The notes under the pieces are model-generated. The model saw nothing but the letters and a program-made list of their open reading frames with translations. It searched no databases and was not told the DNA's origin. 64,000 nt of DNA from an uncultured bacterium (GTDB lineage Bacteria > Patescibacteriota > Saccharimonadia > UBA4664 > SCTI01), in contig CAVRJJ010000001.1 of assembly GCA_963721685.1 (NCBI GenBank), positions 68,555 through 132,554 on the forward strand, in the 5' to 3' direction. Of the stretch, positions 1 to 64,000 are shown piece by piece. Numbering within the stretch: the stretch's first letter is position 1; every line of letters begins with the position of its first letter. The position numbers were made by a program, and so were the translations under genes.

Positions 1-1
1 T

Positions 2-256
2 GATATTAAGGACCAGACGAAAATATTCCACCGCTTCGCCCGCGTGTATAATCCTTTAAGCATTGCCCGGGGCGGAACCGGGTTGGGTTTGTATCTAACT
101 AGAAATATTATTGACTTGCATCACGGCTTGATCAGCATTGACTCTTCACCAGGGGCTGGTACGATATTTGATATCGACCTCCCCATTCAACCGTTGCCTT
201 CTGCAGCCACGTCTTCAACCCAAAACACCAATGCACCACTAAGGAGTGAAACATGA
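2..256 (+). CDS. Sensor histidine kinase, C-terminal HATPase_c fragment (5' end outside window)
   Basis: The frame reads in from the window start and ends with a G2-box-like GGTGLGLYLTRNIIDLHHG...GAGTIFDIDLP. It is followed by two receiver-domain genes. Confidence 0.6.
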   Translation, partial: DIKDQTKIFHRFARVYNPLSIARGGTGLGLYLTRNIIDLHHGLISIDSSPGAGTIFDIDLPIQPLPSAATSSTQNTNAPLRSET

Positions 257-1170
257 AAAAACATTTGCTTTTCTATGGCGCACTTGGAATTTTGTCGTGC
301 TGCTATCTTGCATTAACCATGACGTCCCCACTAGAGCAGGCGTCCCGAACCTTCCAGACTTCCAGCTTCCAGCTTAGGCTCATGCAGCTATCCATCGTGC
401 TTCCAGTGATTATTATTTGGTTTGTGGCACTATGGGGCTCGTTGCGGTTTAAGGATTATGCAAAGAGTATTATTTCTAGCAAAGATGGCAGCGCGCTTAA
501 CGTAGTGGCCAATGGGCTGTTGATTTTAGTGTTTGGATTAGCCGTGTCATCCACTTTGCAGTCAGTCCAACCTCATTTAAGGGGGTCACCAAGGTTTAAT
601 GAGGGGGTAATTATGCACAACTATCTAGACCTGTTCATTGTGCTCGTAGCGTTTGGCACGATATATAAGGGTGCCTGGAAACTGGTTTCGCTTGTAAAAT
701 TTAAAAATATTCGCGGAGCGCAGATAGGCGTAATTCTGGCAATAGTGGTTATCGGCATACTCTTCGCGTGGTTGCTTGCAATAAATCCCCATCGCCAGAC
801 CTCGCCGGACATTTCAAGGATAGTTCCTTATTATCTGCCCGATTGGCTGCTCATAACTACTTTGCTTTTACCTTATCTTGTTGCCTGGTTCTTAGGCTTT
901 ATGGCAGCCATATGTGTCCACCTTTATCAGAAGCACTCTGCCGGAATCATATACCGCCGCGCGGCCCAGCGGCTTTCGGTCGGCTTGCTTGGCATTGTGG
1001 GCTCATCGGTCTTAATTCAAGCTCTGGGGGCGATAGGCCCTTCATTAAGCCAGTTGAAATTGGCCGGTATTCTCGGGCTTCTCTACCTCCTCCTTATTGC
1101 TTACGGAGTTGGGCATGTATTGGTGGCTACTGGGGCCAAACAGCTAGCTAAGCTGGAAAAGGTGGGATAA
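253..1170 (+). CDS. Polytopic integral membrane protein, unknown function
   Basis: 305-aa ORF with about 7-8 hydrophobic helices. Its ATG overlaps the upstream stop (ATGA). Confidence 0.5.
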   Translation: MKKHLLFYGALGILSCCYLALTMTSPLEQASRTFQTSSFQLRLMQLSIVLPVIIIWFVALWGSLRFKDYAKSIISSKDGSALNVVANGLLILVFGLAVSSTLQSVQPHLRGSPRFNEGVIMHNYLDLFIVLVAFGTIYKGAWKLVSLVKFKNIRGAQIGVILAIVVIGILFAWLLAINPHRQTSPDISRIVPYYLPDWLLITTLLLPYLVAWFLGFMAAICVHLYQKHSAGIIYRRAAQRLSVGLLGIVGSSVLIQALGAIGPSLSQLKLAGILGLLYLLLIAYGVGHVLVATGAKQLAKLEKVG

Positions 1171-1173
1171 CCA

Positions 1174-1416
1174 ATGACGCCTGTACTTTATGATGCTATA
1201 GTTACTACTATTGAGTACTACCTTGGCCCGGCTTCGGATCGTTTCGTAAGCAGGCAAATTCGCTCTCATTTAGGTAAGGAACCGCATGAAATAGTACAAA
1301 AGGATATGCCGAAGCTTATTGAGTGGATTCAAGTGTCGATGGGACTCTTGACCGAAAATCGAAAAGACATTGACGAATGCAGCCGTAAACTAAAAAAACT
1401 TATACATGACAGCTAA
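1174..1416 (+). CDS. Hypothetical small protein (80 aa)
   Basis: ORF tightly packed between the membrane protein and the receiver gene, overlapping the next gene by 11 nt. No recognisable motif. Confidence 0.35.
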   Translation: MTPVLYDAIVTTIEYYLGPASDRFVSRQIRSHLGKEPHEIVQKDMPKLIEWIQVSMGLLTENRKDIDECSRKLKKLIHDS

Positions 1417-1789
1417 AATTTCAGTTCTTATAATCGAAGACGATCCGATGTTACGAGACGCTTATGAAACCGTTCTAACGATAGACGGTTATGCCACGTC
1501 TGTCGCCGCCGAGGGTCAAGAAGGCTTGGATTTAGCGCGCAAGATTAAGCCTGACGTAATTTTGCTTGATATGTTGATGCCCACCATGAACGGGCTTGAG
1601 TTTTTAGAAAACTTTAAGGCAAAAACCGAGCACCCCAAAACAAAGATTATCGTATTTAGTAACATGTCGGTTCCCAGTGATGTGCGGGATGCCTTAACCT
1701 ATGGAGCAACGAAGTATTTAACGAAGTCGTCTTTTACTCCGCGGGAAATTGAAGATATTATTAAGGAAGTTTTAGCGGAAGAAGGTTAA
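1406..1789 (+). CDS. Single-domain response regulator (CheY-like receiver)
   Basis: VLIIEDDPMLR...DVILLDMLMP...KIIVFS: conserved acid pocket, phospho-acceptor Asp and Lys pattern. There is no output domain. Confidence 0.75.
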   Translation: MTAKISVLIIEDDPMLRDAYETVLTIDGYATSVAAEGQEGLDLARKIKPDVILLDMLMPTMNGLEFLENFKAKTEHPKTKIIVFSNMSVPSDVRDALTYGATKYLTKSSFTPREIEDIIKEVLAEEG

Positions 1790-2167
1790 ATGAATAATTC
1801 AGAGATCATATATGTAATAGATGATGACACGGCACTCCGGACCGCCTACACCGCCGCGTTGAGCGGTATGGGATACACGGTAAAATCTGCCACCGACGGC
1901 TTAGAGGGAAAAAAACTGCTAGAGGAAGCAAAGCCGGCGCTCATCGTTCTGGATATGCTCATGCCCAACCAAGATGGCATGAGCTTTTTGAAGCAGCTGC
2001 GTAGCGATCCTAAAAATGACGGGATAAAAGTGGTTGTGGTAAGTAATTTTGAAGCAATGCCGGAATCAAATGACCTGCAAATCACTAAGTATATGTCTAA
2101 AATGCAGCACGTGCCGGACGAAGTGGCCGCGGCTGTAAACGGTATTTTAAAAGCGCAAAATGCATGA
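1790..2167 (+). CDS. Single-domain response regulator (CheY-like receiver), paralog
   Basis: IYVIDDDTALR...ALIVLDMLMP...KVVVVS: a second receiver-only protein directly abutting the first. Confidence 0.75.
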   Translation: MNNSEIIYVIDDDTALRTAYTAALSGMGYTVKSATDGLEGKKLLEEAKPALIVLDMLMPNQDGMSFLKQLRSDPKNDGIKVVVVSNFEAMPESNDLQITKYMSKMQHVPDEVAAAVNGILKAQNA

Positions 2168-2529
2168 TCCGCGCGTTCCTACTGCGTTGGCTAATTAATT
2201 TATTAGGTTTATGGGCAGCCTCGCATGTGCTGAGCGGTGTCGATTATGGGAAAAATTTTGGCGTATTGATTGTTGGCGCGCTAATATTTTCGATCGTTAA
2301 TGCTGTGATTCGGCCGCTTATAATTATCTTAGCCCTCCCTGCTATCTTATTGACTCTGGGCTTATTCACCTTTATAGTAAACGGGTTTATGTTATACCTG
2401 GTGACGCTGATCTATCCGGCGTTGAGCATCACTTCATTCTGGCAAGCAGTTTGGGCGGTTCTTATCATCTGGCTCGTAAACTACTTACTCACCAATATTA
2501 TGGAAGGGTCCCGTGAAAAGCCTATTTAA
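2164..2529 (+). CDS. Phage-holin-4 / DUF360-like small 4-TM membrane protein
   Basis: 121 aa with four hydrophobic segments. The N-terminal RWLINLLGLWAA...VIRPL pattern resembles the YvlD/holin-4 superfamily. Confidence 0.45.
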   Translation: MIRAFLLRWLINLLGLWAASHVLSGVDYGKNFGVLIVGALIFSIVNAVIRPLIIILALPAILLTLGLFTFIVNGFMLYLVTLIYPALSITSFWQAVWAVLIIWLVNYLLTNIMEGSREKPI

Positions 2530-2734
2530 TTACATAACGGTTATTACCGCGATCATCATTATAACTACCGTGCTCCTGCAATCCCGCGGATCAAGCTTAG
2601 GCGCGTCCATGGGCGGGGGTGAAAGCGAAGGGTACCGTTCTCGGCGCGGAGCGGAGCAAGGCGTTTACTACACTACCATTGGCGCGGGCTTTATTTTCGT
2701 GCTATCGGTAATTCTCAGCATTTTATCCAAATAA
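2513..2734 (+). CDS. secG: Preprotein translocase subunit SecG
   Basis: 73 aa with an N-terminal TM helix followed by LLQSRGSSLGASMGGG, typical of SecG. Confidence 0.6.
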   Translation: MKSLFNYITVITAIIIITTVLLQSRGSSLGASMGGGESEGYRSRRGAEQGVYYTTIGAGFIFVLSVILSILSK

Positions 2735-2749
2735 GGCTAATGAAATAAG

Positions 2750-4507
2750 ATGATCACCTATCTCCGTTTTCGTCTGCAACGCAACTTACGCCGGGTGCAG
2801 CGTAATGTGAGGCGCTTGTGGTATATGGGCAAGCGTTATATTAGGTTTGGGTTCTGGGGTAAATGGCGGCAGCTTACCATGATCCGACGGTTTGCCCTGG
2901 GTTGGTGGTTCGTAGTGATTGCCCTGGGCCTGGGGCTTGCACTGCAAACAAGCTCGATTCGCCAACGCGGGCTAGTAGCCCAGCCCCAAGCGGGCGGGAG
3001 CTATAGCGAGGCGGTGGTAGGCACAATTAAAAACTTGAATCCGGTGTTGCCTGAAGGCGGGGCCAGCGCCGATGCCAACCATCTTATTTTTAGCGGCCTA
3101 ACACGCACTACGGCCGAGGGAAAGCTGGAGCCTGATATTGCCGAAAGCTGGGACATTAGTCCGGACGGTAAGATCTATACTTTCCACTTGCGTAAGGACG
3201 TGCGTTTTCATGACGGTGTACCGGCAACCGCGCAAGATGTGGTTTTTACGCTTACGGCTATTCAAAACCCGGATACCCGCTCTGCCCTGGCTGCCAGCTG
3301 GCAGGGGGTGAAGGTTGCCGCCCCGGATGACCATACGGCTGTGTTTACCTTGCCAAAGGCTTATACCCCTTTTATTAACGCTACTACGGTGGGGCTTCTC
3401 CCGCGCCACCTTCTTGAAAACACCGAGCCAAAAAACTTAAGGGTGGTGGAGTTTAACCAAAAGCCGGTCGGTACCGGCCCCTACAAGCTATCGACCTTCG
3501 ATTCAACGTCCGGTGAAATTAACCTGACTGCAAACACCGCTTATTATCACGCGAAACCGCTGATCGCCAACATTACTCTTCGTCTTTATAGTGACTATGA
3601 CAAGGCCTTAGATGCCTATAAGCATCGTCAAGTGCTGGGCGTAGGGCGTTTGCAGCCGGATCAAATGAATGAGGCGGCCAAGTTGGGGACCTTATCGCTC
3701 TACCGGGCAAGCGTGCCTAACGCGGTAGGGGTATTTTTTAAGACAACTTCGCCGGTCCTTCAAGACAAGGCGGTGCGCCTAGGGCTCGCCCAGGCAACTG
3801 ATCGCGGGGCAATCGTAAAAAAGCAATTCCACAATGAGGCGTCACCATTGACCGGACCGCTTCTTAGTACCGGGTTAAATATGGCGGGAGCCGCCCACCA
3901 GCCGGCTTTCAACCTTAAGCAGGCGCAAACGACACTGGAGTCAGCTGGGTGGAAAGAGGGCCGGGGCGGCATCCGTGCCAAGAATGGTAAGTCGTTAAAA
4001 ATTAAGTTGGTTACCCAAGCAAACAGTCCTTATTCTCCTGTAGCCAAAGAGCTGGCCAAACAGTGGAAGCGCGTCGGGGCCGACCTCGACATAACTGAAG
4101 TCGGTCCGGATAAGTTACAGCAAAGCTATATTCGCCCGCGGAATTACGACGCGCTTTTGTACGGCATTAATTTAGGGGCAGACCCTGACGTTTACGCTTA
4201 CTGGAGCTCCTCGCAAATCAAGGATCCGGGACTTAATATCTCGGCTTACAGCTCGAAACAGGCAGACGCGGCGCTGGAAAGCGGGCGCATCTTGCGCGAC
4301 CCCGCCTTAAGGGCAGCAAAATACCGCAGTTTTATTCAAGCCTGGGTGAATGATACGCCGGCGGTCATGCTGTATACACCAAGTTATGAGTACGGGGTTG
4401 ATAGTTCGGTTTACGGCGTCTCTATCCGCAAGCTCATAAGCCCTTCCGACCGGTTTACCGGGATTGAGAAATGGTCGGTTAATGTGCGCGAAGTGCCTCG
4501 CCGCTAG
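2750..4507 (+). CDS. ABC transporter substrate-binding protein, family 5 (peptide/nickel type); the true start may be internal (about 2879)
   Basis: Signal-anchor helix, then the conserved ...IAESWDISPDGKIYTFHLRKDVRFHDG...TAQDVVFT... SBP_bac_5 pattern. The N-terminal 40 aa are Arg-rich and may not be translated. Confidence 0.7.
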   Translation: MITYLRFRLQRNLRRVQRNVRRLWYMGKRYIRFGFWGKWRQLTMIRRFALGWWFVVIALGLGLALQTSSIRQRGLVAQPQAGGSYSEAVVGTIKNLNPVLPEGGASADANHLIFSGLTRTTAEGKLEPDIAESWDISPDGKIYTFHLRKDVRFHDGVPATAQDVVFTLTAIQNPDTRSALAASWQGVKVAAPDDHTAVFTLPKAYTPFINATTVGLLPRHLLENTEPKNLRVVEFNQKPVGTGPYKLSTFDSTSGEINLTANTAYYHAKPLIANITLRLYSDYDKALDAYKHRQVLGVGRLQPDQMNEAAKLGTLSLYRASVPNAVGVFFKTTSPVLQDKAVRLGLAQATDRGAIVKKQFHNEASPLTGPLLSTGLNMAGAAHQPAFNLKQAQTTLESAGWKEGRGGIRAKNGKSLKIKLVTQANSPYSPVAKELAKQWKRVGADLDITEVGPDKLQQSYIRPRNYDALLYGINLGADPDVYAYWSSSQIKDPGLNISAYSSKQADAALESGRILRDPALRAAKYRSFIQAWVNDTPAVMLYTPSYEYGVDSSVYGVSIRKLISPSDRFTGIEKWSVNVREVPRR

Positions 4508-4669
4508 CATAGGGGCTACGTCGGCTTACCGGGTAGAAACTTTTCTGAGCATGGTCACCAAGGCTTACGCCGGGTGACGACATGCCACAAAAGTTCTACC
4601 GCGGCGCGCCTGCGCAGCCTTTCAAAAAGGTCAAAACCAAGCTATAGTTTATCAGTCAACTTGTATCCC

Positions 4670-4755
4670 GGGCGAGTGGTGAAATGGTAGACACGCTAGA
4701 TTCAGGTTCTAGTGAGCGCAAGCTCGTGGAGGTTCAAGTCCTCTCTCGCCCACCA
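4670..4755 (+). tRNA. tRNA-Leu (anticodon CAG), class II with long variable arm
   Basis: Manual fold: acceptor GGGCGAG/CTCGCCC, D-loop AATGGTAG, anticodon loop TTCAGGT, T-loop GGTTCAAGTCC, discriminator A, encoded CCA. Confidence 0.85.
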
Positions 4756-4767
4756 ATGCACTTATAG

Positions 4768-5622
4768 CTAATCAACAATTTTAGTGTAGGCGCGGGGTTT
4801 ACGGTAAGCGTTACCCCAAATTTGTCGCTTTCGCCAGAGACGAATTGACTTCATGTCGAATTCGGCATAATAAATACCTTCCCGACCATCAGCCTGAACC
4901 AGGCGGTTATCTCTATCATTTTGGCCTTCATCTTCAGTTACTGGGCTGAAAGCCACCGAATGGCCGTTATATTTGGGGAGAGGATAGTTTGCCATTGCGA
5001 CGCCAACCATATTTTCAAATGCCCTTGTGGAAAACTGTTGCAGCTGGGCCTTCCTAAGATTGCTAGCATTGGGGACAATAATAATCTCTGCGCCTTTCAG
5101 CATGAGAATACGGGCACTTTCAGGCTGCTCTCGGTCAAAGCAAATCATGGCGCCGATTTTGATTTCTCCAGCGGCGGTATCAAGAGCAGCAACCTCAAAC
5201 CGCGTTCCTGGCTCTAATAAAATTTCATCACCGAAATCACAGGTATGGACTTTGGAATAGTGGAGGCGCTCCTTGCCGTGGCGATCAAAAACGGTTACCG
5301 AGTTTTTTGGCATCGCCCTTCCGCAATCTTCGAGATAAGTGGCAGCGATAGCAATATTAAGGCTTTTGGCCAGCTTTCCAAATGACCGGACATAGTAACT
5401 AGTGCGGGCAACAGCCAGACGGTTCCATTTCTGGATATCGTGTTGATTCTGAGAGGGGGGAAACGTATAGCCGATATTCCAGAGCTCGGGAAACAGCACT
5501 ATGTCGACGTTTTTCCCAGCAGCTTCTTTGCAGCGCTCCAAAGCCATATCCTCTGCTTCCTTGAAAGTACGGGGAGGAGCAATTTGAAGAAGAGCAATTT
5601 TCACGGATTCCTTCATAGCCAT
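4768..5622 (-). CDS. Carbon-nitrogen hydrolase (nitrilase superfamily)
   Basis: N-terminal KIALLQIAP...DIVLFPELW... and GAMICFDREQPE (catalytic Cys context) match the Glu-Lys-Cys triad layout of CN hydrolases. Confidence 0.75.
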   Translation of the reverse strand: MAMKESVKIALLQIAPPRTFKEAEDMALERCKEAAGKNVDIVLFPELWNIGYTFPPSQNQHDIQKWNRLAVARTSYYVRSFGKLAKSLNIAIAATYLEDCGRAMPKNSVTVFDRHGKERLHYSKVHTCDFGDEILLEPGTRFEVAALDTAAGEIKIGAMICFDREQPESARILMLKGAEIIIVPNASNLRKAQLQQFSTRAFENMVGVAMANYPLPKYNGHSVAFSPVTEDEGQNDRDNRLVQADGREGIYYAEFDMKSIRLWRKRQIWGNAYRKPRAYTKIVD

Positions 5623-5660
5623 TAGTATAGTACGTAAATGCTACAATCGAAGTATGCTAC

Positions 5661-6416
5661 TTGTTAGATCGGAGCACTATTATGGATGAATCAACAAAAG
5701 GGGACTTCTCCGGGTTAAAAGCCCTATTTATTAATTGCACTTTAACGAAGTCGCCGGCTAAGAGCCACACTGAGCTGCTGGTAAATATCAGCCGCGGCAT
5801 TATGGAAAAACAGGGCGTGGCGGTGGACTACATCCGGGCGGTGGACCATGATATTGCCACAGGGGTATATGGAGATATGCGTGAACACGGTTGGAAAACC
5901 GACGAATGGCCGGAAATTTATAACCAAGTCCTGGCGGCCGATATTCTGGTGTTGGCGGGGCCGATTTGGTTGGGTGATAACAGCTCGCAAATGAAAAAAG
6001 TAATTGAACGGCTGTATGCTACTTCCGGCGATTTGAATAAGAGGGGACAATGGATTTATTACGGGCGAGTTGGTGGCTGCTTAATTACCGGTAATGAAGA
6101 TGGCATTAAGCATTGTGCTTCGAATGTCTTGTACAGCTTGCAGCACCTGGGATACGCTATTCCGCCGCAAGCCGATGCCGGTTGGATTGGAGAGGCCGGC
6201 CCGGGCCCCAGCTATGGCGACAAGGAGGAGAACGGCGGCACTGCCGGCGTGGATAACGATTTTACCAACCGTAATACCACCTTTATGACCTGGAACTTAA
6301 TGCATCTGGCCAAGATGATGAAAGATACTGGCGGCTTTCCGGCCTATGGCAATCAACGCAAAGCTTGGGACGCGGGGACTCGCTTTGATTTTGAAAATCC
6401 GGAGTACCGCTCCTGA
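5661..6416 (+). CDS. NAD(P)H-dependent FMN reductase-like flavoprotein (flavodoxin fold); the start may be the M at 5682
   Basis: KALFINCTLTKSP...ADILVLAGPIWLG resembles the NADPH-dependent FMN reductase / NAD(P)H dehydrogenase (quinone) family. Confidence 0.55.
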   Translation: MLDRSTIMDESTKGDFSGLKALFINCTLTKSPAKSHTELLVNISRGIMEKQGVAVDYIRAVDHDIATGVYGDMREHGWKTDEWPEIYNQVLAADILVLAGPIWLGDNSSQMKKVIERLYATSGDLNKRGQWIYYGRVGGCLITGNEDGIKHCASNVLYSLQHLGYAIPPQADAGWIGEAGPGPSYGDKEENGGTAGVDNDFTNRNTTFMTWNLMHLAKMMKDTGGFPAYGNQRKAWDAGTRFDFENPEYRS

Positions 6417-7027
6417 ACCGTATCGGCTTAATTTCTGGCACTTTCAACCCTATCCACCATGGGCACTTATGGCTAGCCGAAGAGGCTTTGAATCAGTTGG
6501 GGTTGGAAGAGGTGTTGATTTTAATTGACGCCCAACCCAACCATAAAACCGACGTGATTGATTTTAGCCATCGGTTGGAGATGGCGCGTTTGGGAGCACA
6601 GGCGCGCCCAAAGATTCACGCCGATAAGCTGCCGTTGCAACGCCAGGTGCGCAACCACGACCTCGCCTCAATCCAGGAGCTGAAGCAGTTTTATCCCAAT
6701 ACAGAGCTATTTTTGCTGATGGGGGATGATACCTTCGCGACCCTTGAGCGTTGGGATAATATTGAAGAATTACTGCAGCTGCTGTCTTTTGGTGTGGCAC
6801 GGCGGAGTGGCAGTCACGAAATCACAAAAGCGGAGCTTCGTCATCGGTTTGGTCGCCTGGCCCCGGTGTTGCGCTATGAAACCTTAACAATGCCGCTTGT
6901 CGGCATTTCCTCATCCTTGATCCGTAAAGCCGTGGGTATATCTGCCAAGGTTGAGGGTTTGCCTCCGGCGGTTTCAGAATACATAAAAAATAATCGTTTG
7001 TATGATAGCGCTCGTGCTGTTTATTAG
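6413..7027 (+). CDS. nadD: Nicotinate-nucleotide adenylyltransferase NadD, apparently CTG-initiated
   Basis: (L/M)NRIGLISGTFNPIHHGHL...PNHK...ISSSLIR are NadD signatures. The essential N-terminal motif lies upstream of any in-frame ATG/GTG/TTG (frame opens at 6395). A CTG at 6413 overlaps the upstream TGA, with a GGAG 8 nt upstream. Confidence 0.7.
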   Translation: MNRIGLISGTFNPIHHGHLWLAEEALNQLGLEEVLILIDAQPNHKTDVIDFSHRLEMARLGAQARPKIHADKLPLQRQVRNHDLASIQELKQFYPNTELFLLMGDDTFATLERWDNIEELLQLLSFGVARRSGSHEITKAELRHRFGRLAPVLRYETLTMPLVGISSSLIRKAVGISAKVEGLPPAVSEYIKNNRLYDSARAVY

Positions 7028-7052
7028 GCGTAAAATATTATAGAATAAAGGT

Positions 7053-8447
7053 ATGATACACCGTGAACTGCATGAGAAATGTGCAGTATTTGCTATTTTT
7101 GAGCCAGACCAACAGGTCGCCCATAAAGTCTATTACGGATTGTACGCGCTGCAGCATCGGGGCCAGGAAAGCTCAGGAATCGTTACCGGAGACGGTAAGC
7201 AGTTTTACCGTCATCGCGAGCAGGGTCTTGTAGCCCAAGTCTACGATGACAAAGATCTTGAAGTCCTTCACGGCGGCATGGCGATTGGGCACAATCGCTA
7301 TTCAACGTCCGGCGGTACGTCGGCCAATCATGGTCAACCGGTGCTGCATCCTGAGGCGGGCGTGGCCTTTGCCCATAACGGGAATTTGCCCAGCACCCAG
7401 GCTCTTGAGGATTTCCTGGACAAGCACGGCATTGAGCACAGTGAAAGTAATGATTCGGAAATGATGGCCGCTTCCCTGAACTACTATGTGGGCAACGGTA
7501 TGGACTTGGCCAACGCGGTGGAACGGTGTTATAAGTATTTCACCGGTGCGTTTTCGTGTGTTGCCATGAGCCACGACCAGATTGTAGCCTTCCGCGACCC
7601 TTGCGGAATCCGGCCGCTGAGTGTAGGCAAGACGGAGTTTGGATGGGTAGTGGCATCGGAAACCTGCGCCTTTGACACAATTGGCGCCGGGCTGCTGCGG
7701 GATATTAACGCCGGCGAAATGATTATTCTGGATAAGCATGGCCTGCGCTCCCGCCAGCTGGTAGAACCTAACCCTAAACTCGATATTTTCGAGTTTATTT
7801 ATTTTGCCCGTCCCGACAGCCTGCTGATGGGGCAACGTGTCGGCGAAGTCCGCCGGGCTTTGGGCGCGCAGTTAGCCAAAGAGCATCCCCTGGAAGCTGA
7901 TGTGGTAATCCCCATGCCGGACTCGGCAATTCCGGCGGCTCTAGGTTACGCCCAAGCCAGCGGTATCCCCTTCGACCATGCACTTATTAAAAACCGTTAT
8001 ATCCATCGCACCTTTATTCAGCCAAACGACCAGGTCCGCAACCAGGACCTTCAACTAAAGCTTAACCCGGTGCCTGAAGCGCTGATGGGCAAGCGGGTAG
8101 TGGTGGTTGACGACTCCATTGTGCGCGGAACCACAACCCGTAAAATGATTAAAATGCTTTATGGTGCTGGTGCTAAAACGGTCTCGGTGCTTATTAGCTC
8201 CCCGCCGGTAAAGTATCCTGATTTCTATGGTATCGATACCCCGCGCCAGGCTGATTTAATAGCTGCCCAAATGTCGGTACCGGAAATCCAAGCCGATATT
8301 GGCTGCGAATACCTCGGCTACTTATCGTTTGAGGGAATGTTAAAAGCCACCAACATCAATCCGAACCATCTTTCTACTTCCTGCTTTAGCGGCATCTATC
8401 CTATCAACATTCGTGAACGAGCCAAAGAAATTACCCATATCGCTTAA
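7053..8447 (+). CDS. purF: Amidophosphoribosyltransferase PurF (glutamine PRPP amidotransferase) with a short N-terminal propeptide
   Basis: Cys10 followed by AVFAIF (Ntn nucleophile after the propeptide, as in B. subtilis PurF); PRTase motif VVVVDDSIVRGTT; C-terminal Cys residues for the Fe-S cluster. Confidence 0.9.
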   Translation: MIHRELHEKCAVFAIFEPDQQVAHKVYYGLYALQHRGQESSGIVTGDGKQFYRHREQGLVAQVYDDKDLEVLHGGMAIGHNRYSTSGGTSANHGQPVLHPEAGVAFAHNGNLPSTQALEDFLDKHGIEHSESNDSEMMAASLNYYVGNGMDLANAVERCYKYFTGAFSCVAMSHDQIVAFRDPCGIRPLSVGKTEFGWVVASETCAFDTIGAGLLRDINAGEMIILDKHGLRSRQLVEPNPKLDIFEFIYFARPDSLLMGQRVGEVRRALGAQLAKEHPLEADVVIPMPDSAIPAALGYAQASGIPFDHALIKNRYIHRTFIQPNDQVRNQDLQLKLNPVPEALMGKRVVVVDDSIVRGTTTRKMIKMLYGAGAKTVSVLISSPPVKYPDFYGIDTPRQADLIAAQMSVPEIQADIGCEYLGYLSFEGMLKATNINPNHLSTSCFSGIYPINIRERAKEITHIA

Positions 8448-8462
8448 CCCTCGCGAGCTATT

Positions 8463-10091
8463 ATGAAGCCCCATCATATAAAAACCCTGCGTACACGGAT
8501 TGACGGCAGCCTCACGGATGCCAAAGCGGCGCGCCAATTCTTCGCGACCGATGGGAGCGTGTATAGTAGTATGCCGAGCGCGGTGGTCTATCCACGCCAC
8601 TTACCAGACGTGCAGGCAACGGTTGCTTATGCCCAGGAAGCGGCTACTGCCGGCAAAGGGTTCCATTTGCAGGGACGGGGGTCAGGGACAAACGCCACCG
8701 GCGCCGTGGTGGGAAGCGGAGCAATTGTATCGTTTCCAACCTATCTCAACCGGATCCTGCGTTCCACTAAAGACACTGTAACGATACAGGCCGGGGCCAC
8801 TATTGGCTCGCTCCAAACGGCGTTGCGTACCCAGGGCCGTACCTTGCTCCCGTATGGCCCCTCCCAAGACATCTCTACCATTGGCGGCGCCTTGGCGAGC
8901 CACCGTGCCAGCGGCAGGAGCTTACGCTACGGCGGCGGTGCCGGCTGGGTTAAACGGCTAAAAGTCGTATTGGACGACGGCTCGTTAATTGAAACCCGCC
9001 GCTTAAGCCGCCGCGAGGTAGAGCGTAAAAAGGGCATGATGACGCGCGAGGGAGACCTGTATCGCGGCATTGATGGCATCTTACAGGATGACGTGAGAAC
9101 TATTAAAGAAGCCGAATGGGGTGTTAATAAAAATTCAGTTGGTTATAGGCTTAGCTCGGTACGCGGCCGCGGCGGTTCAATTGACCTTACCCAACTCTTT
9201 ATCGGCTCTCAAGGCACGCTTGGGCTGATCACCGAAGCCACGTTAATTACTAGCCGGTTTGAAGCCCGCACGAACGTGATCGCCGCCAGCTACGACGATA
9301 TTGAGGCTGGCGGGGAAGCCATTTTACGTCTACTCAAGCTTCATCCCAGCCGCATCGAGTGTATTGGCCACCAGCTGCTTAGTGCTGTTTACAACCACCA
9401 GCCGCGCCTTATAACGGGCCTTTTACCGGAGGAGGTTCCCCAGCTGGTTCTGCTGGTTGAATTCGATAACGCATCGCACTTACGCCAAAACATTCTGGGC
9501 CGCCGCGCCGAGCGGCTGGTGCGCTCCACTGCCAGTGCCTATCATGCCACCACCAACCGTCACGAGCAAGCGCGGCTGTGGAACTTGCAGGCCGCCGCGA
9601 TGGTTATCGTAAATGCTAAAGAGGAGCCCGCCCGGCCTTTGCCAATTCTTAACAATGTTGGCGTCCCTATTGCAAAACTGCCGGAGTTTTTTGAGATGAC
9701 CCACAAACTGTTAAAGAAGCACAGGCTTACTGCCGCTATCTGGGGGAACATCGGTGCCGGCTTAATGCAGGTGTTTCCCTATATGACTCTTTCTAAGGCC
9801 AAAGACCGCAAGCTCGTGCCTAAACTCATGGACGAATTCTACGGCTCGGTTATTAAGATGGGGGGAACCATCGCAGGCGAAGGCGGTGACGGCTTATTGA
9901 AGGGCACTTACCTGGAGCGGCAATGCGGCCGCGAAATGGCGGATGTCTTTCACAAAGTAAAGCAACTCTGTGATCCGAACAGTATTTTTAACCCTGGCAT
10001 TAAGCTGGGAGCCACTAAGCAGAAACAGGAAGAGTTGTTGCGTTCCGAATACACCGTTGGCCATCCTTACGACCGCCTCCCGTATCGTTAA
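8463..10091 (+). CDS. FAD-binding oxidoreductase (GlcD / FAD-linked oxidase family)
   Basis: 542 aa with an FAD-binding PCMH-type region (GRGSGTNATGAVVG...) and a C-terminal oxidase domain. Confidence 0.7.
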   Translation: MKPHHIKTLRTRIDGSLTDAKAARQFFATDGSVYSSMPSAVVYPRHLPDVQATVAYAQEAATAGKGFHLQGRGSGTNATGAVVGSGAIVSFPTYLNRILRSTKDTVTIQAGATIGSLQTALRTQGRTLLPYGPSQDISTIGGALASHRASGRSLRYGGGAGWVKRLKVVLDDGSLIETRRLSRREVERKKGMMTREGDLYRGIDGILQDDVRTIKEAEWGVNKNSVGYRLSSVRGRGGSIDLTQLFIGSQGTLGLITEATLITSRFEARTNVIAASYDDIEAGGEAILRLLKLHPSRIECIGHQLLSAVYNHQPRLITGLLPEEVPQLVLLVEFDNASHLRQNILGRRAERLVRSTASAYHATTNRHEQARLWNLQAAAMVIVNAKEEPARPLPILNNVGVPIAKLPEFFEMTHKLLKKHRLTAAIWGNIGAGLMQVFPYMTLSKAKDRKLVPKLMDEFYGSVIKMGGTIAGEGGDGLLKGTYLERQCGREMADVFHKVKQLCDPNSIFNPGIKLGATKQKQEELLRSEYTVGHPYDRLPYR

Positions 10092-10131
10092 AAAGCATGG
10101 TACTATTTCTAGGGTCAACAAACACCGGTGC

Positions 10132-10218
10132 GCGGGCGTGGTGGAATGGTAGACACGCCAGCTTGAGGGGCTGGTGGCCGCTTAGGCCGTGGAGGTTCAA
10201 GTCCTCTCGTCCGCACCA
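10132..10218 (+). tRNA. tRNA-Leu (anticodon GAG)
   Basis: Manual fold: acceptor GCGGGCG/CGTCCGC (one G-U), anticodon stem CCAGC/GCTGG, loop TTGAGGG, long variable arm, T-loop GGTTCAAGTCC, encoded CCA. Confidence 0.8.
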
Positions 10219-10228
10219 ATAACAATTA

Positions 10229-10305
10229 GGGCGATTAGCTCAGCTGGTTAGAGCACCTCGTTTACACCGAGGGGGTCGCGGGTTCGAATCCCTCATCGCC
10301 CACCA
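10229..10305 (+). tRNA. tRNA-Val (anticodon TAC)
   Basis: GGGCGATTAGCTCAGCTGGTTAGAGC..., anticodon stem CCTCG/CGAGG, loop TTTACAC, T-loop GGTTCGAATCC, encoded CCA. Confidence 0.85.
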
Positions 10306-10313
10306 TCTTACCT

Positions 10314-10589
10314 ATGAAATTAACAGAAAAAATCATCAATGAACGATTGGTGGAAATTCCAGGCTGGAAATTTTCCGATGATCGCCTGTACCGTGAATTT
10401 TCATTTAAGGATTTTGTTATCGCATTTACATTCATGATAAAAGTTGCGGAAATTGCCGAACAACGCAACCATCACCCTGATTGGACGAACATTTACAATA
10501 AAGTGACAATTCGGCTTAACACTCATGCCTTCGGAGGGGTCACGGATAAAGATTTTCAGTTAGCTAAAGAAATTAACACCTTGATTTAA
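10314..10589 (+). CDS. Pterin-4a-carbinolamine dehydratase (PCD/DCoH)
   Basis: EIPGWKF...DFVIAFTFMIKVAEIAEQRNHHPDWTNIYNKVTIRLNTH is the PCD signature ([EDKH]-x(3)-H(2)-P...). Confidence 0.8.
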   Translation: MKLTEKIINERLVEIPGWKFSDDRLYREFSFKDFVIAFTFMIKVAEIAEQRNHHPDWTNIYNKVTIRLNTHAFGGVTDKDFQLAKEINTLI

Positions 10590-10639
10590 TTGAAAAGCGA
10601 CACTATTTTCGCTATTATCTCTAGGTCGCGTTAGTACTC

Positions 10640-10715
10640 GGCGAGATAGCTCAGTTGGTAGAGCAGTGGCTTGAAGAGCCTCGTGTCCTCGGTTCGAGTC
10701 CGAGTCTCGCCACCA
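10640..10715 (+). tRNA. tRNA-Phe (anticodon GAA)
   Basis: GGCGAGATAGCTCAGTTGGTAGAGC, anticodon loop TTGAAGA (one U-U mismatch in the stem), T-loop GGTTCGAGTCC, encoded CCA. Confidence 0.8.
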
Positions 10716-10726
10716 AATATACACAT

Positions 10727-10802
10727 GCGGGTGTAGCTCAGCTGATAGAGCGCTTCCTTGCCAAGGAAGAGGTCCAGGGTTTGAGTCCCTGTACCCGCAC
10801 CA
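10727..10802 (+). tRNA. tRNA-Gly (anticodon GCC)
   Basis: GCGGGTGTAGCTCAGCTGATAGAGC, anticodon stem CTTCC/GGAAG, loop TTGCCAA, T-loop GGTTTGAGTCC, encoded CCA. Confidence 0.8.
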
Positions 10803-10957
10803 AAACGAATTTATAGATACTGCGCATCTTAATGGTGTGCTTTATTTTTTACGCTTATCTGTTAACGGTTTTAGTCTCGATTTCAACATTACTAACAAGC
10901 ATATATTTAAACTGGAAACTGTTGTAAGATGTCTTTTTTGTTATCATTATTCTATGC

Positions 10958-11466
10958 CTCAAACAAAAGATTTAATCGTTAACCATATATTTAATGCCCC
11001 AATCGAAAAAGTCTGGCAAGTCTGGACAGCAGAAAGATTCGTACAACGGTGGTGGGGAGTAGATGGCTTTACGAATATTTTGGCAAAAATGGATGTGCGT
11101 GAAAGCGGCATTTCGCATGTAGGAATGCGCGCCTCTAAAGAATACGGTGGATTGGATTATTACAATGTCTTTGAATATACACAAGTTGTTCCGCACAAGC
11201 TCATTAAATTCATAAGTAATTTTGCGGACGAGCAAGGAAATATAATTCCCCCCACACAAGCAGGCTTACCTGCAGAGACAGCTATGAATAAAAAACAGCA
11301 AGTTGAATTCGAAGCATTAGATGATACAAAAACCAAGGTCACTATTACAGAGTTTGGGTGGCTCGCAGACGGTATAATGCTTGAACGATCGCGGCGTGGA
11401 CTTGAGCAAACCTTATTAAACATTGATAAAGTATTAGAGGATGTAACGTCATGGACAAAGCAATAA
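10958..11466 (+). CDS. SRPBCC-fold protein (AHSA1 / polyketide-cyclase-like); upstream extension to 10837 unlikely
   Basis: VNHIFNAPIEKVWQVWTAERFVQRWWG is a typical SRPBCC/Aha1-like N-terminus. Low-GC gene. Confidence 0.55.
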
Positions 11467-12240
11467 ATGAATAAGACTAATTCTCAAGACGCAACAACTA
11501 TTGCCTTTGATAAAAAAGGCCAAGGACCGCTATTGATTTTGGTACTTGGAGCCTTGAACAGGCGTAGCCAAGGAAAAAAACTTACCGAGCTACTTTCTGA
11601 CCAATTCACTGTAGTGAGTTATGACCGGCGCGGTCGAGGTGACAGCACTGATACGCTGCCCTACACAATCAATAAAGAAGTTGAAGATATTGAAACATTA
11701 ATCAATGAATTAGGCGGGGAGGCGTACTTGTACGGACACTCATCAGGCTGCGTACTTGCACTCATGGTAGCAAAAGAACTAGGCGGCAAAGTTAAAGGCT
11801 TAGTACTGTATGAACTCCCGTATAACGCTGATCCAGCCGCTAAGACTGCTTCAGAAGTTTACAGAAAAGAACTTAAACGGCTCCTCGATGAAGATAATCG
11901 TGACGACGCGGTTGCCTTATTTGTAAAATCGGTGGGAGTAAGTGATAAGCAAATTGCAGCCATGGAACGTTTACCTATGTGGAAAGGTTTGACTGCCATG
12001 GCTCATACACTTGCTTATGACACTATCGAGCTTATGGAACAGTACCCAAAACTAGATACTAAAACCATAGATACAAGATCATTAGTCTTATATGGGGCTA
12101 ACAGCCCTGACTTCATGGGCGAGACAGCAAAGAAACTTTCAGAGACCATGCCTAATGCTCAGCTCCGTTCTCTTGACGGACAGTCTCACGATGTTAAGGC
12201 TGATGTTATCGCTCCGGTGTTGGCTAAATTTCTTCTTTAA
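11467..12240 (+). CDS. Alpha/beta-fold hydrolase
   Basis: GHSSG nucleophile elbow (YLYGHSSGCVLAL) with His near the C-terminus (GQSHDV). Starts one codon after the upstream TAA. Confidence 0.7.
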   Translation: MNKTNSQDATTIAFDKKGQGPLLILVLGALNRRSQGKKLTELLSDQFTVVSYDRRGRGDSTDTLPYTINKEVEDIETLINELGGEAYLYGHSSGCVLALMVAKELGGKVKGLVLYELPYNADPAAKTASEVYRKELKRLLDEDNRDDAVALFVKSVGVSDKQIAAMERLPMWKGLTAMAHTLAYDTIELMEQYPKLDTKTIDTRSLVLYGANSPDFMGETAKKLSETMPNAQLRSLDGQSHDVKADVIAPVLAKFLL

Positions 12241-12340
12241 AATTCATAGCGGAATACAGCCTAACTCAAGTAGTAGTAATACTTTTTGTATCTGTTAATA
12301 TGGTTATAACTTCAGCAACCGTGCTGCACCATTCGCAACT

Positions 12341-12368
12341 TTGAGCCCATTTAGGGCTCTTTTTTATC
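12341..12368 (+). terminator. Rho-independent terminator after the alpha/beta hydrolase
   Basis: GAGCCC-ATTTA-GGGCTC hairpin followed by TTTTTTA. Confidence 0.55.
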
Positions 12369-12525
12369 TGTTAATTCTGGGTTTTTAACACCTCTTATTC
12401 CTAGCAGAAGGAGTTAAGACGAAAAGTTTAGAAAGAAGGCTGCTTATTAGAGAAGATGATGGAAATAAGAATGCGTTTTAACCTAATTACCACAATGCCA
12501 TATTCAAACTGTTATATTCAAAACC

Positions 12526-12747
12526 ATGATTAAACTATTAAAAAAGAAATCGTTAATAATTGTTATTTCTCTTTTTATAGTATGCGGAAGACTTATTGCA
12601 TATTATGCAAATAACAAAAATGTTCCACTTATCAAGAAATACCCAAAAACAAAATTTAGTAGTGGATACGAGCAAAACGCTTTTATCTACAGCTGTTCCA
12701 AAGAAATAGAGTGTATATTACACTGGTGTAACAAATCACGAATTTAA
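12526..12747 (+). CDS. Hypothetical small membrane protein (73 aa)
   Basis: AT-rich ORF with one N-terminal TM helix and no motif. Coding status is uncertain. Confidence 0.3.
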   Translation: MIKLLKKKSLIIVISLFIVCGRLIAYYANNKNVPLIKKYPKTKFSSGYEQNAFIYSCSKEIECILHWCNKSRI

Positions 12748-12766
12748 GGGTGGCGGACCAGAGTAT

Positions 12767-13159
12767 TTGCCAGTTAGCCAAGAGGAAGCTAAAAAATACT
12801 GCAGAAGCGAAGGAGTCATTGAGTATCGTGCAGTATTTGATATCCTTAAAAGAGAAGACGTTAGTAGTATCATTGCTAAATATGACACGACGCAAGCTTG
12901 GGTCAGGGCTCTTGGCCATAAATATATACACGCCAAGGAATACCTAAAGCGTATATTGCCTGCATATAGCGATATGAAGATAGACTGCATTATCGTGGTG
13001 CACTCGCCAGAAAGTACTAGATTCTTCATCGAGGATGGTGAAAAACACAAAAGCCATCATGACCATCATTACCGCGAAGTTCCAGCTCAAGAATTTCTGA
13101 CATCACTCAATAATGCACCAGACACAGACGTAACTAGCTTTTGGCTAGGCTTGCATTAA
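12767..13159 (+). CDS. Hypothetical protein (130 aa) with a His-rich stretch HKSHHDHHY
   Basis: ORF in the low-GC accessory segment. No recognisable family. Confidence 0.4.
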   Translation: MPVSQEEAKKYCRSEGVIEYRAVFDILKREDVSSIIAKYDTTQAWVRALGHKYIHAKEYLKRILPAYSDMKIDCIIVVHSPESTRFFIEDGEKHKSHHDHHYREVPAQEFLTSLNNAPDTDVTSFWLGLH

Positions 13160-13317
13160 GCCACGTCCAGCAAATCTCTAAGAAGTAATGTTTTACTTTC
13201 GTAGCTAATAGCGCACCATTGAAATCACCAAGATTTACATCTGTTAAGTACCGACAAAATTGGTGTTTTTAACTAAACCCAAACAGAACTCAAACGCACC
13301 CTTTTGTTATAGTTAGT

Positions 13318-13735
13318 AATTTAGAAATAGATTAAATATAACGAGTAGTCCGACGCTCGCTACGACAGTCGGAATTGCGATAAATGAACTTAAATACCCT
13401 GCAAAGCCCTGCGACAAAGCTGCGGCTGAGGCAATGCCACCAGCAACCATAGCAAGACCAATTAGTACATTTAGCCACCGCTTGCCGAAGGCATTGTGCT
13501 AATACACAGAAACGCTGGCACTTACTGGATAGGGCCCAGCCAGCTCCCTGTATGAAAAGGCTGTGAACGCAGCAGTAATCGTTGCGATTAAGAAAGCCAG
13601 TGTGATACTGGTTCCAGCAAATCCAGCAACTTTTCCTACCAGAACATCAATACCCGCCCCGAGTATATTACCCAGACCATATAAGGTAACGAGCGGAAGA
13701 CCGAGCGACCGTTTTAACTTTACGCTACTGCTCAT
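13318..13735 (-). pseudogene. APC-family amino-acid permease, N-terminal fragment interrupted by an in-frame TAG
   Basis: Minus-strand translation gives ...LVTLYGLGNILGAGI...AGPYPVSASVSVY*HNAFGKRWLNVLIGLAMVAGG...FNLFLNY*. This is a single frame with an internal TAG at 13499-13501, and only about 140 of the roughly 450 aa expected remain. Confidence 0.55.
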
Positions 13736-13889
13736 GCTTTTTATTCTAACAGTTCACAGGCTTATATTATGGGCTACAGACCTTTAAACCAACATGCTTG
13801 AGATGGTTACTTGTTTTGTTTAAGTGCGACAGTTGCCACACAAAATTGACATACGTATGGTATGGTGGTACAATATACAATACTGTTTA

Positions 13890-14162
13890 GGAGATGTAAT
13901 GTTTGAGGTTCTAAAAAACTCGCTTAATAGCTGGAATGTACAAAAGAGCGAACGACAAAAGCTACAGCATGCTTATTTAGCTTTGACTGTATTGGTAGTA
14001 TTGCTTGCAGGGATTATAAGCCTATTTGACGGTGAGCTGGGCCATAACATAGTGCTTGTGGCGCTAATTGCTATTGGAGCTTACTTTGTAAATTCAATTG
14101 TGTGGAATCTGTTGCAGGCTTCATTGCTTGATAAGCTATCAACTAAACCCAAAAGAAAATAA
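13890..14162 (+). CDS. Hypothetical small 2-TM membrane protein
   Basis: MFEVLKNSLNSWNV...ALTVLVVLLAGIISLF...VLVALIAIGAYFV. Followed by a hairpin at 14177-14204. Confidence 0.4.
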   Translation, partial: GDVMFEVLKNSLNSWNVQKSERQKLQHAYLALTVLVVLLAGIISLFDGELGHNIVLVALIAIGAYFVNSIVWNLLQASLLDKLSTKPKRK

Positions 14163-14378
14163 GAATATTTAGCTAATTAGGAACATGGGAGTTCCTAATT
14201 TATTCGGTAGATTTCTGGTATTCTCTAAGAAATAGCGTTTTACTTTCGTAGCTTAACGCGCACCGAATGGGAATTATCGGACGCTTCTGTGTCCTTTTTT
14301 TATTGTTGTTAATCTGTGGAAGAGTATTGAATGTTAAAATCAGATAGGAACTAACTTAAATGAAAGCGAGTATATAAA

Positions 14379-14759
14379 ATGGCAAAATATGTTGATGGTT
14401 TTGTACTGGTAGTTCCTAAAGGAAAAGAAGCTGAATACCAGAAAATGGCAGAAGAAGGGCGTGATTCATGGATGAAGCACGGTGCGCTTCAATACTTTGA
14501 ATGCAGAGGTGATGATCTGAAGCAGCAGGAAATGGGTGATCATAAATCACGTGCTTATAAAGAAATGGCTGGTGCGGGTGACGATGAAAACGTCTGGTTC
14601 TCATTTATTGTTTTTGAATCTAAAGAACATCGCGATGAAGTAAACAAGAAAGTTATTGCTGAGATGGATGAAACATATAGCGATCAGACTGACTTTGAAA
14701 TGCCGAACGATATGAAGAAAATGGCGTACGGTGGCTTTGCGGTAGCAGTTGAGGGTTAA
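14379..14759 (+). CDS. DUF1428-family protein
   Basis: MAKYVDGFVLVVPKGKEAEYQKMAEEG...WMKHGALQYFEC matches the DUF1428 N-terminal pattern. Confidence 0.55.
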   Translation: MAKYVDGFVLVVPKGKEAEYQKMAEEGRDSWMKHGALQYFECRGDDLKQQEMGDHKSRAYKEMAGAGDDENVWFSFIVFESKEHRDEVNKKVIAEMDETYSDQTDFEMPNDMKKMAYGGFAVAVEG

Positions 14760-14869
14760 GATCAAAAATATGGAGAAGGGATTTAGAAATGTCTTATATA
14801 AAAGCTAAAAGCCTATAAAATTAGCAGATATGAAATTAATAAAATCTAATCTAAAAAGAATGGATAACG

Positions 14870-15661
14870 TTGGCATCGTGGTTCGGGAAAAGTTCGCTGA
14901 TTAACCAAACGTTTGTGAAGGCCTATCCCGATGCAATCATGATTGACCAGTCGGGCGTGGGTGTAAACAGCCGCTCGAACCCAGCTACCTACACCGGAAT
15001 CATGGACGTGATCCGCAAAATTTTCGCGTTGGCAAATAAGGTCGACGCCTCATTATTTAGCTTCAACTCGAAAGGCGGTTGCGAAAACTGCCAGGGGACG
15101 GGATATGTCGCGACCGACTTGGCATTTTTAGATGAAGCGAAACTGGTTTGTGAAATCTGCGAAGGAAAGCGCTTCAAGGAGGAGGTGCTTGCGTATACCT
15201 TCAATAGTAAAACTATCACCGATGTTCTTGCTATGACCATTGCTGAATCCTTGGAATTCTTTGAAGACAAGGAAATCAGCAAGAAGCTGCGGGCGATGAA
15301 TGATGTTGAGCTGGACTACCTGACCCTGGGGCAGCCGCTTAGTACGCTGTCTGGCGGTGAATGCCAGCGCCTCAAATTGGCGGGCGAACTGCACAAAAAA
15401 GGCAGCATTTACGTTATGGATGAACCGACAACTGGCCTGCATACCTCCGACATCCAGCATCTGCTGGATATTATGAACCGTCTGGTTGATGGCGGGGACA
15501 CCGTTGTTGTCATCGAACATAATCTTGGCGTTATCAGGCAGGCGGATTGGCTTATCGATATGGGGCCGGAAGGCGGCAAACGCGGAGGCAAAGTCTTGTT
15601 TGAAGGAATCCCCGCTGACCTTAAAAGCTCCAAAGATTCCTTCACCGCCCAGTATATTTAG
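14870..15661 (+). pseudogene. UvrA-like excinuclease ABC subunit A, 5'-truncated remnant (C-terminal ABC domain only)
   Basis: Begins inside a Walker A (..FGKSSLIN). Contains a zinc-finger-like CENCQGTGY...CEICEGKR, the ABC signature LSGGECQRLKLA, Walker B YVMDEPTTGLH and a UvrA C-terminus. At 263 aa it is far shorter than the roughly 950 aa expected. Confidence 0.65.
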
Positions 15662-15785
15662 AGGGGTGTTTCTTGCTTCGTATAAAAAGGGATGTGAAGA
15701 CAAGGCTGGCTCTTTTGGCAAAAGTTTTCGATAGAAGCTTTGAGAATATTCTTCCTGCTTTGTTTTTAGCGTATAATTTCAGTAT

Positions 15786-16031
15786 ATGAGTAACGATGAA
15801 AGCACTAGGCTATTCAATTATATTGCTAAACGTTTTGATCATATCGATAGGTCATTGGAGGAAAAGGCCAGTGCCTCTGATATGCGTAGAGTATTAGATC
15901 TACTAGATGCACAGGCCAAACGCCAGGAAATCTCAGATGACGAAAGGATTGTCATGGGGCATCAGCTCGATCGCTTAAATCGCTGGACGCATGAACTGGC
16001 TAAGAAGATTGGGCATGAGCTTTCCAGCTAA
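15786..16031 (+). CDS. Hypothetical protein (81 aa)
   Basis: ORF only; charged and predicted helical. Confidence 0.3.
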   Translation: MSNDESTRLFNYIAKRFDHIDRSLEEKASASDMRRVLDLLDAQAKRQEISDDERIVMGHQLDRLNRWTHELAKKIGHELSS

Positions 16032-16105
16032 TCATTTCAGATCTTGCTAAGCAATAACGTTAAGTCTTAACTTATAGAAAAGCCTTTTTGCTATACTTAT
16101 ATCCC

Positions 16106-16837
16106 ATGAAAGGCAAAATAATTTTAATCACTGGTTCATCCCGAGGCATTGGGGCAGCCACGGCTAAGCTAGCTGTTGAACGGGGCGCCAAAGTTATACT
16201 TCATGGCAGCAAGCAAACAGAAGGGCTTAAGAAGTTTGCCCGCTCCCTGGGCTGTGACTATATTGTAGGGGATGTCTCGGATAAACCGGCAATTCAGAAA
16301 GCAATAACTACTGCGATTGAACGCATAGGCAGGATTGACGTGCTTATAAATAGTGCTGGCATTGTTGTTCCTAAGCCATTTCTTGAAAGTGATGATGAAA
16401 ATTGGCTCAATCAGTTTAGCGTTAATGTTCTGGGTGTTGTGCACTGCGTCCAGGCTGTTATTCCCTATATGCAAAAGGCAGACACTGGTCGCATAGTGAA
16501 TGTTTCCTCAACTCGCGGCCATGCGTCTTTGGCGGCGGGGAGGAATACCGCGTATTCGGCCAGTAAAGCAGCGGTAATAAACCTCACGTCGTCTCTGGCT
16601 AAAGAATACGCCCCAAACATAGCCGTAAACGCGGTTTCCCCTAGTTTTACGTTAACCGATATCAGCGAGACCTGGAATGATACGGTTTGGAAACAGGTTG
16701 AGATGTCGCTTTTGGGCCGGGTGGCTCAGCCTAAAGAGATTGCGCAAGCTATCTTATTCCTGGCTAGCGACCAAGCCAGCTTCATTACCGGGCAAACATT
16801 GCTTGTAGATGGTGGGTATGAGATATCCGGGAAATAG
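16106..16837 (+). CDS. SDR-family oxidoreductase (3-oxoacyl-ACP reductase-like)
   Basis: TGSSRGIG cofactor motif, NSAG, and a catalytic S...YSASK triad. Confidence 0.8.
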   Translation: MKGKIILITGSSRGIGAATAKLAVERGAKVILHGSKQTEGLKKFARSLGCDYIVGDVSDKPAIQKAITTAIERIGRIDVLINSAGIVVPKPFLESDDENWLNQFSVNVLGVVHCVQAVIPYMQKADTGRIVNVSSTRGHASLAAGRNTAYSASKAAVINLTSSLAKEYAPNIAVNAVSPSFTLTDISETWNDTVWKQVEMSLLGRVAQPKEIAQAILFLASDQASFITGQTLLVDGGYEISGK

Positions 16838-16859
16838 CTCCATTCAAACTTAGGCCTCG

Positions 16860-17690
16860 CTACTTATCATGGCTCTTTTGCCGACATACAAATACTAAAC
16901 TTATCACCTGAAAGATAACGACTGTAAGAACCAAAATAATGAAGCGGCCACGGGTTTCTGTGGAGATCAGGTAGCCAAATAGATCAGCCACTATGTCATA
17001 AGGGTGCGTAACACCTTCCCAACTGTTCCATCGCCCAAAGCGGCCAATGTACACGCCGGCGGCCGAGAGCAGCATAATCAGCACTATAGCTGTGTTAGTA
17101 AGGAGCGGTGAGGTGCGTTTCTTGAAGTAATTATAGGCGTGGTAGAGCGCCAAGCCGCCCACATAAGCACCAAAAGCGGTAGCCGCGAACAGTATGAGCG
17201 TGTCGTACACATAAAGACCCGAGCCGCGCTCATAAAACAAGGAGTAGGTTTTAGTGTCGTGGCGGGCATTAACTACGACACTTGAGTTTAAATGCATAAA
17301 ATCAGTGATGATATAGAAGGCATTGGGTAAGAATAGCAGCCATAAACCGGCTGCCGCTAACGAACTAATTTTAGCAATCCACCCGGTAAGGTGGTGCTGA
17401 ATAACCGGAAATACTCGTGCAATTAAGAGGGGAACCGACGCTAAAAAGATATTCCAAACAATGAAGTCGTAGCGGAGGTTGCCGGTAATCACGATACGAA
17501 GGAGGTATAGCAAGATAATTGCTGCAGCGCTTATGAGAATTCCTGAACGTAGCATTGATAGTAGTATCTCATAAATCAACATGCCGGGCCGTTTGCTACA
17601 ATGACGGCATGGATATTGAACAAGCAATTCGTGACAACCTCGAGCCAACGGTACACATGTCGCTGGCAACATCCGCGAATAACAAGCCAT
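16860..17690 (-). CDS. Polytopic membrane protein, unknown function (the start may be internal)
   Basis: Multiple hydrophobic helices. The N-terminal 40 aa of the longest ORF are Cys/Arg-rich, so the true start is probably the M at about 17585. Confidence 0.45.
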   Translation of the reverse strand: MACYSRMLPATCVPLARGCHELLVQYPCRHCSKRPGMLIYEILLSMLRSGILISAAAIILLYLLRIVITGNLRYDFIVWNIFLASVPLLIARVFPVIQHHLTGWIAKISSLAAAGLWLLFLPNAFYIITDFMHLNSSVVVNARHDTKTYSLFYERGSGLYVYDTLILFAATAFGAYVGGLALYHAYNYFKKRTSPLLTNTAIVLIMLLSAAGVYIGRFGRWNSWEGVTHPYDIVADLFGYLISTETRGRFIILVLTVVIFQVISLVFVCRQKSHDK

Positions 17691-18079
17691 GGGTGTGCGA
17701 GGTGCATTTTGTCTTTGACGAGGATCTCAACCTCTATTTTCATTCATCGCCCTCACGCCGGCACAGCCAAGAGATCATAAATAATCCTTATGTGGCCGGC
17801 AATATCGTCCGGCAGTTTGCGCAGGGCGATAAAATTGCCGGCGTGTATTTTGAGGGTGCAGCCAGGCAGTTAGGGCCGGGTGAGGAGCAGTTGAAAGCCT
17901 TTGAGTGCTACAAAGCGCGTTTGGGCATGAGCGACAATGCGCTTGAAGACACCAAACAGGCCGACAAAGGACAGTTTTATAAGATAGTAGTTGAAAATTT
18001 TTATTTCTTTGGGTGGCTGGGTGATCTACCGCCGAAAAAATACCAACTTGCATGGAACGGCGGGAGTAAGCGAATTTAA
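17606..18079 (+). CDS. Pyridoxamine 5'-phosphate oxidase-like FMN-binding split-barrel protein
   Basis: ...PTVHMSLATSANNKPWVCEVHFVFDEDLNLYFHSS is typical of the PNPOx-like family. Confidence 0.6.
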   Translation, partial: GMDIEQAIRDNLEPTVHMSLATSANNKPWVCEVHFVFDEDLNLYFHSSPSRRHSQEIINNPYVAGNIVRQFAQGDKIAGVYFEGAARQLGPGEEQLKAFECYKARLGMSDNALEDTKQADKGQFYKIVVENFYFFGWLGDLPPKKYQLAWNGGSKRI

Positions 18080-18183
18080 GACCGCACCATACCGCCATTT
18101 CGGTGCAGAATCTTGATGAATCATTATCCTGACGGTGTGTGGGTTGAGGTGGTCAAAGACGACCGTTACCTTTAAATCCGGTA

Positions 18184-19974
18184 CTACTTCTTAGGGTCGT
18201 GGTAGCGGGTAATGTCGGCGTGATTGGTTGGGTTCGGTGCCGGGGAAGGGGGCGGTACCGAAGGATGCGCGGGTGTTGGAGGCATTATGTTATCCTCCGG
18301 TGATTCAACGTGGTTCAACCGGTCACGGGCACTTTGCAGGGGGTGTTCTTCCAGCGGGGCGGTTTCATAGTGCGGCGCAGGCGCGACCGTGGTGGTACCG
18401 GGTACCACTCCTGGTGTGGGTTTGGGAATGTAAGGGTTTCCGGCACTGGCGAGCGGGCCATTAGTATACATGGTTTCACTTTGCCGGCGGCGCATCATAA
18501 CGATGAATCCGCCCACGATGGCCGCTACTGCCGCGGCCAAAAGGATCCAAAGCCAGGCGCTGCCGCCACTTTTCACCGCTGCAAGGACCAAGGGCTTTTC
18601 AATTTCAAGGGTGCGGATATTTTGCTTTTCATCTACTGAAGAGTTCAGTAAGGAAGCCTTTTTACCGGTTACACTGACTATCTTCATTTTAGCGGCAGCT
18701 TGTTTGCCGGAGGCTTGGAAAACCACCCTGATTGGATTTTTATATTCAGTAATTTCATCGCCGGACTTATTTTTACAGGTGAGCGAGTTGGGTTTAATCA
18801 AACTGTTCTTGGGCGGAATAACGCTGCTTTCTGACACCGCGCAGGACAACTCTTCGCTAAATGTCCCGGCGCTAATCTCGTAGCACACGCTGTTATTGTC
18901 CGAGCATATAGTAGTAGCTTCCTCGGGAACAACATTGGCTTCAAAGTCGTTTGTTGCCAGTTCTGTAGTGGCGTATGGGCTGGCATTGCCGGCCGCATCG
19001 ATGGCCGCCACACGATAGTAGTATTTGGTGGCAAATTCAGTCGAGATGTCATCAAAATTAGCGGTTAAGCTTTCTTGAAGCACTACCCATTCGTCACCTC
19101 CAAGCGAGCGCTCAATTTTGTAGGTTGTCGCGTCACTAACCGTGTCCCAGGTAAGGGATACCACGCCGCTATCTTGGGTTGCTGCAAGGTTCTGTGGAGT
19201 TCCCGGCGGTGTTGTATCTGGTGCGGGCGCTGGTGTTGTTGGCTTAGTGCTGACAAACGGAATAGTGATCCCTCCCAGATTCGGTCTTGGCGTAGGACTA
19301 GGGGTTGGAGCGGGTGAAGGGCCGGGCTGAGGACTGGGGCTCGGGCCAGGAGGAGGCGGCGGCCCAGGTGGAGGAGGCGGCGGCCCAGGTGGAGGAGGCG
19401 GCGGCCCAGGTGGAGGAGGTGGAGGAGGTGGTGGTGGTGGTGGAGGTGGAGGAGGAGGAGGCGTCGGATCATCATACGTCATGTAATAGTAAAAAGGGCC
19501 GTTTGCGCCGCCATTGGTTAGTGTAAACGAATTGCTATTTACCTTATAAGGGGAGCCTGGGTGCTCATAATATCCGCCTTTAATCGCGTAGTAAATATAG
19601 TATTGCGCGGAGGAGCCGGGTGGGTTGGTCCCCGAAACCGGACACGTATAAAATACGGATGCCCCGTCACCATTGGTAATAGAATAGGCTCCATTACCGC
19701 TTGAAGATGACCGGCAATACCATGAAGCGTCTGGACTACCAAGCGAGGAACGTATTCTAATATCAACATTTGGAATTCCGCCACCGTGAACTGGGTCTAC
19801 AACATATAAAATCACATAATTGTTCCAGGCTGTAGGAGCGTTGTTGGCAAACGAATTGTAAACAACATATGTTCCCGTAACTGCCGATACTGCGGCAATA
19901 AGAAAAATCATCGCGGCATTCAAATGATGCAGCGACATGAGCTTGACTGACTTTTTGCTCCGCTTCATATGCAA
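18184..19974 (-). CDS. Type-I membrane cell-surface protein with a polyproline stalk and a fibronectin type III domain
   Basis: N-terminal signal/TM helix; a Tyr/Gly-rich N-terminal domain; a run of 17 Pro followed by GPPPPPP repeats and a PS/PT-rich linker; an FN3-like segment (LTWDTVSDATTYKIERS...YYYRVAAIDAAGNAS); a C-terminal TM (WLWILLAAAVAAIVGGFIVMM) followed by an RRR stop-transfer; a Pro-rich cytoplasmic tail. Confidence 0.7.
   Translation of the reverse strand: MHMKRSKKSVKLMSLHHLNAAMIFLIAAVSAVTGTYVVYNSFANNAPTAWNNYVILYVVDPVHGGGIPNVDIRIRSSLGSPDASWYCRSSSSGNGAYSITNGDGASVFYTCPVSGTNPPGSSAQYYIYYAIKGGYYEHPGSPYKVNSNSFTLTNGGANGPFYYYMTYDDPTPPPPPPPPPPPPPPPPPPGPPPPPPGPPPPPPGPPPPPGPSPSPQPGPSPAPTPSPTPRPNLGGITIPFVSTKPTTPAPAPDTTPPGTPQNLAATQDSGVVSLTWDTVSDATTYKIERSLGGDEWVVLQESLTANFDDISTEFATKYYYRVAAIDAAGNASPYATTELATNDFEANVVPEEATTICSDNNSVCYEISAGTFSEELSCAVSESSVIPPKNSLIKPNSLTCKNKSGDEITEYKNPIRVVFQASGKQAAAKMKIVSVTGKKASLLNSSVDEKQNIRTLEIEKPLVLAAVKSGGSAWLWILLAAAVAAIVGGFIVMMRRRQSETMYTNGPLASAGNPYIPKPTPGVVPGTTTVAPAPHYETAPLEEHPLQSARDRLNHVESPEDNIMPPTPAHPSVPPPSPAPNPTNHADITRYHDPKK
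19352..19418. repeat. 21-bp tandem repeat (about 3 copies of GGCGGCCCAGGTGGAGGAGGC) inside the polyproline coding region
   Basis: Direct reading of 19352-19418. On the minus strand it encodes (PPPPPGP)n. Confidence 0.8.
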
Positions 19975-20075
19975 ATAGTATATATTAAAACGGTTATGCT
20001 ATCAAACGATGTTCTGTTAAGCCAACAGATAGCCATGTATAATTTGGAGGTTACCCACAGCATAAGCATACGTTT

Positions 20076-20149
20076 GGCACCTTGGCGGAGTGGTTACGCA
20101 GAGGTCTGCAAAACCTTGTACACCGGTTCAATTCCGGTAGGTGCCTCCA
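20076..20149 (+). tRNA. tRNA-Cys (anticodon GCA)
   Basis: GGCACCT acceptor, anticodon stem GAGGT/ACCTT, loop CTGCAAA, T-loop GGTTCAATTCC, discriminator T, encoded CCA. Confidence 0.8.
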
Positions 20150-20236
20150 GGGAGAGTGGTGGAATGGTATACACGGCGGACTTAAAATCCGCTGCCTTAA
20201 TAAGGCTTGAGGGTTCGAGTCCCTCCTCTCCCACCA
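20150..20236 (+). tRNA. tRNA-Leu (anticodon TAA), starting immediately after the CCA of tRNA-Cys
   Basis: GGGAGAG acceptor, anticodon stem GCGGA/TCCGC, loop CTTAAAA, long variable arm, T-loop GGTTCGAGTCC, encoded CCA. Confidence 0.8.
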
Positions 20237-20314
20237 TAGTTGAAGTTACTGCTTGGTACTGCCAAAAGCTTTTAAAAACTGCTATAATAAGGTCCTAACA
20301 ATAAGGATATATTT

Positions 20315-20872
20315 TTGATGGAACTTTGGATTGTACTCGGAGTCATTGCGGTTATAGCAATTGCCTTGATCGTTATTTATAACGGTTTAGTGGGCGCGAA
20401 AAATCGGGTAGATGAGTCGTGGAGCGATATTAATGTCCAGCTGAAACGGCGCTATGACTTAATCCCGAACCTGGTAAACAGTGTCAAGGGCTATGCCACC
20501 CATGAATCAAAGGTGTTTCAGGATGTAACTACAGCCCGCAGCGCGGCCATGGGAGCTACCTCGGTTCAGGAAAAAGCCAAAGCTGAAAATATGCTCGCTG
20601 AAACTCTGAAAAGCTTGTTCGCGGTAAGTGAAGCTTACCCCGACCTAAAGGCCAGCCAGAATTTCCAGCAACTTTCCGCTGAACTGGTTGATACCGAAGA
20701 TAAGATTCAGGCAGCCCGGCGCTTTTACAATGGGAACGTCCGCGACTTTAACACCAAACTGCAAGTATTTCCTACCAATTTAGTAGGCGGCATGATGGGC
20801 TTTAAAGACCGTGAGTTCTTTGAGGCGGAGAACCAAACGGATATTGAAAAGCCGGTAGCTGTTCAGTTTTAA
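20315..20872 (+). CDS. lemA: LemA-family protein
   Basis: N-terminal TM helix, then GLVGAKNRVDESWSDINVQLKRRYDLIPNLV...YPDLKASQNF, the canonical LemA pattern. Confidence 0.8.
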   Translation: MMELWIVLGVIAVIAIALIVIYNGLVGAKNRVDESWSDINVQLKRRYDLIPNLVNSVKGYATHESKVFQDVTTARSAAMGATSVQEKAKAENMLAETLKSLFAVSEAYPDLKASQNFQQLSAELVDTEDKIQAARRFYNGNVRDFNTKLQVFPTNLVGGMMGFKDREFFEAENQTDIEKPVAVQF

Positions 20873-20890
20873 GGAGATCATGAGCTAGTC

Positions 20891-21385
20891 ATGGAAGATA
20901 TTACTAAGGCCTACTCCTGGAAAGATTCACTGGAGCTGTCAAAGCAGATCGTGCAACTATGTGAAGAATTTAGTGACGTGGAAACCAATGTCTTAGTATG
21001 GCATCTGCGCCAAGCGGTGGTGGATATTCCGGCAACGGTCGCGGCTGATTTAGCATCCAATCGCGGTGCTAACCTTGAGCCTTCAATTAAGTTGATGGCA
21101 GAGCTCGAGTTGGTGCACAAGATATATCCGGGTATCGATACCAGTGGCGCCGAGGACTTGCTGAAAAAGTTGCTCGAACGCATGCGCTCGGATCGGTTCG
21201 GTGAACGTGAAACCGATCCAGAGGAAACATTTTTCCCCGACTCAGATGAACAGGCCGAAGACGGACACCAAGACGACTCCCACCAAAACCCTCCCGAGAT
21301 GGCAACCCTCAAAATGGACGGGGTAAGCGGCCAACCGGTTATTACCAGCATTGACCCCACCCAATCAAATCACCACGAAGGCTGA
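20891..21385 (+). CDS. Four-helix-bundle protein (23S rRNA IVS-protein-like) with an acidic C-terminal tail
   Basis: ...HLRQAVVDIPATVAADLASNRG resembles the 'RRSAxSIPANIAEG' core of the four-helix-bundle family. Sits between lemA and htpX. Confidence 0.4.
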   Translation: MEDITKAYSWKDSLELSKQIVQLCEEFSDVETNVLVWHLRQAVVDIPATVAADLASNRGANLEPSIKLMAELELVHKIYPGIDTSGAEDLLKKLLERMRSDRFGERETDPEETFFPDSDEQAEDGHQDDSHQNPPEMATLKMDGVSGQPVITSIDPTQSNHHEG

Positions 21386-21388
21386 TTA

Positions 21389-22279
21389 ATGTATACTCAA
21401 ATTGCTTCTAACAAACGAAAATCATTCTTATTAGTTACCGTCTTTGTGATCCTCATCTCGGCGTTAGGCTATATCTACAGCTTGTATGCCAACCAGCCCG
21501 CTATATTTATCGCCGTCAGCGTTTTTGCATTACTTTATAGCCTGATAAGTTACCGCTTTTCAGCCAACATTGCGTTGGCTATCGCTGGTGCCCGGCCGGT
21601 TGAAAAGCAGGACGCGCCGGAGCTTTACCGCTTGGTAGAAAACCTGTCAATTACCGCCGGTTTACCAATGCCTAAGGTCTATATTATGGATGATCCGTCT
21701 CCCAACGCCTTCGCTACCGGCCGCAACCCTAAGAATGCCGTAGTGGCGGTTACTACCGGCTTGCTGGCGCTTCTGGATAAGCAGGAGTTGGAAGGAGTGA
21801 TAGCCCACGAACTTAGCCACGTGGGGAATTATGATATTCGTTTTATGGCAATTGTGATGGTGTTGGTGACGGTAGTCTCGATGATCAGCAACTTTTTCCT
21901 GCATATGAGTTGGTTTGGGGGCGGGCGCCGCGAAGGCGGGGGAAATCCGATTGTGGCGATTATTGCTATTGTGGCGTCATTATTGGCGCCGCTGGTTGCC
22001 GCTTTGTTGCAGTTGGCCGTTTCGCGCAAACGTGAGTATCTGGCCGACGCGTCCGGAGCCTTATTAACCCGTTATCCGGAAGGTCTTGCCAGCGCGCTGG
22101 AAAAAATTGCGGCGGCTAGCGAACGCCAACCTATGGCCCACGCTTCTACCGCAAATGCCCACATGTATTTTTCCAACCCCCTTTCGGGCGCCAAATCGTT
22201 TACCGCAAGTTTATTTAGCACCCACCCGCCGGCCGAGGAACGGATAAAGCGGCTACGTGAAATGGGCACAAAGGTATAA
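21389..22279 (+). CDS. htpX: Zinc metalloprotease HtpX (M48 family)
   Basis: HELSHV zinc motif, four TM helices, and a downstream EYLADASGALLT (third zinc ligand region). Confidence 0.85.
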   Translation: MYTQIASNKRKSFLLVTVFVILISALGYIYSLYANQPAIFIAVSVFALLYSLISYRFSANIALAIAGARPVEKQDAPELYRLVENLSITAGLPMPKVYIMDDPSPNAFATGRNPKNAVVAVTTGLLALLDKQELEGVIAHELSHVGNYDIRFMAIVMVLVTVVSMISNFFLHMSWFGGGRREGGGNPIVAIIAIVASLLAPLVAALLQLAVSRKREYLADASGALLTRYPEGLASALEKIAAASERQPMAHASTANAHMYFSNPLSGAKSFTASLFSTHPPAEERIKRLREMGTKV

Positions 22280-22281
22280 GC

Positions 22282-25052
<2,771 letters not shown>

Positions 25053-25115
25053 TCCGCGCCTATTCAGGGCAAGTCAGCTTTGCTCGGTTAAGCCAAAATC
25101 GCTACAATACAAGGT

Positions 25116-25412
25116 ATGGCAAAAATAACGGTTGAAGAAGTGCGGCGCATTGCCGCACTTGCTACTATAGGACTGGAAGAACATGAGCTTGAGCCGATGG
25201 CCCGGGAGCTTGACCGTATCATGCAGTTTGTGGAGCAGCTCCAGCAGGTTGATACCACCGACGTAGTAACTACAGACCAAGTAACTGGCCTGGTTGATGT
25301 CTGGCGTCCGGACGAAGTGCATTCATCTTATAGCAGAGAAGAGCTCCTGGCCAACGCCCCTGAGCAGCAAGACGGTTTTTTTAAAGTAAGGCGGGTGCTG
25401 GAAAATGATTGA
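25116..25412 (+). CDS. gatC: Asp/Glu-tRNA(Asn/Gln) amidotransferase subunit C
   Basis: 98 aa; VRRIAALATIGLEEHELEPMAREL...VDTTDV is the GatC pattern. Overlaps gatA by 8 nt. Confidence 0.8.
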   Translation: MAKITVEEVRRIAALATIGLEEHELEPMARELDRIMQFVEQLQQVDTTDVVTTDQVTGLVDVWRPDEVHSSYSREELLANAPEQQDGFFKVRRVLEND

Positions 25413-26829
25413 TTTGCAACGCCCAGTAGCCGAGCTGGCAGCTGAAGCGGCGGCGGGCAAGATTAGCGCTACCGAGTTGGTACAGGCAAGTTTGGACGCG
25501 ATTGAGGCGAACCAGGACTACCACGCAATCCTTGAGGTAAATTCGGAAGCGCTGGCGCTTGCTAAAGCTTGGGACGGGCAGCACAAAGCGGGAAAGAAAC
25601 CGGGACGCCTTGGCGGCATCCCCTTTATCGCTAAAGACAACTTTCTTACGGCCCGCACCCATACCACAGCGTCCAGCAACATCTTGAAACCATTTAAGGC
25701 CCCGTACCAATCCACCGCGGTTGAGCGGATTGAAGCTGAAGGCGCGATTATGGTGGCTAAGGCCAATCTTGACGCCTTTGCGCATGGCTCATCAACTGAA
25801 AACAGCGACTTTGGCCCTACCAAAAATCCCGTTGACCCCTCTAGGGTGCCCGGCGGCTCTTCCGGCGGCTCGGCGTCGGCGGTAGCGTTGGGTCTTGCTT
25901 GCTTTGCCCTTGGAACCGATACCGGCGGCTCAATCCGGCAGCCAGCGGCTTTTTGCGGCGTGGTTGGGTATAAGCCAACCTACGGCTTAGTATCGCGCTA
26001 TGGAGTCATTGCCATGGGCAGTTCGGTAGACGTTATCGGCCCCCTAGCCAACCGGGTGGCCGACGCGGCCTTGGTGCTTGATGTAATGGCCGGCAAAGAT
26101 GCCCATGACGCAACCACCATTGAAAGGGATACTGAAAGTTATGTGCCCCAGAAACCGATTGATCTGCATGGAAAAAAAATCGGCTTAATCAAGGAATACA
26201 TGGGTAAAGGGACCGCGCCCGAGGTATTAGCAGCGGTTACCGCGGCGGCGGAGCGGCTAACCAAAGCCGGTGCCACCGTTAGTGAGATTAGCCTACCCAG
26301 CGTAGATTTGGCACTAGCTTGTTATTACGTGTTAATTCCAGCCGAGCTTAGCTCTAATTTAGCCCGCCATGACGGTATACGGTATGGCCACAGTTCAAAA
26401 AAGGCCAAGTCGCTAGCGGAAACCTATCTTCTTAGCCGCGATGAAGGTTTTGGCGATGAAGCTAAGCGCCGTATTATGATTGGCACCTATGTGTTATCCA
26501 GCGGGTATTATGACGCCTATTACAAGAAAGCCCAAAAGGTACGCACACTGCTTATTCGTGAGCTTGAAGCCGCCTTCAAGAACTTTGATTTTCTATTGAG
26601 TCCCACTGCCCCAACCACCGCTTTTAAGCTAGGTGAAAAAAACCAGGACCCGCTCGCCATGTATATGAGTGATGTTGATACGGTGGCGGTTAACATGGTA
26701 GGCTCAGCCGGAATTAGTATTCCAGCGCCGGTTAACGGCCTTCCTATTGGCATCCAGCTTATCGGACCCCAGCACGGCGACCGTAAGCTGCTGGCGGCGG
26801 CACAAGCGCTTGAGGAACTGCTGGTATGA
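25405..26829 (+). CDS. gatA: Asp/Glu-tRNA(Asn/Gln) amidotransferase subunit A
   Basis: Amidase signature GGSSGGSASAVA and the catalytic Ser-cisSer-Lys context (KDNF..., GTDTGGSIRQPA). Confidence 0.9.
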   Translation: MIDLQRPVAELAAEAAAGKISATELVQASLDAIEANQDYHAILEVNSEALALAKAWDGQHKAGKKPGRLGGIPFIAKDNFLTARTHTTASSNILKPFKAPYQSTAVERIEAEGAIMVAKANLDAFAHGSSTENSDFGPTKNPVDPSRVPGGSSGGSASAVALGLACFALGTDTGGSIRQPAAFCGVVGYKPTYGLVSRYGVIAMGSSVDVIGPLANRVADAALVLDVMAGKDAHDATTIERDTESYVPQKPIDLHGKKIGLIKEYMGKGTAPEVLAAVTAAAERLTKAGATVSEISLPSVDLALACYYVLIPAELSSNLARHDGIRYGHSSKKAKSLAETYLLSRDEGFGDEAKRRIMIGTYVLSSGYYDAYYKKAQKVRTLLIRELEAAFKNFDFLLSPTAPTTAFKLGEKNQDPLAMYMSDVDTVAVNMVGSAGISIPAPVNGLPIGIQLIGPQHGDRKLLAAAQALEELLV

Positions 26830-27266
26830 GCGGCTTTCTATTCCTCGTTATCATCCTGGGAGTCGCCTTGTTAACACTCATGGTTGTTAGCCAATCGAGG
26901 CCAAATCGCAAGCGCTCGGCGAACGGTTCGCAAAGCGCTGGGTCGCTTGATAAAGAGTTTGTGGCGCGTAAATGGGAAACCATTGAGCAGCTATTAACAC
27001 AAGGGGGCAGCGGTATGCGCGACGCCGTGAGCGAAGCCGACAAGCTGCTGGATTATGCCTTAAAGCATTCAGGTGTCCGCGGCGATACCATGGGTGAACG
27101 CTTAAAAAATGCCGGAAACCGGTTCAGTGATATTAATGCTATTTGGAGCGCCCATAAGGTACGTAATGCCTTGGCCCATGAAGCCGATTTCGATTTGGTT
27201 CCCAGCCAAGCCAAAGAAGCGATTAGCAATTTCCGAGCCGGGTTGAAGGACTTGGGCGCGCTATGA
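26826..27266 (+). CDS. Membrane-anchored hypothetical protein with an Rx4H (HEPN-like) motif
   Basis: N-terminal TM helix, then a helical domain ending ...IWSAHKVRNALAHEADF (R-x4-H). Overlaps gatA and the downstream gene by 4 nt each. Confidence 0.4.
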   Translation: MSGFLFLVIILGVALLTLMVVSQSRPNRKRSANGSQSAGSLDKEFVARKWETIEQLLTQGGSGMRDAVSEADKLLDYALKHSGVRGDTMGERLKNAGNRFSDINAIWSAHKVRNALAHEADFDLVPSQAKEAISNFRAGLKDLGAL

Positions 27267-27847
27267 AAACGATTTATTACGTTAGGCACGGCCAAAGTGA
27301 AGCCAACTCGCGCAAGCTGTTTGGCGGTTCAATGAATACACCTCTTACGGAATTAGGACGTGAGCAAGCAAAAACTATTGGGCACACTATCCTTGAAGGC
27401 GGATTCAAAGTTGACGCGGTGATCGCCAGCACCCTTGATAGGGCATCGGATACCGCCCAGCTGGCCGCCGCGGAATTCAACTTCCCTCTCGACAAAATCG
27501 AGTATGACGATCGGCTTCGGGAAATTAATTGCGGTAAATTTGAGGGCCAGGAGTTCTCACCGGATAACATAGTAAAACGCGACGCGGAGTTTGTCATTGA
27601 AAACAATCAGTCCGGGGTGGAGTCAATAGGGCCGTTACTTAATCGATTGCGCAGCTTTAAAAGCGATATTGAAAAGCGGCCGGAGGAGACTATCTTCATT
27701 TTCAGCCACGCCTTTGTTGGGCGGATGTTCCAACGCCTATTTGCCGACATTGAGCTAACTAAAAAAATACCCTTTCCTAAAAACGCCACTTTGCTTCAGC
27801 TTTATCCGTCGGTTGAGCTTGAAGATACGCAGGATCTGCTGTTATGA
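27263..27847 (+). CDS. Histidine phosphatase superfamily protein (phosphoglycerate-mutase-like)
   Basis: The N-terminal RHGQSEAN catalytic motif is present, with a second His in a downstream ...SHAF segment. Confidence 0.7.
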   Translation: MKTIYYVRHGQSEANSRKLFGGSMNTPLTELGREQAKTIGHTILEGGFKVDAVIASTLDRASDTAQLAAAEFNFPLDKIEYDDRLREINCGKFEGQEFSPDNIVKRDAEFVIENNQSGVESIGPLLNRLRSFKSDIEKRPEETIFIFSHAFVGRMFQRLFADIELTKKIPFPKNATLLQLYPSVELEDTQDLLL

Positions 27848-29307
27848 GCAAGTATGAAACAGTCATTGGGATAGAATGTCATGTGCAGTTGGCTACCAAG
27901 AGTAAACTTTTTTGTTCGTGCAATAATGATTCCCGCGATGCTGAGCCAAATAGTAACGTTTGTCCGGTATGTCTCGGATTCCCAGGTGCATTGCCGGTGT
28001 TGAACGGCGCGGCGGTACACTTAGCACTCAAGGCTGGCTATGCCCTGCACGCTTATGACAACGTAGCGGAATTTCACTCGAAGTTTGACCGCAAAAATTA
28101 CTTCTACCCGGATAGCCCCAAGAATTACCAAATCACGCAGTTTGATGAGCCAATTGTTGGGACCGGATATGTAGAGTTTCCGGTTGATGGCAAGGTTAAG
28201 CGCGTAGGAATTACCCGGGCTCACCTGGAAGGTGATGCCGGGAAGCTGGTTCATCCGCCTGGCGCGGACTATTCCCTAGTAGACCTTAACCGTTCGGATA
28301 CACCGCTTCTAGAGATTGTTTCCGAGCCGGATATGCGCGGGGCGGCCGAAGCTAAAGCTTACACGCAAGAGCTTTACAACTTAATGCGCTACGCCGAGGT
28401 TAGTGACGCTAACTTGTACTACGGTAACATGCGTTTTGATGTGAATGTCAGCCTAAGGCCCGCCGGTTCGTCTGATTTTGGTACACGCACCGAAACCAAA
28501 AACCTTAACTCGTTCCGGGCAGTGTCGGATGTAATCGAATATGAAGAAAAGCGGCAGGCCGATTTGCTCGACCGCGGTGAAAAAGTACTTCAGGAGACGC
28601 GAGGATGGGATGAAACTAAAAATGCTACATTCTCCCAGCGCAGTAAAGAGCAAGCGCATGACTACCGCTATTTTCCCGAACCTGACCTACCGCCTCTGGT
28701 TATAACTGCCGATATGTTAGACGAAGCCAAAAAGTCCATGCCCGCTGTAATGCCTAACGATCTGCGCCTAATGATGGGTGAGGCTGGTATTGGCACCTCC
28801 GACTCGGAGACACTCATTGGAGACTTGGCGCTTTCACATATTTTTCAAACCGCCACCGACAATCAAGACCTAGCGGTAAAGACCCAAATTGTAAAATGGC
28901 TACTGGGTGAATTCCCGCGTTTGCTCACCCCCGGAACGGCGGTTGAGCTTGAGCAAGCTTGGGTAGATAAGGTTTCAGTTTCACTAAGGGCCTTAGCGCT
29001 CATGCAGCAGGAGGGGACGGTAAGTTCTACGGCCGCGAAGCAAGTGCTGACAAAGCTGGTTGAGCAGGGTGGGGGAGATCCGCGAAAACTTGCCGACGAA
29101 ATGAAGTTAATCCAGGTTTCAGATACCGGCGCCCTAGAGAAGATAGCCGATGAAGTATTGGCCGCAAACCCGAAACCGGTTGACGATTATAAAGCTGGAG
29201 AAACCAAGGCGTTAGGCTTTTTGGTCGGACAAGTTATGAAAGCCTCAAAAGGACAGGCTAATCCGCCTATGGTTAATGCTATACTAAAAAAGAAACTAGG
29301 AGATTAG
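27844..29307 (+). CDS. gatB: Asp/Glu-tRNA(Asn/Gln) amidotransferase subunit B
   Basis: IGIECHVQL...CPVCLGFPGALP...TRAHLEEDAGK... plus a C-terminal GatB/YqeY domain. Confidence 0.9.
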   Translation: MSKYETVIGIECHVQLATKSKLFCSCNNDSRDAEPNSNVCPVCLGFPGALPVLNGAAVHLALKAGYALHAYDNVAEFHSKFDRKNYFYPDSPKNYQITQFDEPIVGTGYVEFPVDGKVKRVGITRAHLEGDAGKLVHPPGADYSLVDLNRSDTPLLEIVSEPDMRGAAEAKAYTQELYNLMRYAEVSDANLYYGNMRFDVNVSLRPAGSSDFGTRTETKNLNSFRAVSDVIEYEEKRQADLLDRGEKVLQETRGWDETKNATFSQRSKEQAHDYRYFPEPDLPPLVITADMLDEAKKSMPAVMPNDLRLMMGEAGIGTSDSETLIGDLALSHIFQTATDNQDLAVKTQIVKWLLGEFPRLLTPGTAVELEQAWVDKVSVSLRALALMQQEGTVSSTAAKQVLTKLVEQGGGDPRKLADEMKLIQVSDTGALEKIADEVLAANPKPVDDYKAGETKALGFLVGQVMKASKGQANPPMVNAILKKKLGD

Positions 29308-29310
29308 CAG

Positions 29311-29877
29311 TTGCCAGCCATAGATTTTAACCCCCAAACCCTGCTTGAGCCGGTAACCCTTAACGTTAGTGGTGTGATTGAAAAAATACCGGGGGCCATT
29401 GTCGCCTTAGCGCTGGGTATACTGGTTATCCGGGTGATCTCTCTTGTGGCCAGTTGGCTGCTTGGCTTTATAAATATGCCAAAAGGACTTAAAGGAATCT
29501 TGGTGTCGCTGATGGACGCGCTGCTGATGATTTTCCTGGTTATTATTGTTCTGCAACAGCTTGGTTTGGGCTCATTGGCATTCGCGCTTTCGGCGTTCCT
29601 AGCCGCTATCGGAATCGCGGTTGGTAGCGGTTCAGCTACACTGGTAAGCGACGTCTTAGGCGGGATAACCTTGGCCCGGGACCGTAACTTTAGTATTGGG
29701 GACATAGTTGAAGCCGGTGAGGAAAAAGTTCATGGTGAGATTATCAGTATGGATATGCGCCGGACCCGTATTCGTGACGATAAAGGACGGATTCACAGCT
29801 TGCCGAACTCGGTGGTAGAGCGCAAAGCCTATACGCTCATTACCAAAAAGCGCGACCGCGCCGACCAAAAAGGGTAA
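29311..29877 (+). CDS. Small-conductance mechanosensitive channel (MscS-like, minimal)
   Basis: Three TM helices then a beta-domain: FSIGDIVEAGEEKVHGEIISMDMRRTRIRDDKGRIHSLPNSVV. Confidence 0.6.
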   Translation: MPAIDFNPQTLLEPVTLNVSGVIEKIPGAIVALALGILVIRVISLVASWLLGFINMPKGLKGILVSLMDALLMIFLVIIVLQQLGLGSLAFALSAFLAAIGIAVGSGSATLVSDVLGGITLARDRNFSIGDIVEAGEEKVHGEIISMDMRRTRIRDDKGRIHSLPNSVVERKAYTLITKKRDRADQKG

Positions 29878-29946
29878 CAGGTACACCGCTTGGGCTTGCA
29901 TAACGAGCATATTGTGCGGATACTAGAAGCGTAACAAGGCACAACT

Positions 29947-30204
29947 ATGCAAGATATACAAACGGTTCTGGTAGTATTGCTAAGCATTGGCTTTGCAGTG
30001 CTCTTGGTTTTGGGCATTATTATGGTATTTATTCTCATAAGAATTATTACCAATATCCGCCACATTACCCAGCGCCTCGATGAAACTACGGAAAACATGG
30101 GCGAAATGGCTAAACATGTTGGCAAGAAAGTCGCTCCGGCAGCACTTTCAGCGCTTGGATCACTGTTGATTCGAAAGGCTAAATCTAAGGTAAAAAAAGG
30201 ATAA
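29947..30204 (+). CDS. Hypothetical small membrane protein (85 aa)
   Basis: Single TM helix followed by a basic, helical tail. Confidence 0.3.
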   Translation: MQDIQTVLVVLLSIGFAVLLVLGIIMVFILIRIITNIRHITQRLDETTENMGEMAKHVGKKVAPAALSALGSLLIRKAKSKVKKG

Positions 30205-30209
30205 ATACT

Positions 30210-30713
30210 ATGACGCACCACCACAAGAAGGATAAGAAAAAAGGTTTTGTAACCGGCGCATTAATTGGCACGGTTATTGGTGGTGTCGCGGCGCTGCTAT
30301 TTGCCCCTAAGAGCGGCAAAGAAACCCAGGCTGAGATCAAGCAAAAAGCTGGTGGAATAGTAAAGTCGGGAAATGCCAAGCTGACAGAGCTGGGAAGTGA
30401 ATTAGATGGCCGCATCGATAGCCTAAAAGTAGCGGCAAAGGAGCTTCACGGGGAAGCCCGCGAGGAAAGCCAGCGCCTCATAACACGCGCCGAAATCTTG
30501 CGTAATGACCTAGAGGCGGCGGTTGAGAGGTTGGCAAAAACTGGCCGGGATGCTAAAGAAGACGCGGCAATTGATGCCAAGCGCCTAGTTCAGGATGGTC
30601 AAGATGTTATCTCGGAGCTTGAGCGCACTACCAAAAAAATTATGGGATCATTTCGGTCTAAAGTAGGCAAAAAAGACAGCGAAGCCGACAAGCATGACGA
30701 AACCGAACGCTAA
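30210..30713 (+). CDS. YtxH-like (DUF948) membrane-anchored coiled-coil protein
   Basis: N-terminal GFVTGALIGTVIGGVAALLFAPKSGKETQ is the YtxH signature, followed by a coiled coil. Confidence 0.5.
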   Translation: MTHHHKKDKKKGFVTGALIGTVIGGVAALLFAPKSGKETQAEIKQKAGGIVKSGNAKLTELGSELDGRIDSLKVAAKELHGEAREESQRLITRAEILRNDLEAAVERLAKTGRDAKEDAAIDAKRLVQDGQDVISELERTTKKIMGSFRSKVGKKDSEADKHDETER

Positions 30714-30981
30714 GCCTACTAAAGAAGAATACGAAAAGCTTGGAAAGGCGGTCGAAGGGGCGCTAATAAATGATTATATTAACTGGCTGGGTAATACCCG
30801 CCGGCAGGCAATCTCATCTTTTATCCGCGGTATCTTTATGGGCCTTGGCACAGCTATCGGCGCGACACTAGTGGTTGCTCTACTGGTTTGGATCCTGTAC
30901 ATACTTGGCGATATCCCAGGAATTGGAGAATATTTTAAAGGTGCCGGCGACCAAATTGAGAATAAAGTTCCCGGGCAATAA
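30694..30981 (+). CDS. Small membrane protein (DUF5665-like)
   Basis: 95 aa with one TM helix; overlaps the upstream gene. Confidence 0.35.
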   Translation: MTKPNAKPTKEEYEKLGKAVEGALINDYINWLGNTRRQAISSFIRGIFMGLGTAIGATLVVALLVWILYILGDIPGIGEYFKGAGDQIENKVPGQ

Positions 30982-31006
30982 ATAATTTTTAGATGATAGC
31001 GGTCGC

Positions 31007-31030
31007 GCAGCCCGCCAGATGGCGGGCTGC
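31007..31030 (+). terminator. Perfect 10-bp hairpin GCAGCCCGCC-AGAT-GGCGGGCTGC at the 3' end of the upstream operon and the edge of GC-rich islet A
   Basis: Read directly. Only a weak T tract follows (TAGGTTTC), so it is a possible bidirectional terminator. Confidence 0.4.
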
Positions 31031-31287
31031 TAGGTTTCACGGACTATGTCACTCTCCCAAGCCCACACCGGCCATGCCGTGTTAATGTAGGGGTGAGGTG
31101 GCGGGTTGAGCGGCAGTAGCTTGTACCGCCACTCCAGGCGCTGATCGCCGTGCTCGTCGAGGGGACGCTTTTGTTCGCGCCGTTCAACAACAACACAGGT
31201 GAGTACAAGCTTCGGATCGGCGGGCGACCGAAAGGTCACTCGCGTGGTGCCGTCGGCGCTGTATATCGGTGGCGGGCGGCTGCCCAT
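31030..31287 (-). CDS. Hypothetical protein (85 aa) in GC-rich islet A, second gene of a minus-strand pair
   Basis: Strong SD AAGGAG 4 nt before the ATG (minus strand, 31287), 26 nt downstream of the previous stop. MGSRPPPIYSADGTTRVTFRSPADPKLVLTCVVVERREQ... The longer 173-aa ORF (to 31551) is the same frame but overlaps the other gene, so the SD-supported start is preferred. Confidence 0.45.
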   Translation of the reverse strand: MGSRPPPIYSADGTTRVTFRSPADPKLVLTCVVVERREQKRPLDEHGDQRLEWRYKLLPLNPPPHPYINTAWPVWAWESDIVRET

Positions 31288-31313
31288 AATGCTCCTTGTC
31301 TTGGAGGTGAATG

Positions 31314-31685
31314 CTACGAGATCATCACGGGCGATTCGCCTCGCTTGTGGTTGATTGCGTCGCGAATGGCTTCGAGTTCCTCGTGGTCGAGAACCGCGAA
31401 CGAAGCCCAACTGTCGGCTCCGACCTCGCGTCCGTTGATCAGGTAGCTCTGTCGACGAATCGGCATGCCCTGGTCGTCGTAGTCGACGGTTTCGATCCTC
31501 ACCGCGAACGTGGTCCGAGTACCGTTGGGACGGCGGTAAGGGACGCTGCACGAGTCAATTGCTGGCTTTGCAGCAGCGACGAGCCTCGTGATCAGATCCT
31601 TGGCCTCCACCATAGCGATGAGAGCTCGTGCTCGTCTGGAGGTTCTCCACTTCGATGCTGGCCTTTCTATGGTATTGCCCATCAT
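31314..31685 (-). CDS. Hypothetical protein (124 aa) encoded in GC-rich islet A
   Basis: Minus-strand ATGATG at 31685/31682 preceded by GAAAGTAGGACC (SD-like). The sequence MMGNTIERPASKWRTSRRARALIAMVEAKDL...LDHEELEAIRDAINHKRG matches no family I recognise. GC content is about 60% or more. Confidence 0.45.
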   Translation of the reverse strand: MMGNTIERPASKWRTSRRARALIAMVEAKDLITRLVAAAKPAIDSCSVPYRRPNGTRTTFAVRIETVDYDDQGMPIRRQSYLINGREVGADSWASFAVLDHEELEAIRDAINHKRGESPVMIS

Positions 31686-31822
31686 TGGTGGTCCTACTTT
31701 CGGGTTGTGTGTTAAGAAACCGTTGCTTATATATACCACAAATTGCTTAAAGTTTCAAGTGTTTCCATAATTACGCTAACGCTTGGGCGTGGTATACTAA
31801 GTGAATCGAAAAGGGGGCCTGT

Positions 31823-34800
31823 TTGAGCGAGGATACAGCCGCGACGCTGAAAGCGAACGCGTCAAAATCAAAGTTTGTTCACCTGCATAATCACAGCCAC
31901 TATAGTTTGCTGGACGGCTTGCAAAAGGTTCCTCAAATGCTCGACCAAGCCGCCAAACTCGGTATGGACGCGATTGCCCTTACCGACCACGGAACCCTTT
32001 CCGGAGCGGTGGAGTTTTATAACGTTGCCAAGCAAAAAGGCATTAAACCAATTATCGGGCTTGAGGCCTATGTTTCCCCAAGACGGATGCATGAAAAAAC
32101 TGGCAAAATTGACGCTAACCCCTTCCATTTGATTTTGCTAGCAAAAAATTACGAAGGTTACCAAAACTTAATGCGGATTTCAACCGAAGCGCATTTAAAC
32201 GGCTTTTATTACAAGCCGCGTATCGACCGGCAGCTATTGGAGCTCCACCACGAAGGAATAATTGCCCTGAGCGGCTGTGCTTCTGGAGAGGTTGGGCGCT
32301 CTATCTTAAATGGCGCGATGAAGGAAGCCAGAGAAACGGTGGAGTGGTATAGCGCTACCTTCGGTAACGGCAATTATTATCTTGAACTACAGGATCACGA
32401 GGAGTGGGAGCCGCAAGTTCGGATTAACAAAGGGTTGATTCAGCTCAGTAAAGAAACTGGGGTGCCCTTGGTGGTAACCGCTGACTCGCACTATACCTGT
32501 AAAGATGACCGTGAGGCTCATGAAATCCTGTTGTGCGTTCAAACCGGCAAGACCATTGGAGATACCGATCGCATGGAAATGGATATGGCGCTCTATGTTT
32601 CTAGCCCGGATGACGTTTTAGACCGCTGGAAGCATCTGCCGGAGGCTCTGGAAAACTCGGTAAAAATTGCTAATGCCTGTGACATGGAGCTGCCGCTCGA
32701 CCAAATCTTAATACCCACGTTCTCCACGCCCAAAGGTGAAACCGAGCATGATTATTTGCGTAAACTATGTTGGCAAGGCGCGATGTGGCGTTATGGCGAT
32801 ATTGCCCACGAAGACATGCATCTTCAAACAGAAGATAAAGCCCATAAAGAATTGAGCACGGAGGTGGTTGAACGGCTAGAGTATGAGCTGGGTGTTATTA
32901 GCAAAATGGGGTATGAAGGGTATTTCCTGATTGTGGCCGATTTCATTAACTGGGGTAAGAACCAGGGCATTATTTTTGGTCCGGGGCGGGGAAGCGCCGC
33001 CGGTTCGATTGTGGCCTATGTTATGAATGTGACCGACCTTGATCCCTTAAAATACGATTTGCTGTTTGAGCGGTTTCTCAATCCCGACCGTATTAGCATG
33101 CCGGATATCGATATTGATATCCAGGACACCCGACGGGGGGAGGTAATTGATTATGTTACCGAAAAGTACGGCCAAGACCGGGTGGCCCAAATTATTACCT
33201 TTGGCACCATGGCTGCCCGCAACGCCGTGCGTGACACGGGGAGGGCTTTGGGCATGAGCTACGCCGAAGTTGACGCGATTGCCAAAAAGATTCCCCAGCC
33301 GGTACAGGGGCGCCACATTCCATTGGCAAGCTCTATTAAGGATGACCCCGAACTACGCGGCGAGTATCGGGATAATCCACGGGCTAAAAACCTGATTGAT
33401 GTCGCTATGAAGCTTGAGGGCACTATCCGCTCCAACGGGGTGCACGCTGCCGGGGTAGTGATCGCGGCTGATGATATTGTGAAGTTTACCCCGCTGCAGC
33501 GCGCCCAAAAGGGCGGTATTTGCACACAGTATTCCATGGGGCCGATTGAGCAGCTGGGACTGCTTAAAATGGATTTCTTGGGCCTTTCAAACCTTACGAT
33601 TATTAAGAACACCCTGCGGATTGTGAAGCGGGTCTATGGTAAGGAAATCGATATCGCCGACATTCCCTTAAATGATACTAAAACCTATGAGCTGTTTGCC
33701 CGCGGCGATACCACCGGCCTGTTCCAGTTCGAGTCGGCCGGTATGAAGCGGTACTTGCGCGGACTTAAGCCGACACGGTTTGATGACTTGGTAGCGATGA
33801 ACGCGCTCTACCGGCCTGGCCCGATGCAGTGGATTGAAGATTTTATCGACCGCAAGCATGGCCGCAAGAAAGTGGAATACCTTCATCCCACCATGCAAAC
33901 AGCGCTTGAGCCAACTTACGGAATTATTGTCTATCAAGAGCAGGTAATGCAAATTTCTAAGGAAATGTGTGGTTTTACCGGTGGCCAAGCCGATAGCTTG
34001 CGCAAAGCAGTTGCTAAAAAGAAGCCGGCCGAAATGGCAAAGATGAAAAAAGATTTTATTGATGGCGCCATTAACACATCTAGGGCTGACCGTAAAACGA
34101 TGGAAGACTTTTGGACCCAGCTGGAAGCTTTTGCCGCCTATGCCTTTCCCAAATCCCACTCCGCGTGTTACGCGCTTATAGCGGTACAAACCGCCTATCT
34201 GAAAGCCAACTACCCCAGCGCCTTCATGGCTGCCTTGATGACATCAAACTATGATAATATCGATAAAATTTCACTTGAGATTTCCGAGTGCCGCCGCATG
34301 GGTATTAATGTGTTATCGCCGGATATTAACGAAAGTTTCTTGGAATTTGGCATTGTACCCGACTCTAAAGATATCCGCTTTGGGCTAGCCGCCATTAAAA
34401 ACGTCGGCACGGGCGCGATTAATACCATTTTAGCGGCTCGGGAAGTTGGCGGTCCGTATAAGGATGTTGAGGATTTTGCCAAACGGGTTTCCGCCAGCGA
34501 GTGCAACCGCAAGGTATGGGAGGCTTTAATTAAGTCGGGCGCGATGGATAGCTTTGGCGAACGCTCCCAGCTGCTGCACAATCTGGATAGCATCACCAGC
34601 TACGCCTCAAAAGCCCAAAAGAACGCCCTTTCCGGCCAAATCGATATATTCGGGTCGCTCGGGGAAGATAGCATGCCAGGTTTGCGGCTTGAACTGCCCG
34701 ACCGGGTAATCCCGGCGCGGGAGCAGCTGGGTTGGGAACGTGAACTGCTAGGGTTGTTTCTGTCCCAACATCCGCTGGATGATTATGAGGGCTATTTGGC

Positions 34801-35404
34801 CGATAACACGGTGCCGATTGCCACTATAACCACGCAGCACGAAGGCCGCGCGGCCAAAATTGGGGGCACTATTACCACCGTCCGTAAAATCACTACCAAG
34901 AAAAACGACATGATGGCCTTTGTGGGGCTAGAAGATAAAACCGGCACGCTTGAATTGATTGTATTTCCTAAGGCCTACGAAAAATCTCCCGGGCTATGGG
35001 AGGTCGACAATGTCATTGAGGTAAATGGCAAAATCAACACCAAAGACCGTGAGGGCCGCCAAGACGGTGAGATAAAAGTTATGGTTGATGACGCCAGCAT
35101 GATTGATTACGACAAAGCTAAAAGTCATAAACGTATCAAACCACTTCCGGTAAAACCGCCTACCGAGGATGAAGTTGTCGCGGCAGAAGCCGACCCGTTA
35201 ACGATCCGCCTCCAGTCAATTGCAAATACGACTATCTTAACTGAGATAAAGCAACTGCTTGAGTCCAGCCCCGGGGCTAACCCGGTTAATTTAGTGATGC
35301 CCGGCAATCCCCCAAAGACGATCCGATTGCCGTTTACGGTAACTATTACACCTGAACTGAACCTACAACTACAAGAGGTTGTTAAGGCCGCAGCTCAAAC
35401 CTAG
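31823..35404 (+). CDS. dnaE: DNA polymerase III alpha subunit DnaE (TTG start)
   Basis: PHP domain (HLHNHSHYSLLDG), polymerase core (GPGRGSAAGS, PDIDIDI), and a C-terminal OB fold. 1193 aa. Confidence 0.95.
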   Translation: MSEDTAATLKANASKSKFVHLHNHSHYSLLDGLQKVPQMLDQAAKLGMDAIALTDHGTLSGAVEFYNVAKQKGIKPIIGLEAYVSPRRMHEKTGKIDANPFHLILLAKNYEGYQNLMRISTEAHLNGFYYKPRIDRQLLELHHEGIIALSGCASGEVGRSILNGAMKEARETVEWYSATFGNGNYYLELQDHEEWEPQVRINKGLIQLSKETGVPLVVTADSHYTCKDDREAHEILLCVQTGKTIGDTDRMEMDMALYVSSPDDVLDRWKHLPEALENSVKIANACDMELPLDQILIPTFSTPKGETEHDYLRKLCWQGAMWRYGDIAHEDMHLQTEDKAHKELSTEVVERLEYELGVISKMGYEGYFLIVADFINWGKNQGIIFGPGRGSAAGSIVAYVMNVTDLDPLKYDLLFERFLNPDRISMPDIDIDIQDTRRGEVIDYVTEKYGQDRVAQIITFGTMAARNAVRDTGRALGMSYAEVDAIAKKIPQPVQGRHIPLASSIKDDPELRGEYRDNPRAKNLIDVAMKLEGTIRSNGVHAAGVVIAADDIVKFTPLQRAQKGGICTQYSMGPIEQLGLLKMDFLGLSNLTIIKNTLRIVKRVYGKEIDIADIPLNDTKTYELFARGDTTGLFQFESAGMKRYLRGLKPTRFDDLVAMNALYRPGPMQWIEDFIDRKHGRKKVEYLHPTMQTALEPTYGIIVYQEQVMQISKEMCGFTGGQADSLRKAVAKKKPAEMAKMKKDFIDGAINTSRADRKTMEDFWTQLEAFAAYAFPKSHSACYALIAVQTAYLKANYPSAFMAALMTSNYDNIDKISLEISECRRMGINVLSPDINESFLEFGIVPDSKDIRFGLAAIKNVGTGAINTILAAREVGGPYKDVEDFAKRVSASECNRKVWEALIKSGAMDSFGERSQLLHNLDSITSYASKAQKNALSGQIDIFGSLGEDSMPGLRLELPDRVIPAREQLGWERELLGLFLSQHPLDDYEGYLADNTVPIATITTQHEGRAAKIGGTITTVRKITTKKNDMMAFVGLEDKTGTLELIVFPKAYEKSPGLWEVDNVIEVNGKINTKDREGRQDGEIKVMVDDASMIDYDKAKSHKRIKPLPVKPPTEDEVVAAEADPLTIRLQSIANTTILTEIKQLLESSPGANPVNLVMPGNPPKTIRLPFTVTITPELNLQLQEVVKAAAQT

Positions 35405-35482
35405 TTTCCCGTTAATGGGAATGTAATTATTACAAATCATGGTATAGTATCTTTGCTTCAGCAAACCGACCGAAGGACAACC

Positions 35483-35743
35483 ATGGAAGACCCTTACCAG
35501 GTTCTAGGTGTTCCTGCATCGGCAAGCGAGGAGGACATCAAAAGAGCGTACCGTGTACTCGCGCGGCTGCATCACCCGGACCAAAATCCAGGGAGGGGTG
35601 ACACCGACTTTAAGGCGGCTACCGCGGCCTATGAAGAGCTGAGCGATCCCGAAAAGCGACGCCAGTATGACGCAAAACAAAATCGTCCTGATTTCGCGGA
35701 GATGGTTGGCCGTTATTTCGACGCCTTTTTCTCCGCGAGGTAA
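35483..35743 (+). CDS. Stand-alone J-domain (DnaJ-like) protein
   Basis: DPYQVLGV...EEDIKRAYRVLARLHHPDQN...AYEELSD: J-domain with HPD tripeptide. SD GAAGGA 6 nt upstream of the ATG at 35483. Confidence 0.7.
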   Translation: MEDPYQVLGVPASASEEDIKRAYRVLARLHHPDQNPGRGDTDFKAATAAYEELSDPEKRRQYDAKQNRPDFAEMVGRYFDAFFSAR

Positions 35744-35791
35744 CCAGTTTCTGCACAAAGGCAAACCCACGAAACGAAAGTAGGTGGACAA

Positions 35792-35932
35792 GTGCGATGC
35801 AAGTTCCGGTTCTGGCTGCAGGAAGAGCGCGGAGATGCTGGCACGGTGATGATGGTCGTGCTGTTTCTGGTGATCCTGGCGCTGGTGGTCCTCGGGTTCC
35901 TCTTCCTCCCACCCCTGCCTCATGCGGGTTGA
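35792..35932 (+). CDS. Small hydrophobic peptide (46 aa from GTG; 27 aa if ATG at 35849) in GC-rich islet B
   Basis: SD AGGTGG 4 nt before the GTG. Encodes ...MMVVLFLVILALVVLGFLFLPPLPHAG, a single TM helix. The stop TGA is 1 nt before the next ATG. Confidence 0.4.
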   Translation: MRCKFRFWLQEERGDAGTVMMVVLFLVILALVVLGFLFLPPLPHAG

Positions 35933-35933
35933 C

Positions 35934-36062
35934 ATGTCGAGGTTCAGGCGCGGGAAGGTACGCAGTCTCATCTTCGACGTAGTCGTTGCGCTGTTGTTGC
36001 TCGCAGGGCTCATCGCCTTCTGCGTGGCGATGGCGTACTTCGACCGCAACCCGATATGGTGA
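35934..36062 (+). CDS. Small membrane peptide (42 aa) translationally coupled to the previous peptide
   Basis: MSRFRRGKVRSLIFDVVVALLLLAGLIAFCVAMAYFDRNPIW: basic N-terminus plus one TM helix. GC-rich codons (CTG/GCG/CGC). Confidence 0.4.
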   Translation: MSRFRRGKVRSLIFDVVVALLLLAGLIAFCVAMAYFDRNPIW

Positions 36063-36187
36063 AGCCGAAGCTGGCTCACCAGTGCCTTCTCCGGGCGCTA
36101 CTCTGTCAATCGACCGAGAGCGCTTTGGAGGGGGCGTTCTTAGTTATTATTGATCTGCCCATCAGATTATGCTACATTACTTGGGTT

Positions 36188-36820
36188 ATGCATCCAGCAA
36201 TCACCCAGCTTGAATCTACCCATCGCAAAACCGCTGTCGCCAAAGTCCAGTCCGGCGATACCGTGCGTGTGCACCAGCGCATTCGTGAGGGCGCCAAACA
36301 GCGGATCCAGATTTTTGAAGGCGTGGTGATCCGTACCCATCGGCTGGATAGCCTTTCCGCTACCGTTACTGTGCGCCGGATTGCCAGCGGTGTCGGCGTT
36401 GAAAAAACCTATTTATTGCACTCCCCTAATATCGATAAGGTTGAAATTTTGCGCCGTGCCAAAGTGCGCCGCAACTTTCTAAGTTATCTGCGCGGCCGGC
36501 GCGGCAAATCTGCCCGGCTCCAAGAGATGGGCTTTGATAAAGCGGCCGCTAACGCTTCCGATAACAGTCTCTTGGTCCCAGGAGATGATGCCCCCGGTAC
36601 CGCCGCCGCCGCCGCGGTAACAGAAATTGAAGCTGATGAAAACCAGGATGAGCTAAACCAGACTGACGTTTCGTTGGATGAGGTAATCAAGGAAGAGAAC
36701 AAAGCAGCCGGGGCTGATGATGCCAGCCCGAGTGATGGCGGCACCGACGCCGGAGACGAATCGGAAATGGAGCGCGAGGAAGCCGAGCAAAAGATTGATA
36801 AACCCGGCAAAGACAGCTAA
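36188..36820 (+). CDS. rplS: 50S ribosomal protein L19 with an acidic C-terminal extension of about 95 aa
   Basis: MHPAITQLESTHRK...VQSGDTVRVH...QIFEGVVIRT...RRIASGVGVEKTYLLHSPNI...RRAKVRRNFLSYLRGRRGKSARLQE aligns with L19. The tail ...DENQDELNQTD...DESEMEREEAEQ is extra. The upstream ATG at 36056 is unlikely to be the start. Confidence 0.85.
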   Translation: MHPAITQLESTHRKTAVAKVQSGDTVRVHQRIREGAKQRIQIFEGVVIRTHRLDSLSATVTVRRIASGVGVEKTYLLHSPNIDKVEILRRAKVRRNFLSYLRGRRGKSARLQEMGFDKAAANASDNSLLVPGDDAPGTAAAAAVTEIEADENQDELNQTDVSLDEVIKEENKAAGADDASPSDGGTDAGDESEMEREEAEQKIDKPGKDS

Positions 36821-36835
36821 TTTACTTATTAACTT

Positions 36836-37507
36836 TTGATTAACAAGGTCCCGCTCGCGCGGGACTTTTGGTATGCTGGGCATATGAAGATGGTTACGCC
36901 TAGCCGCGAATTGGAAAAGATGCTGTGGCAGCAAGGATATAGCTGGGTGGTTGGGATGGACGAGGTTGGCAGGGGGTGTTTGGCGGGTCCTTTAACGGTT
37001 GCTGCGGTGGTTTTGCCGCCAACTTACAGCGGAGGCGGTATTCGTGACTCCAAGTGGCTTACGTCCAAGCAGCGCATGCTACTAGCCGGGCAAATTCGCA
37101 AAGATGCCGTGGCTATTGGTGTTGGCTGGGCCTCGCCCGGCGAAATTGACGAAAATGGCTTAACACGTGCCCTCGGCTTGGCAGGGGGAAGGGCATTGGC
37201 TGGCGTTCCATCTGATGCCGCTATTATACTCGATGGAAACCACAACTACTTAGATGATGCTTATGCCGTTACCATGCAAGTCAAAGCCGACGAGTCGTGC
37301 CTGGCGGCCGCGGCCGCGTCGATTATCGCCAAGGTTGCGCGCGACCGCTACATGGAGCTGCTTCACCGGTTACATCCGTCTTACGGCTTTAGTACCAACC
37401 GGGGCTACGGATCGGTAACGCATTTAGCCACCCTTCTTGCCCAAGGTCCTTCTCCCTTTCACCGCCGAAGCTTCAACCCGTTAAAGGCTTCATTACTTGT
37501 CGGTTAA
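36836..37507 (+). CDS. rnhB: Ribonuclease HII
   Basis: VVGMDEVGRGCLAGPLTVAAVVL (DEVGRG active site) and a C-terminal GYGS...H pattern. The start may be the internal M at about 36884. Confidence 0.8.
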   Translation: MINKVPLARDFWYAGHMKMVTPSRELEKMLWQQGYSWVVGMDEVGRGCLAGPLTVAAVVLPPTYSGGGIRDSKWLTSKQRMLLAGQIRKDAVAIGVGWASPGEIDENGLTRALGLAGGRALAGVPSDAAIILDGNHNYLDDAYAVTMQVKADESCLAAAAASIIAKVARDRYMELLHRLHPSYGFSTNRGYGSVTHLATLLAQGPSPFHRRSFNPLKASLLVG

Positions 37508-37850
37508 CGTTGGCAAAAAGGCGGAGGTCGTAGCGGCTGCGTGGTTGGAAAACCAAGGTTTTAAGGTAATAGAACGAAATTGGAGGACACGATGGTGCGA
37601 GCTTGATATCGTGGCCGAGCGCACCGGTATAATCCATGTAATAGAGGTAAAATATCGCCGCCGCGCTGATTTTGGCACAGGTTTTGAATACATAACACCT
37701 GATAAAATCAATCGGCTCCAACGCGCGGCGCAGATGTGGCTGAAAGCTCGGAATCGTACCGACGCTTCCTTTCAAATAGATATTATGGCCATATCAGGAG
37801 AAATTCACCAAGAAAGTGTAGCCTATCTGCCCAACGCGATTGCCTGGTAG
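37497..37850 (+). CDS. yraN: YraN-family (UPF0102) endonuclease (TTG start)
   Basis: GKKAEVVAAAWLENQGFKVIERNWR...ELDIVAERTGIIHVIEVKYRR is the YraN signature. Conserved rnhB-yraN linkage. Confidence 0.75.
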   Translation: MSVNVGKKAEVVAAAWLENQGFKVIERNWRTRWCELDIVAERTGIIHVIEVKYRRRADFGTGFEYITPDKINRLQRAAQMWLKARNRTDASFQIDIMAISGEIHQESVAYLPNAIAW

Positions 37851-37868
37851 TGCGTTATACTAGGTACG

Positions 37869-39674
37869 ATGCAACCAATCAACACCTCCAAAACCACCTG
37901 GGACCTCTCGTCATTACTGGCTGAAGACAATGACCCCAAAATTATCGAATACCGTAAAGGGCTTAGCGCCGCTACCTCGGCTTTTGCCAACAAATGGCGT
38001 GAACGAACCGATTATCTCAAACAACCACCAGTACTGCTTAAAGCGCTCAACGAGTTCAATGAGCTGGAAAGCCTTAGGGCTAATGGCCGGGAGTACTATT
38101 ACTTTGGTTTGCGTTCCAGTGTGGATGCTATCGACCCGAATTTAAAGGCTAGGGAAAACCAGGCTATTGAGTTCTTGCAGGATATTTCCAACCAGCTGCA
38201 GTTCTTTTGGTTAAAGGTGGGTAATATTGATGAAAAGCTGCAGCCGGCTTTTTTGGATGATAAGGGTCTTTTGCCCTACCGCCACTGGATGGAGCAACAG
38301 TTTCGCTCGGCCAAGCACCGTTTAAGTGAAGCCGAAGAAAAAATTATGATGCTTAAATCCACCCCCGCCCATTCATTATGGGTGCAAATGACAAGCGATA
38401 TGTTGGCAAAGGATGAGCGGGAGGTGCTAACCGAAGACGGCAAAATCAAAAAGGCCACTGAAGAGGAGGTGCTTTCACTGTTAACCAGTAAGCAAAAACC
38501 GGTGCGCGACAAGGCCGCTAAAGCCATGAATGAAATGTTAGACGACCACGCCGACGTGGCCGTTACAGAACTTAATGCCATACTAAGCAATAAAAAAATT
38601 GACGACTCTCTGCGCGGATATGAACGTGCCGACAGTGCGCGCCACCATGCCGACGACATTGACAGTGAAGTGGTTGACGCGCTCATTGCCGCCGTATCAG
38701 ACCGCTACGACATTGCCCACCGTTACTATCAGTTGCGCGCTAAGCTAGTTGGCTTACCGAAGCTTGCCTACCACGAAAAAACCATTGAGTTTGGATCGGA
38801 CGATGTTGAGTATAAATACCCCAAAGCATCTCAGCTAGTTCATGACGTATTCACAAACCTTGATCCTGAGTTCGCCAATATCTACGCCTCATTTATGGAA
38901 AATGGCCAGATTGACGCCTTCCCCCGCAAAGGTAAACGCGGTGGGGCTTTTTGCGCTCATCACGGCATAACCCATCCTACTTATGTAATGCTGAACCATA
39001 CCGATAAACTACGGGACGTAATGACGATTGCCCATGAGATGGGTCACGCAATTAACAACGAACTGATCCGCAAAACCCAAAACGCCTTGAACTTTGGCAC
39101 GCCCATGGCCACGGCGGAAGTGGCCAGCACGTTTATGGAAGACTTTGTGGTGGAACGGCTCTTAAAGGAGGCGGATGATGAAACTGAGCTGTCACTTCGA
39201 ATTCGCCAACTCGATGACACTATTGCTACCATTTTCCGTCAAATCGCGTTTTACCGTTTCGAGCAAGAGCTGCACGCAGCGTTCCGTAAACAAGGCTACT
39301 TATCGCAAGACGAAATTGGAACCATCTTTGTAACGCATATTGACGCGTATTTGGGTCCGGTTTTCAACGGATCCACGGATGCGGCCAATTGGTGGATGTA
39401 TGTACCGCACTTTCGGTCATTCTTTTATGTCTATTCGTATGCCAGCGGATTACTGATTTCCAAAGCCATGCAGGCAAAGGTGCGTTCGGATAAAAGCTTT
39501 ATGGCTGAAGTTAAAACATTTCTGTCAGCCGGTTTGTCTAAGTCGCCCCAAGACATTTTTGCTGCCATGAAGATTGATATTACGGATAAGGGTTTTTGGA
39601 AAAACGGGTTAGAGGAAATAGACCGGCTATTGGCTGATACTGAAAAGCTGGCAAAGAAACTTGGTAAGGTTTAA
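37869..39674 (+). CDS. pepF: Oligoendopeptidase F (M3B family)
   Basis: HEMGHAI (HExxH) zinc motif with a downstream E. About 600 aa and the M3 architecture. Confidence 0.85.
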   Translation: MQPINTSKTTWDLSSLLAEDNDPKIIEYRKGLSAATSAFANKWRERTDYLKQPPVLLKALNEFNELESLRANGREYYYFGLRSSVDAIDPNLKARENQAIEFLQDISNQLQFFWLKVGNIDEKLQPAFLDDKGLLPYRHWMEQQFRSAKHRLSEAEEKIMMLKSTPAHSLWVQMTSDMLAKDEREVLTEDGKIKKATEEEVLSLLTSKQKPVRDKAAKAMNEMLDDHADVAVTELNAILSNKKIDDSLRGYERADSARHHADDIDSEVVDALIAAVSDRYDIAHRYYQLRAKLVGLPKLAYHEKTIEFGSDDVEYKYPKASQLVHDVFTNLDPEFANIYASFMENGQIDAFPRKGKRGGAFCAHHGITHPTYVMLNHTDKLRDVMTIAHEMGHAINNELIRKTQNALNFGTPMATAEVASTFMEDFVVERLLKEADDETELSLRIRQLDDTIATIFRQIAFYRFEQELHAAFRKQGYLSQDEIGTIFVTHIDAYLGPVFNGSTDAANWWMYVPHFRSFFYVYSYASGLLISKAMQAKVRSDKSFMAEVKTFLSAGLSKSPQDIFAAMKIDITDKGFWKNGLEEIDRLLADTEKLAKKLGKV

Positions 39675-39792
39675 ATAATTGCAGGCGGGTCCGCCACCAC
39701 CCCGAGGGGCGGCGGCGGGAGGCCGTTCATACACGCATTACTGCCCGGACAGGCAATTACGGTCGCTCGGAAGCGGCATTAATTGCGTCCTT

Positions 39793-40095
39793 TTAACGCT
39801 GTTTGATGGGGACCACGGTGCCGGGCGGGCGCCGATCCCGCTCGTCTTCGAGGGTCGAGAACACCTTGGCCAAGGCCAGGAAGTTCCGTCCCTTTTTTGT
39901 GAGCGAAAGGACCAGCACGGAGGCGATGAGGATCATCAGCGTACCGAGGATCCAGACCGCTCCACTTGAGCTGCCTAGAAGAGCGACCCCCAGGACCGCC
40001 ATTGCCGCGCTCGCGACGGTGATGAGACGACGGCGTCGACGGCTTCTGGCACTCTGGATACGGCGCTGATGCAGTTCTGTGGCTGTAAGGGGCAT
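39793..40095 (-). CDS. Hypothetical small membrane protein (100 aa, Arg-rich N-terminus plus two TM helices) in GC-rich islet C
   Basis: The minus-strand ATG at 40095 is preceded by AAGGGA. MPLTATELHQRRIQSARSRRRRRLITVASAAMAVLGVALLG...ILGTLMILIASVLVLSL... About 65% GC. Confidence 0.45.
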   Translation of the reverse strand: MPLTATELHQRRIQSARSRRRRRLITVASAAMAVLGVALLGSSSGAVWILGTLMILIASVLVLSLTKKGRNFLALAKVFSTLEDERDRRPPGTVVPIKQR

Positions 40096-40357
40096 GTGTT
40101 CCCTTTGTTCGATGGACGCAGTGTGTGAATGGCGCGACTTGATGCAGCAAACTCAGAAACTGGGTAAACCTACTTCAAAGTCAGAAAGAACAATAGCATA
40201 AAACTTCATAAAAGTCAATAGATTGGCACTAGCGCTATTTACGGCAACGAAGAGTTGCAAATTCGCGGTTCATTTGCAATAATGCCTCCATAACGTCGGC
40301 CTGCTGGTCGACTTTTTTTGAACTACAACTTAATAACAACAGAATAGGAAAGATCAT

Positions 40358-41581
40358 ATGAATACCCAGTTTTTAGCCGCCATTAACCAGATTGCCGATG
40401 AAAAAGGCTTACCGCGTGAAATAATTGTCGAAGCCGTAGAATCGGCACTGGCCGCTGCTTACAAAAAGGATTATGGCGACAAAGACCAGGAAGCTCGCGT
40501 TAAGCTTAATGACGATACCGGCGCGATCCAGGTTTTTATTAGTAAGGAAGTGGTTGGAGATGACGCGCCCGAAGAGGATTTTAACGAACACCTCCACATT
40601 CACTTAAAAGACGCCAAAAAAATTAAAAAAGACATAAAACTTGGCACCGACGACGAGCCAGCCACAATCGAGATTGAAGTCGATCCCGGCGAAGGCTTCG
40701 GGCGGGTCGCCGCGCAAACCGCAAAACAAGTAATCATCCAGCGCTTGCGCGAAGCTGAACGCGAGATTATTTATAACGAGTACCAGGATAAGGAGGGTAC
40801 GATGCTAAACGGTACCGTCCAGCGGGTGGATGGGAATTTAACCTATGTAGATATTGGCCGCACCAACGGTGTATTGTTTGCTTCGGAACAAATTCCTGGC
40901 GAGCATTACTACCCCGGACAGCGGGTAAAAGTTTATTTAGTGCGGGTTGAGCAGACCGCTCGCGGGCCGCAGATTGTAATAAGCCGGGCACACCCGGAAA
41001 TGGTGCGCCGCTTATTCGAGCTGGAAGTACCGGAAATAGAAACCGGAACGGTCGAAATTAAGAATGTGGCCCGTGAAGCCGGAACCCGTAGTAAAGTCGC
41101 GGTCCAGTCAAACTCGGATAGCGTTGACCCGGTTGGTACCTTTGTTGGCGGCCGTGGTGCCCGGGTACAGGCCGTAATGGGCGAGCTCGGCGAGGAAAAG
41201 ATCGATATCATTCTTTATAGTGACAACCCGGAGACCTACATCATTAATGCCTTGTCACCAACCAAGGTTGTTGGTGTTGAGCTGGATGAGACTGAGCATA
41301 AGGCAAAGGTAAGAGTGCCCGAAGACCAGCTCAGCCTGGCAATTGGCAAGCAAGGCCAAAATGTGCGCTTAGCGGCCAAGTTAACCGGCTGGAACATTGA
41401 TATTTTAAGCGCTGATGAGTCGCGGGTTGAAGCCGCCGCCGATGCCGCCACCAATGATGAACCAACACCACCCCGAAAGAAGCAAGACCTGGAAAGCTCG
41501 TTAATTGACGCTGTTAACCAACAGTCGCAATCCGCTTCCGTTGACGGTTCCGAGCCCGCCGAAGCTGAAAAAACGGACTAA
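40358..41581 (+). CDS. nusA: Transcription termination/antitermination factor NusA
   Basis: N-terminal domain, S1 (GTVQRVDGNLTYVDIG) and two KH domains (VSRAHPEMVRRLFELEVPEI..., LAIGKQGQNVRLAAKLTGWNIDI), plus an acidic tail. Confidence 0.9.
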   Translation: MNTQFLAAINQIADEKGLPREIIVEAVESALAAAYKKDYGDKDQEARVKLNDDTGAIQVFISKEVVGDDAPEEDFNEHLHIHLKDAKKIKKDIKLGTDDEPATIEIEVDPGEGFGRVAAQTAKQVIIQRLREAEREIIYNEYQDKEGTMLNGTVQRVDGNLTYVDIGRTNGVLFASEQIPGEHYYPGQRVKVYLVRVEQTARGPQIVISRAHPEMVRRLFELEVPEIETGTVEIKNVAREAGTRSKVAVQSNSDSVDPVGTFVGGRGARVQAVMGELGEEKIDIILYSDNPETYIINALSPTKVVGVELDETEHKAKVRVPEDQLSLAIGKQGQNVRLAAKLTGWNIDILSADESRVEAAADAATNDEPTPPRKKQDLESSLIDAVNQQSQSASVDGSEPAEAEKTD

Positions 41582-41756
41582 CTCAAACCATTATCTTATA
41601 TTCCAAGATCTGGTGATATACTGGGAGTATAGTTGTTCCGCCTTTCTTGCTCATACCGCACCCTTCGCGGGTGGAATGATAAGCATCTAGCACTCATGAG
41701 GGTAGAGTGCTAATATAGAACTAACAAGTTCTGTTATAGAAGGAAAGGAGCTTCAT

Positions 41757-44234
41757 TTGAGCGTAGAGTTTGGTCCGCAGTTTGACCGATTTACTGAAAA
41801 TGCTAAACAAAGTTTAGAGAATGCTGATGCTATAGCCCAAGGAATGGCATCGAGTTACATTGGCACTGAGCATATATTGTTGGGTGTGTTACAGCAAGAG
41901 GGGTCAATTGGGGCCAAAATCCTGCGCAGCGCCGGGGTGACCGCCGACCGTGCCCAAGATTGGGTAAGTAATTCTCAGAATGTTTTTGCTCGCAGCAGCC
42001 ACAAAGGGTTAAGTGAAACCGCAAAAACCACACTTACCTTATCGTGGAGGATTGCCCGTGAATTCGGACAGCCCTATTCAGGCACTGAGCATATACTCTT
42101 TGCTTTATTAAGCCAAAAAAATGCACGCGCCAATGCCATACTTAAGGAAATGCACGTCGACCCGGCAATTGTCAGGGCCGAGCTGGAAAACTATTTAAGC
42201 AACCAGCAGTTCTTTACCGGTGAAGACAACCAGCGGACCCAAGGTAAAAAGACAAAATCTAAAACGCCGGCACTGGATGGTTTCGGGGTGGACTTAACGG
42301 TTAAGGCTGGCAAAGGCGAGCTTGACCCGGTTATTGGCCGCGAAACCCAGATTGGCCGGGTCGTTACTATCCTTAATCGGCGCTCTAAAAATAATCCGGT
42401 TTTAATAGGTGAACCCGGTGTTGGCAAGACTGCCATTGTTGAGGGCTTGGCCCAGCGGATAGTAGCCGAAGATGTGCCGGAAATGCTGCAAAACAAGCGT
42501 ATTGTGATGCTTGACCTCGCTAGCGTAATTGCCGGCACCAAGTACCGGGGAGAATTTGAAGAACGGCTCAAAAAACTGCTTGATGAAACCAAAGCCAACA
42601 AAGACGTAATCCTTTTTATTGATGAGCTCCATACGGTTGTTGGCGCTGGCGCTGCCGAAGGTGCCATTGACGCGGCCAACATCTTAAAGCCAGCATTGAG
42701 CCGCGGCGAAATCCAGGTGATTGGCGCGACTACATTGGATGAGTACCGCAAACACATTGAACGTGATGCCGCCCTGGAGCGTCGTTTTCAGCCAGTGCAG
42801 GTTCCCGAAGCAACCGTGGAGGAAACCGTACAAGTACTTCATGGACTCAAACAACGCTATGAAGAGCATCATCGCGTAAAAATTACCGATGCCGCTATAG
42901 AACAGGCTGCAAAACTGGCTGAACGTTATGTCGCCGACCGCTTTCTGCCCGACAAAGCTATTGACCTTGTCGACGAGGCCGCTTCGCTGGTACGAATAAA
43001 GCGCGGCGCAACCAGTAAGCCCTTGCGCGCCATGCAAAAACAGCTGGCCGAAGCACAGATAGAGATTGAGGAAGCGGTTAACAACCAGGACTTTGAGCAG
43101 GCCGCGCGTCTAAAGACCCGTGCCAGTGTGCTTGAGCAAAAACTGGCTGCCTTGAGGCTGAAAGAGGGTTCCGCCGATAACGCCGACCTGGAAATTACGG
43201 CTGAAGATATCGCCCAAGTTATTAGTATGATGACCGGCATCCCCCTGATGCGCCTCATTGATACGGAAATGATTAACTTAGTTAAGCTTGATGAGCGCCT
43301 AAGCCAGCGGGTGATTGCGCAGGAAGAGGCTGTCAATTCAATTGCCAAAGCCATTCGCCGCAGCCGTACCGGCATTAGCGATGCGCGCCGCCCAATCGGT
43401 TCGTTTATCTTCCTTGGCCCCACCGGCGTGGGCAAAACCGAGTTGGCCCGGGTCCTCAGTCAGGAGATGTTTAATAGCCGGGAAGCGATGATTAAGATAG
43501 ATATGAGCGAGTTTATGGAAAAGCATAATGTTGCCCGGTTGGTGGGCGCTCCGGCCGGCTATGTCGGCTACGAGGAGGGCGGCCAGTTAACCGAGCAAGT
43601 CCGCCGCAAACCCTACAGCCTGATTTTATTTGATGAAATTGAAAAGGCCCATCCTGACGTATTCAACATGTTGCTGCAGATTTTAGAGGACGGCTATGCT
43701 ACCGACGCCAAAGGCCGCCGGGTTGATTTCCGAAATACCATCATCATTATGACCAGCAATGTGGGCGCAGAGGTAATGTATAACCAGGCTAAGCTTGGTT
43801 TCCAAGTGGAAACCCGCAAGGAAGAGCTGGAGCTTGACGCGCAGCATGAGCGGGTAAAAGAACAAGTGCTTGAGTCGCTCAAAAAGTCATTCCGCCCGGA
43901 GTTTTTGAACCGTGTTGACGATGTAGTAGTATTTAGGCCGCTCTCAAAACTTGATATCCGTCAAATCCTAGAATTACAGTTATCAGACTTAAGTATCCGC
44001 ATTGGCGAGCAAGGGCTAAGTTTACGGGTTTCTGACACGGCTAAGGATTTGCTTATTGAAAAAGGCTATAACGTCGACCAAGGCGCGCGCCCGATGCGCC
44101 GGGCAATCCAGGACTTGGTGGAAGATCCTTTAGCTACCGGGGTTTTGAAAAATGAGTTTAAGGAAGGGGATACGGTTTCTGTTACCGCCAAAGACGGCAA
44201 GCTTCTCCTTAAAGCCCTGACCCCGCACGCCTAA
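41757..44234 (+). CDS. clpC: ATP-dependent Clp protease ATP-binding subunit (ClpC-type; TTG start)
   Basis: Two Clp N-repeats, AAA-1 Walker A GEPGVGKT, a UVR-like linker ([14 protein letters not shown]), AAA-2 Walker [12 protein letters not shown] and the ClpB/D2-small domain. Confidence 0.9.
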
Positions 44235-44384
44235 CCGAAGGAGAAAAAGCGCGCCGTGGTAGAACTTTTATGGCATGTCGTCAGCCGGCGCGAGCCATGA
44301 TGACCATGAACAGAAAAGTTGCTACCCGGTAAGCTTCTACGTAGGTTAATTTAGCTGATTAGTGGTAAACTTACCTACATACTT

Positions 44385-45410
44385 ATGCAGCTTTTTCGCC
44401 GACTTACCAAGCAATATCCATCATTTCGAATATACGGGCTAACAATACTGGTTAGTCTGATTGCCTGTTTTGCGGTTGGATTTAAGCTGGGCCTGGCGGC
44501 TTTTATTACGACGGTTATACTGGCCGTTTTGGAAATAAGCCTGAGTTTTGATAATGCCGTAGTAAACGCCAAAGTACTTAAAACGATGTCACCGTTTTGG
44601 CGTAAAATCTTTCTGACGGTAGGAATATTGATAGCGGTGGTTGGGGTACGGTTGTTACTTCCGGTTTTGCTCGTCGTGATTTTTGCCCACACCGGTTTCA
44701 GTCAAGTTGTCCACTTGGCGCTTTATGATCCTGAAAAGTATGGAGAAATGCTTCACCACATTCATCCGGAGATTGCCGGCTTCGGCGGCATTTTCCTCCT
44801 CTTGTTGTTCCTTGATTACATCCTAGGCGAACGTAAAATTTTATGGCTTCGCCATCTTGAACTTCCGCTCATCAAGCTGGGCCGGTTTAAGCGGCTCGAT
44901 GTAGTGGTCGCCCTGCTGGCACTGTTAGGTGCGGTGAGCTTTGTAGGTGAGGAGCATAAAACCAGTATGCTCGTCTCAGGCATTGTGGGCGCGGTTATAT
45001 ATATTGTCATCAAGTCGGTTAGCGACTTTTTTGAAAATAGCAGTTCTATGCAAAATGTTGCGAAGTCGGGGTTGATCGGGTTTATATACCTGGAAGTGCT
45101 AGACGCCAGTTTCAGTCTTGACGGGGTACTGGGGGCTTTTGCGATTACCAGCAGTATTGTGGTAATTATGGTTGGTTTAGGGATTGGCGCACTATGGGTA
45201 CGGAGCATGACCATACATTTGGTTGAAACCGATACATTGGCACGATTCCGCTACTTAGAGCATGGTGCCCATTACGCGATCGGGGTACTGGCAGTGCTTT
45301 TACTCGTCAGTGCCAGCCAGGAAATATCCGAACTGATTACAGGCTTATTAGGGTTTGGTATTATTATCGCTGCTTTGACCGACTCAATCCGGTTTAACCG
45401 ACAGTCTTAG
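44385..45410 (+). CDS. TerC-family integral membrane protein
   Basis: EISLSFDNAVVNA motif (the TerC 'LSxDNxxV' pattern) and about 8 TM helices. Confidence 0.65.
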   Translation: MQLFRRLTKQYPSFRIYGLTILVSLIACFAVGFKLGLAAFITTVILAVLEISLSFDNAVVNAKVLKTMSPFWRKIFLTVGILIAVVGVRLLLPVLLVVIFAHTGFSQVVHLALYDPEKYGEMLHHIHPEIAGFGGIFLLLLFLDYILGERKILWLRHLELPLIKLGRFKRLDVVVALLALLGAVSFVGEEHKTSMLVSGIVGAVIYIVIKSVSDFFENSSSMQNVAKSGLIGFIYLEVLDASFSLDGVLGAFAITSSIVVIMVGLGIGALWVRSMTIHLVETDTLARFRYLEHGAHYAIGVLAVLLLVSASQEISELITGLLGFGIIIAALTDSIRFNRQS

Positions 45411-46003
45411 CCTTTTACGATTTGCTTCTTCTTGATTAAGGTGTTGCGTTGTTTTTTGGCGGTATTTAATGATTGGGTAACCTTTTGGCCGGCTACGGTA
45501 ACGGTTTTTCGCTGGGCGTGGATAGCGGTTTTTGCAGGTTTAATTTCTTTCTTTAAAGCATCTAAGGTTTTAGCTCTTTCAATGTCAGTGCAGTTGTCAG
45601 GCCCCACATTTGAAAACTTGGCAATATAATTGATGTACGTATTTTCAAGAGCTTCGGTTTTACCAATATACACGCTCAGGGCCGCGTCAACCGGCCCCAA
45701 ATTAACGGGGTGCTGGCTCTTATTGGTTTTGCTGACGTAGCTGGCATAATTATCACGTCGTTTATTCCATTCACGCAGCTTATGGTTATATGACTCTTGG
45801 AGACCCCCGTCATATCCGGCAGGTCGGGTTTTCCCGTAAAACTCCCGCTCTAAACGGGTTGCTTCCTTCTTTATCTGAGCAATTTTATTACTACATTTCT
45901 GTAAATCATGCGGTTTTACTAGCGGATCGGCGGCGCTCGCTGACCCGGCTCCAAGTAAGACGCTGCTTAATGCTAAAACGGCTGCAAATTTATAAATTTT
46001 CAT
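45407..46003 (-). CDS. Secreted hypothetical protein with signal peptide
   Basis: MKIYKFAAVLALSSVLLGAGSASA signal peptide, then a Lys-rich helical mature region. No family recognised. Confidence 0.45.
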   Translation of the reverse strand: MKIYKFAAVLALSSVLLGAGSASAADPLVKPHDLQKCSNKIAQIKKEATRLEREFYGKTRPAGYDGGLQESYNHKLREWNKRRDNYASYVSKTNKSQHPVNLGPVDAALSVYIGKTEALENTYINYIAKFSNVGPDNCTDIERAKTLDALKKEIKPAKTAIHAQRKTVTVAGQKVTQSLNTAKKQRNTLIKKKQIVKG

Positions 46004-46086
46004 AGTCTCTTTTTATATTAGTTTTTGTTTTTAATGGTACTTCAACCATAAGAATAATAAATTGCAAGTACTTTGTCAAGTTTTGA

Positions 46087-46115
46087 TTGCATGTTCGTTT
46101 TATGTTCGGTATAAT
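46087..46115 (+). promoter_or_regulatory. Sigma-70-type promoter upstream of radA (TTGCAT-17 nt-TATAAT)
   Basis: -35 TTGCAT at 46087-92, a 17-nt spacer, and -10 TATAAT at 46110-15. About 35 nt upstream of the radA ATG. Confidence 0.45.
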
Positions 46116-46150
46116 AATCACTACACTCATCCAATCAAATAAGGACTTAT

Positions 46151-47485
46151 ATGACCAAAAATCAAACCCAATACGTCTGTCAAACCTGCGGCAATACGCA
46201 ATCTAAGTGGGCAGGAAGGTGTGATAATTGTAGCTCCTGGAATTCATTGGTGGAAACGGCAACGACCGTTCGCGGAGGGAGAAGCGGATCTGTTGCAGCG
46301 GCAAAACCAGAGAAATTGGAAGAGGTGGCCACTCGCAAGCTACCCCGAATTGACACCCACGTACCTGAGGTCAATGAAGTGTTGGGGGGAGGCATAGTTC
46401 CCGGATCAATAACCCTGCTTTCCGGAGATCCGGGGATAGGGAAGTCAACACTGGTCTTGCAGCTGGCAGCCCATATTGGCAACGATCAGGCAGTCTTATA
46501 CGTAAGCGGCGAGGAGTCTGCCAATCAAATAAAGCTCCGGGCTGACCGCTTGAAAGTTGAGGCTGATAACCTTTACTTATTGAGTGAGACGAATATTGAA
46601 ACCGTAGTGGCAACCATTGAGCAGACTGACTATAAGCTCGTTATTATTGATTCAATCCAAACCATGTCGGCGGAAGCTTTAACCGGTAGCGCGGGAAGTG
46701 TCGGGCAAATCACGGCCAGCGCTCAGTTGCTTCAACGGGTAGCAAAAAAGCGTCATATTGCCATGATTATTATTGGACATGTAACCAAGGAAGGATCAAT
46801 AGCTGGCCCTAAGGTGCTGGAGCATTTAGTAGATGTTGTGCTTTATCTGGAAGGTGACCGCTATGGCACATTTAAGGCGTTGCGGGGTATTAAAAACCGG
46901 TTTGGCTCGACCAGCGAAGTCGGTATTTTTGAAATGCAAGACAATGGTTTAATGCCGGTTCCCAACCCATCGCAAGCCTTGTTGGCGGAGCGGCAGGAAG
47001 CGCCTGGTTCAGTGGTCCTGGCAACCATTGAAGGCAGCCGACCCATATTGGTGGAAGTGCAGGCGCTTGTTACCAAAAGTGTGTTTGGTTATCCCAAGCG
47101 CACAGCTTCAGGCTTTGATTTAAACCGGTTAAATGTATTGGTAGCCGTGCTAACAAAACGGGCGGCCTTAAACTTGTCTGATCAAGACATTTATGTTAAT
47201 GTTATAGGCGGATTGAAAATCACTGAACCCGCCGCCGATCTAGCAATTATTTTAGCGATAGCCTCGGCCTTCCATAATACGCCGGTCGCTCATAATCTTA
47301 TCGCTTTTGGTGAAGTGGGTCTAAGTGGTGAAATCCGCTCAGTAAGCAATGTGTCCGGCCGGTTAGCCGAAGCTAAGAAATTAGGCTTCCGTTACGCGAT
47401 TGGCCCAAGCAAAGCCGAAACCAAAGGCGTAAGCCGGGTAAAGACCATCGCCGAGGCGGTATCCGCAGCCATTATCACATCATAA
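46151..47485 (+). CDS. radA: DNA repair protein RadA (Sms)
   Basis: N-terminal C4 zinc finger (CQTCGNTQSKWAGRCDNC), RecA-like Walker A GDPGIGKST, the KNRFG motif and a Lon-like C-terminal domain. Confidence 0.9.
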   Translation: MTKNQTQYVCQTCGNTQSKWAGRCDNCSSWNSLVETATTVRGGRSGSVAAAKPEKLEEVATRKLPRIDTHVPEVNEVLGGGIVPGSITLLSGDPGIGKSTLVLQLAAHIGNDQAVLYVSGEESANQIKLRADRLKVEADNLYLLSETNIETVVATIEQTDYKLVIIDSIQTMSAEALTGSAGSVGQITASAQLLQRVAKKRHIAMIIIGHVTKEGSIAGPKVLEHLVDVVLYLEGDRYGTFKALRGIKNRFGSTSEVGIFEMQDNGLMPVPNPSQALLAERQEAPGSVVLATIEGSRPILVEVQALVTKSVFGYPKRTASGFDLNRLNVLVAVLTKRAALNLSDQDIYVNVIGGLKITEPAADLAIILAIASAFHNTPVAHNLIAFGEVGLSGEIRSVSNVSGRLAEAKKLGFRYAIGPSKAETKGVSRVKTIAEAVSAAIITS

Positions 47486-47507
47486 AAGTTAAGAAAGTAT
47501 TATATTT

Positions 47508-48470
47508 ATGGGATTATTTAATCGTAACCAACGAGAAGCAGACGAAATTCCCTCAGTTTCATCCGTTCCGGCATTAGTTGATACCTCAGTTATAATTGAC
47601 GGCCGAATTGTAGACATCGCTAAGGCTGGCTTTGCACCTGGAAAACTACTAGTACCGCGGTTCGTGTTAGCTGAACTGCAGCTTATTGCTGACTCTGGCG
47701 ACGCGATGAAGCGCGGCCGCGGCCGACGTGGCCTGGAAATGCTTCACGGTATGCGTGAAGCCGGGGTAGACCTGGAAATTATTGAAGATGACTACAAGGA
47801 CATTAAAGAAGTAGATGCAAAGTTAGTACGGCTTGGACGTAAGCTTGGCGCCAACGTCTTAACTACCGACTACAACCTTAACCGGGTAGCCAGCATTGAA
47901 GGCGTTCGGGTTTTGAATATCAATGAACTGGCAAACGCGGTACGGCCGGTAATTTTGCCCGGCGAGCATATGTTCACTAAAATAGTTCAGCCCGGCAAAG
48001 AGAAAGGGCAAGGAGTTGGCTATTTGGCCGACGGCACCATGATAGTGGTTGATGCCAGCGAACGCTTAATTAGCCAGGAAGTCGAAGTGGAGATTACCCG
48101 CGTATTCCAAACTGTCGCCGGGAAGATGCTTTTTGCGGTGTTGGTAAATGGGAAATCAAATGCCTCACCCAGAGTATCCGATGGGCATGAAACCGAACTT
48201 CGCCCCGGACGACCGCCGCATCAAAACAATCGAAGCCGCCAACCTAAGCCGATGCCCACCTCTCAACCAAGACCAGGTGGTTCCAATCAGCGCACCGCAG
48301 GCCACCATTCGCAACGAAATTCAGAACCCCTTAAGCAGCGGCCATCGAAAGATGTGACCACCAGCAATACGGAAGCACGTCCTCCCCGGCGTCCCAAACG
48401 CGTTAGCCCGACCCAGCGCCTAGAAAATAGTCTCATGGAGCTAACCGGCGGGGATACTAAGCAGGATTAA
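47508..48470 (+). CDS. PIN/TRAM-domain protein (YacL-like) with a basic Pro-rich C-terminal tail
   Basis: PIN-like acidic residues (VDTSVIIDGRI...), a TRAM-like beta region (EVEVEITRVFQT...) and a low-complexity tail. Conserved linkage with radA. Confidence 0.65.
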   Translation: MGLFNRNQREADEIPSVSSVPALVDTSVIIDGRIVDIAKAGFAPGKLLVPRFVLAELQLIADSGDAMKRGRGRRGLEMLHGMREAGVDLEIIEDDYKDIKEVDAKLVRLGRKLGANVLTTDYNLNRVASIEGVRVLNINELANAVRPVILPGEHMFTKIVQPGKEKGQGVGYLADGTMIVVDASERLISQEVEVEITRVFQTVAGKMLFAVLVNGKSNASPRVSDGHETELRPGRPPHQNNRSRQPKPMPTSQPRPGGSNQRTAGHHSQRNSEPLKQRPSKDVTTSNTEARPPRRPKRVSPTQRLENSLMELTGGDTKQD

Positions 48471-51379
48471 GGAGTGACAGTAAACGTATAGGTGGGTGTG
48501 CTATCACTGTCAGACTCAACCCGCCACTGATAAATTCCTACTATTCCAAACCCGCTATTGTAGGTTCGACTCGTGCTGGAAGTATTAGTTGGCGCGACGG
48601 GCGGACCGACACTTCTTGTGATTACTAGTTTGTAATTGCCGTTGCCCCCAGCCCCCCAGACAAAGGTAATAGGAGTATTAACGGGATATGTGCTTCCGTT
48701 CGGCGGGGACAGGCCCACAAACCCGCCGCCGCCAGCCACCGTTGTAACCGTTGTTTCATCTTGGCCGCTGTATAGTGCCGTGTCGGTTGCTACCGCTTTG
48801 ATGGTGTGGCTGCCGGCGGAAGGGGCATTGTAGCTAAAGGTGTAGGATGTGCTGCCATTCAGTCCTTGCGTTGAAATAACCTGATCATCGAAATAAACAG
48901 TTAAGCCATTAGCCGGATGAGTTCCGGATGAAACGTTAACAGTAATCTGAAGCGTAGAGCTTCCTGTGGCACTAACATCAACAGTGGGCTTGGCGTCACT
49001 GCAGTTGTGGATGTCATCTTTTTGGGTCGGAATCGCCCCTACACCTGAAGCGAAGCCAAGCCGCTGGGCTAAGGCGGCGATGGGCGCCTGCCAACGCGCA
49101 TAGGCCGCGTCGGTGCTGGGAATCTCGGCGTGGATTTGACCGGCCGTTACACTTTGAATTGCTGCCGGCGGCGTGCATTCGGTAGCCAGCTTCCCTGATA
49201 CTTTATCAATGTTCGCGGTCTTAACGCCGCCCGCGCTTTGGACTTTATACCAGCTTGGAAAGACATCGGTGCGGCGGTTACGGGTAGCCGGTGTAACAGC
49301 GCCGCCAGTGTCGGCATCAAGGGTAAGGGTTTGGATGCCGGGAGGGGCGGTCCAGTTGCTGGTAGTCGGGTAGTCCGCTAACGCACCTTCAACACGCTCC
49401 CTGGTTTGCCGATCGGTGTACCCAGCCATGTAGTCATGCCACAGTGGGGCGGCAATGTTGACCGCGTCAGAAGTCATCGGACGGTTGTCATTGTTGCCGG
49501 CCCACACCCCGGTAACCAAGTCGGGGGTATAGCCCATTGTCCAGGCATCCTTAAAATCGGTGGTTGTACCAGTTTTTGCAGCTACCGTCCGGCCGCTAAT
49601 TTGGAGCGGGTTGTTTGCTCCAAAGATATACTGGCGGGCTCGGGTGTCACTCATAATATTGGCCATTAAGTAAGCAATTTGGGCATCAAGCACTCGTTTT
49701 GGTTTCTTGGGTTTGCTGGTGTCCATTAGGACGCGCTGGCGGGGGTCAGTAACTTTAAGGATGGGCGTAGCTTCGTGGTGGACACCACCATTGGCAAAGC
49801 TTTCAAAAGCATTCACCATATCATTCAATTTAACCTCGCCGGAACCTAATACCAGAGTTAAGCCGTAATGGCTGGCTGGCATATTTAAGGTACTGATTCC
49901 CATAGCGTGAGCGGTTTTTAATGATTCCTCAACCCCGGCGATATATGCCATTTTAACAGCCGGAATATTCAACGAGCCCGCAAGGGACGATCGCATCGAC
50001 TGGATTCCGTAGTGGCCTCCTGAGTAGTTTCTAAAGCGCTTACCACCTCCAAAATCAGTGTCCACGTCGTAAATGGTGCTTCCTGGCCCCCAGTTCTTTT
50101 TCATAGCGGTGGCGTAGACGATGGGCTTAAAGCTGGAGCCGGGCTGGCGGTTAGCCAAGGCAACATTGAAAGCCCCGAAGTCCTTATCGTTAGGGTCGTA
50201 CGAACCCATCATAGCCAAGACCTGGCCGGTTTTAGGGTCGGCGGAAACCATGGCAACATTCGATCCTCCCGACCGGCGCACGGCCGCGATGCCGTTGGAG
50301 CCTTTTATGGCACGTTCCATTAATTTTTGTTTTTTAATGTCGAGGCTGGTAATAACCTTTAAACCTCCGCTTTCAACGGTTCGCGTACCGTATTTACCTT
50401 CCAGATATTCCTGGGCATACCGGGCAAAATGAGGAAAATCGGTTTGCTGGGTTCCGATTTGGGGGGCTGGCGCTAATCCAATTGCCGCAAAATCTTTTAT
50501 TTTGGCAGCATCGGCTTCAACCTGGGAAATGTAGTCTTGCTCGGCCATGGCATTTAGTACAAGCGCCTGGCGGAACTTTAAAGCCTCTACGTTTTGACCA
50601 TAGGGGGAATAGTAGGTCGGTAGGTTGGCCATGGCCGCGAGCATCGCTGACTGCGATAAAGTCAGTTGGGCCGAGCAATTATCTTCTTTAATGTTGGCCG
50701 GGAAAAAGGTGCGGCACGCGGCTTCTACCCCATAAGCTTGGGAGCCATAGGGTATTTCATTGAGGTAAAGCCGCAAAATATCATCTTTTTTATACAATTG
50801 ATCAATTTCAATGGAAAGGATGAGTTCTTTTATCTTGCGGGTAATAGAACGGTCGTTGGGGTCAAGCAGCGCATTTTTAACATACTGCTGGGTGATGGTT
50901 GAGCCGCCCTGGAATGTCCCCTTTTTTGTAAAATTGTAGAATGCGGCCCGCACGGTTCCATTAACACTAAATGCACCTTCTTTGTAGAAGTCTTTGTCTT
51001 CAATGGCGATCGTAGCGTTGCGCAAGTGTTTGGGCATTTGCTTAAATTCCACTAACTTGCGGTTTTTATCACCATGAAGCTCAAATATCTTGGTTTGGCC
51101 GGTACGGTCATAAAAAACCGTATTTTGGGCTCCTATCCGGGCATTAATTTTTCCTGGACTTGGCAGGTCTTTGGCAAAATAGGCGAATAACGCCACAATA
51201 CTTAAGATGCCGGCCCCAGCAATAATACCTACCCGGCGGGCGCCGTCCCTGCTAAACCAGTACCTCTTGAACAGGCTCCAAGAGGTAAAAGCTCTTAGGA
51301 ACAGCAAAATTCTGCCCTTAAAGCTGCGGTCACCGCCGCGGATTACCCTGCGGTCCCTTTTGATTCTGCGCTTAGCCAC
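48467..51379 (-). CDS. Class A penicillin-binding protein (PBP1A: GT51 transglycosylase plus transpeptidase) with C-terminal beta-rich (Ig/FN3-like) repeats
   Basis: GT51 motifs (EDKDFYKEGAFS, GGSTITQQYVKN), transpeptidase SxxK (GSSFKP), SxN and KTG (KTGTT). 970 aa, with a C-terminal extension of about 250 aa containing repeated motifs. Confidence 0.9.
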   Translation of the reverse strand: MAKRRIKRDRRVIRGGDRSFKGRILLFLRAFTSWSLFKRYWFSRDGARRVGIIAGAGILSIVALFAYFAKDLPSPGKINARIGAQNTVFYDRTGQTKIFELHGDKNRKLVEFKQMPKHLRNATIAIEDKDFYKEGAFSVNGTVRAAFYNFTKKGTFQGGSTITQQYVKNALLDPNDRSITRKIKELILSIEIDQLYKKDDILRLYLNEIPYGSQAYGVEAACRTFFPANIKEDNCSAQLTLSQSAMLAAMANLPTYYSPYGQNVEALKFRQALVLNAMAEQDYISQVEADAAKIKDFAAIGLAPAPQIGTQQTDFPHFARYAQEYLEGKYGTRTVESGGLKVITSLDIKKQKLMERAIKGSNGIAAVRRSGGSNVAMVSADPKTGQVLAMMGSYDPNDKDFGAFNVALANRQPGSSFKPIVYATAMKKNWGPGSTIYDVDTDFGGGKRFRNYSGGHYGIQSMRSSLAGSLNIPAVKMAYIAGVEESLKTAHAMGISTLNMPASHYGLTLVLGSGEVKLNDMVNAFESFANGGVHHEATPILKVTDPRQRVLMDTSKPKKPKRVLDAQIAYLMANIMSDTRARQYIFGANNPLQISGRTVAAKTGTTTDFKDAWTMGYTPDLVTGVWAGNNDNRPMTSDAVNIAAPLWHDYMAGYTDRQTRERVEGALADYPTTSNWTAPPGIQTLTLDADTGGAVTPATRNRRTDVFPSWYKVQSAGGVKTANIDKVSGKLATECTPPAAIQSVTAGQIHAEIPSTDAAYARWQAPIAALAQRLGFASGVGAIPTQKDDIHNCSDAKPTVDVSATGSSTLQITVNVSSGTHPANGLTVYFDDQVISTQGLNGSTSYTFSYNAPSAGSHTIKAVATDTALYSGQDETTVTTVAGGGGFVGLSPPNGSTYPVNTPITFVWGAGGNGNYKLVITRSVGPPVAPTNTSSTSRTYNSGFGIVGIYQWRVESDSDSTPTYTFTVTP

Positions 51380-51494
51380 GTATAGCCATCTCTAACATCA
51401 TGTGCTTCCATTATAAGTTGGCAACCCTTTTTATCCAAGTATTTTGCTTGTGCTTTCGAGCGAAGATTTCTGGTGCTGTGCTATCATACGAACC

Positions 51495-52658
51495 ATGATA
51501 GATCTGGTGTTAAGCCGAGCTAAAGACGTGGTGGTGCGGACCGAACTGGTTCGCCTGCTTAAATCCAAAAAATTACGGATTAAGCACGGCATTGACCCCA
51601 CCGGCCCCCAGCTGCACCTTGGAAGGGCGTCAACCTTGCGCCGCCTGAAAAATTTACAAGATTTAGGACACACCATAGTATTAATTGTTGGGGACTTTAC
51701 CGCTAAAATTGGTGACGCTTCCGACAAAGCTAGTGAGCGCCAACCCCTGGGTGACAGTGAGATAGCTGCTAACATGAAAGATTATAAACACCAGCTCGGC
51801 CTGGTGCTTGATATGAGCAAGGTGGAGCTTCATTACAATTCTGAGTGGCTGCAGAAACTTACGTTTGATGAACTTCTGGAGCTTACCCAGCAGTTTACGG
51901 TTGCACAAATGATCGAACGGGAAAATTACGCTATTCGATTTAAGGAGAACCGCCCTATTGGCTTGCACGAGTTTTTGTATCCCGTATTGCAAGGTTATGA
52001 CTCGGTGGCGATTAAGGCGGATGTCGAAGTAGGCGGAACCGACCAGCTTTTCAATCTTATGGCCGGCCGGACGCTGCAAAAGCATTATGGCCATAATCCG
52101 CAGCAGGTTTTAACGTTTGATTTGCTGACCGGGCCAGATGGCCGCAAGATGTCAACTTCATGGGGTAACGCGATTTATATTACTTCTGAACCAAATGATT
52201 TATATGGCCAGATAATGCGGATTAATGATGAGTTGATCGCGCAATATTACCGTATTTGCACCGATATTGCCGAAGAGGTGATTGCCGCGGCCGTAGCCGA
52301 CATTGCCGCGGGAGCCAACCCGCGCGATACCAAGGCTTCGCTCGCTCGTGAGATTGTGCGCCTTTACCACGGGGAGGACGCGGCTCTTGCCGCCGAAGAC
52401 GCCTTTAATAAGCAGTTTCGTGAAGGGTTGATACCGGACGATATTGAGGAAAAGCACGTGACTAAACTGGAGTGGGATCCAATTCTCTTACTGGTTCATC
52501 TCCAGTTAGCGGATAGTAATAGTGAAGCCCGCCGCCTGATTGAGCAAGGTGGGGTACGCTTGAATGATAAAAAAATTGATAAAACAGAATTGCACGTTAA
52601 GGATGGGGATCTTATTCAGGTGGGCAAACGTCGGTTTGCACGGCTCACGGTAGCCTAG
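51495..52658 (+). CDS. tyrS: Tyrosine--tRNA ligase
   Basis: HIGH-like GIDPTGPQLHLGRA, GGTDQLFN, KMSTS (KMSKS variant) and a C-terminal S4 domain (ARRLIEQGGVRLNDKKI). The upstream ATG at 51444 is less likely. Confidence 0.8.
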   Translation: MIDLVLSRAKDVVVRTELVRLLKSKKLRIKHGIDPTGPQLHLGRASTLRRLKNLQDLGHTIVLIVGDFTAKIGDASDKASERQPLGDSEIAANMKDYKHQLGLVLDMSKVELHYNSEWLQKLTFDELLELTQQFTVAQMIERENYAIRFKENRPIGLHEFLYPVLQGYDSVAIKADVEVGGTDQLFNLMAGRTLQKHYGHNPQQVLTFDLLTGPDGRKMSTSWGNAIYITSEPNDLYGQIMRINDELIAQYYRICTDIAEEVIAAAVADIAAGANPRDTKASLAREIVRLYHGEDAALAAEDAFNKQFREGLIPDDIEEKHVTKLEWDPILLLVHLQLADSNSEARRLIEQGGVRLNDKKIDKTELHVKDGDLIQVGKRRFARLTVA

Positions 52659-52660
52659 CC

Positions 52661-54700
52661 GTGATAAATCTTGATGTGCGGGTTGAAACCCTTAAAGGTG
52701 TTGGTGTGGCAATGGCAATTAAGCTGGAGCGGCTTGGCATCTTAACTGTTGGTGATTTAATTAATCACTACCCTAGGCGCTACGTCGACTTTTCGCAAAT
52801 TATTCCCATCCGCTCCATGAAGCCAGGGCTGGTGACCTTTAAGGGAAGCGTAGAGCGAATTGCCAGCCGCCGGGTTCGCGGGCGCAAGCTGCAGCTAACC
52901 GAAGCCATCATCAGCGACGGCACCGGCACCGTAAAGGCCATATGGTTCAATCAGTCTTTTCTTGCCACGCAGTATCCCGCCGGAACCGAGGTGTTTGTGG
53001 CGGGAAAAGTTGAATTTCGCAATAGCGACCTCGCGCTGCAAAGCCCGGCAATTGAAAAAGCCGAGGTCGGCAATCGACACACCGGCAGGATTGTGCCGGT
53101 ATATCCGGAAACCGAAGGTTTAAGTTCTCGCCAATTGCGTAATATTATTGCCCCCCTGTTATCGCGGCTTGATGGTTTACCCGAAACCCTGCCAGACAGT
53201 ATTATGGCCGAGGCTAAGCTGATGTCGCGCAGTCAGGCATTGGCTGAGATTCATACACCCACTACGGCCAGTAGTTTACAACGGGCACGCCACCGGATGG
53301 CTTTTGAAGAGTTGTTTTATATTATAGGAGCCAGTTTGACAATTCGGAAAGAAACCAAAACCGAGTCGGCGCAACCAATTAGTTTAAAGGTTGAGGTTGC
53401 CCAGGCTTTTACCAAAGCTCTAGACTTTGAGCTCACCAACGCCCAGCGCGCGGCGGCCTGGCAAATTTTACAAGACATGCAGGATGTAACACCCATGAAC
53501 CGCTTGCTGGAAGGTGACGTGGGTAGTGGAAAGACAGTTGTGGCTTTGCTGGCTGCTGTCATGGTAATGGCATCCGGCCATCAGGCGGTTTTGATGGTGC
53601 CAACCGATATCCTAGCCCGGCAACATGCCGCCACTATTGAGCCGCTATTAGCAAAGCTTGGTTATTCTACAAGTCTGGTATTGGCGCGCCATCCAGCCTC
53701 GATGAAGCAAGCGGCGGAGACTGCAATTAAAAGGGGAAGCGCGCAATTTGTAATTGGTACCCACGCGCTGCTAAGCGAACGTATTCAATTTGCCAGGTTG
53801 GGTCTCGTAATTGTCGACGAACAGCATCGCTTTGGCGTTGAGCAACGACAACTGTTGAAGAAAAAAGCCGGTCGTTTGCCTCATTTGCTAAGCATGACCG
53901 CGACCCCGATTCCCCGCAGCCTGGCTCTAACCGTCTATGGGGACTTGGACATTTCGTTGATAGATGGGTTGCCGCCGCATCGGCAACCCATTGCTACGCG
54001 CATCCTGAAACCACAGGATCGCACGGCGGCTTACGGTTTTATTGACACGGAAATCGCAAAAGGGCGCCAAGCTTTTGTGGTCTGCCCATTAATTGAAGAC
54101 TCGGATACACTAGGAACTAAGAGTGTAACCGCTGAAGCTGAGCGGTTACAGGCCGGGGCGTTTAAGCATCGGCGCATCGGGGTGGTGCACGGCAAGCAAA
54201 AGCCCGGGGAGCGCGACGAGGTTATGCGGTTATTGGTAGAAGGTAACCTTGATATCCTTGTGGCCACCAGCGTAATTGAAGTTGGAATTGATATTCCTAA
54301 CGCCAGTATTATGCTGATTGAAGGGGCGGAACGGTTTGGTTTAGCAGCCCTGCACCAATTGCGCGGCCGGGTTGGGCGCGGCGAGCACCATTCATACTGT
54401 TTTATTGCCAGTGACTCTAGCGCCCCCGGTGTCATGCAACGCTTGCAGGCTCTGGAAAGAACGAATGACGGTTTTCGGTTGGCGCAAATCGACTTGGAGC
54501 TGCGCGGCCCCGGACAAGTCTACGGACGCCGCCAGCACGGCATGCTTGAGCTGCAAATGGCCGACTTAGGGGATACGCGCTTGATCGCCGCGGTGCGCAA
54601 GGCGGCTGAACGGTTTGTGGGCGATCCTGAGGCCATGCTACAATACCCTCAAGTTATGGCACGAGTTAACAGGTTGAAAAGCCTGACCTCGTTAGACTAA
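52661..54700 (+). CDS. recG: ATP-dependent DNA helicase RecG (GTG start)
   Basis: Wedge/OB domain, Walker A GDVGSGKT, DEQHRFGV (DEAH box variant), TATPIPRS and a helicase C-terminal domain. Confidence 0.9.
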   Translation: MINLDVRVETLKGVGVAMAIKLERLGILTVGDLINHYPRRYVDFSQIIPIRSMKPGLVTFKGSVERIASRRVRGRKLQLTEAIISDGTGTVKAIWFNQSFLATQYPAGTEVFVAGKVEFRNSDLALQSPAIEKAEVGNRHTGRIVPVYPETEGLSSRQLRNIIAPLLSRLDGLPETLPDSIMAEAKLMSRSQALAEIHTPTTASSLQRARHRMAFEELFYIIGASLTIRKETKTESAQPISLKVEVAQAFTKALDFELTNAQRAAAWQILQDMQDVTPMNRLLEGDVGSGKTVVALLAAVMVMASGHQAVLMVPTDILARQHAATIEPLLAKLGYSTSLVLARHPASMKQAAETAIKRGSAQFVIGTHALLSERIQFARLGLVIVDEQHRFGVEQRQLLKKKAGRLPHLLSMTATPIPRSLALTVYGDLDISLIDGLPPHRQPIATRILKPQDRTAAYGFIDTEIAKGRQAFVVCPLIEDSDTLGTKSVTAEAERLQAGAFKHRRIGVVHGKQKPGERDEVMRLLVEGNLDILVATSVIEVGIDIPNASIMLIEGAERFGLAALHQLRGRVGRGEHHSYCFIASDSSAPGVMQRLQALERTNDGFRLAQIDLELRGPGQVYGRRQHGMLELQMADLGDTRLIAAVRKAAERFVGDPEAMLQYPQVMARVNRLKSLTSLD

Positions 54701-54725
54701 ATCAAGCAAGGAGACCACGAGTTTC

Positions 54726-55562
54726 ATGTACTCAGGCTTTATTACGTCAAAACGGATCGTCCCGGCGGTCGGGGTGCATCAGCGTTTTGATGTTGCGGCA
54801 TATCGTATGATCGCTTCGTATTTTGCGGAGGATACGTTTCCGTCGTTAAAGCAACTTATGCATTTTGAGGGGATGAACGGTCCGGATGGCTTGAAGGTTA
54901 AATCGCCAGGGCATCATGAGCCCGGCCATCTCTATAACCCTGAAACCGGAGGAGGTGACATCCCTCGCCTAATAACCGACCATTATCGCCAATTAGTTGA
55001 GTCCCTGCGTACCAAAGATTTGGTACGGGCCGGTTTCGACGCCGCCTGGCTGGCGCACTATATTTGTGATGGTTTAACCCCGGCCCACCATTTTCCGCTT
55101 GACGCAGACATGGCAAAACAGTCAGAACATTCAAAGCGCATTCCCAGACGCTATAAATACACGGTGATTGTTCCCGGCATAAATGTTATTGATACTATCC
55201 GGCGCAGCTGGGCAATTTGGGGCGGCAAGGGACTGCTTACCACCCACTTTAATTTTGAGGTTGGGGTAGCGGCTGCCTTGGTGGGCTTTCGCTTAAAGGC
55301 CCCCCTCGATCATGATCGCTTAGCCAAGGCGCGTAGCTCGGGGCTTCTGCCGTTTTTTACGGAGGAAGCAAAGTCGGTCGCAACGCTTGAGATGTATGAA
55401 ACATTTTATCTCTCGGGTTGGAACGCAGAGCTTGCCCAGATGGTTAAGCATCGTTTAGCACCTCAGATTACCCAAACCATCGCCATTGCCTGGCTGCTTG
55501 CCTATTTGGAGGCGGGCCTTGAGTCAGCTAAATTGGCCCAACAAAAGACGAAAAAGCGCTAA
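54726..55562 (+). CDS. Zinc-dependent phospholipase C / P1-nuclease-superfamily-like protein (tentative)
   Basis: LAHYICDGLTPAHH resembles the PLC zinc-ligand motif (L-H-Y-x-G-D-x-x-x-P-x-H). The rest is not recognised. Confidence 0.35.
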   Translation: MYSGFITSKRIVPAVGVHQRFDVAAYRMIASYFAEDTFPSLKQLMHFEGMNGPDGLKVKSPGHHEPGHLYNPETGGGDIPRLITDHYRQLVESLRTKDLVRAGFDAAWLAHYICDGLTPAHHFPLDADMAKQSEHSKRIPRRYKYTVIVPGINVIDTIRRSWAIWGGKGLLTTHFNFEVGVAAALVGFRLKAPLDHDRLAKARSSGLLPFFTEEAKSVATLEMYETFYLSGWNAELAQMVKHRLAPQITQTIAIAWLLAYLEAGLESAKLAQQKTKKR

Positions 55563-56098
55563 TGCGCGTTGTATCTGGTGTTTATGGCGGCCGAATTATC
55601 GCGGCACCCAAGCATGCGGGCACTCGCCCGATGACCGATAAGGTCCGTGCAGCCTTATTTGATGGGCTCGGTGCTATTGCTAATGCCAGTGTGTTAGATG
55701 TCTATGCCGGGAGTGGTGCCATTGGTTTTGAGGCGTTAAGCCGGGGGGCGAGCGACGTCCAAGCGATTGAGCAGGCGCGGTCGGCAATTAAAACTATTCA
55801 AGCAAACCAGGCGGCGCTAGGACTTAGCTGGGGCTATACGCTTCATCAAATGACAGCGGAGGCTTGGCTAGCCCATCCAACCGACCAGCTCTTTGACCTT
55901 ATCGTAGCCGACCCGCCATATGAGCGGATTAAGCCCGATATTTTAGAAAAACTGGGCACGCTGCTTAAATCTGAAGGGATTATGGTTGTGTCCCATAGTT
56001 CTCGCCTAGGTGGATTTGACCTTGAGGGCCTTGTTCAGGAGGGAACTAAGGTCTACGGGGACACCCAACTTAGCTCCTACCACGTTACCAGGCGCTAG
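55562..56098 (+). CDS. rsmD: 16S rRNA (guanine966-N2)-methyltransferase RsmD
   Basis: VLDVYAGSGAIGFEALSRGA (SAM binding) and the DPPY motif (IVADPPY). Confidence 0.8.
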   Translation: MRVVSGVYGGRIIAAPKHAGTRPMTDKVRAALFDGLGAIANASVLDVYAGSGAIGFEALSRGASDVQAIEQARSAIKTIQANQAALGLSWGYTLHQMTAEAWLAHPTDQLFDLIVADPPYERIKPDILEKLGTLLKSEGIMVVSHSSRLGGFDLEGLVQEGTKVYGDTQLSSYHVTRR

Positions 56099-56150
56099 GA
56101 CGGGCGCTTAAAGTACGCTAGTATAATGTACGTCCCTCAAAGCCAAGCGC

Positions 56151-56237
56151 GGGCGAGTGGTGAAATGGTAGACACGCCAGCCTTAGGAGCTGGTAGGGGA
56201 AACCCTGTGGAGGTTCAAGTCCTCTCTCGCCCACCAA
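56151..56237 (+). tRNA. tRNA-Leu (anticodon TAG)
   Basis: GGGCGAG acceptor, anticodon stem CCAGC/GCTGG, loop CTTAGGA, long variable arm, T-loop GGTTCAAGTCC, encoded CCA. Confidence 0.85.
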
Positions 56238-56252
56238 AAAAAGGTCAAATTC

Positions 56253-56915
56253 TTAGGCTTTTTCAAATATACTGTCTTCGAGGGCAGTCACAGTTGCAAG
56301 AATATAATCAAGCTCTTCGACGGTAATTGTGGTAGGTGAGTTATGCCTTATGTCTAGCGCAATAGTTCTCGCTAATTCTCTTGCCCGAGCAACCTGATCG
56401 CTCAAATCTTGATCATTGTTTTCCGTGGGCGTAGAACCTTCTACAGAGTCAAATAAAACTTCCTTCATTCTTTCCACGCACAACCTCGCTACATCAAGAA
56501 GGTCTTGGGTAATGTTTTCAGGCGCTTTTTCAAGTGTTTCATCAATTTCTTTTAAAATGCCCGCGGCGGTTTCGCTGACCCATCCCGCTTTTCCATTTAT
56601 TTCACGAATTCTAACGCGTTCGGCCTGACGCGCGGCTTCAGCTTCTCTAACCTTAAGCTCATGCAGAGCAAGTTCTTCGGCAGTGAGCGGCTTGGTGTTC
56701 ATTAGGATCTTTTGGGCTGGGGTTGGTTCCTCACCTACTACGTGATGTCCGCCAATTGATCCGTTTGCAAGCGGAACACTAGGTTCATCGTCTGGGTGGG
56801 CATCAATGCCTGGATCAGCTCCCAGCTCATCTAACTCCTCGTTTGTAAGCAGTTCGGGTGGGTTCTTCCTTATTTCATGATCAGAAGGCCCGCCTCTTCC
56901 TCTTTCGATATCCAT
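56253..56915 (-). CDS. Hypothetical acidic protein (220 aa)
   Basis: Minus-strand ORF rich in Glu/Asp and predicted coiled coil. No recognisable family. Confidence 0.4.
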   Translation of the reverse strand: MDIERGRGGPSDHEIRKNPPELLTNEELDELGADPGIDAHPDDEPSVPLANGSIGGHHVVGEEPTPAQKILMNTKPLTAEELALHELKVREAEAARQAERVRIREINGKAGWVSETAAGILKEIDETLEKAPENITQDLLDVARLCVERMKEVLFDSVEGSTPTENNDQDLSDQVARARELARTIALDIRHNSPTTITVEELDYILATVTALEDSIFEKA

Positions 56916-56990
56916 AGAAATATCCTCATCTATAAATTTAATGCTAGCACAACCAATGCTATAATAACCATAAGCCTAATAAAAACCCTT

Positions 56991-57551
56991 ATGGATATTC
57001 AATACCCTAAACCAAAACCCCGCTCAAAGGTTGCAAAAATCAAATTCCTCAAGCGGTCAGCTGCCGGCAAAGCCAGTCATCACAAACGGCGAATTCGCGC
57101 GCACGCAAAGCGTAATTTGATACTCGCTGCGTTACTACTGGTAGTGGGGCTGGGACTTAGCTCAACCTATATTTTACGCTCGCTCGAGCTCATGGCGCCC
57201 GCCGGTAATGATCCGCACCTCCAAACCTACATCCGTGCAGCCCAAGCCGCTTCCTACCAGCAACGGGAAAGCTCAAAAGCGCCCGATCAAATTGGCGTGG
57301 CGTCGTGGTATGCATTAGGATTGCGCAGCCCGGACGCCTTAACCTGCGCCTCAACGAAATTTCCGCGCGGAACGTATCTGCATGTTAAAGACTTACGTAA
57401 TGGGAGGGAGGTGGTCTGTTTGGTTAACGACTACGGCCCCACACCCGGTACGAAGCGGGTTATTGACCTTTCGCGGGGCAGCTATAGTCACCTGGAAGGC
57501 CTGGGGTCGGGAACGATGCCGGTTGAGATACGGCGGGTGGAAAAGCCATAA
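56991..57551 (+). CDS. RlpA-like double-psi beta-barrel (DPBB) protein, membrane-anchored
   Basis: TM anchor then VASWYALGLRSPDALTCASTKFPRGTYLHVKDLRNGREVVCLVNDYGP (the RlpA/expansin DPBB signature). The start at 56991 avoids overlap with the minus-strand gene. Confidence 0.7.
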   Translation: MDIQYPKPKPRSKVAKIKFLKRSAAGKASHHKRRIRAHAKRNLILAALLLVVGLGLSSTYILRSLELMAPAGNDPHLQTYIRAAQAASYQQRESSKAPDQIGVASWYALGLRSPDALTCASTKFPRGTYLHVKDLRNGREVVCLVNDYGPTPGTKRVIDLSRGSYSHLEGLGSGTMPVEIRRVEKP

Positions 57552-57559
57552 CCGGTGTA

Positions 57560-57588
57560 TTGTAATTTACATATAAATATGTTATTAT
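57560..57588 (+). promoter_or_regulatory. Sigma-70-type promoter (TTGTAA-17 nt-TATTAT) immediately upstream of GC-rich islet D
   Basis: -35 at 57560-65 and -10 at 57583-88 in an AT-rich tract. The GC-rich ORF starts 64 nt downstream. Confidence 0.4.
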
Positions 57589-57651
57589 ATTGCAGTTCGA
57601 GGTGAACTTTTTCGCCTTGGGCTCAGTCCCACTCAACTACCGGGGGTACCT

Positions 57652-58083
57652 ATGGGAAAAGCATCGGCTCTTGACCAACGCGGATCCAACTGGGAGATCA
57701 CGAACGGAGGCCTCACGCTGGTCCTCAACGACTGCTTCGTGTTCACACGTAGCCCACGCCTTCGTGGGGTAGGCAACACCAAGGGCTCAGTTCTGAGCAG
57801 GCTCAACGCCCAGCTGCACGCGCTCATCGCGCGCGGCATGTGGGGGCAGGTTGACTTCATGCTCGGATCAAGCCAGCTGGTAGCCCAGTTGTGGATGCGC
57901 TGGGACCTCCAGTCGCGCCATCTGCAGGTAAGTGAAACCGTCCGTCTTCCGGGCCACCCGGTTCCGCTTGTCTGCGTGCGTTTCGAGCAGTTGGCCGAAC
58001 CGGGCTGTTTGCTCCTCGCTCCGGGAGTCGGGCAAGGTGATGAGCTCGCGTTCATCAACTCCCTGGGCTACCGCATCAGCTGA
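57652..58083 (+). CDS. Hypothetical protein (143 aa) in GC-rich islet D
   Basis: MGKASALDQRGSNWEITNGGLTLVLNDCFVF...AQLWMRWDLQSRHLQ...GDELAFINSLGYRIS. About 60% or more GC with CTG/GGC/CGC-biased codons. No family recognised. Confidence 0.45.
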   Translation: MGKASALDQRGSNWEITNGGLTLVLNDCFVFTRSPRLRGVGNTKGSVLSRLNAQLHALIARGMWGQVDFMLGSSQLVAQLWMRWDLQSRHLQVSETVRLPGHPVPLVCVRFEQLAEPGCLLLAPGVGQGDELAFINSLGYRIS

Positions 58084-58142
58084 GCTTCGGCTCGAGTGGG
58101 ACAACGGGGGAGGCAAGCGCCTCTCCCGTCCACTGCACTTAT

Positions 58143-59495
58143 CTAATAAGCACTAACGGTTTTTTCGTAGAGTGTGGGGAGTAAGTCGTGAGGGTCGTAT
58201 TTCTTCTTAAGCTTGCGGTATACCGTGCCGTTATAGATACGCGTAAATTCTGCTTCGGTTATGAAGGTGGAAGAGTAAAGCATTTTTATGCCGTCATGGG
58301 CAAAAGTAAAAGTATCCATAAGTTTGGTGTGGTAATACTCCGGCTTATCATGCCGCTTACGTACGAAACTATAACTTCCCAAATTAAGGTAAGGTTGGTT
58401 CTTGGCTAAGGGATAGGATGTAGCTAGCCCAGGCGTTTTAACCGGTGCCGCCATCAGGGGCCGGCCCGCCAGATCCAGATTTTCAAGAGCATAGCTGAAA
58501 AGTGCTTCGGCGTGTTTCCAAGGTACCTCCCAGTCTTGAATTAACAGCTCCAGATCTTCATCTTGAGCGGAAATAAAAGGGAGCTTGGCGGCTAGCTTAG
58601 CTTGCAGGGCCGCGTAGCGCGCGTAAAAACCGGAGCTGCGCATGAGTTTCGGGGCAAGTCTACGGAACAGGTTGTAGGATCCCGTGTCCGGCATTGCCCA
58701 AAACCATTCCGGGTCATAACGAAACAAATAGTCTTTAACGTTAAGCGAAAAAACACCAGGCCGACTTATTTCATGGTAGAAGATTGTTGGGCCATAGATA
58801 CTTTTAAGGTTTTGAGGTTGGTCGGTGTGGCGTTCGGTTGTAAGGTAGAGCTCATCCTCGGAATATACCAAGCTTTCCAGATAATCATTTTTGCTACCGC
58901 GCAACTCATGTTCCATGGCTGCCACAAGCTCAGGCACATTCTTGTAGCGCTTGGTGGTAAGCGTTACGTAGGGCTTAACTTGGTGCAGTTTAATTTTGGC
59001 ACGCAAAATATAGCCGAGCGTGCCATACGAGTTAGGGAGGGCGTGAAACAGGTCCGCGTATTTCCCTCGGGGCCCGCACACGACCACTTCACCATGCGGC
59101 AGGAGCACTTCAGCTTCAACTACATTGTCATGTACAAACCCGTGGCGAAAGCTATTGGTTTCAATGCCAATACCGACTGTGGCACCCCCTACGGTAATAT
59201 TTTTAAGTTCTGGCGTAATAATTGGTGTTAAACCATGGGGCAATACAAAATTAACGACATCTTCAAAGGTGGTTAACCCCTGAACGTCCAGCGTTTGGTT
59301 TATAAGGTCGATGAAGAGCGGCTGATTAAAATGCCTAAGGTCAATTAAACGGCTCGCGGTTTCCTTCCGTCCGTCATAGCGGAATAGGTTGGATATAGTT
59401 TTCTTTTTTACGCGTAAAGGCTGCTTATTGCCTCGCAGCTCCGCCTTTAGAAAAACAACTTGCTTGGCGTGACGAGGTCGTCGGTCAATTGGCAT
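58143..59495 (-). CDS. FAD-binding oxidoreductase (DIMINUTO/DWF1-like FAD-linked oxidase)
   Basis: FAD-binding PCMH-like N-terminus (NITVGGATVGIGIETNSFRHG), about 450 aa. Confidence 0.6.
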   Translation of the reverse strand: MPIDRRPRHAKQVVFLKAELRGNKQPLRVKKKTISNLFRYDGRKETASRLIDLRHFNQPLFIDLINQTLDVQGLTTFEDVVNFVLPHGLTPIITPELKNITVGGATVGIGIETNSFRHGFVHDNVVEAEVLLPHGEVVVCGPRGKYADLFHALPNSYGTLGYILRAKIKLHQVKPYVTLTTKRYKNVPELVAAMEHELRGSKNDYLESLVYSEDELYLTTERHTDQPQNLKSIYGPTIFYHEISRPGVFSLNVKDYLFRYDPEWFWAMPDTGSYNLFRRLAPKLMRSSGFYARYAALQAKLAAKLPFISAQDEDLELLIQDWEVPWKHAEALFSYALENLDLAGRPLMAAPVKTPGLATSYPLAKNQPYLNLGSYSFVRKRHDKPEYYHTKLMDTFTFAHDGIKMLYSSTFITEAEFTRIYNGTVYRKLKKKYDPHDLLPTLYEKTVSAY

Positions 59496-59500
59496 AGTGG

Positions 59501-60370
59501 TTACTGCCTTCCTAGCAGCCCATTCCAGTCGGCCTCAAACTTAAGAAGCCCCTGGTCGGTGAGGTCGTGCTGGATATTATAAGATTGCCAGTCTTGGTTA
59601 AGCGGAACCTCGGCATAGCTAAGGGGGGTCAGGCTGTCTGTATTATAGCTGTAGTCGCCGGGCGGGACCGGCATGCCATCGGCCGCCCACTCTAAGAGCA
59701 AGTTGGCGGGGGCGGTAATAATATCGCAGTTTCGCGAGAGGCACCATTGCAAGTGCTCTTTGGAACGGATGCTGGCTGCTAAGACCATAACATGGCCGTC
59801 ACCTTCGGAATACATGCGTTGGATATTAGCGATAGTGTCAATGCCGCGCTCTCCACGGTCATCAAAACGTCCGACAAAAGGTGAAACAAAAACATTGCCG
59901 CGCTGAGCATTCTTGGTAGCTACGTAGACGGCGGCGGCCTGAAGTTGGCTAAAGCATAGCGTCATATTTACGCGTCCGCCTTCAGCAGTAAACGTTTCAG
60001 CCGCTGCCAGGCCGGCCGCGACGGTCGGAAATTTTATGTGGGCATTGCCAATCCAAGCGTTCATTTCATGGGCCTGAGCTAGCATCTCTTCGGTAGTAGT
60101 GTGGCTGTCGGCGGTAACTTCAATTGAAATGGATCCGTCTGGAATAAGCTTTGAAGCGGTTTCAACAATACCGCGGTAGAAGTCACGAATTTCTTCAACC
60201 TCAAAAAGCTGGCCACGAGACAAGCGCTCTAGCACGGAGGGATTTTTGGCGATTAGCGAGGGGTTGGTGGTTTGGCCGTCAAGCCAGCCCAGCGCCTCCA
60301 CTACGGCTTTTGTTTCGGCCGCGTCGCCGCCGTCGAGAAATATTTTGGTTTGAAGGTTTTTCGGCTTCAT
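59501..60370 (-). CDS. tal: Transaldolase
   Basis: KIFLDGGDAAE...GQTTNPSLIAKN are transaldolase motifs (Lys Schiff base further in). The start is taken at MKPKN; the longer upstream extension is not protein-like. Confidence 0.75.
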   Translation of the reverse strand: MKPKNLQTKIFLDGGDAAETKAVVEALGWLDGQTTNPSLIAKNPSVLERLSRGQLFEVEEIRDFYRGIVETASKLIPDGSISIEVTADSHTTTEEMLAQAHEMNAWIGNAHIKFPTVAAGLAAAETFTAEGGRVNMTLCFSQLQAAAVYVATKNAQRGNVFVSPFVGRFDDRGERGIDTIANIQRMYSEGDGHVMVLAASIRSKEHLQWCLSRNCDIITAPANLLLEWAADGMPVPPGDYSYNTDSLTPLSYAEVPLNQDWQSYNIQHDLTDQGLLKFEADWNGLLGRQ

Positions 60371-60451
60371 ATGTTTACAAGTATACACACCGGGCATGGA
60401 CGTTTTGGCGGTACTGCTTTTTTTGATCACCTCTGTTACAATACCGTGGAT

Positions 60452-61732
60452 ATGAAAGCCGAAGTCACAAAACGTACCGATACACATGTCACTTTTTCGA
60501 TTCTTGCTGATGCTGATGAGTTGCAGCATGCCAAAGAGCATTCCTACGACAAATATCGCCCTCAGGTAAAAGTTGCCGGTTTTCGCCCGGGCAAAGCTCC
60601 CGACAGCATCGTGGCCCGGGAAATCGGTGATGCCACCATTCAGCACGAAGCGCTTGAGCACGCCATCGGGCATAGTTATTCCGCCGCGATAACCCAGGAA
60701 AAAGTAACCGTTATCGCGCCACCGGATGTCCAGGTTAAAAAATTTGTACCGTACACCGAACTCGAGTACGAGGCAACCGTTGAAATAGTGCCGCCGGTTA
60801 CCTTGCCGGATTACAAAAAAATAAAAAAACCAGCCAAAAAGGTGACGGTAGATGAAAAGAAGGTTGATGAGATGGTTGAAGACCTTCGCCTGCGGGCGGC
60901 AAAGCGGATTCCCGTCGCGCGCGCGGCCGGGATGGGTGATGAGGTGAAGTTTGATTATGACGGGAAGCGTGACGGTAAAGCGGTTGCGGGGGCGGCCGGG
61001 AAGAATTACACCCTAAAGCTGGGGTCGGGCAATTTTATCCCGGGATTTGAAGAAGAGATGGTTGGCCTGAAGTCTGGAGACGAAAAAACCTTTACCATAA
61101 CGTTCCCCAAGCAATACCATGAAAAAAGCTTGGCTGGCCAGCCGGTTGTTTTTACCGTTAAAATGCATGAGGTGACAGAACTAGTTTTGCCTGATGCTGA
61201 TAATAAGTTCGCGGTTGAAATGGGACCGTTTAAGACGCTCGAAGACCTGCGCGTCGATCTTAAAAACCAGCTTACATTGGAAGCTGAAGAGGCTGCTAAG
61301 CGTGAGTATGAGAACGAACTGCTTGATGAATTGATTGTTAAAAGCAAGATGACGGTGCCGGAGCGCCTGGTTACCCAGCAGCTTGAGCGGATGAGAGCGG
61401 AAATCAGCCAACGGCTAGCTGCCAATGGCTTAACCCTGGAGCATTATCTGTCCGCGCAAAAGCAAACGCCGGAAGAGTTGGAAAAACAAATGCGCCCTGA
61501 AGCTGAAAAACGGGTTAAGTTAGCCCTGGTCTTAAGTGAAATTGCCCGCCAGGAAAAAATGAGTGTTGGTTCAGACGAAATTGACCGTGAAATTGAAAGT
61601 TTGCGGCTTCAGTACACCGACCCGAAAATGCAGGCGGAGCTCGATGGCGACCAAATTAAGGAAGATGTTTATAATCATTTGATGGCCGGCAAGGTGATTC
61701 GTAGCTTAACGGTTTCTGCCCAGGCCAAATAA
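60452..61732 (+). CDS. tig: Trigger factor
   Basis: N-terminal ribosome-binding domain (AGFRPGKAP), FKBP-like PPIase (GDEVKFDYDGK...FIPGFEEEMVGLKSGDEKTF) and a C-terminal arm domain. Confidence 0.9.
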   Translation: MKAEVTKRTDTHVTFSILADADELQHAKEHSYDKYRPQVKVAGFRPGKAPDSIVAREIGDATIQHEALEHAIGHSYSAAITQEKVTVIAPPDVQVKKFVPYTELEYEATVEIVPPVTLPDYKKIKKPAKKVTVDEKKVDEMVEDLRLRAAKRIPVARAAGMGDEVKFDYDGKRDGKAVAGAAGKNYTLKLGSGNFIPGFEEEMVGLKSGDEKTFTITFPKQYHEKSLAGQPVVFTVKMHEVTELVLPDADNKFAVEMGPFKTLEDLRVDLKNQLTLEAEEAAKREYENELLDELIVKSKMTVPERLVTQQLERMRAEISQRLAANGLTLEHYLSAQKQTPEELEKQMRPEAEKRVKLALVLSEIARQEKMSVGSDEIDREIESLRLQYTDPKMQAELDGDQIKEDVYNHLMAGKVIRSLTVSAQAK

Positions 61733-61821
61733 AGGCCAGAGCCAAGATATTTCAGCCGCTGGCACTCTAGACATGCGACTGCCAATTTAGTATGATAAGA
61801 AACCTAAGCCAAGGAGCGTTT

Positions 61822-62415
61822 ATGTCTACCAAAAACCAAATCTTGATCCCGACGGTGTTAGAAAAGACAGTCCATGGCGAACGGGCCTATGACATTTATT
61901 CAAGGTTGCTCAAGGAGCGCATCTTGTTTATTGGTACGCCAATCGATGACAATGTTGCCAACCTAACGATTGCCCAACTGCTATTCTTGCAAAGCGAAGA
62001 CCCTAAAAAAGACATTCAAATGTATATTAATTCACCTGGCGGCAGCGTCAGTGCCGGACTCGCGATTTATGACACGATGCGCCATATCAAGCCGGATGTT
62101 TCAACCATTGTGATGGGGCTTGCCGCCTCCTTTGCCGCTTTGCTAAGTACGGCCGGGGCTAAAGGAAAACGTTTTGCGCTTCCCAACGCCCAAATGATGA
62201 TCCACCAACCATGGAGCGAAGGCGTGGGCGGACAGGCTACCGATATTGATATCCGGGCACGCGAAATACTGAAAACGCGTGACCGTTTAAACAAAATTTT
62301 AGCTGACCACACCGGTCAAAAAGTCGATCAGATTGCCAAAGATACGGAGCGTGATCACTACATGACCGCTGGAGAGGCTAAAGCTTATGGTTTGATTGAC
62401 GAGATTATTACGTAG
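61822..62415 (+). CDS. clpP: ATP-dependent Clp protease proteolytic subunit ClpP
   Basis: Catalytic Ser in GLAASFAA, His in MIHQP and a downstream Asp. SD AAGGAG 5 nt upstream of the ATG at 61822. Confidence 0.9.
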
Positions 62416-62457
62416 AGTTTTGTCTCGGTTGATAGCGAATAGGCTATAATTAACTCC

Positions 62458-64000
62458 ATGGTGTCCCGGGTTCGTCCCAAAGTTTTAATAATGACAGCCT
62501 CAGCTGGCGGCGGCCATGTGGCAGCGGCAAAGGCATTACAGGCAGGATTTAAACAAGTTTATGGCTCTGCTTATCAGGTAGAGGTGTGTGATGTGTTTAC
62601 CGATCCGCGCTTAAAACTGCTCGTTCCTATTGATAAGATTGCCCTGCCAGCCTATTCAAATAGCGTAAAGATATTCCGCTCATACCCGTATAAGCTTTTT
62701 TATAACTTCTCCAACGCTACACCCGGACTTATGAACCGCTTTTTTTCTTCGGTGTTCCGTGACCGCGTGCGAGCCTTCCTGCAAGAGGTGGATCCCGATG
62801 TCATTATTTCAACCTATCCAATTATCAGCTATGCAACCGGCCGCATACTGGCGGAGGGATGGCCTAAAGCCGTACCGATTGTGAGCCTGGTAACCGACTC
62901 GGGGGACGTCCATCGGCTGTGGCTGGGCGGAGCGGACGAGGCCATACTGGTTTCAACCCGTGACAGTATCCAGTTCGCGGTAGATAATGGCGTGGCGCGG
63001 GACAAACTGTACTTTTTGGGGTTTCCGGTAGACGCCGCCTACAGCAACCTACCCTCTAAAATGACTGCCCGTCAGAAACTGGGGTTGGATCCTGAAAAGC
63101 TGACATTTGTATTAAGCGGCGGCGGTTTAGGCTTGTCCACCAATTTATACCAACTGGCAAAGCTGTTAAGCCACAAAACGCTGGATGCCCAGTTTATATT
63201 TGTAGCGGGCCAAAATAAAGATTTGTTTGAGAGGATAAAAGCTCTTCAGTATGCCAGTCCAACCAAAGTGTTTGGCTATGTGCGGAATATGCCCGATTTG
63301 GTCGCGGCGGCTGATGTTATGGTTGGCAAGGCAGGCTGGATCACTTTAAACGAGTCAATGATAGCCGCCAAGCCAACTATTATTATCGATATTATTAAAG
63401 GGCAGGAAGAGTCTAACGCGGCCTTTGTAGAGCGTCACGGCATTGGCATTACTTGTTTAAAGCCTTCATTGGCCTATCGCGCCATAACGAATTTAATAAA
63501 GCAGCCTGATCAGGTAAAAGTGTATCGCCAGCGCCTACTTAAGCTTAAGTTGGAACCTCAAGCCAGCCAGACCATTCCGCGGTTTGTGGTTGAACGTTTT
63601 ATTGAGGAGTATCCTAAAGCGGTTTACCATGACCTTAAAATTCAAGGCCGGCGGGTAAATTACGCGGTGCTTAATCCTAAAGCCCAGCAAACAGTGGTTA
63701 TGGTTCACGGCATGCGCGGCAATAACCGCGGATTATTAAAGCTTGCCCAGCAATTCGATAAGCGGCGGGTGATTATACCGGACTTGCCGGGCTACGGAGC
63801 ATCCCAACCGTTGCCGGTGGCCCATAGCCTTAATAATTACGCGGACTTTTTAGAAGAATTCTGCGCGACGCTTAAGCTCAATTCAATTGACTTGGTCGGC
63901 CATTCATTTGGCGCCGGCGTGTGTTTAGTAGCTGCGGCAAAACGTCCAAGCTATTTACGGAGCTTGACCTTAATCACACCGGTTCAAATATCCGAACACT
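62458..64000 (+). CDS. Fusion protein: MGDG-synthase-like (GT28) glycosyltransferase N-terminal and alpha/beta hydrolase C-terminal (3' end outside window)
   Basis: A single open frame with no stop from 62458 to the window end. N-terminal KVLIMTASAGGGH (GT28/MurG-like), then GT-B C-terminal domain motifs. From about 63600 on: VVMVHGMRGNNRG...IPDLPGYGAS...DLVGHSFGAG (nucleophile elbow). Confidence 0.6.
   Translation, partial: MVSRVRPKVLIMTASAGGGHVAAAKALQAGFKQVYGSAYQVEVCDVFTDPRLKLLVPIDKIALPAYSNSVKIFRSYPYKLFYNFSNATPGLMNRFFSSVFRDRVRAFLQEVDPDVIISTYPIISYATGRILAEGWPKAVPIVSLVTDSGDVHRLWLGGADEAILVSTRDSIQFAVDNGVARDKLYFLGFPVDAAYSNLPSKMTARQKLGLDPEKLTFVLSGGGLGLSTNLYQLAKLLSHKTLDAQFIFVAGQNKDLFERIKALQYASPTKVFGYVRNMPDLVAAADVMVGKAGWITLNESMIAAKPTIIIDIIKGQEESNAAFVERHGIGITCLKPSLAYRAITNLIKQPDQVKVYRQRLLKLKLEPQASQTIPRFVVERFIEEYPKAVYHDLKIQGRRVNYAVLNPKAQQTVVMVHGMRGNNRGLLKLAQQFDKRRVIIPDLPGYGASQPLPVAHSLNNYADFLEEFCATLKLNSIDLVGHSFGAGVCLVAAAKRPSYLRSLTLITPVQISEH

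Follow-up and report, generated by a model that had tools for sequence, protein, structure and literature searches.

The gene, its start and its surroundings

The window (the whole stretch of DNA that was analysed, 64 kb from an uncultured member of the Saccharimonadia) carries on its reverse strand an intact, mechanically called open reading frame at 18184..19974, which would encode 596 residues if TTG 19974 were the start. ATG 19968 (MKRSKK...), two codons downstream of this TTG, is the more likely start candidate, and residues are numbered from it throughout. The features of the gene and its predicted product are collected in Table 1. A promoter-like site ends close to ATG 19968. No Shine-Dalgarno sequence is visible before this ATG, and the transcript may thus lack a leader or have only a very short one. 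That site was picked by consensus match only, in a scan of the region that returned 4 sites against 2.8 expected by chance.

In the public annotation (P0001) the protein is reduced to its last 326 residues, starting at an internal GTG, and the N-terminal 268 residues are missing; the head and stalk described below are therefore absent from protein databases. The annotated GTG falls within the first strands of an FN3 domain and strips any export signal from what remains, an ectodomain and a transmembrane (TM) helix. Homologues exist for both halves of the full-length protein: P0013 for the head, and P0002, P0003 and L002-L006 for the C-terminal module.

On the opposite strand, some 110 bp upstream of the start codon, are the genes for tRNA-Cys and tRNA-Leu, and an Rfam search found only tRNAs. 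The gene had originally been placed in an accessory island next to tRNA genes. The proximity to tRNA genes stands, but an island is supported neither by composition (without the linker, the gene has a GC content of 0.503 and a GC3 of 0.516, the window mean being 0.497) nor by the neighbouring genes, which are DUF1361, PNPOx, the tRNAs, LemA, HtpX, LigA and GatA/B. A low-GC patch at 10.8-14.8 kb is parted from the gene by genes of normal GC. Positions 36.8-51 kb of the window share synteny with a Saccharimonadales MAG; amino-acid identities are 45-57%, except for one PBP1 match (28%). Neither a paralogue of the head or of the membrane-proximal domain nor a DUF212 or CorB gene was found in the window.

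Table 1. Features of the locus (window coordinates, residue numbers from ATG 19968)
Feature	Residues	Position	Strand	Description	Basis
Promoter-like site		19977..20005	-	TTGATA-17-TATACT; ends 9 nt before ATG	10/12 consensus matches
Complete CDS	1-594	18184..19968	-	594 aa from ATG 19968; stop codon 18184-18186	ORF listing and sequence
Signal peptide (predicted)	1-40	19849..19968	-	Basic n-region MKRSKKSVK, hydrophobic core aa 17-37, then SFA and predicted cleavage point	Hydropathy
Head domain	41-167	19468..19848	-	Tyr/Gly/Ser-rich; C85 and C109	Cysteines conserved in sole relative
Pro-rich spacer	168-255	19204..19467	-	88 aa	Composition
Polyproline core	170-207	19348..19461	-	P18-GP6-GP6-GP5	Translation; TRF period-3 and period-6 arrays
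21-bp tandem repeat		19349..19419	-	3.4 copies, perfect, in frame, coding (GPPPPPP)n	TRF, 100% matches, score 142
FN3 domain	256-340	18949..19203	-		AlphaFold2 pLDDT 80-93; Foldseek to solved FN3 structures
Membrane-proximal beta domain	341-466	18571..18948	-	About 125 aa; family signature; invariant C376, C398	ZU5-like fold
Transmembrane anchor	471-492	18493..18558	-	Followed by RRR	Hydropathy 2.61; AlphaFold2 helix aa 471-503
Cytoplasmic tail	493-594	18187..18492	-	About 100 aa, 23% Pro, no Cys; juxtamembrane Y-I-P-K

Domain organization of the full-length protein

The N-terminus is basic over residues 1-9 and hydrophobic over residues 17-37. All eight family members begin with a basic stretch, which is followed by one hydrophobic segment and, behind it, a small-x-Ala motif (SFA, ALA, SHA, SHA, THA, SFA, TRA and TKA); in the window protein the probable cleavage point follows SFA, at residue 40. 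At about 21 residues its hydrophobic core is long, and it could instead be retained as a second anchor, in which case the protein would form a loop with no projecting stalk. At the other end, every one of the eight members has one C-terminal TM helix followed by basic residues, that is, a stop-transfer arrangement with positive residues on the cytoplasmic side. The cysteines of all eight lie between the two hydrophobic segments and are always even in number; the six of the window protein all fall in the predicted ectodomain and include two conserved pairs, C85/C109 and C376/C398. The type I surface-protein topology with a spacer that was originally proposed is thus well supported, as are its TM helix and Pro-rich tail; cleavage and surface exposure we infer from sequence. 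No LPXTG motif precedes the TM helix and some 100 residues follow it, so that this is not the layout of a sortase anchor; models of LPXTG anchors match its hydrophobic/basic part below threshold only (NF058582, 20.9 bits with the cut-off at 27; PF00746, E 0.12). The tail is of low complexity with no recognisable domain. Its juxtamembrane Y-I-P-K aligns with a family motif, Y-[IWLF]-[RKS]-[KR]. A long Pro-rich tail (about 100-170 residues) is common to the window protein and P0013 only, the tails of the remaining members being 21-35 residues.

What is the head? Its composition (Tyr, Gly and Ser at 12% each) agrees with the Tyr/Gly-rich N-terminal region first described. The head alone gave no match in a word-indexed search of 5.8 billion proteins, and comparison with PDB sequences and Pfam yielded nothing usable, apart from a weak Big_1 match (E 0.015) for P0013 only; no known binding domain matching the head was found in these three sources. 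An exhaustive HMMER search of 1.84 billion representative proteins returned a single true relative, P0013 (44% identity, E 7e-13), and the match between the two proteins was recovered by MAFFT, phmmer and tblastn. Further head matches were weak, being to Ig-like repeats and to the repeats of a pilin-like protein (P0015). When JGI metagenomes were scanned with an alignment of the head, 76 pattern matches came up, none of them a relative. The AlphaFold2 model of the head, effectively a single-sequence prediction, is unusable (pLDDT about 30). A CarboxypepD_reg/prealbumin-like assignment, suggested by eye from 'V.D..G.P..g..I.I', was dropped because no model supported it.

Near its start the spacer has a run of 18 prolines (residues 170-187), one more than the 17 counted in the original prediction, which was otherwise right in describing a long Pro/Gly-Pro run followed by PS/PT repeats. 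The 38-residue core contains 35 Pro and 3 Gly, and the PS/PT dipeptides after it extend to residue 229; of the 60 residues from 170 to 229, 46 are Pro and 5 are Gly. In the DNA, a (CCACCT)n array adjoins the perfect 21-bp tandem repeat, an arrangement far beyond chance. The repeat is in frame, and slippage would therefore alter the length of the stalk by seven residues per unit. An independent Logan contig from run ERR12037361, in which the strain is present, terminates inside the 21-bp array, and the exact copy number may be an assembly estimate. Over the core the AlphaFold2 model (pLDDT 62-70) is neither helix nor strand; as a stiff polyproline II (PPII) rod, with the textbook rise of 3.1 A per residue, the core would be about 12 nm long, and the whole spacer would reach up to about 27 nm.

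The equivalent linkers of relatives are 23-82 residues long with longest Pro runs of 2-6, and that of L006 is Ser/Gly-rich instead. P0013 has the same head, base domain, TM helix and tail as the window protein but an 82-residue linker of ordinary PT/PA type with no Pro run longer than 3, and the polyproline rod is therefore a recent lineage-specific expansion of an ordinary spacer. The rod repeats use Pro codons that are atypical for this genome. A run of 18 prolines is expected to stall ribosomes strongly (EF-P-dependent stalling) and production of the protein may for this reason be low. The 64-kb window contains no efp gene, an absence that is uninformative. For comparison, 91% of the polyproline motifs of E. 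coli stop at three residues (PMC4218817).

The beta-sandwich of residues 256-340 superimposes on solved FN3 structures (Foldseek: 7jgu, TM 0.88, rmsd 1.7 A over 92 columns; 4u3h, TM 0.76; 4wtw, TM 0.78), which bears out the FN3-like domain originally proposed. In Pfam, PF00041 had no match in the window protein at E<=1, and the gathering score of 25 bits was not reached; in the five relatives that have only the linker-adjacent FN3, this domain likewise scores 19-24 bits, under the cut-off. The fn3 match of P0003 at 39.7 bits is to an additional FN3 located in its head. An NCBIfam search gave a weak match to the FN3 region of exoglucanase CbhB. The domain is kept in seven of the eight family members, P0013 being the one without it.

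Between FN3 and the TM helix lies a further domain, a new observation absent from the original prediction. Modelled alone with AlphaFold2 (pLDDT 88.9, pTM 0.84), it has ankyrin ZU5 domains as its top 15 Foldseek matches in the PDB (E 5e-4 to 2e-2, TM 0.45-0.62), followed by a GAIN domain (4dlo) and the NLRP1 FIIND (7crw). ZU5 (PF00791) had no match at E<=10 in seven family members, and the window domain has no PDB sequence or Pfam match, so that residues 341-466 look ZU5-like by fold only (TM about 0.6). The predicted fold is thus comparable with the ZU5 domains of ankyrin, UNC5, PIDD and NLRP1 (FIIND) and with GAIN domains (TM up to 0.62), and the family's conserved 'IPAGA' strand motif resembles what we take to be a typical ZU5 strand motif. 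Those domains, however, are eukaryotic and mostly cytoplasmic, whereas this one is predicted to be extracytoplasmic, has a conserved Cys pair and continues directly into the TM helix with no UPA-like second subdomain. Inspection of the family alignment by eye revealed no self-cleavage motif (H/S-F-S or HL-T).

Relatives and their gene neighbourhoods

Judged from alignments, the FN3 domain, the ZU5-like domain and the TM helix are the base of a rare, undescribed Saccharibacteria family. The base is conserved at 20-36% identity, and members share an 'NxF..N' junction, two invariant cysteines, the TM helix and a juxtamembrane Y-x-x-K; invariant alignment columns are T, F, N, C376, P393, C398, K399, G403 and Y513. 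By tblastn the window protein matches L001-L005 with E values of 1e-21 to 3e-27. The heads of the members, on the other hand, are unrelated (DUF4214, DUF5648, an NBR1-like Ig domain, extra FN3, or unassigned). A constant base with unrelated heads is the pattern expected of a common display scaffold that carries different binding modules. The original prediction had taken FN3 itself to be the projected binding domain, and this must be revised, since FN3 belongs with the ZU5-like domain to the shared membrane-proximal base and it is the N-terminal head that is variable and distal.

The relatives with the full module come from Saccharibacteria MAGs or unlabelled assemblies, the exception being one MAG labelled Nanoarchaeia, and every family member found is a singleton cluster. 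A word-indexed search with the C-terminal profile returned P0012 and the truncated self-match only. A cytoplasmic protein, or homologues that are ubiquitous housekeeping proteins, had been named beforehand as evidence against a surface role; neither was found, and homologues are extremely rare. A degenerate DNA pattern (IPAGA...GP....CK) was also tried; the three loci it found are all chance matches in unrelated genes.

Five relatives have their copy elsewhere, at a conserved site that follows a DUF212 gene. The gene neighbours in relatives are DUF212, other surface proteins or FtsK, and the surface-protein genes include one for a signal peptide-PT linker-repeat-TM protein of about 755 residues and one for a signal peptide-PG_binding-Pro-rich-TM protein. 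The gene for the ~755-residue protein, upstream of DUF212, was considered as a GT-C-type protein O-glycosyltransferase for the PT linker and rejected, as it is itself a signal peptide-PT linker-Asn/Gly repeat-TM protein with two hydrophobic segments.

Proposed function and alternatives

We consider it somewhat probable that the gene encodes a type I membrane-anchored surface-display protein, exported by Sec, in which a base of ZU5-like domain and FN3 and a polyproline spacer present a distal head that binds an external ligand. The N-terminal signal peptide would direct export and be cut after SFA at residue 40; the C-terminal TM helix would keep the protein anchored with its Pro-rich tail in the cytoplasm. 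Moving away from the membrane, one would then meet the disulfide-containing ZU5-like domain, FN3, the 88-residue spacer with its polyproline core as a stiff PPII rod, and the small disulfide-containing head. The head would be the specificity element, and base and spacer would bring it through or beyond the wall layers to its ligand, the passage through the wall being our conjecture. If the Saccharibacterium is an epibiont, a structure on the surface of its host cell would be the likeliest ligand, and the protein would be adhesin-like, with a putative role in host attachment. The in-frame 21-bp repeat would permit the stalk to change length by slippage in seven-residue steps.

Several other readings have to be weighed against this one. 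It is extremely unlikely that only the annotated 326-residue product is made, or that the gene is a decaying or chimeric one whose polyproline tract is a product of slippage or an assembly artefact. True, the internal GTG is the start in the public annotation, the upstream ATG has no Shine-Dalgarno sequence before it, P18 should be difficult to translate (PMC4218817), and k-mer assembly of the same run was broken within the repeat. But the 594 codons lie in one open frame with a promoter-like site directly upstream of the ATG, the Logan gene call continues through the Pro region up to the contig end, and the annotated start splits the FN3 fold and removes the export signal of an ectodomain-TM protein. 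Moreover, a signal peptide, head and linker precede the conserved C-terminal module in all relatives, and the head homologue, at 44% identity, occupies the same position in a protein that shares the base domain, TM helix and tail. We give no more credence to a pilus anchor. PamR, a Saccharibacterium RbmA-like tandem FnIII protein with a C-terminal TM helix, has been proposed in Ca. Mycosynbacter amalyticus to terminate and tether a donor-strand-exchange pilus (bioRxiv 10.64898/2026.03.03.709456), and a tandem FN3-like base with a C-terminal TM helix might do the same here: Foldseek aligned the full-length model to tandem FN3 structures, and L006 adjoins a CorB-like gene (assigned from sequence by eye), corB having been reported in pam-operon neighbourhoods. 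By the paper's description, however, PamR (WP_260763282.1) is encoded in a pilus operon and has a single N-terminal donor strand where the window protein has a 127-residue head and an 88-residue spacer, and the second base domain of the latter is, by its best fold matches, ZU5-like and not FN3. The window neighbours include no Pam pilins or PamC/D chaperones, the window ORFs scanned gave no pilin, chaperone or ATP synthase Pfam match, and the nearest genes in L001, L002, L003, L005 and L083 are not pilus genes.

A tether or spacer in envelope architecture is a more serious contender, albeit an unlikely one. The head would then bind the cell's own wall, surface layer or exopolysaccharide, and the rod would set or maintain the distance between the membrane and an outer layer. 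The clustering of the family gene in five relatives with genes for envelope proteins and a DUF212 (divergent PAP2) membrane protein fits such a role, as do a PG_binding_1 surface protein encoded directly downstream in one relative, a GT2 cellulose-synthase-like gene nearby in two, a conserved base that suggests a constant membrane-near partner, and DUF4214 and DUF5648 heads with no demonstrated host-binding role. A structural part would, however, be expected to be conserved and common, whereas the members are singleton clusters with unrelated heads and widely varying stalk lengths, and the window copy lies outside the envelope-gene cluster. Quite improbable, in our view, is a transmembrane sensor whose head takes up a ligand or load, whose ZU5-like domain transduces it or is cleaved, and whose Pro-rich tail recruits partners. 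The base-domain fold does match ZU5, GAIN and FIIND, and some members of these classes self-cleave, the Y-[IWLF]-[RKS]-[KR] motif is conserved some 15-30 residues past the TM helix in all members, and the window protein and P0013 have long Pro-rich tails. These points are weakened by the fold-level nature of the ZU5 likeness, by the alignment, in which no H/S-F-S-like motif is apparent, and by the lack of a UPA-like subdomain, of a recognisable domain in the tail (short in most members) and of adjacent signalling genes.

The surface-display reading has counterparts among known proteins. In Listeria ActA, streptococcal AgI/II (P-region) and pneumococcal PspA/PspC, all surface proteins of Gram-positive bacteria, Pro-rich regions span the wall or form a stalk. 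Like them, the window protein has a signal peptide and a distal domain parted from its anchor by an extended Pro-rich segment, and like ActA it would be anchored by a C-terminal TM helix and not by sortase. They show no sequence relationship to it, however; their Pro repeats are mixed and not an 18-residue homopolymer, their anchors are mostly of LPXTG or choline type, and their ligands are eukaryotic. Rigid or extended Pro spacers between modules across an envelope compartment are also seen in the Pro-rich rod of TonB and in the Pro/Thr linkers of Cellulomonas and actinobacterial glycoside hydrolases, and the PS/PT part of the window linker is similar to cellulase PT boxes. These are different proteins with different functions, and we know of none with a pure polyproline this long. 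Within the phylum, the epibiotic growth of Southlakia epibionticum requires envelope proteins that carry FN3, VCBS or dockerin domains, for which binding to host glycans has been proposed (PMC10633639). The window protein resembles them (for example SEML1_0890; PMC10633639) in being a predicted secreted or envelope protein with FN3 and a proposed contact with the host surface. By description it differs in its orphan head, polyproline rod, ZU5-like base and C-terminal TM helix, the Southlakia proteins being flagged for glycan-binding domains.

A bolder extension, which we regard as highly improbable, is that the base is a Saccharibacteria-specific host-recognition cassette in which the heads set the host surface, the polyproline ruler sets the reach, and the ZU5/GAIN-like domain and cytoplasmic motif report engagement. 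If true, this would be a bacterial counterpart to adhesion-receptor mechanosensing. Should the protein be merely a generic surface protein, the value of these observations would be modest and chiefly annotational. They do illustrate that gene calls can remove the most informative part of such surface proteins, which biases surveys of protein databases. Eighteen prolines followed by three GP5-6 units are extreme by bacterial standards, and they provide a natural experiment on how a minimal translation apparatus copes with polyproline and on a PPII 'ruler' in the envelope of a bacterium. Type IV pili apart, little is understood of the means by which Saccharibacteria and other ultrasmall epibionts identify their hosts and stay attached to them, and a rare family with a constant base and swappable heads has the pattern expected of specificity determinants.

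The reading frame and its hidden distal half

The open reading frame at 18184..19974(-) is intact in the window. Its mechanical start is a TTG, which accounts for the 596 aa of the original prediction; the ATG at 19968 (MKRSKK...), two codons later, looks the likelier start and yields 594 aa; residues are numbered from it. Hydropathy and composition analysis (see the table) bore out the protein described in that prediction apart from small details, among them the proline run, which is P18 rather than P17.

The public NCBI/ENA call at this locus covers window 18184-19164, the last 326 aa, and starts at an internal GTG (P0001, 100% identical); this start leaves protein databases without the signal peptide, head and polyproline stalk. 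The GTG falls inside the FN3 fold, and the product would be an ectodomain with no export signal. Four observations favor the long product. The focal N-terminal domain has a 44%-identical homolog in P0013 (E 7e-13 against 1.84 billion representatives; tblastn E 7e-19), which has the head in the same position and has the base domain, TM helix and long Pro-rich tail in common with the focal protein. In every relative a signal peptide, head and linker precede the conserved module. A Logan gene call from an independent assembly (run ERR12037361) extends through the Pro region to the contig end. Finally, a promoter-like TTGATA-17-TATACT, a consensus match only, ends 9 nt 5' of the ATG.

Layout of the focal protein, heads of its relatives, and the conserved surface-protein cluster
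Feature	Protein or locus	Position
Basic N-terminus	focal protein	residues 1-9
Hydrophobic core	focal protein	residues 17-37
Tyr/Gly/Ser-rich segment (12% each)	focal protein	residues 41-167
P18	focal protein	residues 170-187
GP6, GP6, GP5	focal protein	residues 188-207
PS/PT dipeptides	focal protein	up to residue 229
Looser Pro/Thr-rich stretch	focal protein	up to residue ~255
Ordinary-composition segment (~210 residues)	focal protein	residues ~256-466
Strongly hydrophobic helix, then RRR	focal protein	residues 471-492
Tail (~100 residues, 23% Pro)	focal protein	residues 493-594
Head, DUF4214	L003	
Head, DUF5648	L005	
Head, NBR1-like Ig	L006	
Head, extra FN3	P0003	
Head without family assignment	P0002, L002	
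Conserved surface-protein cluster	L001	6664-9945
Conserved surface-protein cluster	L002	5780-8995
Conserved surface-protein cluster	L004	5244-8181
Conserved surface-protein cluster	L083	184-5971
Conserved surface-protein cluster	L003	1870-2703 (DUF212 gene only)

Predicted folds and the protein family

AlphaFold2, run on the full-length protein with a shallow alignment (4 sequences), was confident only for residues 256-466 (pLDDT 80-93) and the TM helix. Of the two regions for which the original prediction looked to a structural model, the FN3 domain was modelled with confidence and the N-terminal domain was not (head pLDDT ~30); the polyproline core (pLDDT 62-70) had neither helix nor strand. 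Residues 256-340 are FN3 by Foldseek (7jgu, TM 0.88, rmsd 1.7 A; 4u3h, TM 0.76), with no match among Pfam models. Residues 341-466, between FN3 and the membrane, were modelled alone (pLDDT 88.9, pTM 0.84). Ankyrin ZU5 domains take the first 15 places among the PDB fold matches of this segment (E 5e-4 to 2e-2, TM 0.45-0.62); a GAIN domain and the NLRP1 FIIND come next. No sequence-level ZU5 match was found for this segment, and the model therefore suggests a domain that is ZU5-like by fold only. It holds the two invariant cysteines of the family, C376 and C398.

Very few relatives were found: P0002, P0003 and P0012 in protein searches, five loci (L002-L006) in GTDB species representatives, and P0013. 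Four of these loci are labelled Saccharibacteria or Saccharimonadales and one Nanoarchaeia, though this last one shares its gene neighbors with the rest. The five protein-database entries looked up, namely P0001, P0002, P0003, P0012 and P0013, are each a singleton cluster. The common plan runs from a basic N-terminus and a hydrophobic core with small-x-Ala behind it, through a head and a linker rich in Pro or in Ser/Gly, to FN3 (missing from P0013), the ZU5-like domain and a TM helix, and closes with a tail bearing a juxtamembrane Y-x-x-K. The heads are mutually unrelated. That of the focal protein appears nearly orphan, with weak matches only, P0013 aside. One is to Ig-like repeats. Another is to P0015, a 650-aa protein of the representative library in which a type IV pilin-like N-terminus (KPAFTVVEIIIV...) precedes four ~110-aa repeats resembling the first 70 residues of the focal head ('DASWYC..SG.G..GNGAYSY' in common); the whole-sequence E is 1.5e-8, yet single repeats score just 15-18 bits.

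The polyproline repeat and the locus

Of the 60 positions from residue 170 to 229, 46 are Pro and 5 Gly. A perfect 21-bp tandem repeat (3.4 copies, 19349-19419) encodes the (GPPPPPP)n stretch, and a degenerate (CCACCT)n array encodes P18. Linker Pro codons are CCT or CCA in 38 of 54 cases, whereas other window genes favor CCG or CCC (211 of 320), a signature of repeat expansion and not of codon-by-codon selection. Relatives have linkers of 23-82 aa in which no Pro run exceeds 6 (that of L006 is Ser/Gly-rich instead), so the 38-residue polyproline core is an outlier in the family. In E. coli, triplets make up 91% of polyproline motifs, and none of its proteins reaches three PPP units (PMC4218817). 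Run ERR12037361 contains the same strain as the window, and a 4290-bp Logan contig assembled from it carries the SDR, DUF1361 and PNPOx genes and the first 397 focal-gene codons counted from the 3' end; it stops inside the 21-bp array (window ~19377), and a second contig of that run begins within LemA. The repeat is therefore hard for k-mer assembly and its exact copy number less sure. An antisense 73-aa ORF across the tract, 19305-19526(+), reads (EEAAAQV)n(E/V)n and was rejected as a mirror artefact of CCN repeats.

The focal gene lies among genes for DUF1361, a PNPOx-like protein, LemA, HtpX, LigA, GatA/B and DnaE, with divergent tRNA-Cys/tRNA-Leu ~110 bp away. Its placement in an accessory island is unsupported because, minus the linker, its GC (0.503) and GC3 (0.516) are like those of its neighbors and the low-GC patch lies elsewhere, at 10837-14759 (GC 0.38-0.44, GC3 0.33-0.39). 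This patch, probably the island originally meant, directly follows a four-tRNA cluster (10132-10802) and encodes small accessory-type proteins (an AHSA1/SRPBCC protein, an alpha/beta hydrolase, DUF1428 and two orphan ORFs), with no sign of an integrase. At its edge, ORF 14870-15661 aligns to the ABC_tran ATPase domain over its C-terminal portion alone (profile positions 74-137), is overlapped by a 197-aa antisense ORF, and may be a truncated gene or gene remnant. Synteny with a Saccharimonadales MAG (L056) extends over window 36.8-51 kb, mostly at 45-57% amino-acid identity, with one PBP1 match at 28%. Combined with the taxonomic labels of the relatives, this suggests that the window is saccharibacterial.

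In five relatives (L001, L002, L003, L004 and L083) a DUF212 (divergent PAP2) membrane-protein gene directly precedes the family gene. Four of these loci, L003 being the exception, also have upstream a ~755-aa surface protein with a signal peptide, a Pro/Thr/Ala linker, Asn/Gly-rich 'SGNANVSGNT' repeats and a C-terminal TM. Neither gene is in the window; the focal copy is thus at a different, probably secondary, location. Directly downstream of the family gene in L002, 10868-11704 encodes a signal peptide, a PG_binding_1 domain, a Pro-rich linker, a TM helix and a basic tail, a second protein of the same general design. A neighbor in L006, 4034-5008(-), has a CorB/DUF21-CBS-type look, judged from sequence alone. 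In Saccharibacteria corB is reported to belong to the conserved Pam pilus operon neighborhood (10.64898/2026.03.03.709456); the examined part of L006 showed no pilus genes.

Topology and predicted function

The best-supported topology is that of a Sec-exported type I membrane protein, signal cleavage itself being presumed. This is because a conserved small-x-Ala follows the hydrophobic core, both hydrophobic segments are flanked by positive residues on the cytoplasmic side, and the cysteines, always even in number, all lie between these segments. From the membrane outwards the mature protein would present the ZU5-like domain, FN3, spacer and head. Polyproline II rises 3.1 A per residue, at which the P/G core alone would span ~12 nm; the entire 88-residue spacer, if extended, could add up to ~27 nm.

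An unchanging base that carries unrelated heads is consistent with the display of binding modules, and another Saccharibacterium cannot grow epibiotically without envelope proteins that have FN3, VCBS or dockerin domains, for which host-glycan binding was proposed (PMC10633639). On these two grounds we lean towards an adhesin-like or receptor-binding role. An envelope tether or spacer whose ligands would be wall polymers of the cell itself is rather unlikely, and a sensor acting through the ZU5/GAIN-like domain and the tail is more doubtful still. Very improbable are a pilus anchor like PamR (10.64898/2026.03.03.709456) and a gene that is decaying or was called wrongly.

Signal peptide, Pro-rich stalk, FN3 and membrane anchor are familiar elements, and so is their overall arrangement. 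The family is tiny and its function is a prediction. What is new is a Saccharibacteria-restricted base whose extracytoplasmic domain is ZU5-like by fold, a pattern of head swapping upon it, a polyproline homopolymer of a length extreme for bacteria, and a distal half of the protein that public annotation had hidden.

Follow-up and report, generated by a model that had tools for sequence, protein, structure and literature searches.

A GC-rich islet with two predicted orphan genes between the DUF5665 gene and dnaE of an uncultured Saccharimonadales bacterium

The window, which is the whole 64-kb stretch of DNA that was analysed, carries a GC-rich islet (Table 1) with the genes of YtxH (PF12732) and DUF5665 (PF18910) on its left and dnaE on its right. 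The host is a soil member of the Saccharimonadales (Saccharibacteria/TM7, Patescibacteria). Across this order the arrangement of the genes for an MscS-like protein, an 85-aa protein, YtxH and DUF5665, together with dnaE, is conserved. When the N-terminal 359 aa of the dnaE product were compared, the best matches (up to 80-87 % identity) came solely from Saccharimonadales MAGs and soil/rhizosphere metagenome contigs. Two open reading frames, ORF A and ORF B, lie in the islet on the same strand with a spacer of 26 nt. They are divergent from dnaE and convergent with the DUF5665 gene. Both were also predicted by independent gene callers (P0001 for ORF A and P0002 for ORF B), and neither product is hydrophobic.

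Table 1 Features of the islet and of the same site in related loci. Positions are those of the window or, for the cargo ORFs, of the locus named; the two Shine-Dalgarno sites and the candidate cassette promoter were read from the sequence.
Feature	Position	Strand	Remarks
Inserted GC-rich islet	31000-31745 (edges approximate)		Left edge ~31000, right edge ~31700-31748; from GC, signature and synteny
Perfect GC-rich hairpin	31007-31030	.	10-11 bp stem; arms 31007-31017/31020-31030, 100 % complementary
ORF B	31030-31287	-	85 aa; predicted soluble, all-beta; Pro/Trp-rich tail
Shine-Dalgarno site of ORF B (AAGGAG)	31292-31297	-	4 nt ahead of ATG
ORF A	31314-31685	-	123 aa; basic, pI 9.35; predicted soluble
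Weak Shine-Dalgarno site of ORF A (AGGA)	31692-31695	-	6 nt ahead of ATG
Candidate cassette promoter	31730-31758	-	TTGAAA (31758-31753), 17-nt spacer, TGg-TATATA (31735-31730)
Native dnaE extended -10 (TGgTATACT)	31790-31798	+	Outside the insert; marks the native right flank
L006 cargo ORF, DUF5665/dnaE site	4879-5220	-	113 aa
L013 cargo ORF, DUF5665/dnaE site	7399-7833	-	144 aa; itself a singleton
L088 cargo ORF, DUF5665/dnaE site	3172-3831	-	219 aa

In a preliminary description of this DNA, made from the sequence alone, ORF A had been placed on the minus strand with a length of 124 aa. The strand was correct and the length was one too high, as the stop codon had been counted. The length of ORF B, the spacer and the AAGGAG site were all present as described, and so was the perfect hairpin at the edge of the islet. 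This hairpin has a centroid folding energy of -21.4 kcal/mol and no U-tract. Its last base overlaps the stop codon of ORF B, and it sits between ORF B and the convergent DUF5665 gene. It was not picked up by a terminator consensus scan and is absent from L089, L081 and L001, the nearest relatives in which the site is empty. We consider it a candidate bidirectional terminator.

Upstream of ORF A, the TTGAAA-17-TGgTATATA arrangement may drive the cassette. It is an imperfect candidate, as its -10 hexamer is without the final T, and it was missed by a consensus promoter scan. Its -35 part falls in TTTCAAG, a native motif conserved in relatives. For the native dnaE promoter, TGnTAnnnT occurs with unchanged spacing to the start of dnaE in L001, L002, L003, L006, L007, L085 and L089. 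A conserved motif upstream of dnaE (TTTCAAGnCTTTAAnCGCTTATGCTC-like) followed by TGnTAnnnT was also observed at 31750-31800, with equivalents in L001-L007 and L081-L089. The TTTCAAGnCTTTAAnCGCTTATGCTC-like motif is too distant from the -10 to be the -35 of dnaE and may be a regulator-binding site.

When the base composition was calculated, GC contents of 0.578 (31030-31745), 0.600 (31001-31700) and 0.611 (30999-31658) were obtained for the islet, compared with 0.497 for the 64-kb window. The span 30999-31658 has the highest GC of all 660-bp windows in the 64 kb (mean 0.497, sd 0.042; about +2.7 sd), and the runners-up have 0.594 and 0.588. Dinucleotide relative abundance placed the 700-bp window from 31001 first of 634 (z 4.3). 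Since the dinucleotide signature deviates most at this position, the anomaly is not just one of GC. The tetranucleotide distance (z 3.0) ranked 14th, and higher values were found solely in a low-GC block at 12-14 kb. Thus the windowed GC and tetranucleotide values mark the islet as a compositional outlier. The islet had been described as richer in GC than its flanks, which holds, at 60-65 %, which is too high for the approximately 60 % that was calculated.

The low-GC block (~10300-14760, GC 0.35-0.44) lies directly 3' of a tRNA cluster (10132-10799). Tri- and tetranucleotide usage deviates more strongly in this block than anywhere else in the window (z up to 4.6-4.8), and the block probably forms a genomic island of its own.

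The distance between the DUF5665 gene and dnaE was compared among 16 related Saccharimonadales loci that hold both genes. In the window this gap is 841 bp, whereas it is 50-107 bp in 11 of the 16 loci and approximately 200 bp in two. The loci with a short gap include the nearest relatives, L089 (dnaE 87 % identical, gap 100 bp), L081 and L001, and the site is empty in the six closest relatives. To the right of the islet, sequence common to the relatives resumes at ~31748-31766. A tblastn search with ORF A and ORF B against 160 fetched loci gave no match. The Logan assembly of run ERR12037361 contains a single 1829-bp contig that has the same gene order and spans both junctions. This assembly is separate from that of the contig, but the reads are probably the same ones. 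Because the Logan contig spans both junctions, an assembler-specific join is unlikely.

The codon usage of the islet is also unlike that of its neighbours. The synonymous codons of ORF A and ORF B together fit the tables of L010 and L013, which are higher-GC Saccharimonadales, better than the native table (-0.118 bits/codon), whereas all 42 native genes favour the native table (+0.173 +/- 0.064, minimum +0.044). The preliminary description had proposed an acquisition into an otherwise syntenic core region. This is borne out by the outlier composition, by the codon usage and by the relatives, 11 of 16 of which have YtxH/DUF5665 and dnaE close together and the islet missing. A genuine insertion of foreign DNA, specific to this lineage, is well supported.

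A donor of high GC had been suggested as well. The codon usage is indeed foreign, but the donor need not be exotic, since the codons and GC3 of the islet (0.69-0.70) match those of related higher-GC Saccharimonadales (mean GC3 0.63-0.71). In a survey of aquifer Patescibacteria, most of the detectable transfers into Patescibacteria originated in other Patescibacteria (PMC12455944). No donor or homologue was found in protein clusters, phages, plasmids, or viral and metagenome contigs.

The DUF5665/dnaE site is occupied in other genomes too. Long inserts are present in L006, L013 and L088, each with one minus-strand ORF at this site (Table 1). These three cargo ORFs are unrelated to one another, to ORF A and to ORF B, and family searches with them gave no match. 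A hairpin is located 3' of the DUF5665 gene in L006 and L013. The boundary between dnaE and rplS varies in a similar manner, with gaps of 45-169 bp in 9 of 13 relatives, of 482-1419 bp in the other four and of 784 bp in the window. The islet is therefore one case of a general pattern, in which small accessory units are found at operon boundaries while gene order is otherwise conserved.

Several further observations were made on these inserts. The cargo of L006, L013 and L088 has the composition of its own genome in each case. In all four occupied genomes the cargo reads away from dnaE, a sample too small for a significant orientation bias. Inserts of 0.5-1.4 kb between dnaE and rplS were located at ~11561-12980 in L005, ~10697-11664 in L010, ~7675-8649 in L088 and ~4384-4866 in L009. 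The window has its second GC-rich insert at this boundary (35405-36187). A GC-rich gene on its plus strand encodes a stand-alone J-domain protein of 86 aa (35483-35743; Pfam DnaJ, 5.8e-22) with the HPD motif, followed by two hydrophobic ORFs of 46 aa (35792-35932 and 35922-36062). The phage tblastn matches of the J domain are generic and indicate no donor, and a long ORF on the minus strand (35504-36079) appears to be an antisense artefact. A third GC-rich ORFan (57652-58083, plus strand, 143 aa) has a GC of 0.618 and a GC3 of 0.743, the maximum of the window. Its codon usage is also non-native, GC-rich hairpins lie 3' of it, and no match to it was found in Pfam, NCBIfam or phages.

We also analyzed whether the two ORFs are genes or chance frames. 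Other frames of the islet are open as well (minus strand, 173 aa and 141 aa; plus strand, 134 aa and 98 aa), and Pfam searches with the 173-aa (minus) and 134-aa (plus) frames gave no match. Since dinucleotide-preserving shuffles of the islet reach an ORF length of 124 aa or more in 26 % of cases, ORF length alone is no better than chance. GC at codon positions 1/2/3 is 0.57/0.49/0.69 for ORF A and 0.66/0.50/0.70 for ORF B. In both frames GC2 is low and GC3 is high, and the low-GC codon phase changes exactly at the junction of the two ORFs. The 173-aa minus frame was rejected as a gene, as it has its GC minimum at position 3 where it overlaps ORF A. In a codon model trained on 45 genes from higher-GC Saccharimonadales, with six frames scored per segment, the frames of ORF A and ORF B were the best of six (0.02 and 0.04 bits/codon), whereas the others scored from -0.18 to -0.97. 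These two scores correspond to only the ~5th-8th percentile of true genes. The preliminary description had allowed that other frames might be equally open. Several are open, but the codon-phase GC and the codon model favour ORF A and ORF B. The two-gene minus-strand reading, which is moderately supported, thus appears to be the best reading of the islet DNA.

The preliminary description recognised neither product as a member of a known family, and family, sequence and fold searches, all without a match, agree with this. No family was found for ORF A or ORF B in Pfam, NCBIfam, PHROGs or PADLOC-DB (Pfam, NCBIfam and PADLOC at E-values up to 1). In an indexed search of 5.8 billion clustered proteins each ORF matched only itself. 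When ORF A was compared with 1.84 billion representatives in an exhaustive phmmer search, no homologue was accepted. This search returned weak multi-stretch matches to a mixed set of giant repeat proteins (Calx-beta, cadherin-like, PKD and fn3). We concluded that these are not homologues of ORF A, as the score is a sum over similar repeats of ~26-30 % identity. ORF A residues 44-119 (31329-31556, minus strand) weakly resemble a T-x-T-F-x-Y ... D-x-D-x-D-G ... L-x-L-N-G beta-strand repeat of such giant surface proteins, at 26-33 % identity per repeat, which may reflect a beta-sandwich-like segment or a chance match.

A PDB sequence search with both ORFs gave best E-values of 0.15-0.65, including the Fn3-like chain 3mpc (E-value 0.65), and nothing usable. 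No match to the islet was found by tblastn against phages and plasmids, by blastn against plasmids, or by pattern scans of IMG/VR and metagenomes. The single-sequence AF2 model of ORF A has a pLDDT of 68.7 (core 77-85), with a helix predicted at residues 17-38, four strands over 45-90 and helices over 93-112. The model of ORF B is all-beta and weak (pLDDT 59). Foldseek searches with both AF2 models against the PDB and with ORF A against BFVD gave no hit with an E-value below 0.01 or a TM above 0.4, a weak test for models of low to moderate confidence. By these comparisons the two predicted products are singletons.

Taken as a whole, the islet is probably a horizontally acquired, moron-like accessory unit of ~0.7 kb with two genes, located at a transcription-unit boundary. 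Approximately 0.7 kb of DNA was inserted between the YtxH/DUF5665 and dnaE transcription units, with no recognisable mobile-element machinery. The route may have been illegitimate recombination, with DNA either taken up by the cell or brought in by a mobile element. The donor would have had a GC of ~60 %, and a higher-GC Patescibacterium or its mobile element may fit as well as any. Reading away from dnaE, the proposed unit consists of an AT-rich leader with the candidate promoter, ORF A, the spacer with AAGGAG, ORF B and the hairpin. Transcription would start from the AT-rich leader, and both genes would be translated off one mRNA as an operon. The hairpin would then stop the cassette transcript as well as read-through from the convergent DUF5665 gene. 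The two small, presumably cytoplasmic proteins would work together as an accessory module. Our best guess for its role, and the weakest step of this proposal, is a conflict- or addiction-type function of the kind carried by a mobile element.

It is also conceivable, though rather unlikely, that foreign coding DNA without a function was captured at a permissive intergenic site and that the two ORFs are relics or chance frames. The non-significant ORF lengths, the other open frames, the low codon-model scores and the poor model of ORF B are in line with such a capture, and DNA of this kind would also give no homologue anywhere searched. However, both ORFs are complete, each with a Shine-Dalgarno site ahead of its start codon. 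An AT-rich leader precedes the unit, which stops exactly at a strong hairpin. In addition, the GC pattern by codon phase is undisturbed and shifts precisely where the two genes meet, and ORF A folds from a single sequence with moderate confidence. The streamlined genomes of the Saccharimonadales group tend to lose useless DNA, which we also counted against non-functional DNA.

A new type II toxin-antitoxin (addiction) pair, in which a toxin and its neutralising partner would stabilise themselves after transfer, appears distinctly unlikely. The islet does resemble operons such as higBA, relBE and parDE in having two small, adjacent and co-oriented genes with a short spacer on acquired DNA, with one 3' hairpin common to both ORFs. 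The basic character of ORF A would suit a toxin. Its helix and antiparallel sheet loosely recall, as we presume, toxins of the RelE/ParE type, a likeness that we take as a lead only. The islet proteins differ from these systems in that searches of Pfam, NCBIfam and PADLOC at E-values up to 1 assigned them to no family of toxins or antitoxins. Foldseek against the PDB, which holds many RelE, ParE, HigB and MazF structures, gave a best E-value of 0.09 and a TM of 0.29 with models of low to moderate confidence. Neither protein is predicted to have an RHH, HTH, AbrB or Phd domain, that is, a DNA-binding antitoxin domain, and ORF B is predicted to be all-beta. Described anti-phage defence families were likewise without a match to either protein in PADLOC-DB (E-values up to 1). 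The preliminary description had regarded the arrangement as typical of toxin-antitoxin or small defence/immunity pairs. With no match to a family, to a PDB fold or to a viral fold, this reading lacks support, since it was drawn from the two-gene format only.

An assembly chimera or contamination could be suspected, as the islet is a compositional outlier in a metagenome-derived genome sampled once (when other samples were searched, the species was found in run ERR12037361 only; n=1), but this is extremely improbable given native sequence on both sides within a 405-kb contig, one contig over both junctions from a second assembler (Logan), and the presence in L006, L013 and L088 of comparable inserts, with cargo of another kind, at this position. 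Hardly any weight can be given to a GC-rich structured non-coding RNA or to an ancestral locus lost in relatives: as a whole the islet is more stably folded than its shuffles (z -4.2), but z drops to -2.3 once the hairpin is left out, a value in the range of native controls, and is -0.9 and -1.4 for ORF A and ORF B, Rfam gave no match to the islet at E-values up to 1, the codon-phase periodicity points to coding DNA, and both the foreign composition and the lack of the islet from this site in the six closest relatives contradict ancestry. The structured RNA was rejected because of the Rfam result and because the z-score is explained by the terminator hairpin.

Among known systems, the horizontally acquired accessory unit proposed here can be compared with phage morons, which are independent promoter-gene-terminator units between genes that are adjacent in related phages (PMC4378225). 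The islet is similar in that it lies between genes adjacent in relatives, has a composition unlike that of its neighbours and brings ribosome-binding sites of its own, with an AT-rich leader at the 5' end and a hairpin at the 3' end. Like morons, it has neither a recombinase nor end repeats, and in layout it would be their chromosomal counterpart. It differs in that it has two genes instead of the usual one, in that its promoter and terminator are only candidates, and in that it resides in a conserved chromosomal core (YtxH, DUF5665, dnaE, rplS and an rnhB-like gene) and not in a phage or prophage. The syntenic core neighbours and the PHROGs search gave no sign of a phage or prophage setting.

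The islet resembles integron cassettes, IS elements and MITEs in that it is a small unit with a hairpin at one end and in that one site takes up differing cargo from genome to genome. Unlike these, the islet is without integrase, attC, inverted repeats, target-site duplication or repeat copies in the window. A transposon, IS or MITE was rejected as the islet lacks terminal inverted repeats, a target-site duplication and a recombinase ORF, and an integron cassette was rejected as there is no integrase and no attC-like imperfect palindrome. No repeats beyond chance were found at the boundaries of the islet. Neither the islet nor its hairpin recurs in the 64-kb window, and the islet has no sequence in common with the other GC-rich islets or with the remainder of the window.

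The islet belongs to the strain-specific ORFan genomic islets, an already familiar kind (small transferred indels at operon boundaries). As these are, it is short and lineage-specific, with atypical GC, signature and codons, no homologues and a position at a variable intergenic boundary. No difference of substance was found.

A bolder proposal would be that ORF A and ORF B form an unseen two-protein conflict module (toxin-antitoxin or defence/anti-defence) in the mobile gene pool of soil Patescibacteria, with DUF5665/dnaE and dnaE/rplS as recurrent capture sites for promoter-to-terminator ORFan cassettes across Saccharimonadales. We offer it as a speculation that is more probably wrong than right by a wide measure.

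For annotation, the compositional anomaly of the islet is real, and the toxin-antitoxin label should not be used. The proteins of ORF A and ORF B, if functional, would represent new families. Even a very streamlined and syntenic Saccharimonadales genome takes in small foreign gene units at operon boundaries with no visible integration machinery. In other lineages, unrelated cargo has come to lie at these boundaries too, and small-scale gene capture recurs around dnaE.

Follow-up and report, generated by a model that had tools for sequence, protein, structure and literature searches.

Small orphan genes with high third-position GC between core genes of a Saccharimonadia genome

The variable genes of bacterial chromosomes are reportedly concentrated at few intervals flanked by core genes, and many of these hotspots are said to carry no mobility genes. 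Bacterial ORFans, for their part, are reportedly short and AT-rich. Saccharibacteria take up DNA by ComEC-dependent natural transformation and accept cassettes in an intergenic region bounded by convergent ORFs, and the cultivated members, which live on Actinobacteria, are naturally competent (PMC10633639). Both genomic islands and individually transferred genes have been described in Patescibacteria, with competence proposed as the route, and the transfers detected were mostly among Patescibacteria (PMC12455944).

We analyzed a 64,000-nucleotide stretch of DNA, here called the window, from an uncultured Saccharimonadia bacterium, in which four inserts with six small ORFs lie among housekeeping genes (Table 1). 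The relatives of the window genome by DnaE were all Saccharibacteria; its lineage is of the soil type. In a synteny comparison with about 90 relatives, inserts 1 and 2 showed the hotspot pattern of presence in one lineage and absence from most relatives, with syntenic core flanks. The composition differed from that of the host genome by GC3 for all ORFs and by local GC rank for three of the four inserts. The marks of a mobile genomic island (mobility genes among the window genes scanned, a tRNA attachment site and flanking repeats) were not found.

Table 1. Features of the four inserts and their immediate surroundings (SD, Shine-Dalgarno; TM, transmembrane; KD, hydropathy of the TM window).
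Feature	Coordinates	Strand	Length	GC	GC3	SD-like motif	Description
Hairpin	31007..31030	.	11-bp stem				Perfect; between convergent 1b and DUF5665; inverted repeat I2
ORF 1b	31030..31287	-	85 aa		0.70	AAGGAG, 5 nt upstream of ATG	Predicted soluble orphan; second gene of 1a/1b unit
ORF 1a	31314..31685	-	123 aa	0.586	0.69	AGGA	Predicted soluble orphan; first gene of two-gene unit, divergent from dnaE
Spacer 1a-dnaE	31686..31822	.	137 bp				AT-richer; divergent promoter spacer
J-domain-only gene	35483..35743	+	86 aa		0.56		HPD motif; Pfam DnaJ 7.7e-22; adjoins insert 2
ORF 2a	35792..35932	+	46 aa		0.77	AGGTGG	Predicted single-TM peptide (KD 3.4); GTG start
ORF 2b	35934..36062	+	42 aa		0.84		Predicted single-TM peptide (KD 2.95); ATG 1 nt past 2a stop
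Variable block pepF-nusA	39675..40185	.					DNA homology with L082 stops at pepF stop (39674), restarts at ~40186
ORF 3	39793..40095	-	100 aa	0.62	0.71	AGGGA	Arg-rich N-terminus, then two predicted TM helices
ORF 4	57652..58083	+	143 aa	0.618	0.74		GC1 0.65, GC2 0.46; predicted soluble orphan; convergent with FAD-binding oxidoreductase gene
Spacer ORF 4-FAD gene	58084..58142	.	59 bp	0.644			Terminator-like hairpin GGGGGAGGCAAGCGCCTCTCCC

The overall GC content of the window is 49.7%, with a standard deviation of 0.052 between 300-bp windows. A change-point fit delimited three inserts with sharp GC edges: insert 1 at 31000-31662 (GC 0.611, flanks 0.48/0.47), insert 3 at 39681-40136 (0.625, flanks 0.46/0.45) and insert 4 at 57705-58136 (0.639, flanks 0.53/0.47). 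Insert 2 (35780-36062) was not segmented alone, the best fit being a segment at 35465-36787 (GC 0.562) that includes the J-domain gene and rplS. In a scan of the whole window for an excess of local GC, insert 3 ranked second, insert 1 third and insert 4 fifth, the first rank being taken by a poly-proline tract within a surface-protein gene; insert 2 was outside the top 14. The raw 300-bp GC of the inserts was about 2 to 2.8 standard deviations above the mean. They are not unique by this measure alone, since about six further runs with a GC of at least 0.59 occur inside ordinary genes of the window. The GC3 of all six insert ORFs was 0.69-0.84, compared to 0.50 ± 0.075 with a maximum of 0.617 for 63 other window ORFs, and the only non-core ORFs elsewhere in the window that reached 0.62 were one that overlaps a tRNA and frames lying within a glycosyltransferase gene. 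Non-coding 3' spacers were likewise GC-rich (0.627 and 0.644), and the GC of the flanking core-gene ends was not raised. An earlier note on this DNA had placed all four inserts far above the local mean in GC. This holds for inserts 1, 3, and 4 (61-64% compared to 45-53% in the flanks), while insert 2 is an outlier at codon position 3 only.

A high GC is no general trait of accessory segments in Saccharibacteria. Over 83 Saccharibacteria loci their mean GC difference was -0.014, and the GC-rich accessory cases were concentrated in the subclade of the window genome. A lineage-specific gene of low GC is also present in the window (45407-46003).

Insert 1 is the only insert for which relatives were found. 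The closest relative here, the sister Saccharimonadia MAG L081 from another study, has orthologues of 1a and 1b in the same position, and these are fast-evolving and GC-rich as well. The 1a orthologue has 94 amino acids and is about 30% identical, with the motif SVPYxRPNG common to both. The 1b homologue (P0009, 72 amino acids) was found to be 43% identical over 77 columns by BLASTP and had an E-value of 8e-5 in a search of 1.84 billion proteins. The spacer between 1a and dnaE is about 70% identical to the 136-bp spacer of L081, and its dnaE-proximal part is also kept in relatives without insert 1. The hairpin, which from its sequence likely acts as a bidirectional terminator, has an equivalent in L081 that is preserved via compensatory changes. 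Between the window and L081, pN was lower than pS for 1b (0.35 and 0.76); for 1a and 1b together the ranges were 0.35-0.50 and 0.69-0.76. Their dN was 0.47-0.83 compared to 0.06-0.20 in the adjoining genes. At least 1a and 1b thus form a real protein-coding unit that is subject to purifying selection and evolves three to six times faster than its neighbours. Core proteins of the two genomes are 74-89% identical and the synonymous sites of the core genes are saturated; as insert 1 is orthologous across this distance, it must be old. The GC3 of 1a and 1b nevertheless stays at 0.69-0.75 in both copies. The exact 1a protein was found in public collections. An AF2 model of 1b (pLDDT 76) predicts a small five-stranded beta-barrel without significant fold matches.

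The gap between DUF5665 and dnaE is 841 bp in the window and at most 198 bp in 34 of 38 loci. Dozens of relatives, L001, L074, and L002 among them, lack insert 1 and have just a spacer of 56-141 bp instead. The gap between dnaE and rplS that holds insert 2 is 783 bp, versus 14-119 bp in L001-L004, L008, and L013, where the two genes are adjacent; L094-L096 and L083 were consistent with the other relatives. The J-domain gene in this gap is host-like in composition. No J-domain ORF was found near dnaE in any fetched relative locus, and the gene is missing between dnaE and rplS in L001-L004, L008, L013, L083, L094, and L095, so far as sequence comparison tells marking it as lineage-specific. ORF 2a is an annotated gene in the public record and had a weak match to Flp1_like (E 9e-4) under the family cut-off. 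The coding status of 2b is the least certain of the six, as it has no gene call in the public record.

At the pepF-nusA site the content has been replaced rather than inserted into an empty spacer. The closest relative at this locus, L082 (pepF 85%, nusA 92% identical), has about 1170 bp unrelated to the block of the window, with ORFs of 74 and 153 amino acids that are unrelated to ORF 3 (GC 0.64 and 0.67; GC3 0.73 and 0.95). L083, L002, and L094-L096 each carry further small TM ORFs, for which no homology to ORF 3 was detectable, nor to one another except for the weakly related L094/L095 pair. The small membrane ORFs of every close relative are non-homologous here, include a small Arg-rich TM protein, and are in several cases GC-rich, with GC3 values reaching 0.95; the relatives also differ in the number, size, TM count, and strand of these genes. 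In L094-L096, which are relatives of higher GC, the ORFs are host-like in GC. In close relatives, islet sites are occupied by other small genes. The earlier note took every insert to lie exactly between conserved core genes; synteny supports this for inserts 1 and 2 but not for site 3, where close relatives have other small ORFs. ORF 3 itself gave sub-threshold family matches only. Small membrane proteins known from actinobacteria, of the DUF3040 type (13.4 bits, cut-off 24.7) and the Rv2743c type (15.6 bits, cut-off 27.7), were rejected as identities, as was PspM (14.7 bits, cut-off 80), the scores being due to the TM segments.

For the locus of insert 4, the relatives recovered were at most 60% identical and without synteny. 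The only tRNA nearby (Leu, 56151-56236) is 1.4 kb from the insert. With 1a, 1b, and ORF 4 as queries, HMMER was run exhaustively against 1.84 billion representative proteins and returned the queries' own entries and the one Saccharimonadia homologue of 1b, next to two marginal matches to large repetitive proteins that were disregarded; there was no homologue of ORF 4. With all six ORFs nothing above family cut-offs was found in Pfam, PHROG, PADLOC, or NCBIfam, and word-indexed, phage, and plasmid searches with the inserts were empty or under cut-offs. The insert protein clusters in public collections are all singletons at 90% identity. Judged by exhaustive search (1a, 1b, and ORF 4) and by family databases (all six), the proteins appear to lack homologues outside a narrow lineage, as ORFans do.

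It is very improbable that the inserts are chimeras made in assembly or binning, or that they are GC-rich non-coding DNA such as structured RNAs in which scarce stops leave ORFs. GC-rich DNA does have long ORFs on both strands here, 2b lacks a public gene call, and the AF2 model of ORF 4 (pLDDT 39) is of low confidence and uninformative. Chimeric assembly, a concern of the earlier note, is countered by contigs from an independent assembler (Logan), which reproduced six of the eight insert junctions. Both junctions of insert 3 (pepF end, nusA start) lie on one 1597-bp contig, another contig holds 2a with the end of dnaE, the J-domain gene and the start of rplS, and a third has the C-terminal 86 codons of ORF 4 with the FAD-gene junction; insert 1, moreover, recurs in the MAG from a different study. 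As for RNA, no curated family in Rfam matched at gathering thresholds (best E in a relaxed scan 0.087) and no tRNAs were found in the inserts. The proposed frames have a GC1/GC2/GC3 pattern of the coding type, and 1a/1b are conserved at the protein level; 2a, 2b, ORF 3, and ORF 4 are putatively coding by codon-position composition, SD-like motifs, and TM helices. The expectation of one or two small ORFs per insert with SD-like motifs, as read from the sequence, and of several membrane peptides among them was confirmed. A family of miniature mobile cassettes, which the earlier note had offered as an alternative, is extremely improbable. The inserts are of similar size (0.3-0.7 kb) at intergenic sites, and at their left edge inserts 1 and 3 both show the 9-mer TAAATAATT after the stop codons. 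However, they share no DNA above chance (best 8-11 nt, E 0.35-27), have no copies elsewhere in the window, and encode proteins unrelated to each other. We reject the cassette reading because the inserts have no common sequence, terminal inverted repeats, or target-site duplications, and with it an identity as MITE-like elements, which would have related copies. Flanking direct repeats were absent too. Nor do the inserts resemble integron gene cassettes, as they are scattered singly, without attC-type inverted repeats at their ends, and no integrase or transposase domains were found in the scanned window genes.

The islets are lineage-specific, real in the assembly, and free of mobile-element features; that they are foreign-looking additions between genes was borne out by synteny and GC3. 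We see about an even chance that they are independent islets of small accessory orphan genes at permissive intergenic hotspots. In a gene order this compact and strongly syntenic, extra DNA would be tolerated at few positions between genes, and the islets would occupy these, inserts 1 and 4 between convergent genes beside a terminator, and inserts 2 and 3 downstream of one transcription unit and ahead of the promoter of the next. Entry may have been by DNA uptake followed by illegitimate or homology-anchored recombination. The donors would have had a higher GC than the window genome, and an actinobacterial host would be a less likely donor than GC-rich bacteria of the same family, which reach 61.5% GC, or the phages of these bacteria. 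Such uptake from a GC-richer donor is plausible. Since protein, plasmid, and phage searches identified no donor for any insert ORF, it is composition and presence/absence that argue for a horizontal origin. As the products are for the most part small proteins of the membrane or secreted ones, a role at the cell envelope is suggested; our guess is that the islets serve host or competitor interaction, or immunity. Speaking against independent islets of this origin are the lack of a clear raw-GC anomaly in insert 2 and the lasting GC3 of insert 1 in two lineages. A neutral donor relic should have decayed mostly to a GC3 of about 0.50, so that the donor was extremely GC-rich, alleles were re-imported, or high GC3 is maintained.

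The persistence of GC3 would be accounted for if the genes were resident, vertically inherited, and fast-evolving, their non-homology being divergence beyond detection and their GC3 actively kept up by codon or mRNA selection or, at sites prone to recombination, by GC-biased gene conversion. The orthology of 1a/1b in L081 with conserved flanking spacers agrees with this, as do the rapid fading of homology in 1a relative to the core proteins and the Arg-rich TM protein at pepF-nusA in every close relative. We still consider resident genes unlikely, given the dozens of relatives with a mere spacer at site 1, the variable gene content and abrupt end of DNA homology at the pepF stop, the flanking core-gene ends without the GC rise expected from regional biased conversion, and the host-like ORFs of L094-L096. 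The bolder proposal that a few conserved sites between genes in this Saccharimonadia family are reloadable slots, refilled again and again by competence with genes for small membrane proteins that come from organisms of much higher GC, perhaps the bacterial hosts or phages of these hosts, or else that GC3 is actively maintained against mutational bias, strikes us as distinctly unlikely. A slim chance is left for DNA of a GC-rich host, for example an actinobacterium, having been acquired through competence, integrated piece by piece, and domesticated, as the earlier note suggested. The association of cultivated Saccharibacteria with Actinobacteria and their competence (PMC10633639), the GC of the inserts (about 0.60-0.64), and the GC3 of 0.95 of an L082 ORF, typical of very GC-rich genomes, are in its favor. 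However, exhaustive and indexed searches gave no similarity to actinobacterial or other proteins, nor to plasmids or phages, the only credible match being the Saccharimonadia orthologue, and the clusters are all singletons. The inserts consist of small, complete genes that have start signals and terminators of their own, where random actinobacterial pieces of 0.3-0.7 kb would mostly be recognizable gene fragments. As insert 1 is also ancient, recent piecemeal uptake of host DNA is not supported.

If independent islets of accessory genes are found genome-wide, they would show where and how ultra-small, syntenic CPR genomes gain genes, namely as one- or two-gene orphan islets at permissive spacers. 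Their GC-rich composition, with the lasting high GC3 of an old islet, bears on donor identity and on whether composition can serve to trace the host association of epibionts that are uncultured. Among the candidates for host-interaction factors are the small membrane proteins, and anyone engineering Saccharibacteria genetically would have natural neutral sites in these positions. Reloadable slots, if real, would make past host contact readable from the islets, whose proteins would be adaptive tools of the epibiotic lifestyle; maintained GC3 would amount to a gene-specific compositional force of a rare kind, at work in a reduced genome.

The islets resemble hotspots of horizontal transfer and genomic islets in lying in core-flanked intervals with differing content at the same interval in close relatives. 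They differ in being tiny (one or two genes, 0.3-0.8 kb), in encoding orphan small proteins exclusively, and in a GC above rather than below that of the host. The transfers detected in Patescibacteria were found by donor homology and island predictors (PMC12455944), whereas no donor is detectable for the islets, whose size is far below that of typical predicted islands. Inserts 1 and 4 lie at the same kind of site between convergent ORFs that stably held foreign DNA in the transformation experiments, but those used homology arms of 0.5-1 kb (PMC10633639) and the natural inserts have no homology. With type I toxin-like small hydrophobic peptides, 2a and 2b seem to share a length of 42-46 amino acids, a single TM helix, and an intergenic position; they lack repeats or a family match and lie in tandem downstream of the J-domain gene, and the likeness would be a resemblance in peptide features only. 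Like bacterial ORFans, the islet ORFs are short, without homologues, fast-evolving, and patchy, but they are GC-rich relative to their genome, while the usual ORFan pattern of slightly low GC holds across the 83 Saccharibacteria loci. The islets represent an ordinary kind of accessory-gene turnover that is unusual in its GC-rich composition.

The window carries a compact run of housekeeping genes (gatA/gatB, MscS-like, YtxH, DUF5665, dnaE, rplS, rnhB, yraN, pepF, nusA, clpC, radA, class A PBP, tyrS, recG, rsmD, trigger factor and clpP) at an overall GC of 49.7%. When one genome per species was scanned, its DnaE matched Saccharibacteria/Saccharimonadales only, with a top identity of 81%. The window proteins were found, exact, on a 405-kb NCBI/ENA contig and were all singletons at 90% identity. 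An enterobacterial origin was rejected, since 12 kb of the window gave no match in the E. coli genome.

Coordinates of the inserts and of other features (nucleotides of the window unless the relative L082 is named)
Feature	Position	Strand	Product or content	GC (flanks)	GC3
tRNA cluster	10132-10802		Leu, Val, Phe, Gly
Low-GC block	10300-14900		AHSA1-like and alpha/beta-hydrolase genes, several small ORFs	0.35-0.44, minimum 0.29
Poly-proline gene	18184-19974	-	596 aa; N-terminal TM helix, very long poly-proline/PxP tract, C-terminal TM anchor
Poly-proline tract	19221-19470			0.68
194-aa ORF	27263-27847		between h146 and gatB
9-mer, two copies	30979-30987; 39672-39680
Insert 1, GC block	31000-31662	-	two-gene unit, 1a (123 aa) and 1b (85 aa), SD-like motifs	0.611 (0.48/0.47)
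J-domain-only gene	35483-35743		86 aa, HPD motif		0.56
Insert 2	35780-36062		tandem single-TM peptides 2a (46 aa, GTG start) and 2b (42 aa)	0.60
rplS (L19), annotated ORF	36056-36820		true ATG at 36188
Insert 3, GC block	39681-40136	-	ORF3, 100 aa, Arg-rich N-terminus and two TM helices	0.625 (0.46/0.45)
DUF475/TerC gene	44385-45410
198-aa gene	45407-46003	-	signal-peptide-like N-terminus (secreted-type)	0.44
Insert 4, GC block	57705-58136		ORF4, 143 aa, soluble	0.639 (0.53/0.47)
L082, Zn-ribbon-like ORF	2939-3163	+	74 aa, CxxC...CxxC	0.64	0.73
L082, four-TM ORF	3378-3839	-	153 aa	0.67	0.95

The earlier note had described four inserts with G+C far above the local mean. Change-point fitting delimited GC-rich blocks at inserts 1, 3 and 4, which ranked third, second and fifth when the whole window was scanned for local GC excess; the first rank was held by the poly-proline tract of a surface-protein gene, the product of which had no Pfam match. 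Raw GC did not mark out insert 2 as an anomaly, since the J-domain gene and rplS next to it already reach about 0.55. By 300-bp GC alone the inserts deviated by about +2 to +2.8 SD, and ordinary genes contained further runs of at least 0.59. A fifth GC-rich candidate at 62.8-63.1 kb was discarded, as it falls within a long glycosyltransferase-like ORF. Codon position 3 gave a cleaner signal than raw GC. The six insert ORFs had a GC3 of 0.69-0.84 compared to 0.50 ± 0.075 (maximum 0.617) for the 63 other ORFs, and no non-core ORF elsewhere in the window had a GC3 of at least 0.62 except for a tRNA overlap and frames within the glycosyltransferase gene. The non-coding 3' spacers of the inserts were GC-rich as well (0.63-0.64). 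The description is fair for three inserts and generous for insert 2, and the set of four is largely real, with three clear members and one marginal.

Six of the eight insert junctions were reproduced by Logan contigs, which are an independent assembly of run ERR12037361. These contigs joined 1a and 1b to DUF5665 and YtxH; the end of dnaE to the J-domain gene, 2a and the start of rplS; nusA to ORF3 and pepF; and transaldolase to the FAD-binding oxidoreductase gene and the C-terminus of ORF4. Insert 1 was also found in a second, different MAG (GCA_036379755.1).

Insert 1 lies between DUF5665 and dnaE. It shares an AT-richer spacer of 137 bp with the divergent dnaE promoter, and a perfect 11-bp hairpin lies between it and DUF5665, with which it is convergent. 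The DUF5665-dnaE spacer is 841 bp in the window compared to at most 198 bp in 34 of 38 Saccharibacteria loci, and relatives with an empty site keep the dnaE promoter box immediately after DUF5665. An exhaustive HMMER search matched 1b to P0009, a 72-aa protein (E 8e-5; 43% identical by BLASTP) of the Saccharimonadia MAG GCA_036379755.1, where it occupies the same position between dnaE and DUF5665. The 94-aa protein preceding it is about 30% identical to 1a and has the motif SVPYxRPNG in common with it. The spacer there is of equal length and about 70% identical to that of the window, and the hairpin is retained through compensatory changes. No closer relative than this MAG was found (GatB 82% and YtxH 83% identical). 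Synonymous sites of the core genes have reached saturation between its genome and that of the window (pS 0.75-0.90). The dN of 1a and 1b was 0.47-0.83 compared to 0.06-0.20 for their neighbours, with pN below pS, and the copies in the MAG were GC-rich too (GC3 0.75). 1a and 1b are therefore real genes that evolve fast under purifying selection, and the ancestor shared by the two genomes already had them. The model of 1b (pLDDT 76) is a small five-stranded barrel, for which Foldseek returned generic SH3/chromo-barrel-like small barrels (best E 0.05), with no significant structural match and no functional inference.

Upstream of the 2a and 2b genes of insert 2 is the J-domain-only gene, which is lineage-specific, and a terminator-like hairpin comes after them. 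The distance between dnaE and rplS is 783 bp in the window compared to 14-119 bp in the relatives' loci L001-L004, L008 and L013, and the two genes are adjacent in L094/L095. The J-domain gene, which has a host-like GC3, was found at this position in none of the relatives examined; it is co-oriented with 2a and 2b and possibly forms one small operon with them. The 2b stop seemed to overlap the start of rplS, but this was dismissed as an artefact of the annotated rplS ORF, which is over-extended at its 5' end, the relatives aligning from MHPA... onwards. About 15 nt upstream of the true ATG there is a conserved TTATGCTACAyT box, and no SD is obvious, which suggests that the rplS leader is very short.

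The gap between pepF and nusA, which holds insert 3, was at least 680 bp with small ORFs in every close relative, but its contents differed. In L082, the closest relative at this site (pepF 85%, nusA 92% and clpC 96% identical), DNA homology to the window ends exactly at the pepF stop and restarts about 170 bp before nusA; the gap contains a Zn-ribbon-like ORF and a four-TM ORF in a genome of 50% GC. The latter probably arrived very recently and offers the best starting point for donor tracing. Two small TM ORFs (GC3 0.74-0.77) were found in L083, a 93-aa TM ORF (GC3 0.82; genome GC 0.46) in L002, and 132-155-aa two-TM ORFs of host-like GC on the opposite strand in L094-L096. A small Arg-rich TM protein with 2-4 helices was located between pepF and nusA in every close relative (L002, L082, L083, L094, L095 and L096), but none was detectably homologous to ORF3, nor to each other except L094 with L095 (shuffle z-scores at most 2.4; clustering). 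With strand, size and sequence all differing between relatives, the gap is a hypervariable slot for small membrane proteins. The 9-mer TAAATAATT occurs at the left edges of inserts 1 and 3, where it spans, or comes after, the stop codons of DUF5665 and pepF; it is statistically at chance level (E 6.8), yet the positions coincide.

ORF4 of insert 4 is convergent with the FAD-binding oxidoreductase gene, and the two are separated by a GC-rich hairpin. In a metagenome scan this neighbour had relatives of at most 60% identity only, without synteny, and a concatenated pepF and FAD query gave pepF matches only and no relatives of the FAD gene neighbourhood. The AF2 model of ORF4 without alignment had no confident fold (pLDDT 39).

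Homology searches with the insert ORFs gave little. Concatenated 1a, 1b and ORF4 retrieved nothing at E ≤ 0.01 in a word-indexed protein search, and exhaustive HMMER against 1.84 billion representatives returned the queries themselves, P0009 and two marginal matches. The latter, the large repeat proteins P0010 and P0011 (E ~1e-4 to 7e-4, summed over 5-6 stretches), were judged composition or repeat artefacts. Nothing was found by tblastn of 1a, 1b, ORF4 and ORF3 against phages and plasmids, with the relatives' insert ORFs against plasmids, or in IMG/VR with ORF4 and the 153-aa ORF of L082. Pfam, PHROG, PADLOC and NCBIfam gave no significant family for the six insert ORFs or those of the relatives. 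The inserts contained no tRNAs, and had no Rfam match at gathering score and none better than E 0.087 in relaxed scans.

We compared 83 Saccharibacteria regions around dnaE, masking sequence conserved between loci, which left 150 lineage-specific segments of at least 300 bp. Their mean GC difference was -0.014 and exceeded +0.05 in only 5%, and the strongest positive differences were concentrated in the window's subclade (L082, L013, L002, L074, L081, the window and L007; GC 43-61.5%). GC-rich orphan islets thus characterise the window's family and not Saccharibacteria accessory DNA generally.

Other variable genes in the window differed in composition. The low-GC gene encoding a 198-aa protein without family match is missing from L082, where the DUF475-radA spacer is 80 bp; it is a lineage-specific insert of opposite compositional sign. 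The 194-aa ORF is also present in L001 (37% identity) and missing from L081, L074, L002 and L083, while the DUF475/TerC gene is shared with L082 and missing from L002 and L003; both are of ordinary composition. The low-GC block that begins directly after the tRNA cluster looks like a conventional AT-rich island adjoining tRNAs. Within this one Saccharimonadales family (L001-L008, L013, L074, L081-L083 and L094-L096) GC ranges from 0.43 to 0.615 despite kept gene order, a compositional divergence of unusual speed among close relatives.

It had been proposed that the inserts are a family of miniature mobile cassettes. This is refuted: pairwise comparison of the four segments gave 8-11-nt chance matches only and no protein similarity, and the inserts had no copies elsewhere in the window, no terminal inverted repeats and no target duplications. 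The best-supported reading is that orphan accessory genes would turn over at the few intergenic sites that are permissive in a small genome of tight synteny. Entry from a GC-richer source is favoured, since the compositional boundaries are sharp, the non-coding 3' spacers are GC-rich and the inserts show a presence/absence pattern. Experiments with Saccharibacteria have demonstrated natural competence as well as stable insertion of DNA at a site between convergent ORFs (PMC10633639), and transfers detected in Patescibacteria are mostly within the group (PMC12455944). GC-rich relatives or their phages would be more likely donors than the host, because the heavily sampled Actinobacteria give no match and because the same sites in such relatives hold compositionally similar small membrane genes. 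Of the proposed piecemeal uptake of donor DNA, a foreign-looking, lineage-specific origin is plausible, but recent piecemeal capture of host DNA is unsupported.

Insert 1 does not fit a simple account of unameliorated foreign DNA. Its GC3 is near 0.7 in two lineages saturated at synonymous sites, whereas by a rough two-state decay estimate that of a neutral relic should drop close to 0.5-0.6. To account for this, one must invoke re-import of alleles, a donor of extremely high GC or a force that keeps GC3 up. That such a force actively maintains the GC3 of the insert genes we consider unlikely. Altogether, the four inserts belong with the hotspot islets of orphan genes, a familiar type of feature, for which their GC-rich composition is atypical.

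Follow-up and report, generated by a model that had tools for sequence, protein, structure and literature searches.

Small membrane proteins encoded by lineage-restricted, bicistronic genes are a known kind, of which UgtL/UgtS is an example (PMC12648545). UgtL/UgtS, MgrB, AcrZ, CydX and KdpF are shorter than 50 amino acids, span the membrane once and have short termini (PMC12648545), and the same layout was found in two tandem peptides, here termed pep1 and pep2, that are encoded in a Saccharimonadia (CPR/TM7) genome. As with proteins of the UgtL/UgtS type, the neighbouring gene is probably co-transcribed and the taxonomic distribution is narrow. However, pep1 and pep2 have no sequence relationship to UgtL/UgtS, MgrB, AcrZ, CydX or KdpF, and no membrane partner could be identified in their neighbourhood. 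They also differ from known small membrane proteins in being two different peptides in tandem, in the stop/start junction between their genes and in their strongly foreign codon usage. A second group with a comparable appearance is formed by the type I toxins (Hok, Ldr, TisB, Fst, Ibs, ShoB and ZorO), which like the two peptides are small and hydrophobic with one transmembrane (TM) helix and are often encoded on acquired DNA.

The gene preceding pep1 encodes a minimal J-domain protein. Membrane-anchored J-proteins include DjlA of Escherichia coli, with an N-terminal TM segment, and DjlB and DjlC, which are tail-anchored (PMC8215388). The locus resembles those of DjlA, DjlB and DjlC in that a J-domain with little else is followed, in the same frame, by a TM segment of C-terminal type, and the idea of Hsp70 being brought to the membrane would be common to both. 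Unlike in DjlB and DjlC, the J-domain and the TM helix lie in separate open reading frames (ORFs), with a TAA codon and 16 further codons between them, and differ in codon usage.

Organisation and insertion site of the locus

The window, that is, the whole stretch of 64,000 nt that was analysed, originates from a Saccharimonadia (CPR/TM7) genome and has a G+C content of 49.7%. The features of the region are as follows, the designations of promoters and terminators being predictions.

31823-35404, + strand: dnaE, the upstream flank
35406-35421: small hairpin 3' of dnaE
35405-36149, + strand: lineage-specific insertion, from the dnaE stop to the rplS promoter, comprising the J-domain gene and the GC-rich islet
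35440-35448, + strand: extended -10 promoter-like motif TGGTATAGT, found by pattern scan
35483-35743, + strand: J-domain gene (86 aa, Pfam PF00226)
48 nt between the J-domain gene and pep1: spacer, containing AGGTGG
35782-35787, + strand: Shine-Dalgarno (SD)-like AGGTGG, 4 nt before the GTG of pep1, read from the sequence
35792-35932, + strand: pep1 (46 aa, GTG start, TGA stop)
35934-36062, + strand: pep2 (42 aa, ATG start, TGA stop)
36084-36135, + strand: GC-rich hairpin of 52 nt followed by a U-rich tail, probable intrinsic terminator
36150-36178, + strand: putative rplS promoter, marking the native right flank
36188-36820: rplS, start at 36188 (Pfam L19, E = 2e-36)

The original prediction placed the islet between the J-domain gene and rplS, and these coordinates were confirmed. 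Downstream of rplS lie rnhB and yraN. Among species-representative genomes, rplS was most similar to the genes of L001, a 'Candidatus Saccharimonadia' MAG (57%), and of L002, a mislabelled bin (62%), and the C-terminus of dnaE is 54-56% identical to those of the two genomes. The gene order dnaE-rplS-rnhB was common only to the window and these two genomes, in both of which rplS directly follows dnaE, with gaps of 119 and 42 nt. No match to the J-domain or to either peptide was obtained in the two loci using tblastn, and the peptides and the islet DNA were absent from these nearest genomes. Because dnaE abuts the rplS promoter in both, the J-domain gene and the peptide genes represent an insertion of approximately 745 nt specific to the lineage of the window. 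Adjacency of the J-domain gene and rplS in relatives had been proposed as a check, and the comparison turned on a different pair of genes: the nearest relatives lack the J-domain gene, and dnaE and rplS are the ancestral neighbours.

A search of the flanks for direct or inverted repeats or for a mobile-element signature yielded short chance repeats only, and by-eye inspection revealed no integron attC core sites at the hairpin. Exact look-ups of rplS, using three start variants, and of yraN returned no record of a sister strain.

The GTG start of pep1 lies at the short distance of 4 nt from AGGTGG, and its product is a single-TM peptide of 46 aa, MRCKFRFWLQEERGDAGTVMMVVLFLVILALVVLGFLFLPPLPHAG. 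The TGA of pep1 (35930-35932) is separated by 1 nt from the ATG of pep2 at 35934; pep2 has no SD sequence of its own, ends in TGA at 36060-36062 and yields a single-TM peptide of 42 aa, MSRFRRGKVRSLIFDVVVALLLLAGLIAFCVAMAYFDRNPIW. A second possible ATG for pep2 at 35922 would give a product of 46 aa and an overlap of 11 nt with pep1. AGGTGG is also found 9 nt before an out-of-frame ATG at 35797, which opens an ORF of 61 aa with a GC content at third codon positions (GC3) of 0.39 and the wrong periodicity pattern. By coordinates and by sequence, the original prediction was correct in describing a 46-aa peptide with a GTG start and an AGGTGG SD sequence, followed by a second peptide of 42 aa whose ATG lies 1 nt beyond the first TGA. 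The arrangement of the two ORFs, with its TGAcATG junction, is compatible with the translational coupling that had been proposed for them.

One very hydrophobic stretch of 19 residues is present in each peptide, with Kyte-Doolittle values of 3.36 for pep1 and 2.95 for pep2. The N-terminus of pep2 has a net charge of +4, and that of pep1 contains four basic and three acidic residues (net +1). The prediction of one TM helix with a basic N-terminus in each peptide therefore held for both helices and for the N-terminus of pep2, but only weakly for that of pep1. Whereas pep1 is recorded as a gene in NCBI, ENA and Logan records (P0001), pep2 was missed by the gene caller on the Logan contig.

The motif TGnTAnnnT was located just upstream of dnaE (31790), the J-domain gene (35440), rplS (36170) and rnhB (36869), and this genome often places it immediately before genes with short leaders. 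Consensus scans of both strands found no TGnTAnnnT between 35449 and 36169 and no sigma-70-like site in 35300-36900. The copy at 35440-35448, TGGTATAGT, is predicted to be the start of a J-pep1-pep2 transcription unit. As no promoter-like site was found inside the islet, the peptides are probably co-transcribed with the upstream J-domain gene.

The 48-nt spacer between the J-domain gene and pep1 exhibited no stable structure (z = +0.7). In contrast to the spacer, the region 36063-36155 folded into a hairpin of -40.2 kcal/mol (z = -3.56), with none of 200 shuffled sequences as stable; a terminator scan also reported the hairpin (36116-36141), and a U-rich tail, GUUCUUAGUUAUUAUU, follows it to approximately 36152. 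The hairpin at 36084-36135 probably serves the J-pep1-pep2 unit as an intrinsic terminator and would form the right edge of the GC-rich islet. Beyond it, the putative rplS promoter reads TTGATC-17 nt-(TGc)TACATT, with a leader of approximately 9 nt and no SD sequence. Counterparts lie equally far upstream of the rplS ATG in L001 (TTGATC-18-TGcTAAGGT) and L002 (TTGCTC-17-TGtTAGCAT), and this conservation together with the consensus suggests a promoter function. The simplest model would be one J-pep1-pep2 transcript ending before the rplS promoter. No RNA family was identified in 35380-36250 (Rfam, at the gathering threshold and at E ≤ 10), and RNA folding of the whole islet gave z-scores of -1.4 and -1.5 on the two strands, which makes no case for a structured RNA.

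Base composition and coding evidence

The islet had been described as strongly GC-rich. A GC excursion was indeed computed, 35745-36140 having a G+C content of 59.3% against 49.7% for the window, but in bulk it is modest (z = 2.0): the segment lies in the top 2.2% of windows of equal size and ranks seventh among the GC islets. One of the higher-ranked islets is a poly-proline tract. Two other GC-rich stretches with ambiguous ORFs and without a family match are located at 31010-31740 and 57633-58083.

The further claim, that the composition is foreign relative to the flanks, was borne out by codon usage. In-frame GC3 is 0.77 for pep1 and 0.84 for pep2, against 0.52 ± 0.06 (maximum 0.62) for the 35 long ORFs, and among 11,892 native in-frame windows of 46 codons the values of pep1 and pep2 were reached by 0.08% and 0%, respectively. 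The GC content at codon positions 1, 2 and 3 is 0.72, 0.36 and 0.77 in pep1 and 0.51, 0.42 and 0.84 in pep2. Phenylalanine is encoded by TTC and TTT in a ratio of 8:1 in the peptide ORFs, whereas the genome prefers TTT (322:122); CTG or CTC accounts for 13 of their 15 leucine codons, and both end in TGA, a stop used by three of 33 long genes. Of the 598 ORFs in the window that are 30 aa or longer, 14 have a GC3 of at least 0.75, and only the neighbouring pep1 and pep2 combine this with a strong TM segment. The coding of a TM helix as such does not explain the bias, because the GC3 of native genes for small membrane proteins, located a few kb upstream, is 0.41-0.54; these genes also favour TTT and have TAA or TAG as their stop codon.

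The J-domain gene has a GC3 of 0.56, close to native, and at the start of pep1 the GC3 jumps from approximately 0.47-0.56 to 0.77. For these reasons the foreign segment is considered to extend over approximately 35780-36140 rather than over the whole insertion. The native-like GC3 of the J-domain gene likewise indicates that this gene did not arrive together with the islet in one recent event.

Three-base periodicity was significant under permutation for pep1 (p = 0.0004) and pep2 (p < 0.0002) whereas the spacer of 125 nt that follows pep2 showed none (p = 0.46). Exactly at 35920-35935, where pep1 gives way to pep2, the periodic pattern of T-rich second and GC-rich third positions shifts its phase by +1. 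In pep2, GC3 exceeds the GC content of first positions (Fisher p = 0.002), and this is not a consequence of hydrophobicity. Coding in both frames is supported by the periodicity within each ORF and the jump in phase at the junction; proteins are encoded in these two frames, or were until recently. Periodicity, phase shift and codon usage together uphold the original view of the two ORFs as real, or recently real, coding sequences for single-pass membrane peptides. Generic traits of small membrane-protein genes were also found, namely periodicity, an SD sequence for pep1, the TGAcATG junction for pep2, TM helices and N-terminal charge.

Three further ORFs were considered as coding candidates, two of 191 and 97 aa on the minus strand and one of 61 aa on the plus strand. 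They were rejected on account of an overlap with the Pfam-confirmed J-domain gene or an inverted periodicity (GC3 0.39). Recoding of UGA was also rejected, since code 11 leaves the large genes intact and translation of pep1 beyond its stop yields a meaningless sequence.

The main rival reading holds that the islet is a non-functional remnant of high-GC DNA acquired horizontally, in which the ORFs are leftovers, for instance of the N-terminal signal anchors of larger foreign genes, or are open by chance. A foreign fragment that had lost its function recently would still show the periodicity and the codon dialect, and the codon usage of the islet is not ameliorated. Both peptides are complete orphans, pep2 was skipped by the gene finder, and there are the other GC-rich stretches without a family match at 31010-31740 and 57633-58083. 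Chance ORFs are, moreover, frequent at the GC content of the islet, where the length of an ORF is uninformative by itself: by our own estimate an ORF of 46 codons would arise with a probability of approximately 20% at 60% GC, and the islet is overlapped, in another frame and on the opposite strand, by three spurious ORFs that are 61, 97 and 191 aa long. Against this, some 360 nt hold an SD sequence, a start codon, two TM peptides, a stop/start junction of 1 nt and a strong terminator, and a random fragment would rarely contain a complete expression unit. Both peptides also have the positive N-terminus, TM helix and short tail of real small membrane proteins, and the phase of the periodicity matches each ORF. 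The reading as a dead remnant is disfavoured only by the presence of such a complete unit in 360 nt; we regard it as possible but on the whole unlikely.

The junction between the ORFs bears on another explanation, according to which a real frameshift, located near the C-runs at 35905-35920, has divided a single gene for a two-TM hairpin protein of approximately 90 aa. The frame of pep2 is open from approximately 35871, so that one indel within 35871-35929 would fuse the ORFs, and C-runs (cctcccacccc) are present at the junction. In a separate Logan assembly of run ERR12037361, which may rest on the same reads as the assembly of the window, dnaE, the J-domain gene, pep1 and the rplS start lie at matching relative positions, and the identical 46-aa pep1 is present, stop included. 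The matching positions argue against an indel error of the assembler, although not against a real mutation. A proper ATG follows the stop of pep1 after 1 nt, the fused sequence has no family match, and the positive N-terminus and would-be loop fit two N-in peptides better than one hairpin. A split gene of this kind is improbable.

Homologue searches and candidate functions

When compared with 5.8 billion clustered proteins, pep1 matched only itself and pep2 matched nothing. An exhaustive phmmer search of 1.84 billion representatives with pep1 returned the peptide itself and a repetitive junk protein, the score of which is the sum of many weak repeats. Searches of plasmids with both peptides (tblastn) and of phages and plasmids with the islet (blastn) yielded nothing or chance matches of 36-44 nt, and degenerate-pattern scans of viral contigs yielded one chance match, in a portal gene and on the wrong strand. 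No homologue of either peptide was identified in scans of Pfam, NCBIfam, PHROGs, PADLOC and the PDB, no paralogue of either was found in the window, and artificial fusions of pep1 with pep2 and of the J-protein with pep1 gave no additional family match.

In the Pfam scan, residues 8-34 of pep1 aligned to Flp1_like (PF16982) with E = 9e-4 and 19.0 bits, against a curated cutoff of 33.5 bits, which was the sole nominal match of these searches, and the best PDB match of pep1 was an archaeal Pilin_N protein (E = 0.74, not significant). These weak matches raise the possibility that pep1 is a prepilin of the Flp or type IV pilin-like type, and Flp and type IVb pilins do resemble pep1 in having a charged leader, a glycine and a hydrophobic helix of approximately 20 residues. 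In contrast to Flp pilins, pep1 falls below the gathering score, has no glutamate at +5 (TVMMVV follows G17) and no G/xxxxEY motif, and would have a mature part of only about 29 aa, which is too short; no pilus-assembly family was found by Pfam in the 17 neighbouring proteins, approximately 12 kb on each side, all of which are housekeeping or unassigned. Matches that cover nothing but a TM helix are often compositional, and that of pep1 to Flp1_like, being confined to the helix and lacking a pilin processing motif, is treated as such. A pilin identity for pep1 is extremely unlikely.

A size below 60 aa, a single TM helix and a foreign origin would fit type I toxins (PMC12648545), and the original prediction drew analogies to type I toxins, two-peptide bacteriocins and entericidin-like pairs. 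Scans of Pfam, NCBIfam, PHROGs and PADLOC at E ≤ 1 revealed none of the described toxin families (Hok/Gef, Ldr, Fst, TisB, Ibs, ShoB and others), and no entericidin or bacteriocin family was matched in these collections. Type I toxin loci further differ from this one in their antisense or divergent promoter and long structured leader: no promoter-like site was found on the opposite strand of the islet in the consensus scans, and there is no structured 5' leader that would sequester the SD sequence. Instead of a single toxin, two dissimilar peptides are encoded here, in sense orientation behind the J-domain gene and apparently in its operon, which would give constitutive expression. The lipobox of entericidins EcnA and EcnB is absent, the only cysteine of pep1 being at residue 3, without a match to the Pfam entericidin family, and the only cysteine of pep2 lying in LIAFC, where phenylalanine at -1 is incompatible with a lipobox. 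Of the traits of class IIb two-peptide bacteriocins, neither a GG leader nor a GxxxG motif is present in either peptide, and no ABC transporter, C39 peptidase or immunity gene was found among the 17 scanned proteins within approximately 12 kb on each side. The analogies of the original prediction were consequently not sustained. The toxin, bacteriocin, entericidin and pilin readings were supported by no test, and a role for one or both peptides as a type I toxin, or as a membrane-damaging peptide of the bacteriocin or entericidin kind, is highly unlikely.

The J-protein contains an HPD motif and matches Pfam PF00226 (DnaJ) over residues 3-63 with E = 5.8e-22. Among the 5.8 billion clustered proteins it matched only itself (P0002), and it scored below all curated NCBIfam cutoffs, the only match to a DjlA model being 30 bits against 162. 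Comparison with JGI metagenomes gave generic J-domain matches, three of which were near full length and proved on inspection to be full-length DnaJ genes; no peptide-like sequence was found by tblastn in the JGI loci that were fetched.

Since pep1 continues the frame of the J-domain gene after just the TAA at 35741-35743 and 16 stop-free codons, it might be the severed C-terminal anchor of an ancestral tail-anchored J-protein, cut off by a nonsense TAA or a split. Hypothetical read-through would produce a protein of 149 aa in which the J-domain is N-terminal and the TM helix lies 7 residues from the C-terminal end, a layout that recalls the tail-anchored DjlB and DjlC (PMC8215388). By our own estimate, however, a shared frame and an open spacer would occur by chance in about 15% of cases, the jump in GC3 at the start of pep1 indicates that the J-domain gene and pep1 have different histories, and pep1 has an SD sequence and start of its own. 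Such a severed anchor is accordingly very improbable.

A model for the cassette and its significance

The islet (approximately 35780-36140) is a compact, compositionally foreign two-gene cassette encoding two orphan membrane peptides, the function of which we can only infer. We give about an even chance to the explanation that it is a horizontally acquired, translationally coupled pair of single-pass peptides, probably oriented N-in/C-out and probably co-transcribed with the J-domain gene. Points against it are the lack of homologues in the collections searched, the mere 4 nt between the SD sequence of pep1 and its GTG and the absence of an SD sequence before pep2. According to this explanation, the cassette would have been acquired from a high-GC donor, an obvious candidate being an actinobacterium that is host to this lineage of episymbionts. 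The J-domain gene, pep1 and pep2 would be transcribed together from the extended -10 promoter at 35440; pep1 would be translated from its own SD sequence and GTG start, and pep2 by termination-reinitiation at TGAcATG, so that pep1 and pep2 would be made in similar quantities.

Both peptides are predicted to insert N-in/C-out and may act as a small hetero-oligomeric membrane component, for instance with an accessory, regulatory or anchoring role. Docking of the J-protein, which has no client domain, and thereby of DnaK, at the membrane is a further possibility. The link to the J-protein and the co-transcription are suggested by adjacency and by the absence of signals. A small membrane regulator is the most reasonable class for the peptides, by default only.

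A more specific version of the coupled pair would join the J-protein and the two foreign TM peptides into a split tail-anchored module resembling DjlB and DjlC, a three-part, membrane-tethered Hsp70 co-chaperone. The ultra-small episymbiont would in this case have captured high-GC anchors of host type directly behind, and in frame with, its J-domain gene, and DnaK would be recruited to the membrane or to the interface of contact with the host. We consider this version decidedly improbable.

Lineage-restricted small membrane proteins and short operons of this kind are already known; what is new is an orphan example with an unusually clear foreign signature. Small membrane proteins are under-counted by annotation, and in CPR/Saccharimonadia genomes every retained gene is under pressure. 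If real, the cassette would supply two more orphan small membrane proteins, encoded in a genome of this group. It lies in an insertion into a conserved dnaE-rplS junction, and its codon dialect suggests that it was captured recently, from an organism of high GC content. It would also provide a possible membrane anchor for a minimal J-protein, and a small, clean example of an episymbiont domesticating host-type DNA.

GC-rich stretches elsewhere in the window

The highest GC content of any 271-nt stretch in the window (0.68) occurs at 19197-19467, which is a poly-proline tract of PPPPPPG repeats inside a minus-strand ORF of 596 amino acids (18184-19974). The product of this ORF is probably membrane-anchored and surface-exposed, and the GC peak has an ordinary, compositional cause.

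A second GC-rich stretch lies at 31010-31740, where values of 0.61-0.635 are reached in 271-nt windows. It is flanked on one side by dnaE and on the other by the following gene:

30694-30981, DUF5665 small membrane-protein gene

The stretch, which is probably the islet A of the original prediction, contains overlapping ORFs on both strands, encoding 141 and 173 amino acids on the minus strand and 134 amino acids on the plus strand. The two minus-strand ORFs were scanned against Pfam and neither yielded a match; codon periodicity was detected in the 141-amino acid ORF (p=0.0005). The stretch may represent another foreign orphan gene beside dnaE.

A third GC-rich stretch was observed at 57633-58083 (GC 0.62), comprising two ORFs antisense to each other, of 143 amino acids on the plus strand and 141 amino acids on the minus strand. 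Both terminate at TGA, a stop codon that is rare locally, and their GC contents at the third codon position are 0.74 and 0.71. Only the 143-amino acid plus-strand ORF was scanned against Pfam, without a match. This foreign-looking signature is the same as that of the islet encoding the small single-TM peptides pep1 and pep2.

Reading frame shared by the J-domain gene, pep1 and rplS

The stand-alone J-domain gene, pep1 and rplS occupy a common reading frame (35483-36820). Nothing but a TAA codon and 16 stop-free codons separates the J-domain gene from pep1, and read-through would therefore yield a tail-anchored J-protein of 149 amino acids. This arrangement is probably a coincidence, since it would arise by chance in approximately 15% of cases.

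Start codon, extension and predicted promoter of rplS

Ribosomal protein L19 (rplS, 36188-36820) carries a strongly acidic C-terminal extension of approximately 95 residues, the length and character of which are conserved in both nearest relatives, L001 (3995-4606) and L002 (3995-4666). The record of the latter, DATIHE010000006.1, bears the title 'Candidatus Nanoarchaeia archaeon', but its dnaE-rplS-rnhB block is bacterial and shares 52-62% protein identity with the window. The contig comes from Saccharimonadia and has been either mislabelled or mis-binned.

Upstream of the rplS start the reading frame remains open as far as 36056 (36056-36187), and on the Logan contig, a separate assembly of run ERR12037361, the gene call begins at TTG 36125. 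Judged by the N-termini of the relatives (MDAIRQLE and MQAIQELE, versus MHPAITQLE in the window), that start would be 21 codons too early.

The predicted rplS promoter is conserved, consisting of TTGATC or TTGCTC, 17-18 nt and TGnTAnnnT (window 36150-36190; L001 3950-3997; L002 3953-3997), and leaves a leader of merely 9 nt or so that lacks a Shine-Dalgarno sequence. In the window, the extended -10 motif is also found directly 5' of dnaE, rnhB and the J-domain gene. The occurrence of such motifs directly upstream of several genes suggests that short-leader or leaderless mRNAs are widespread.
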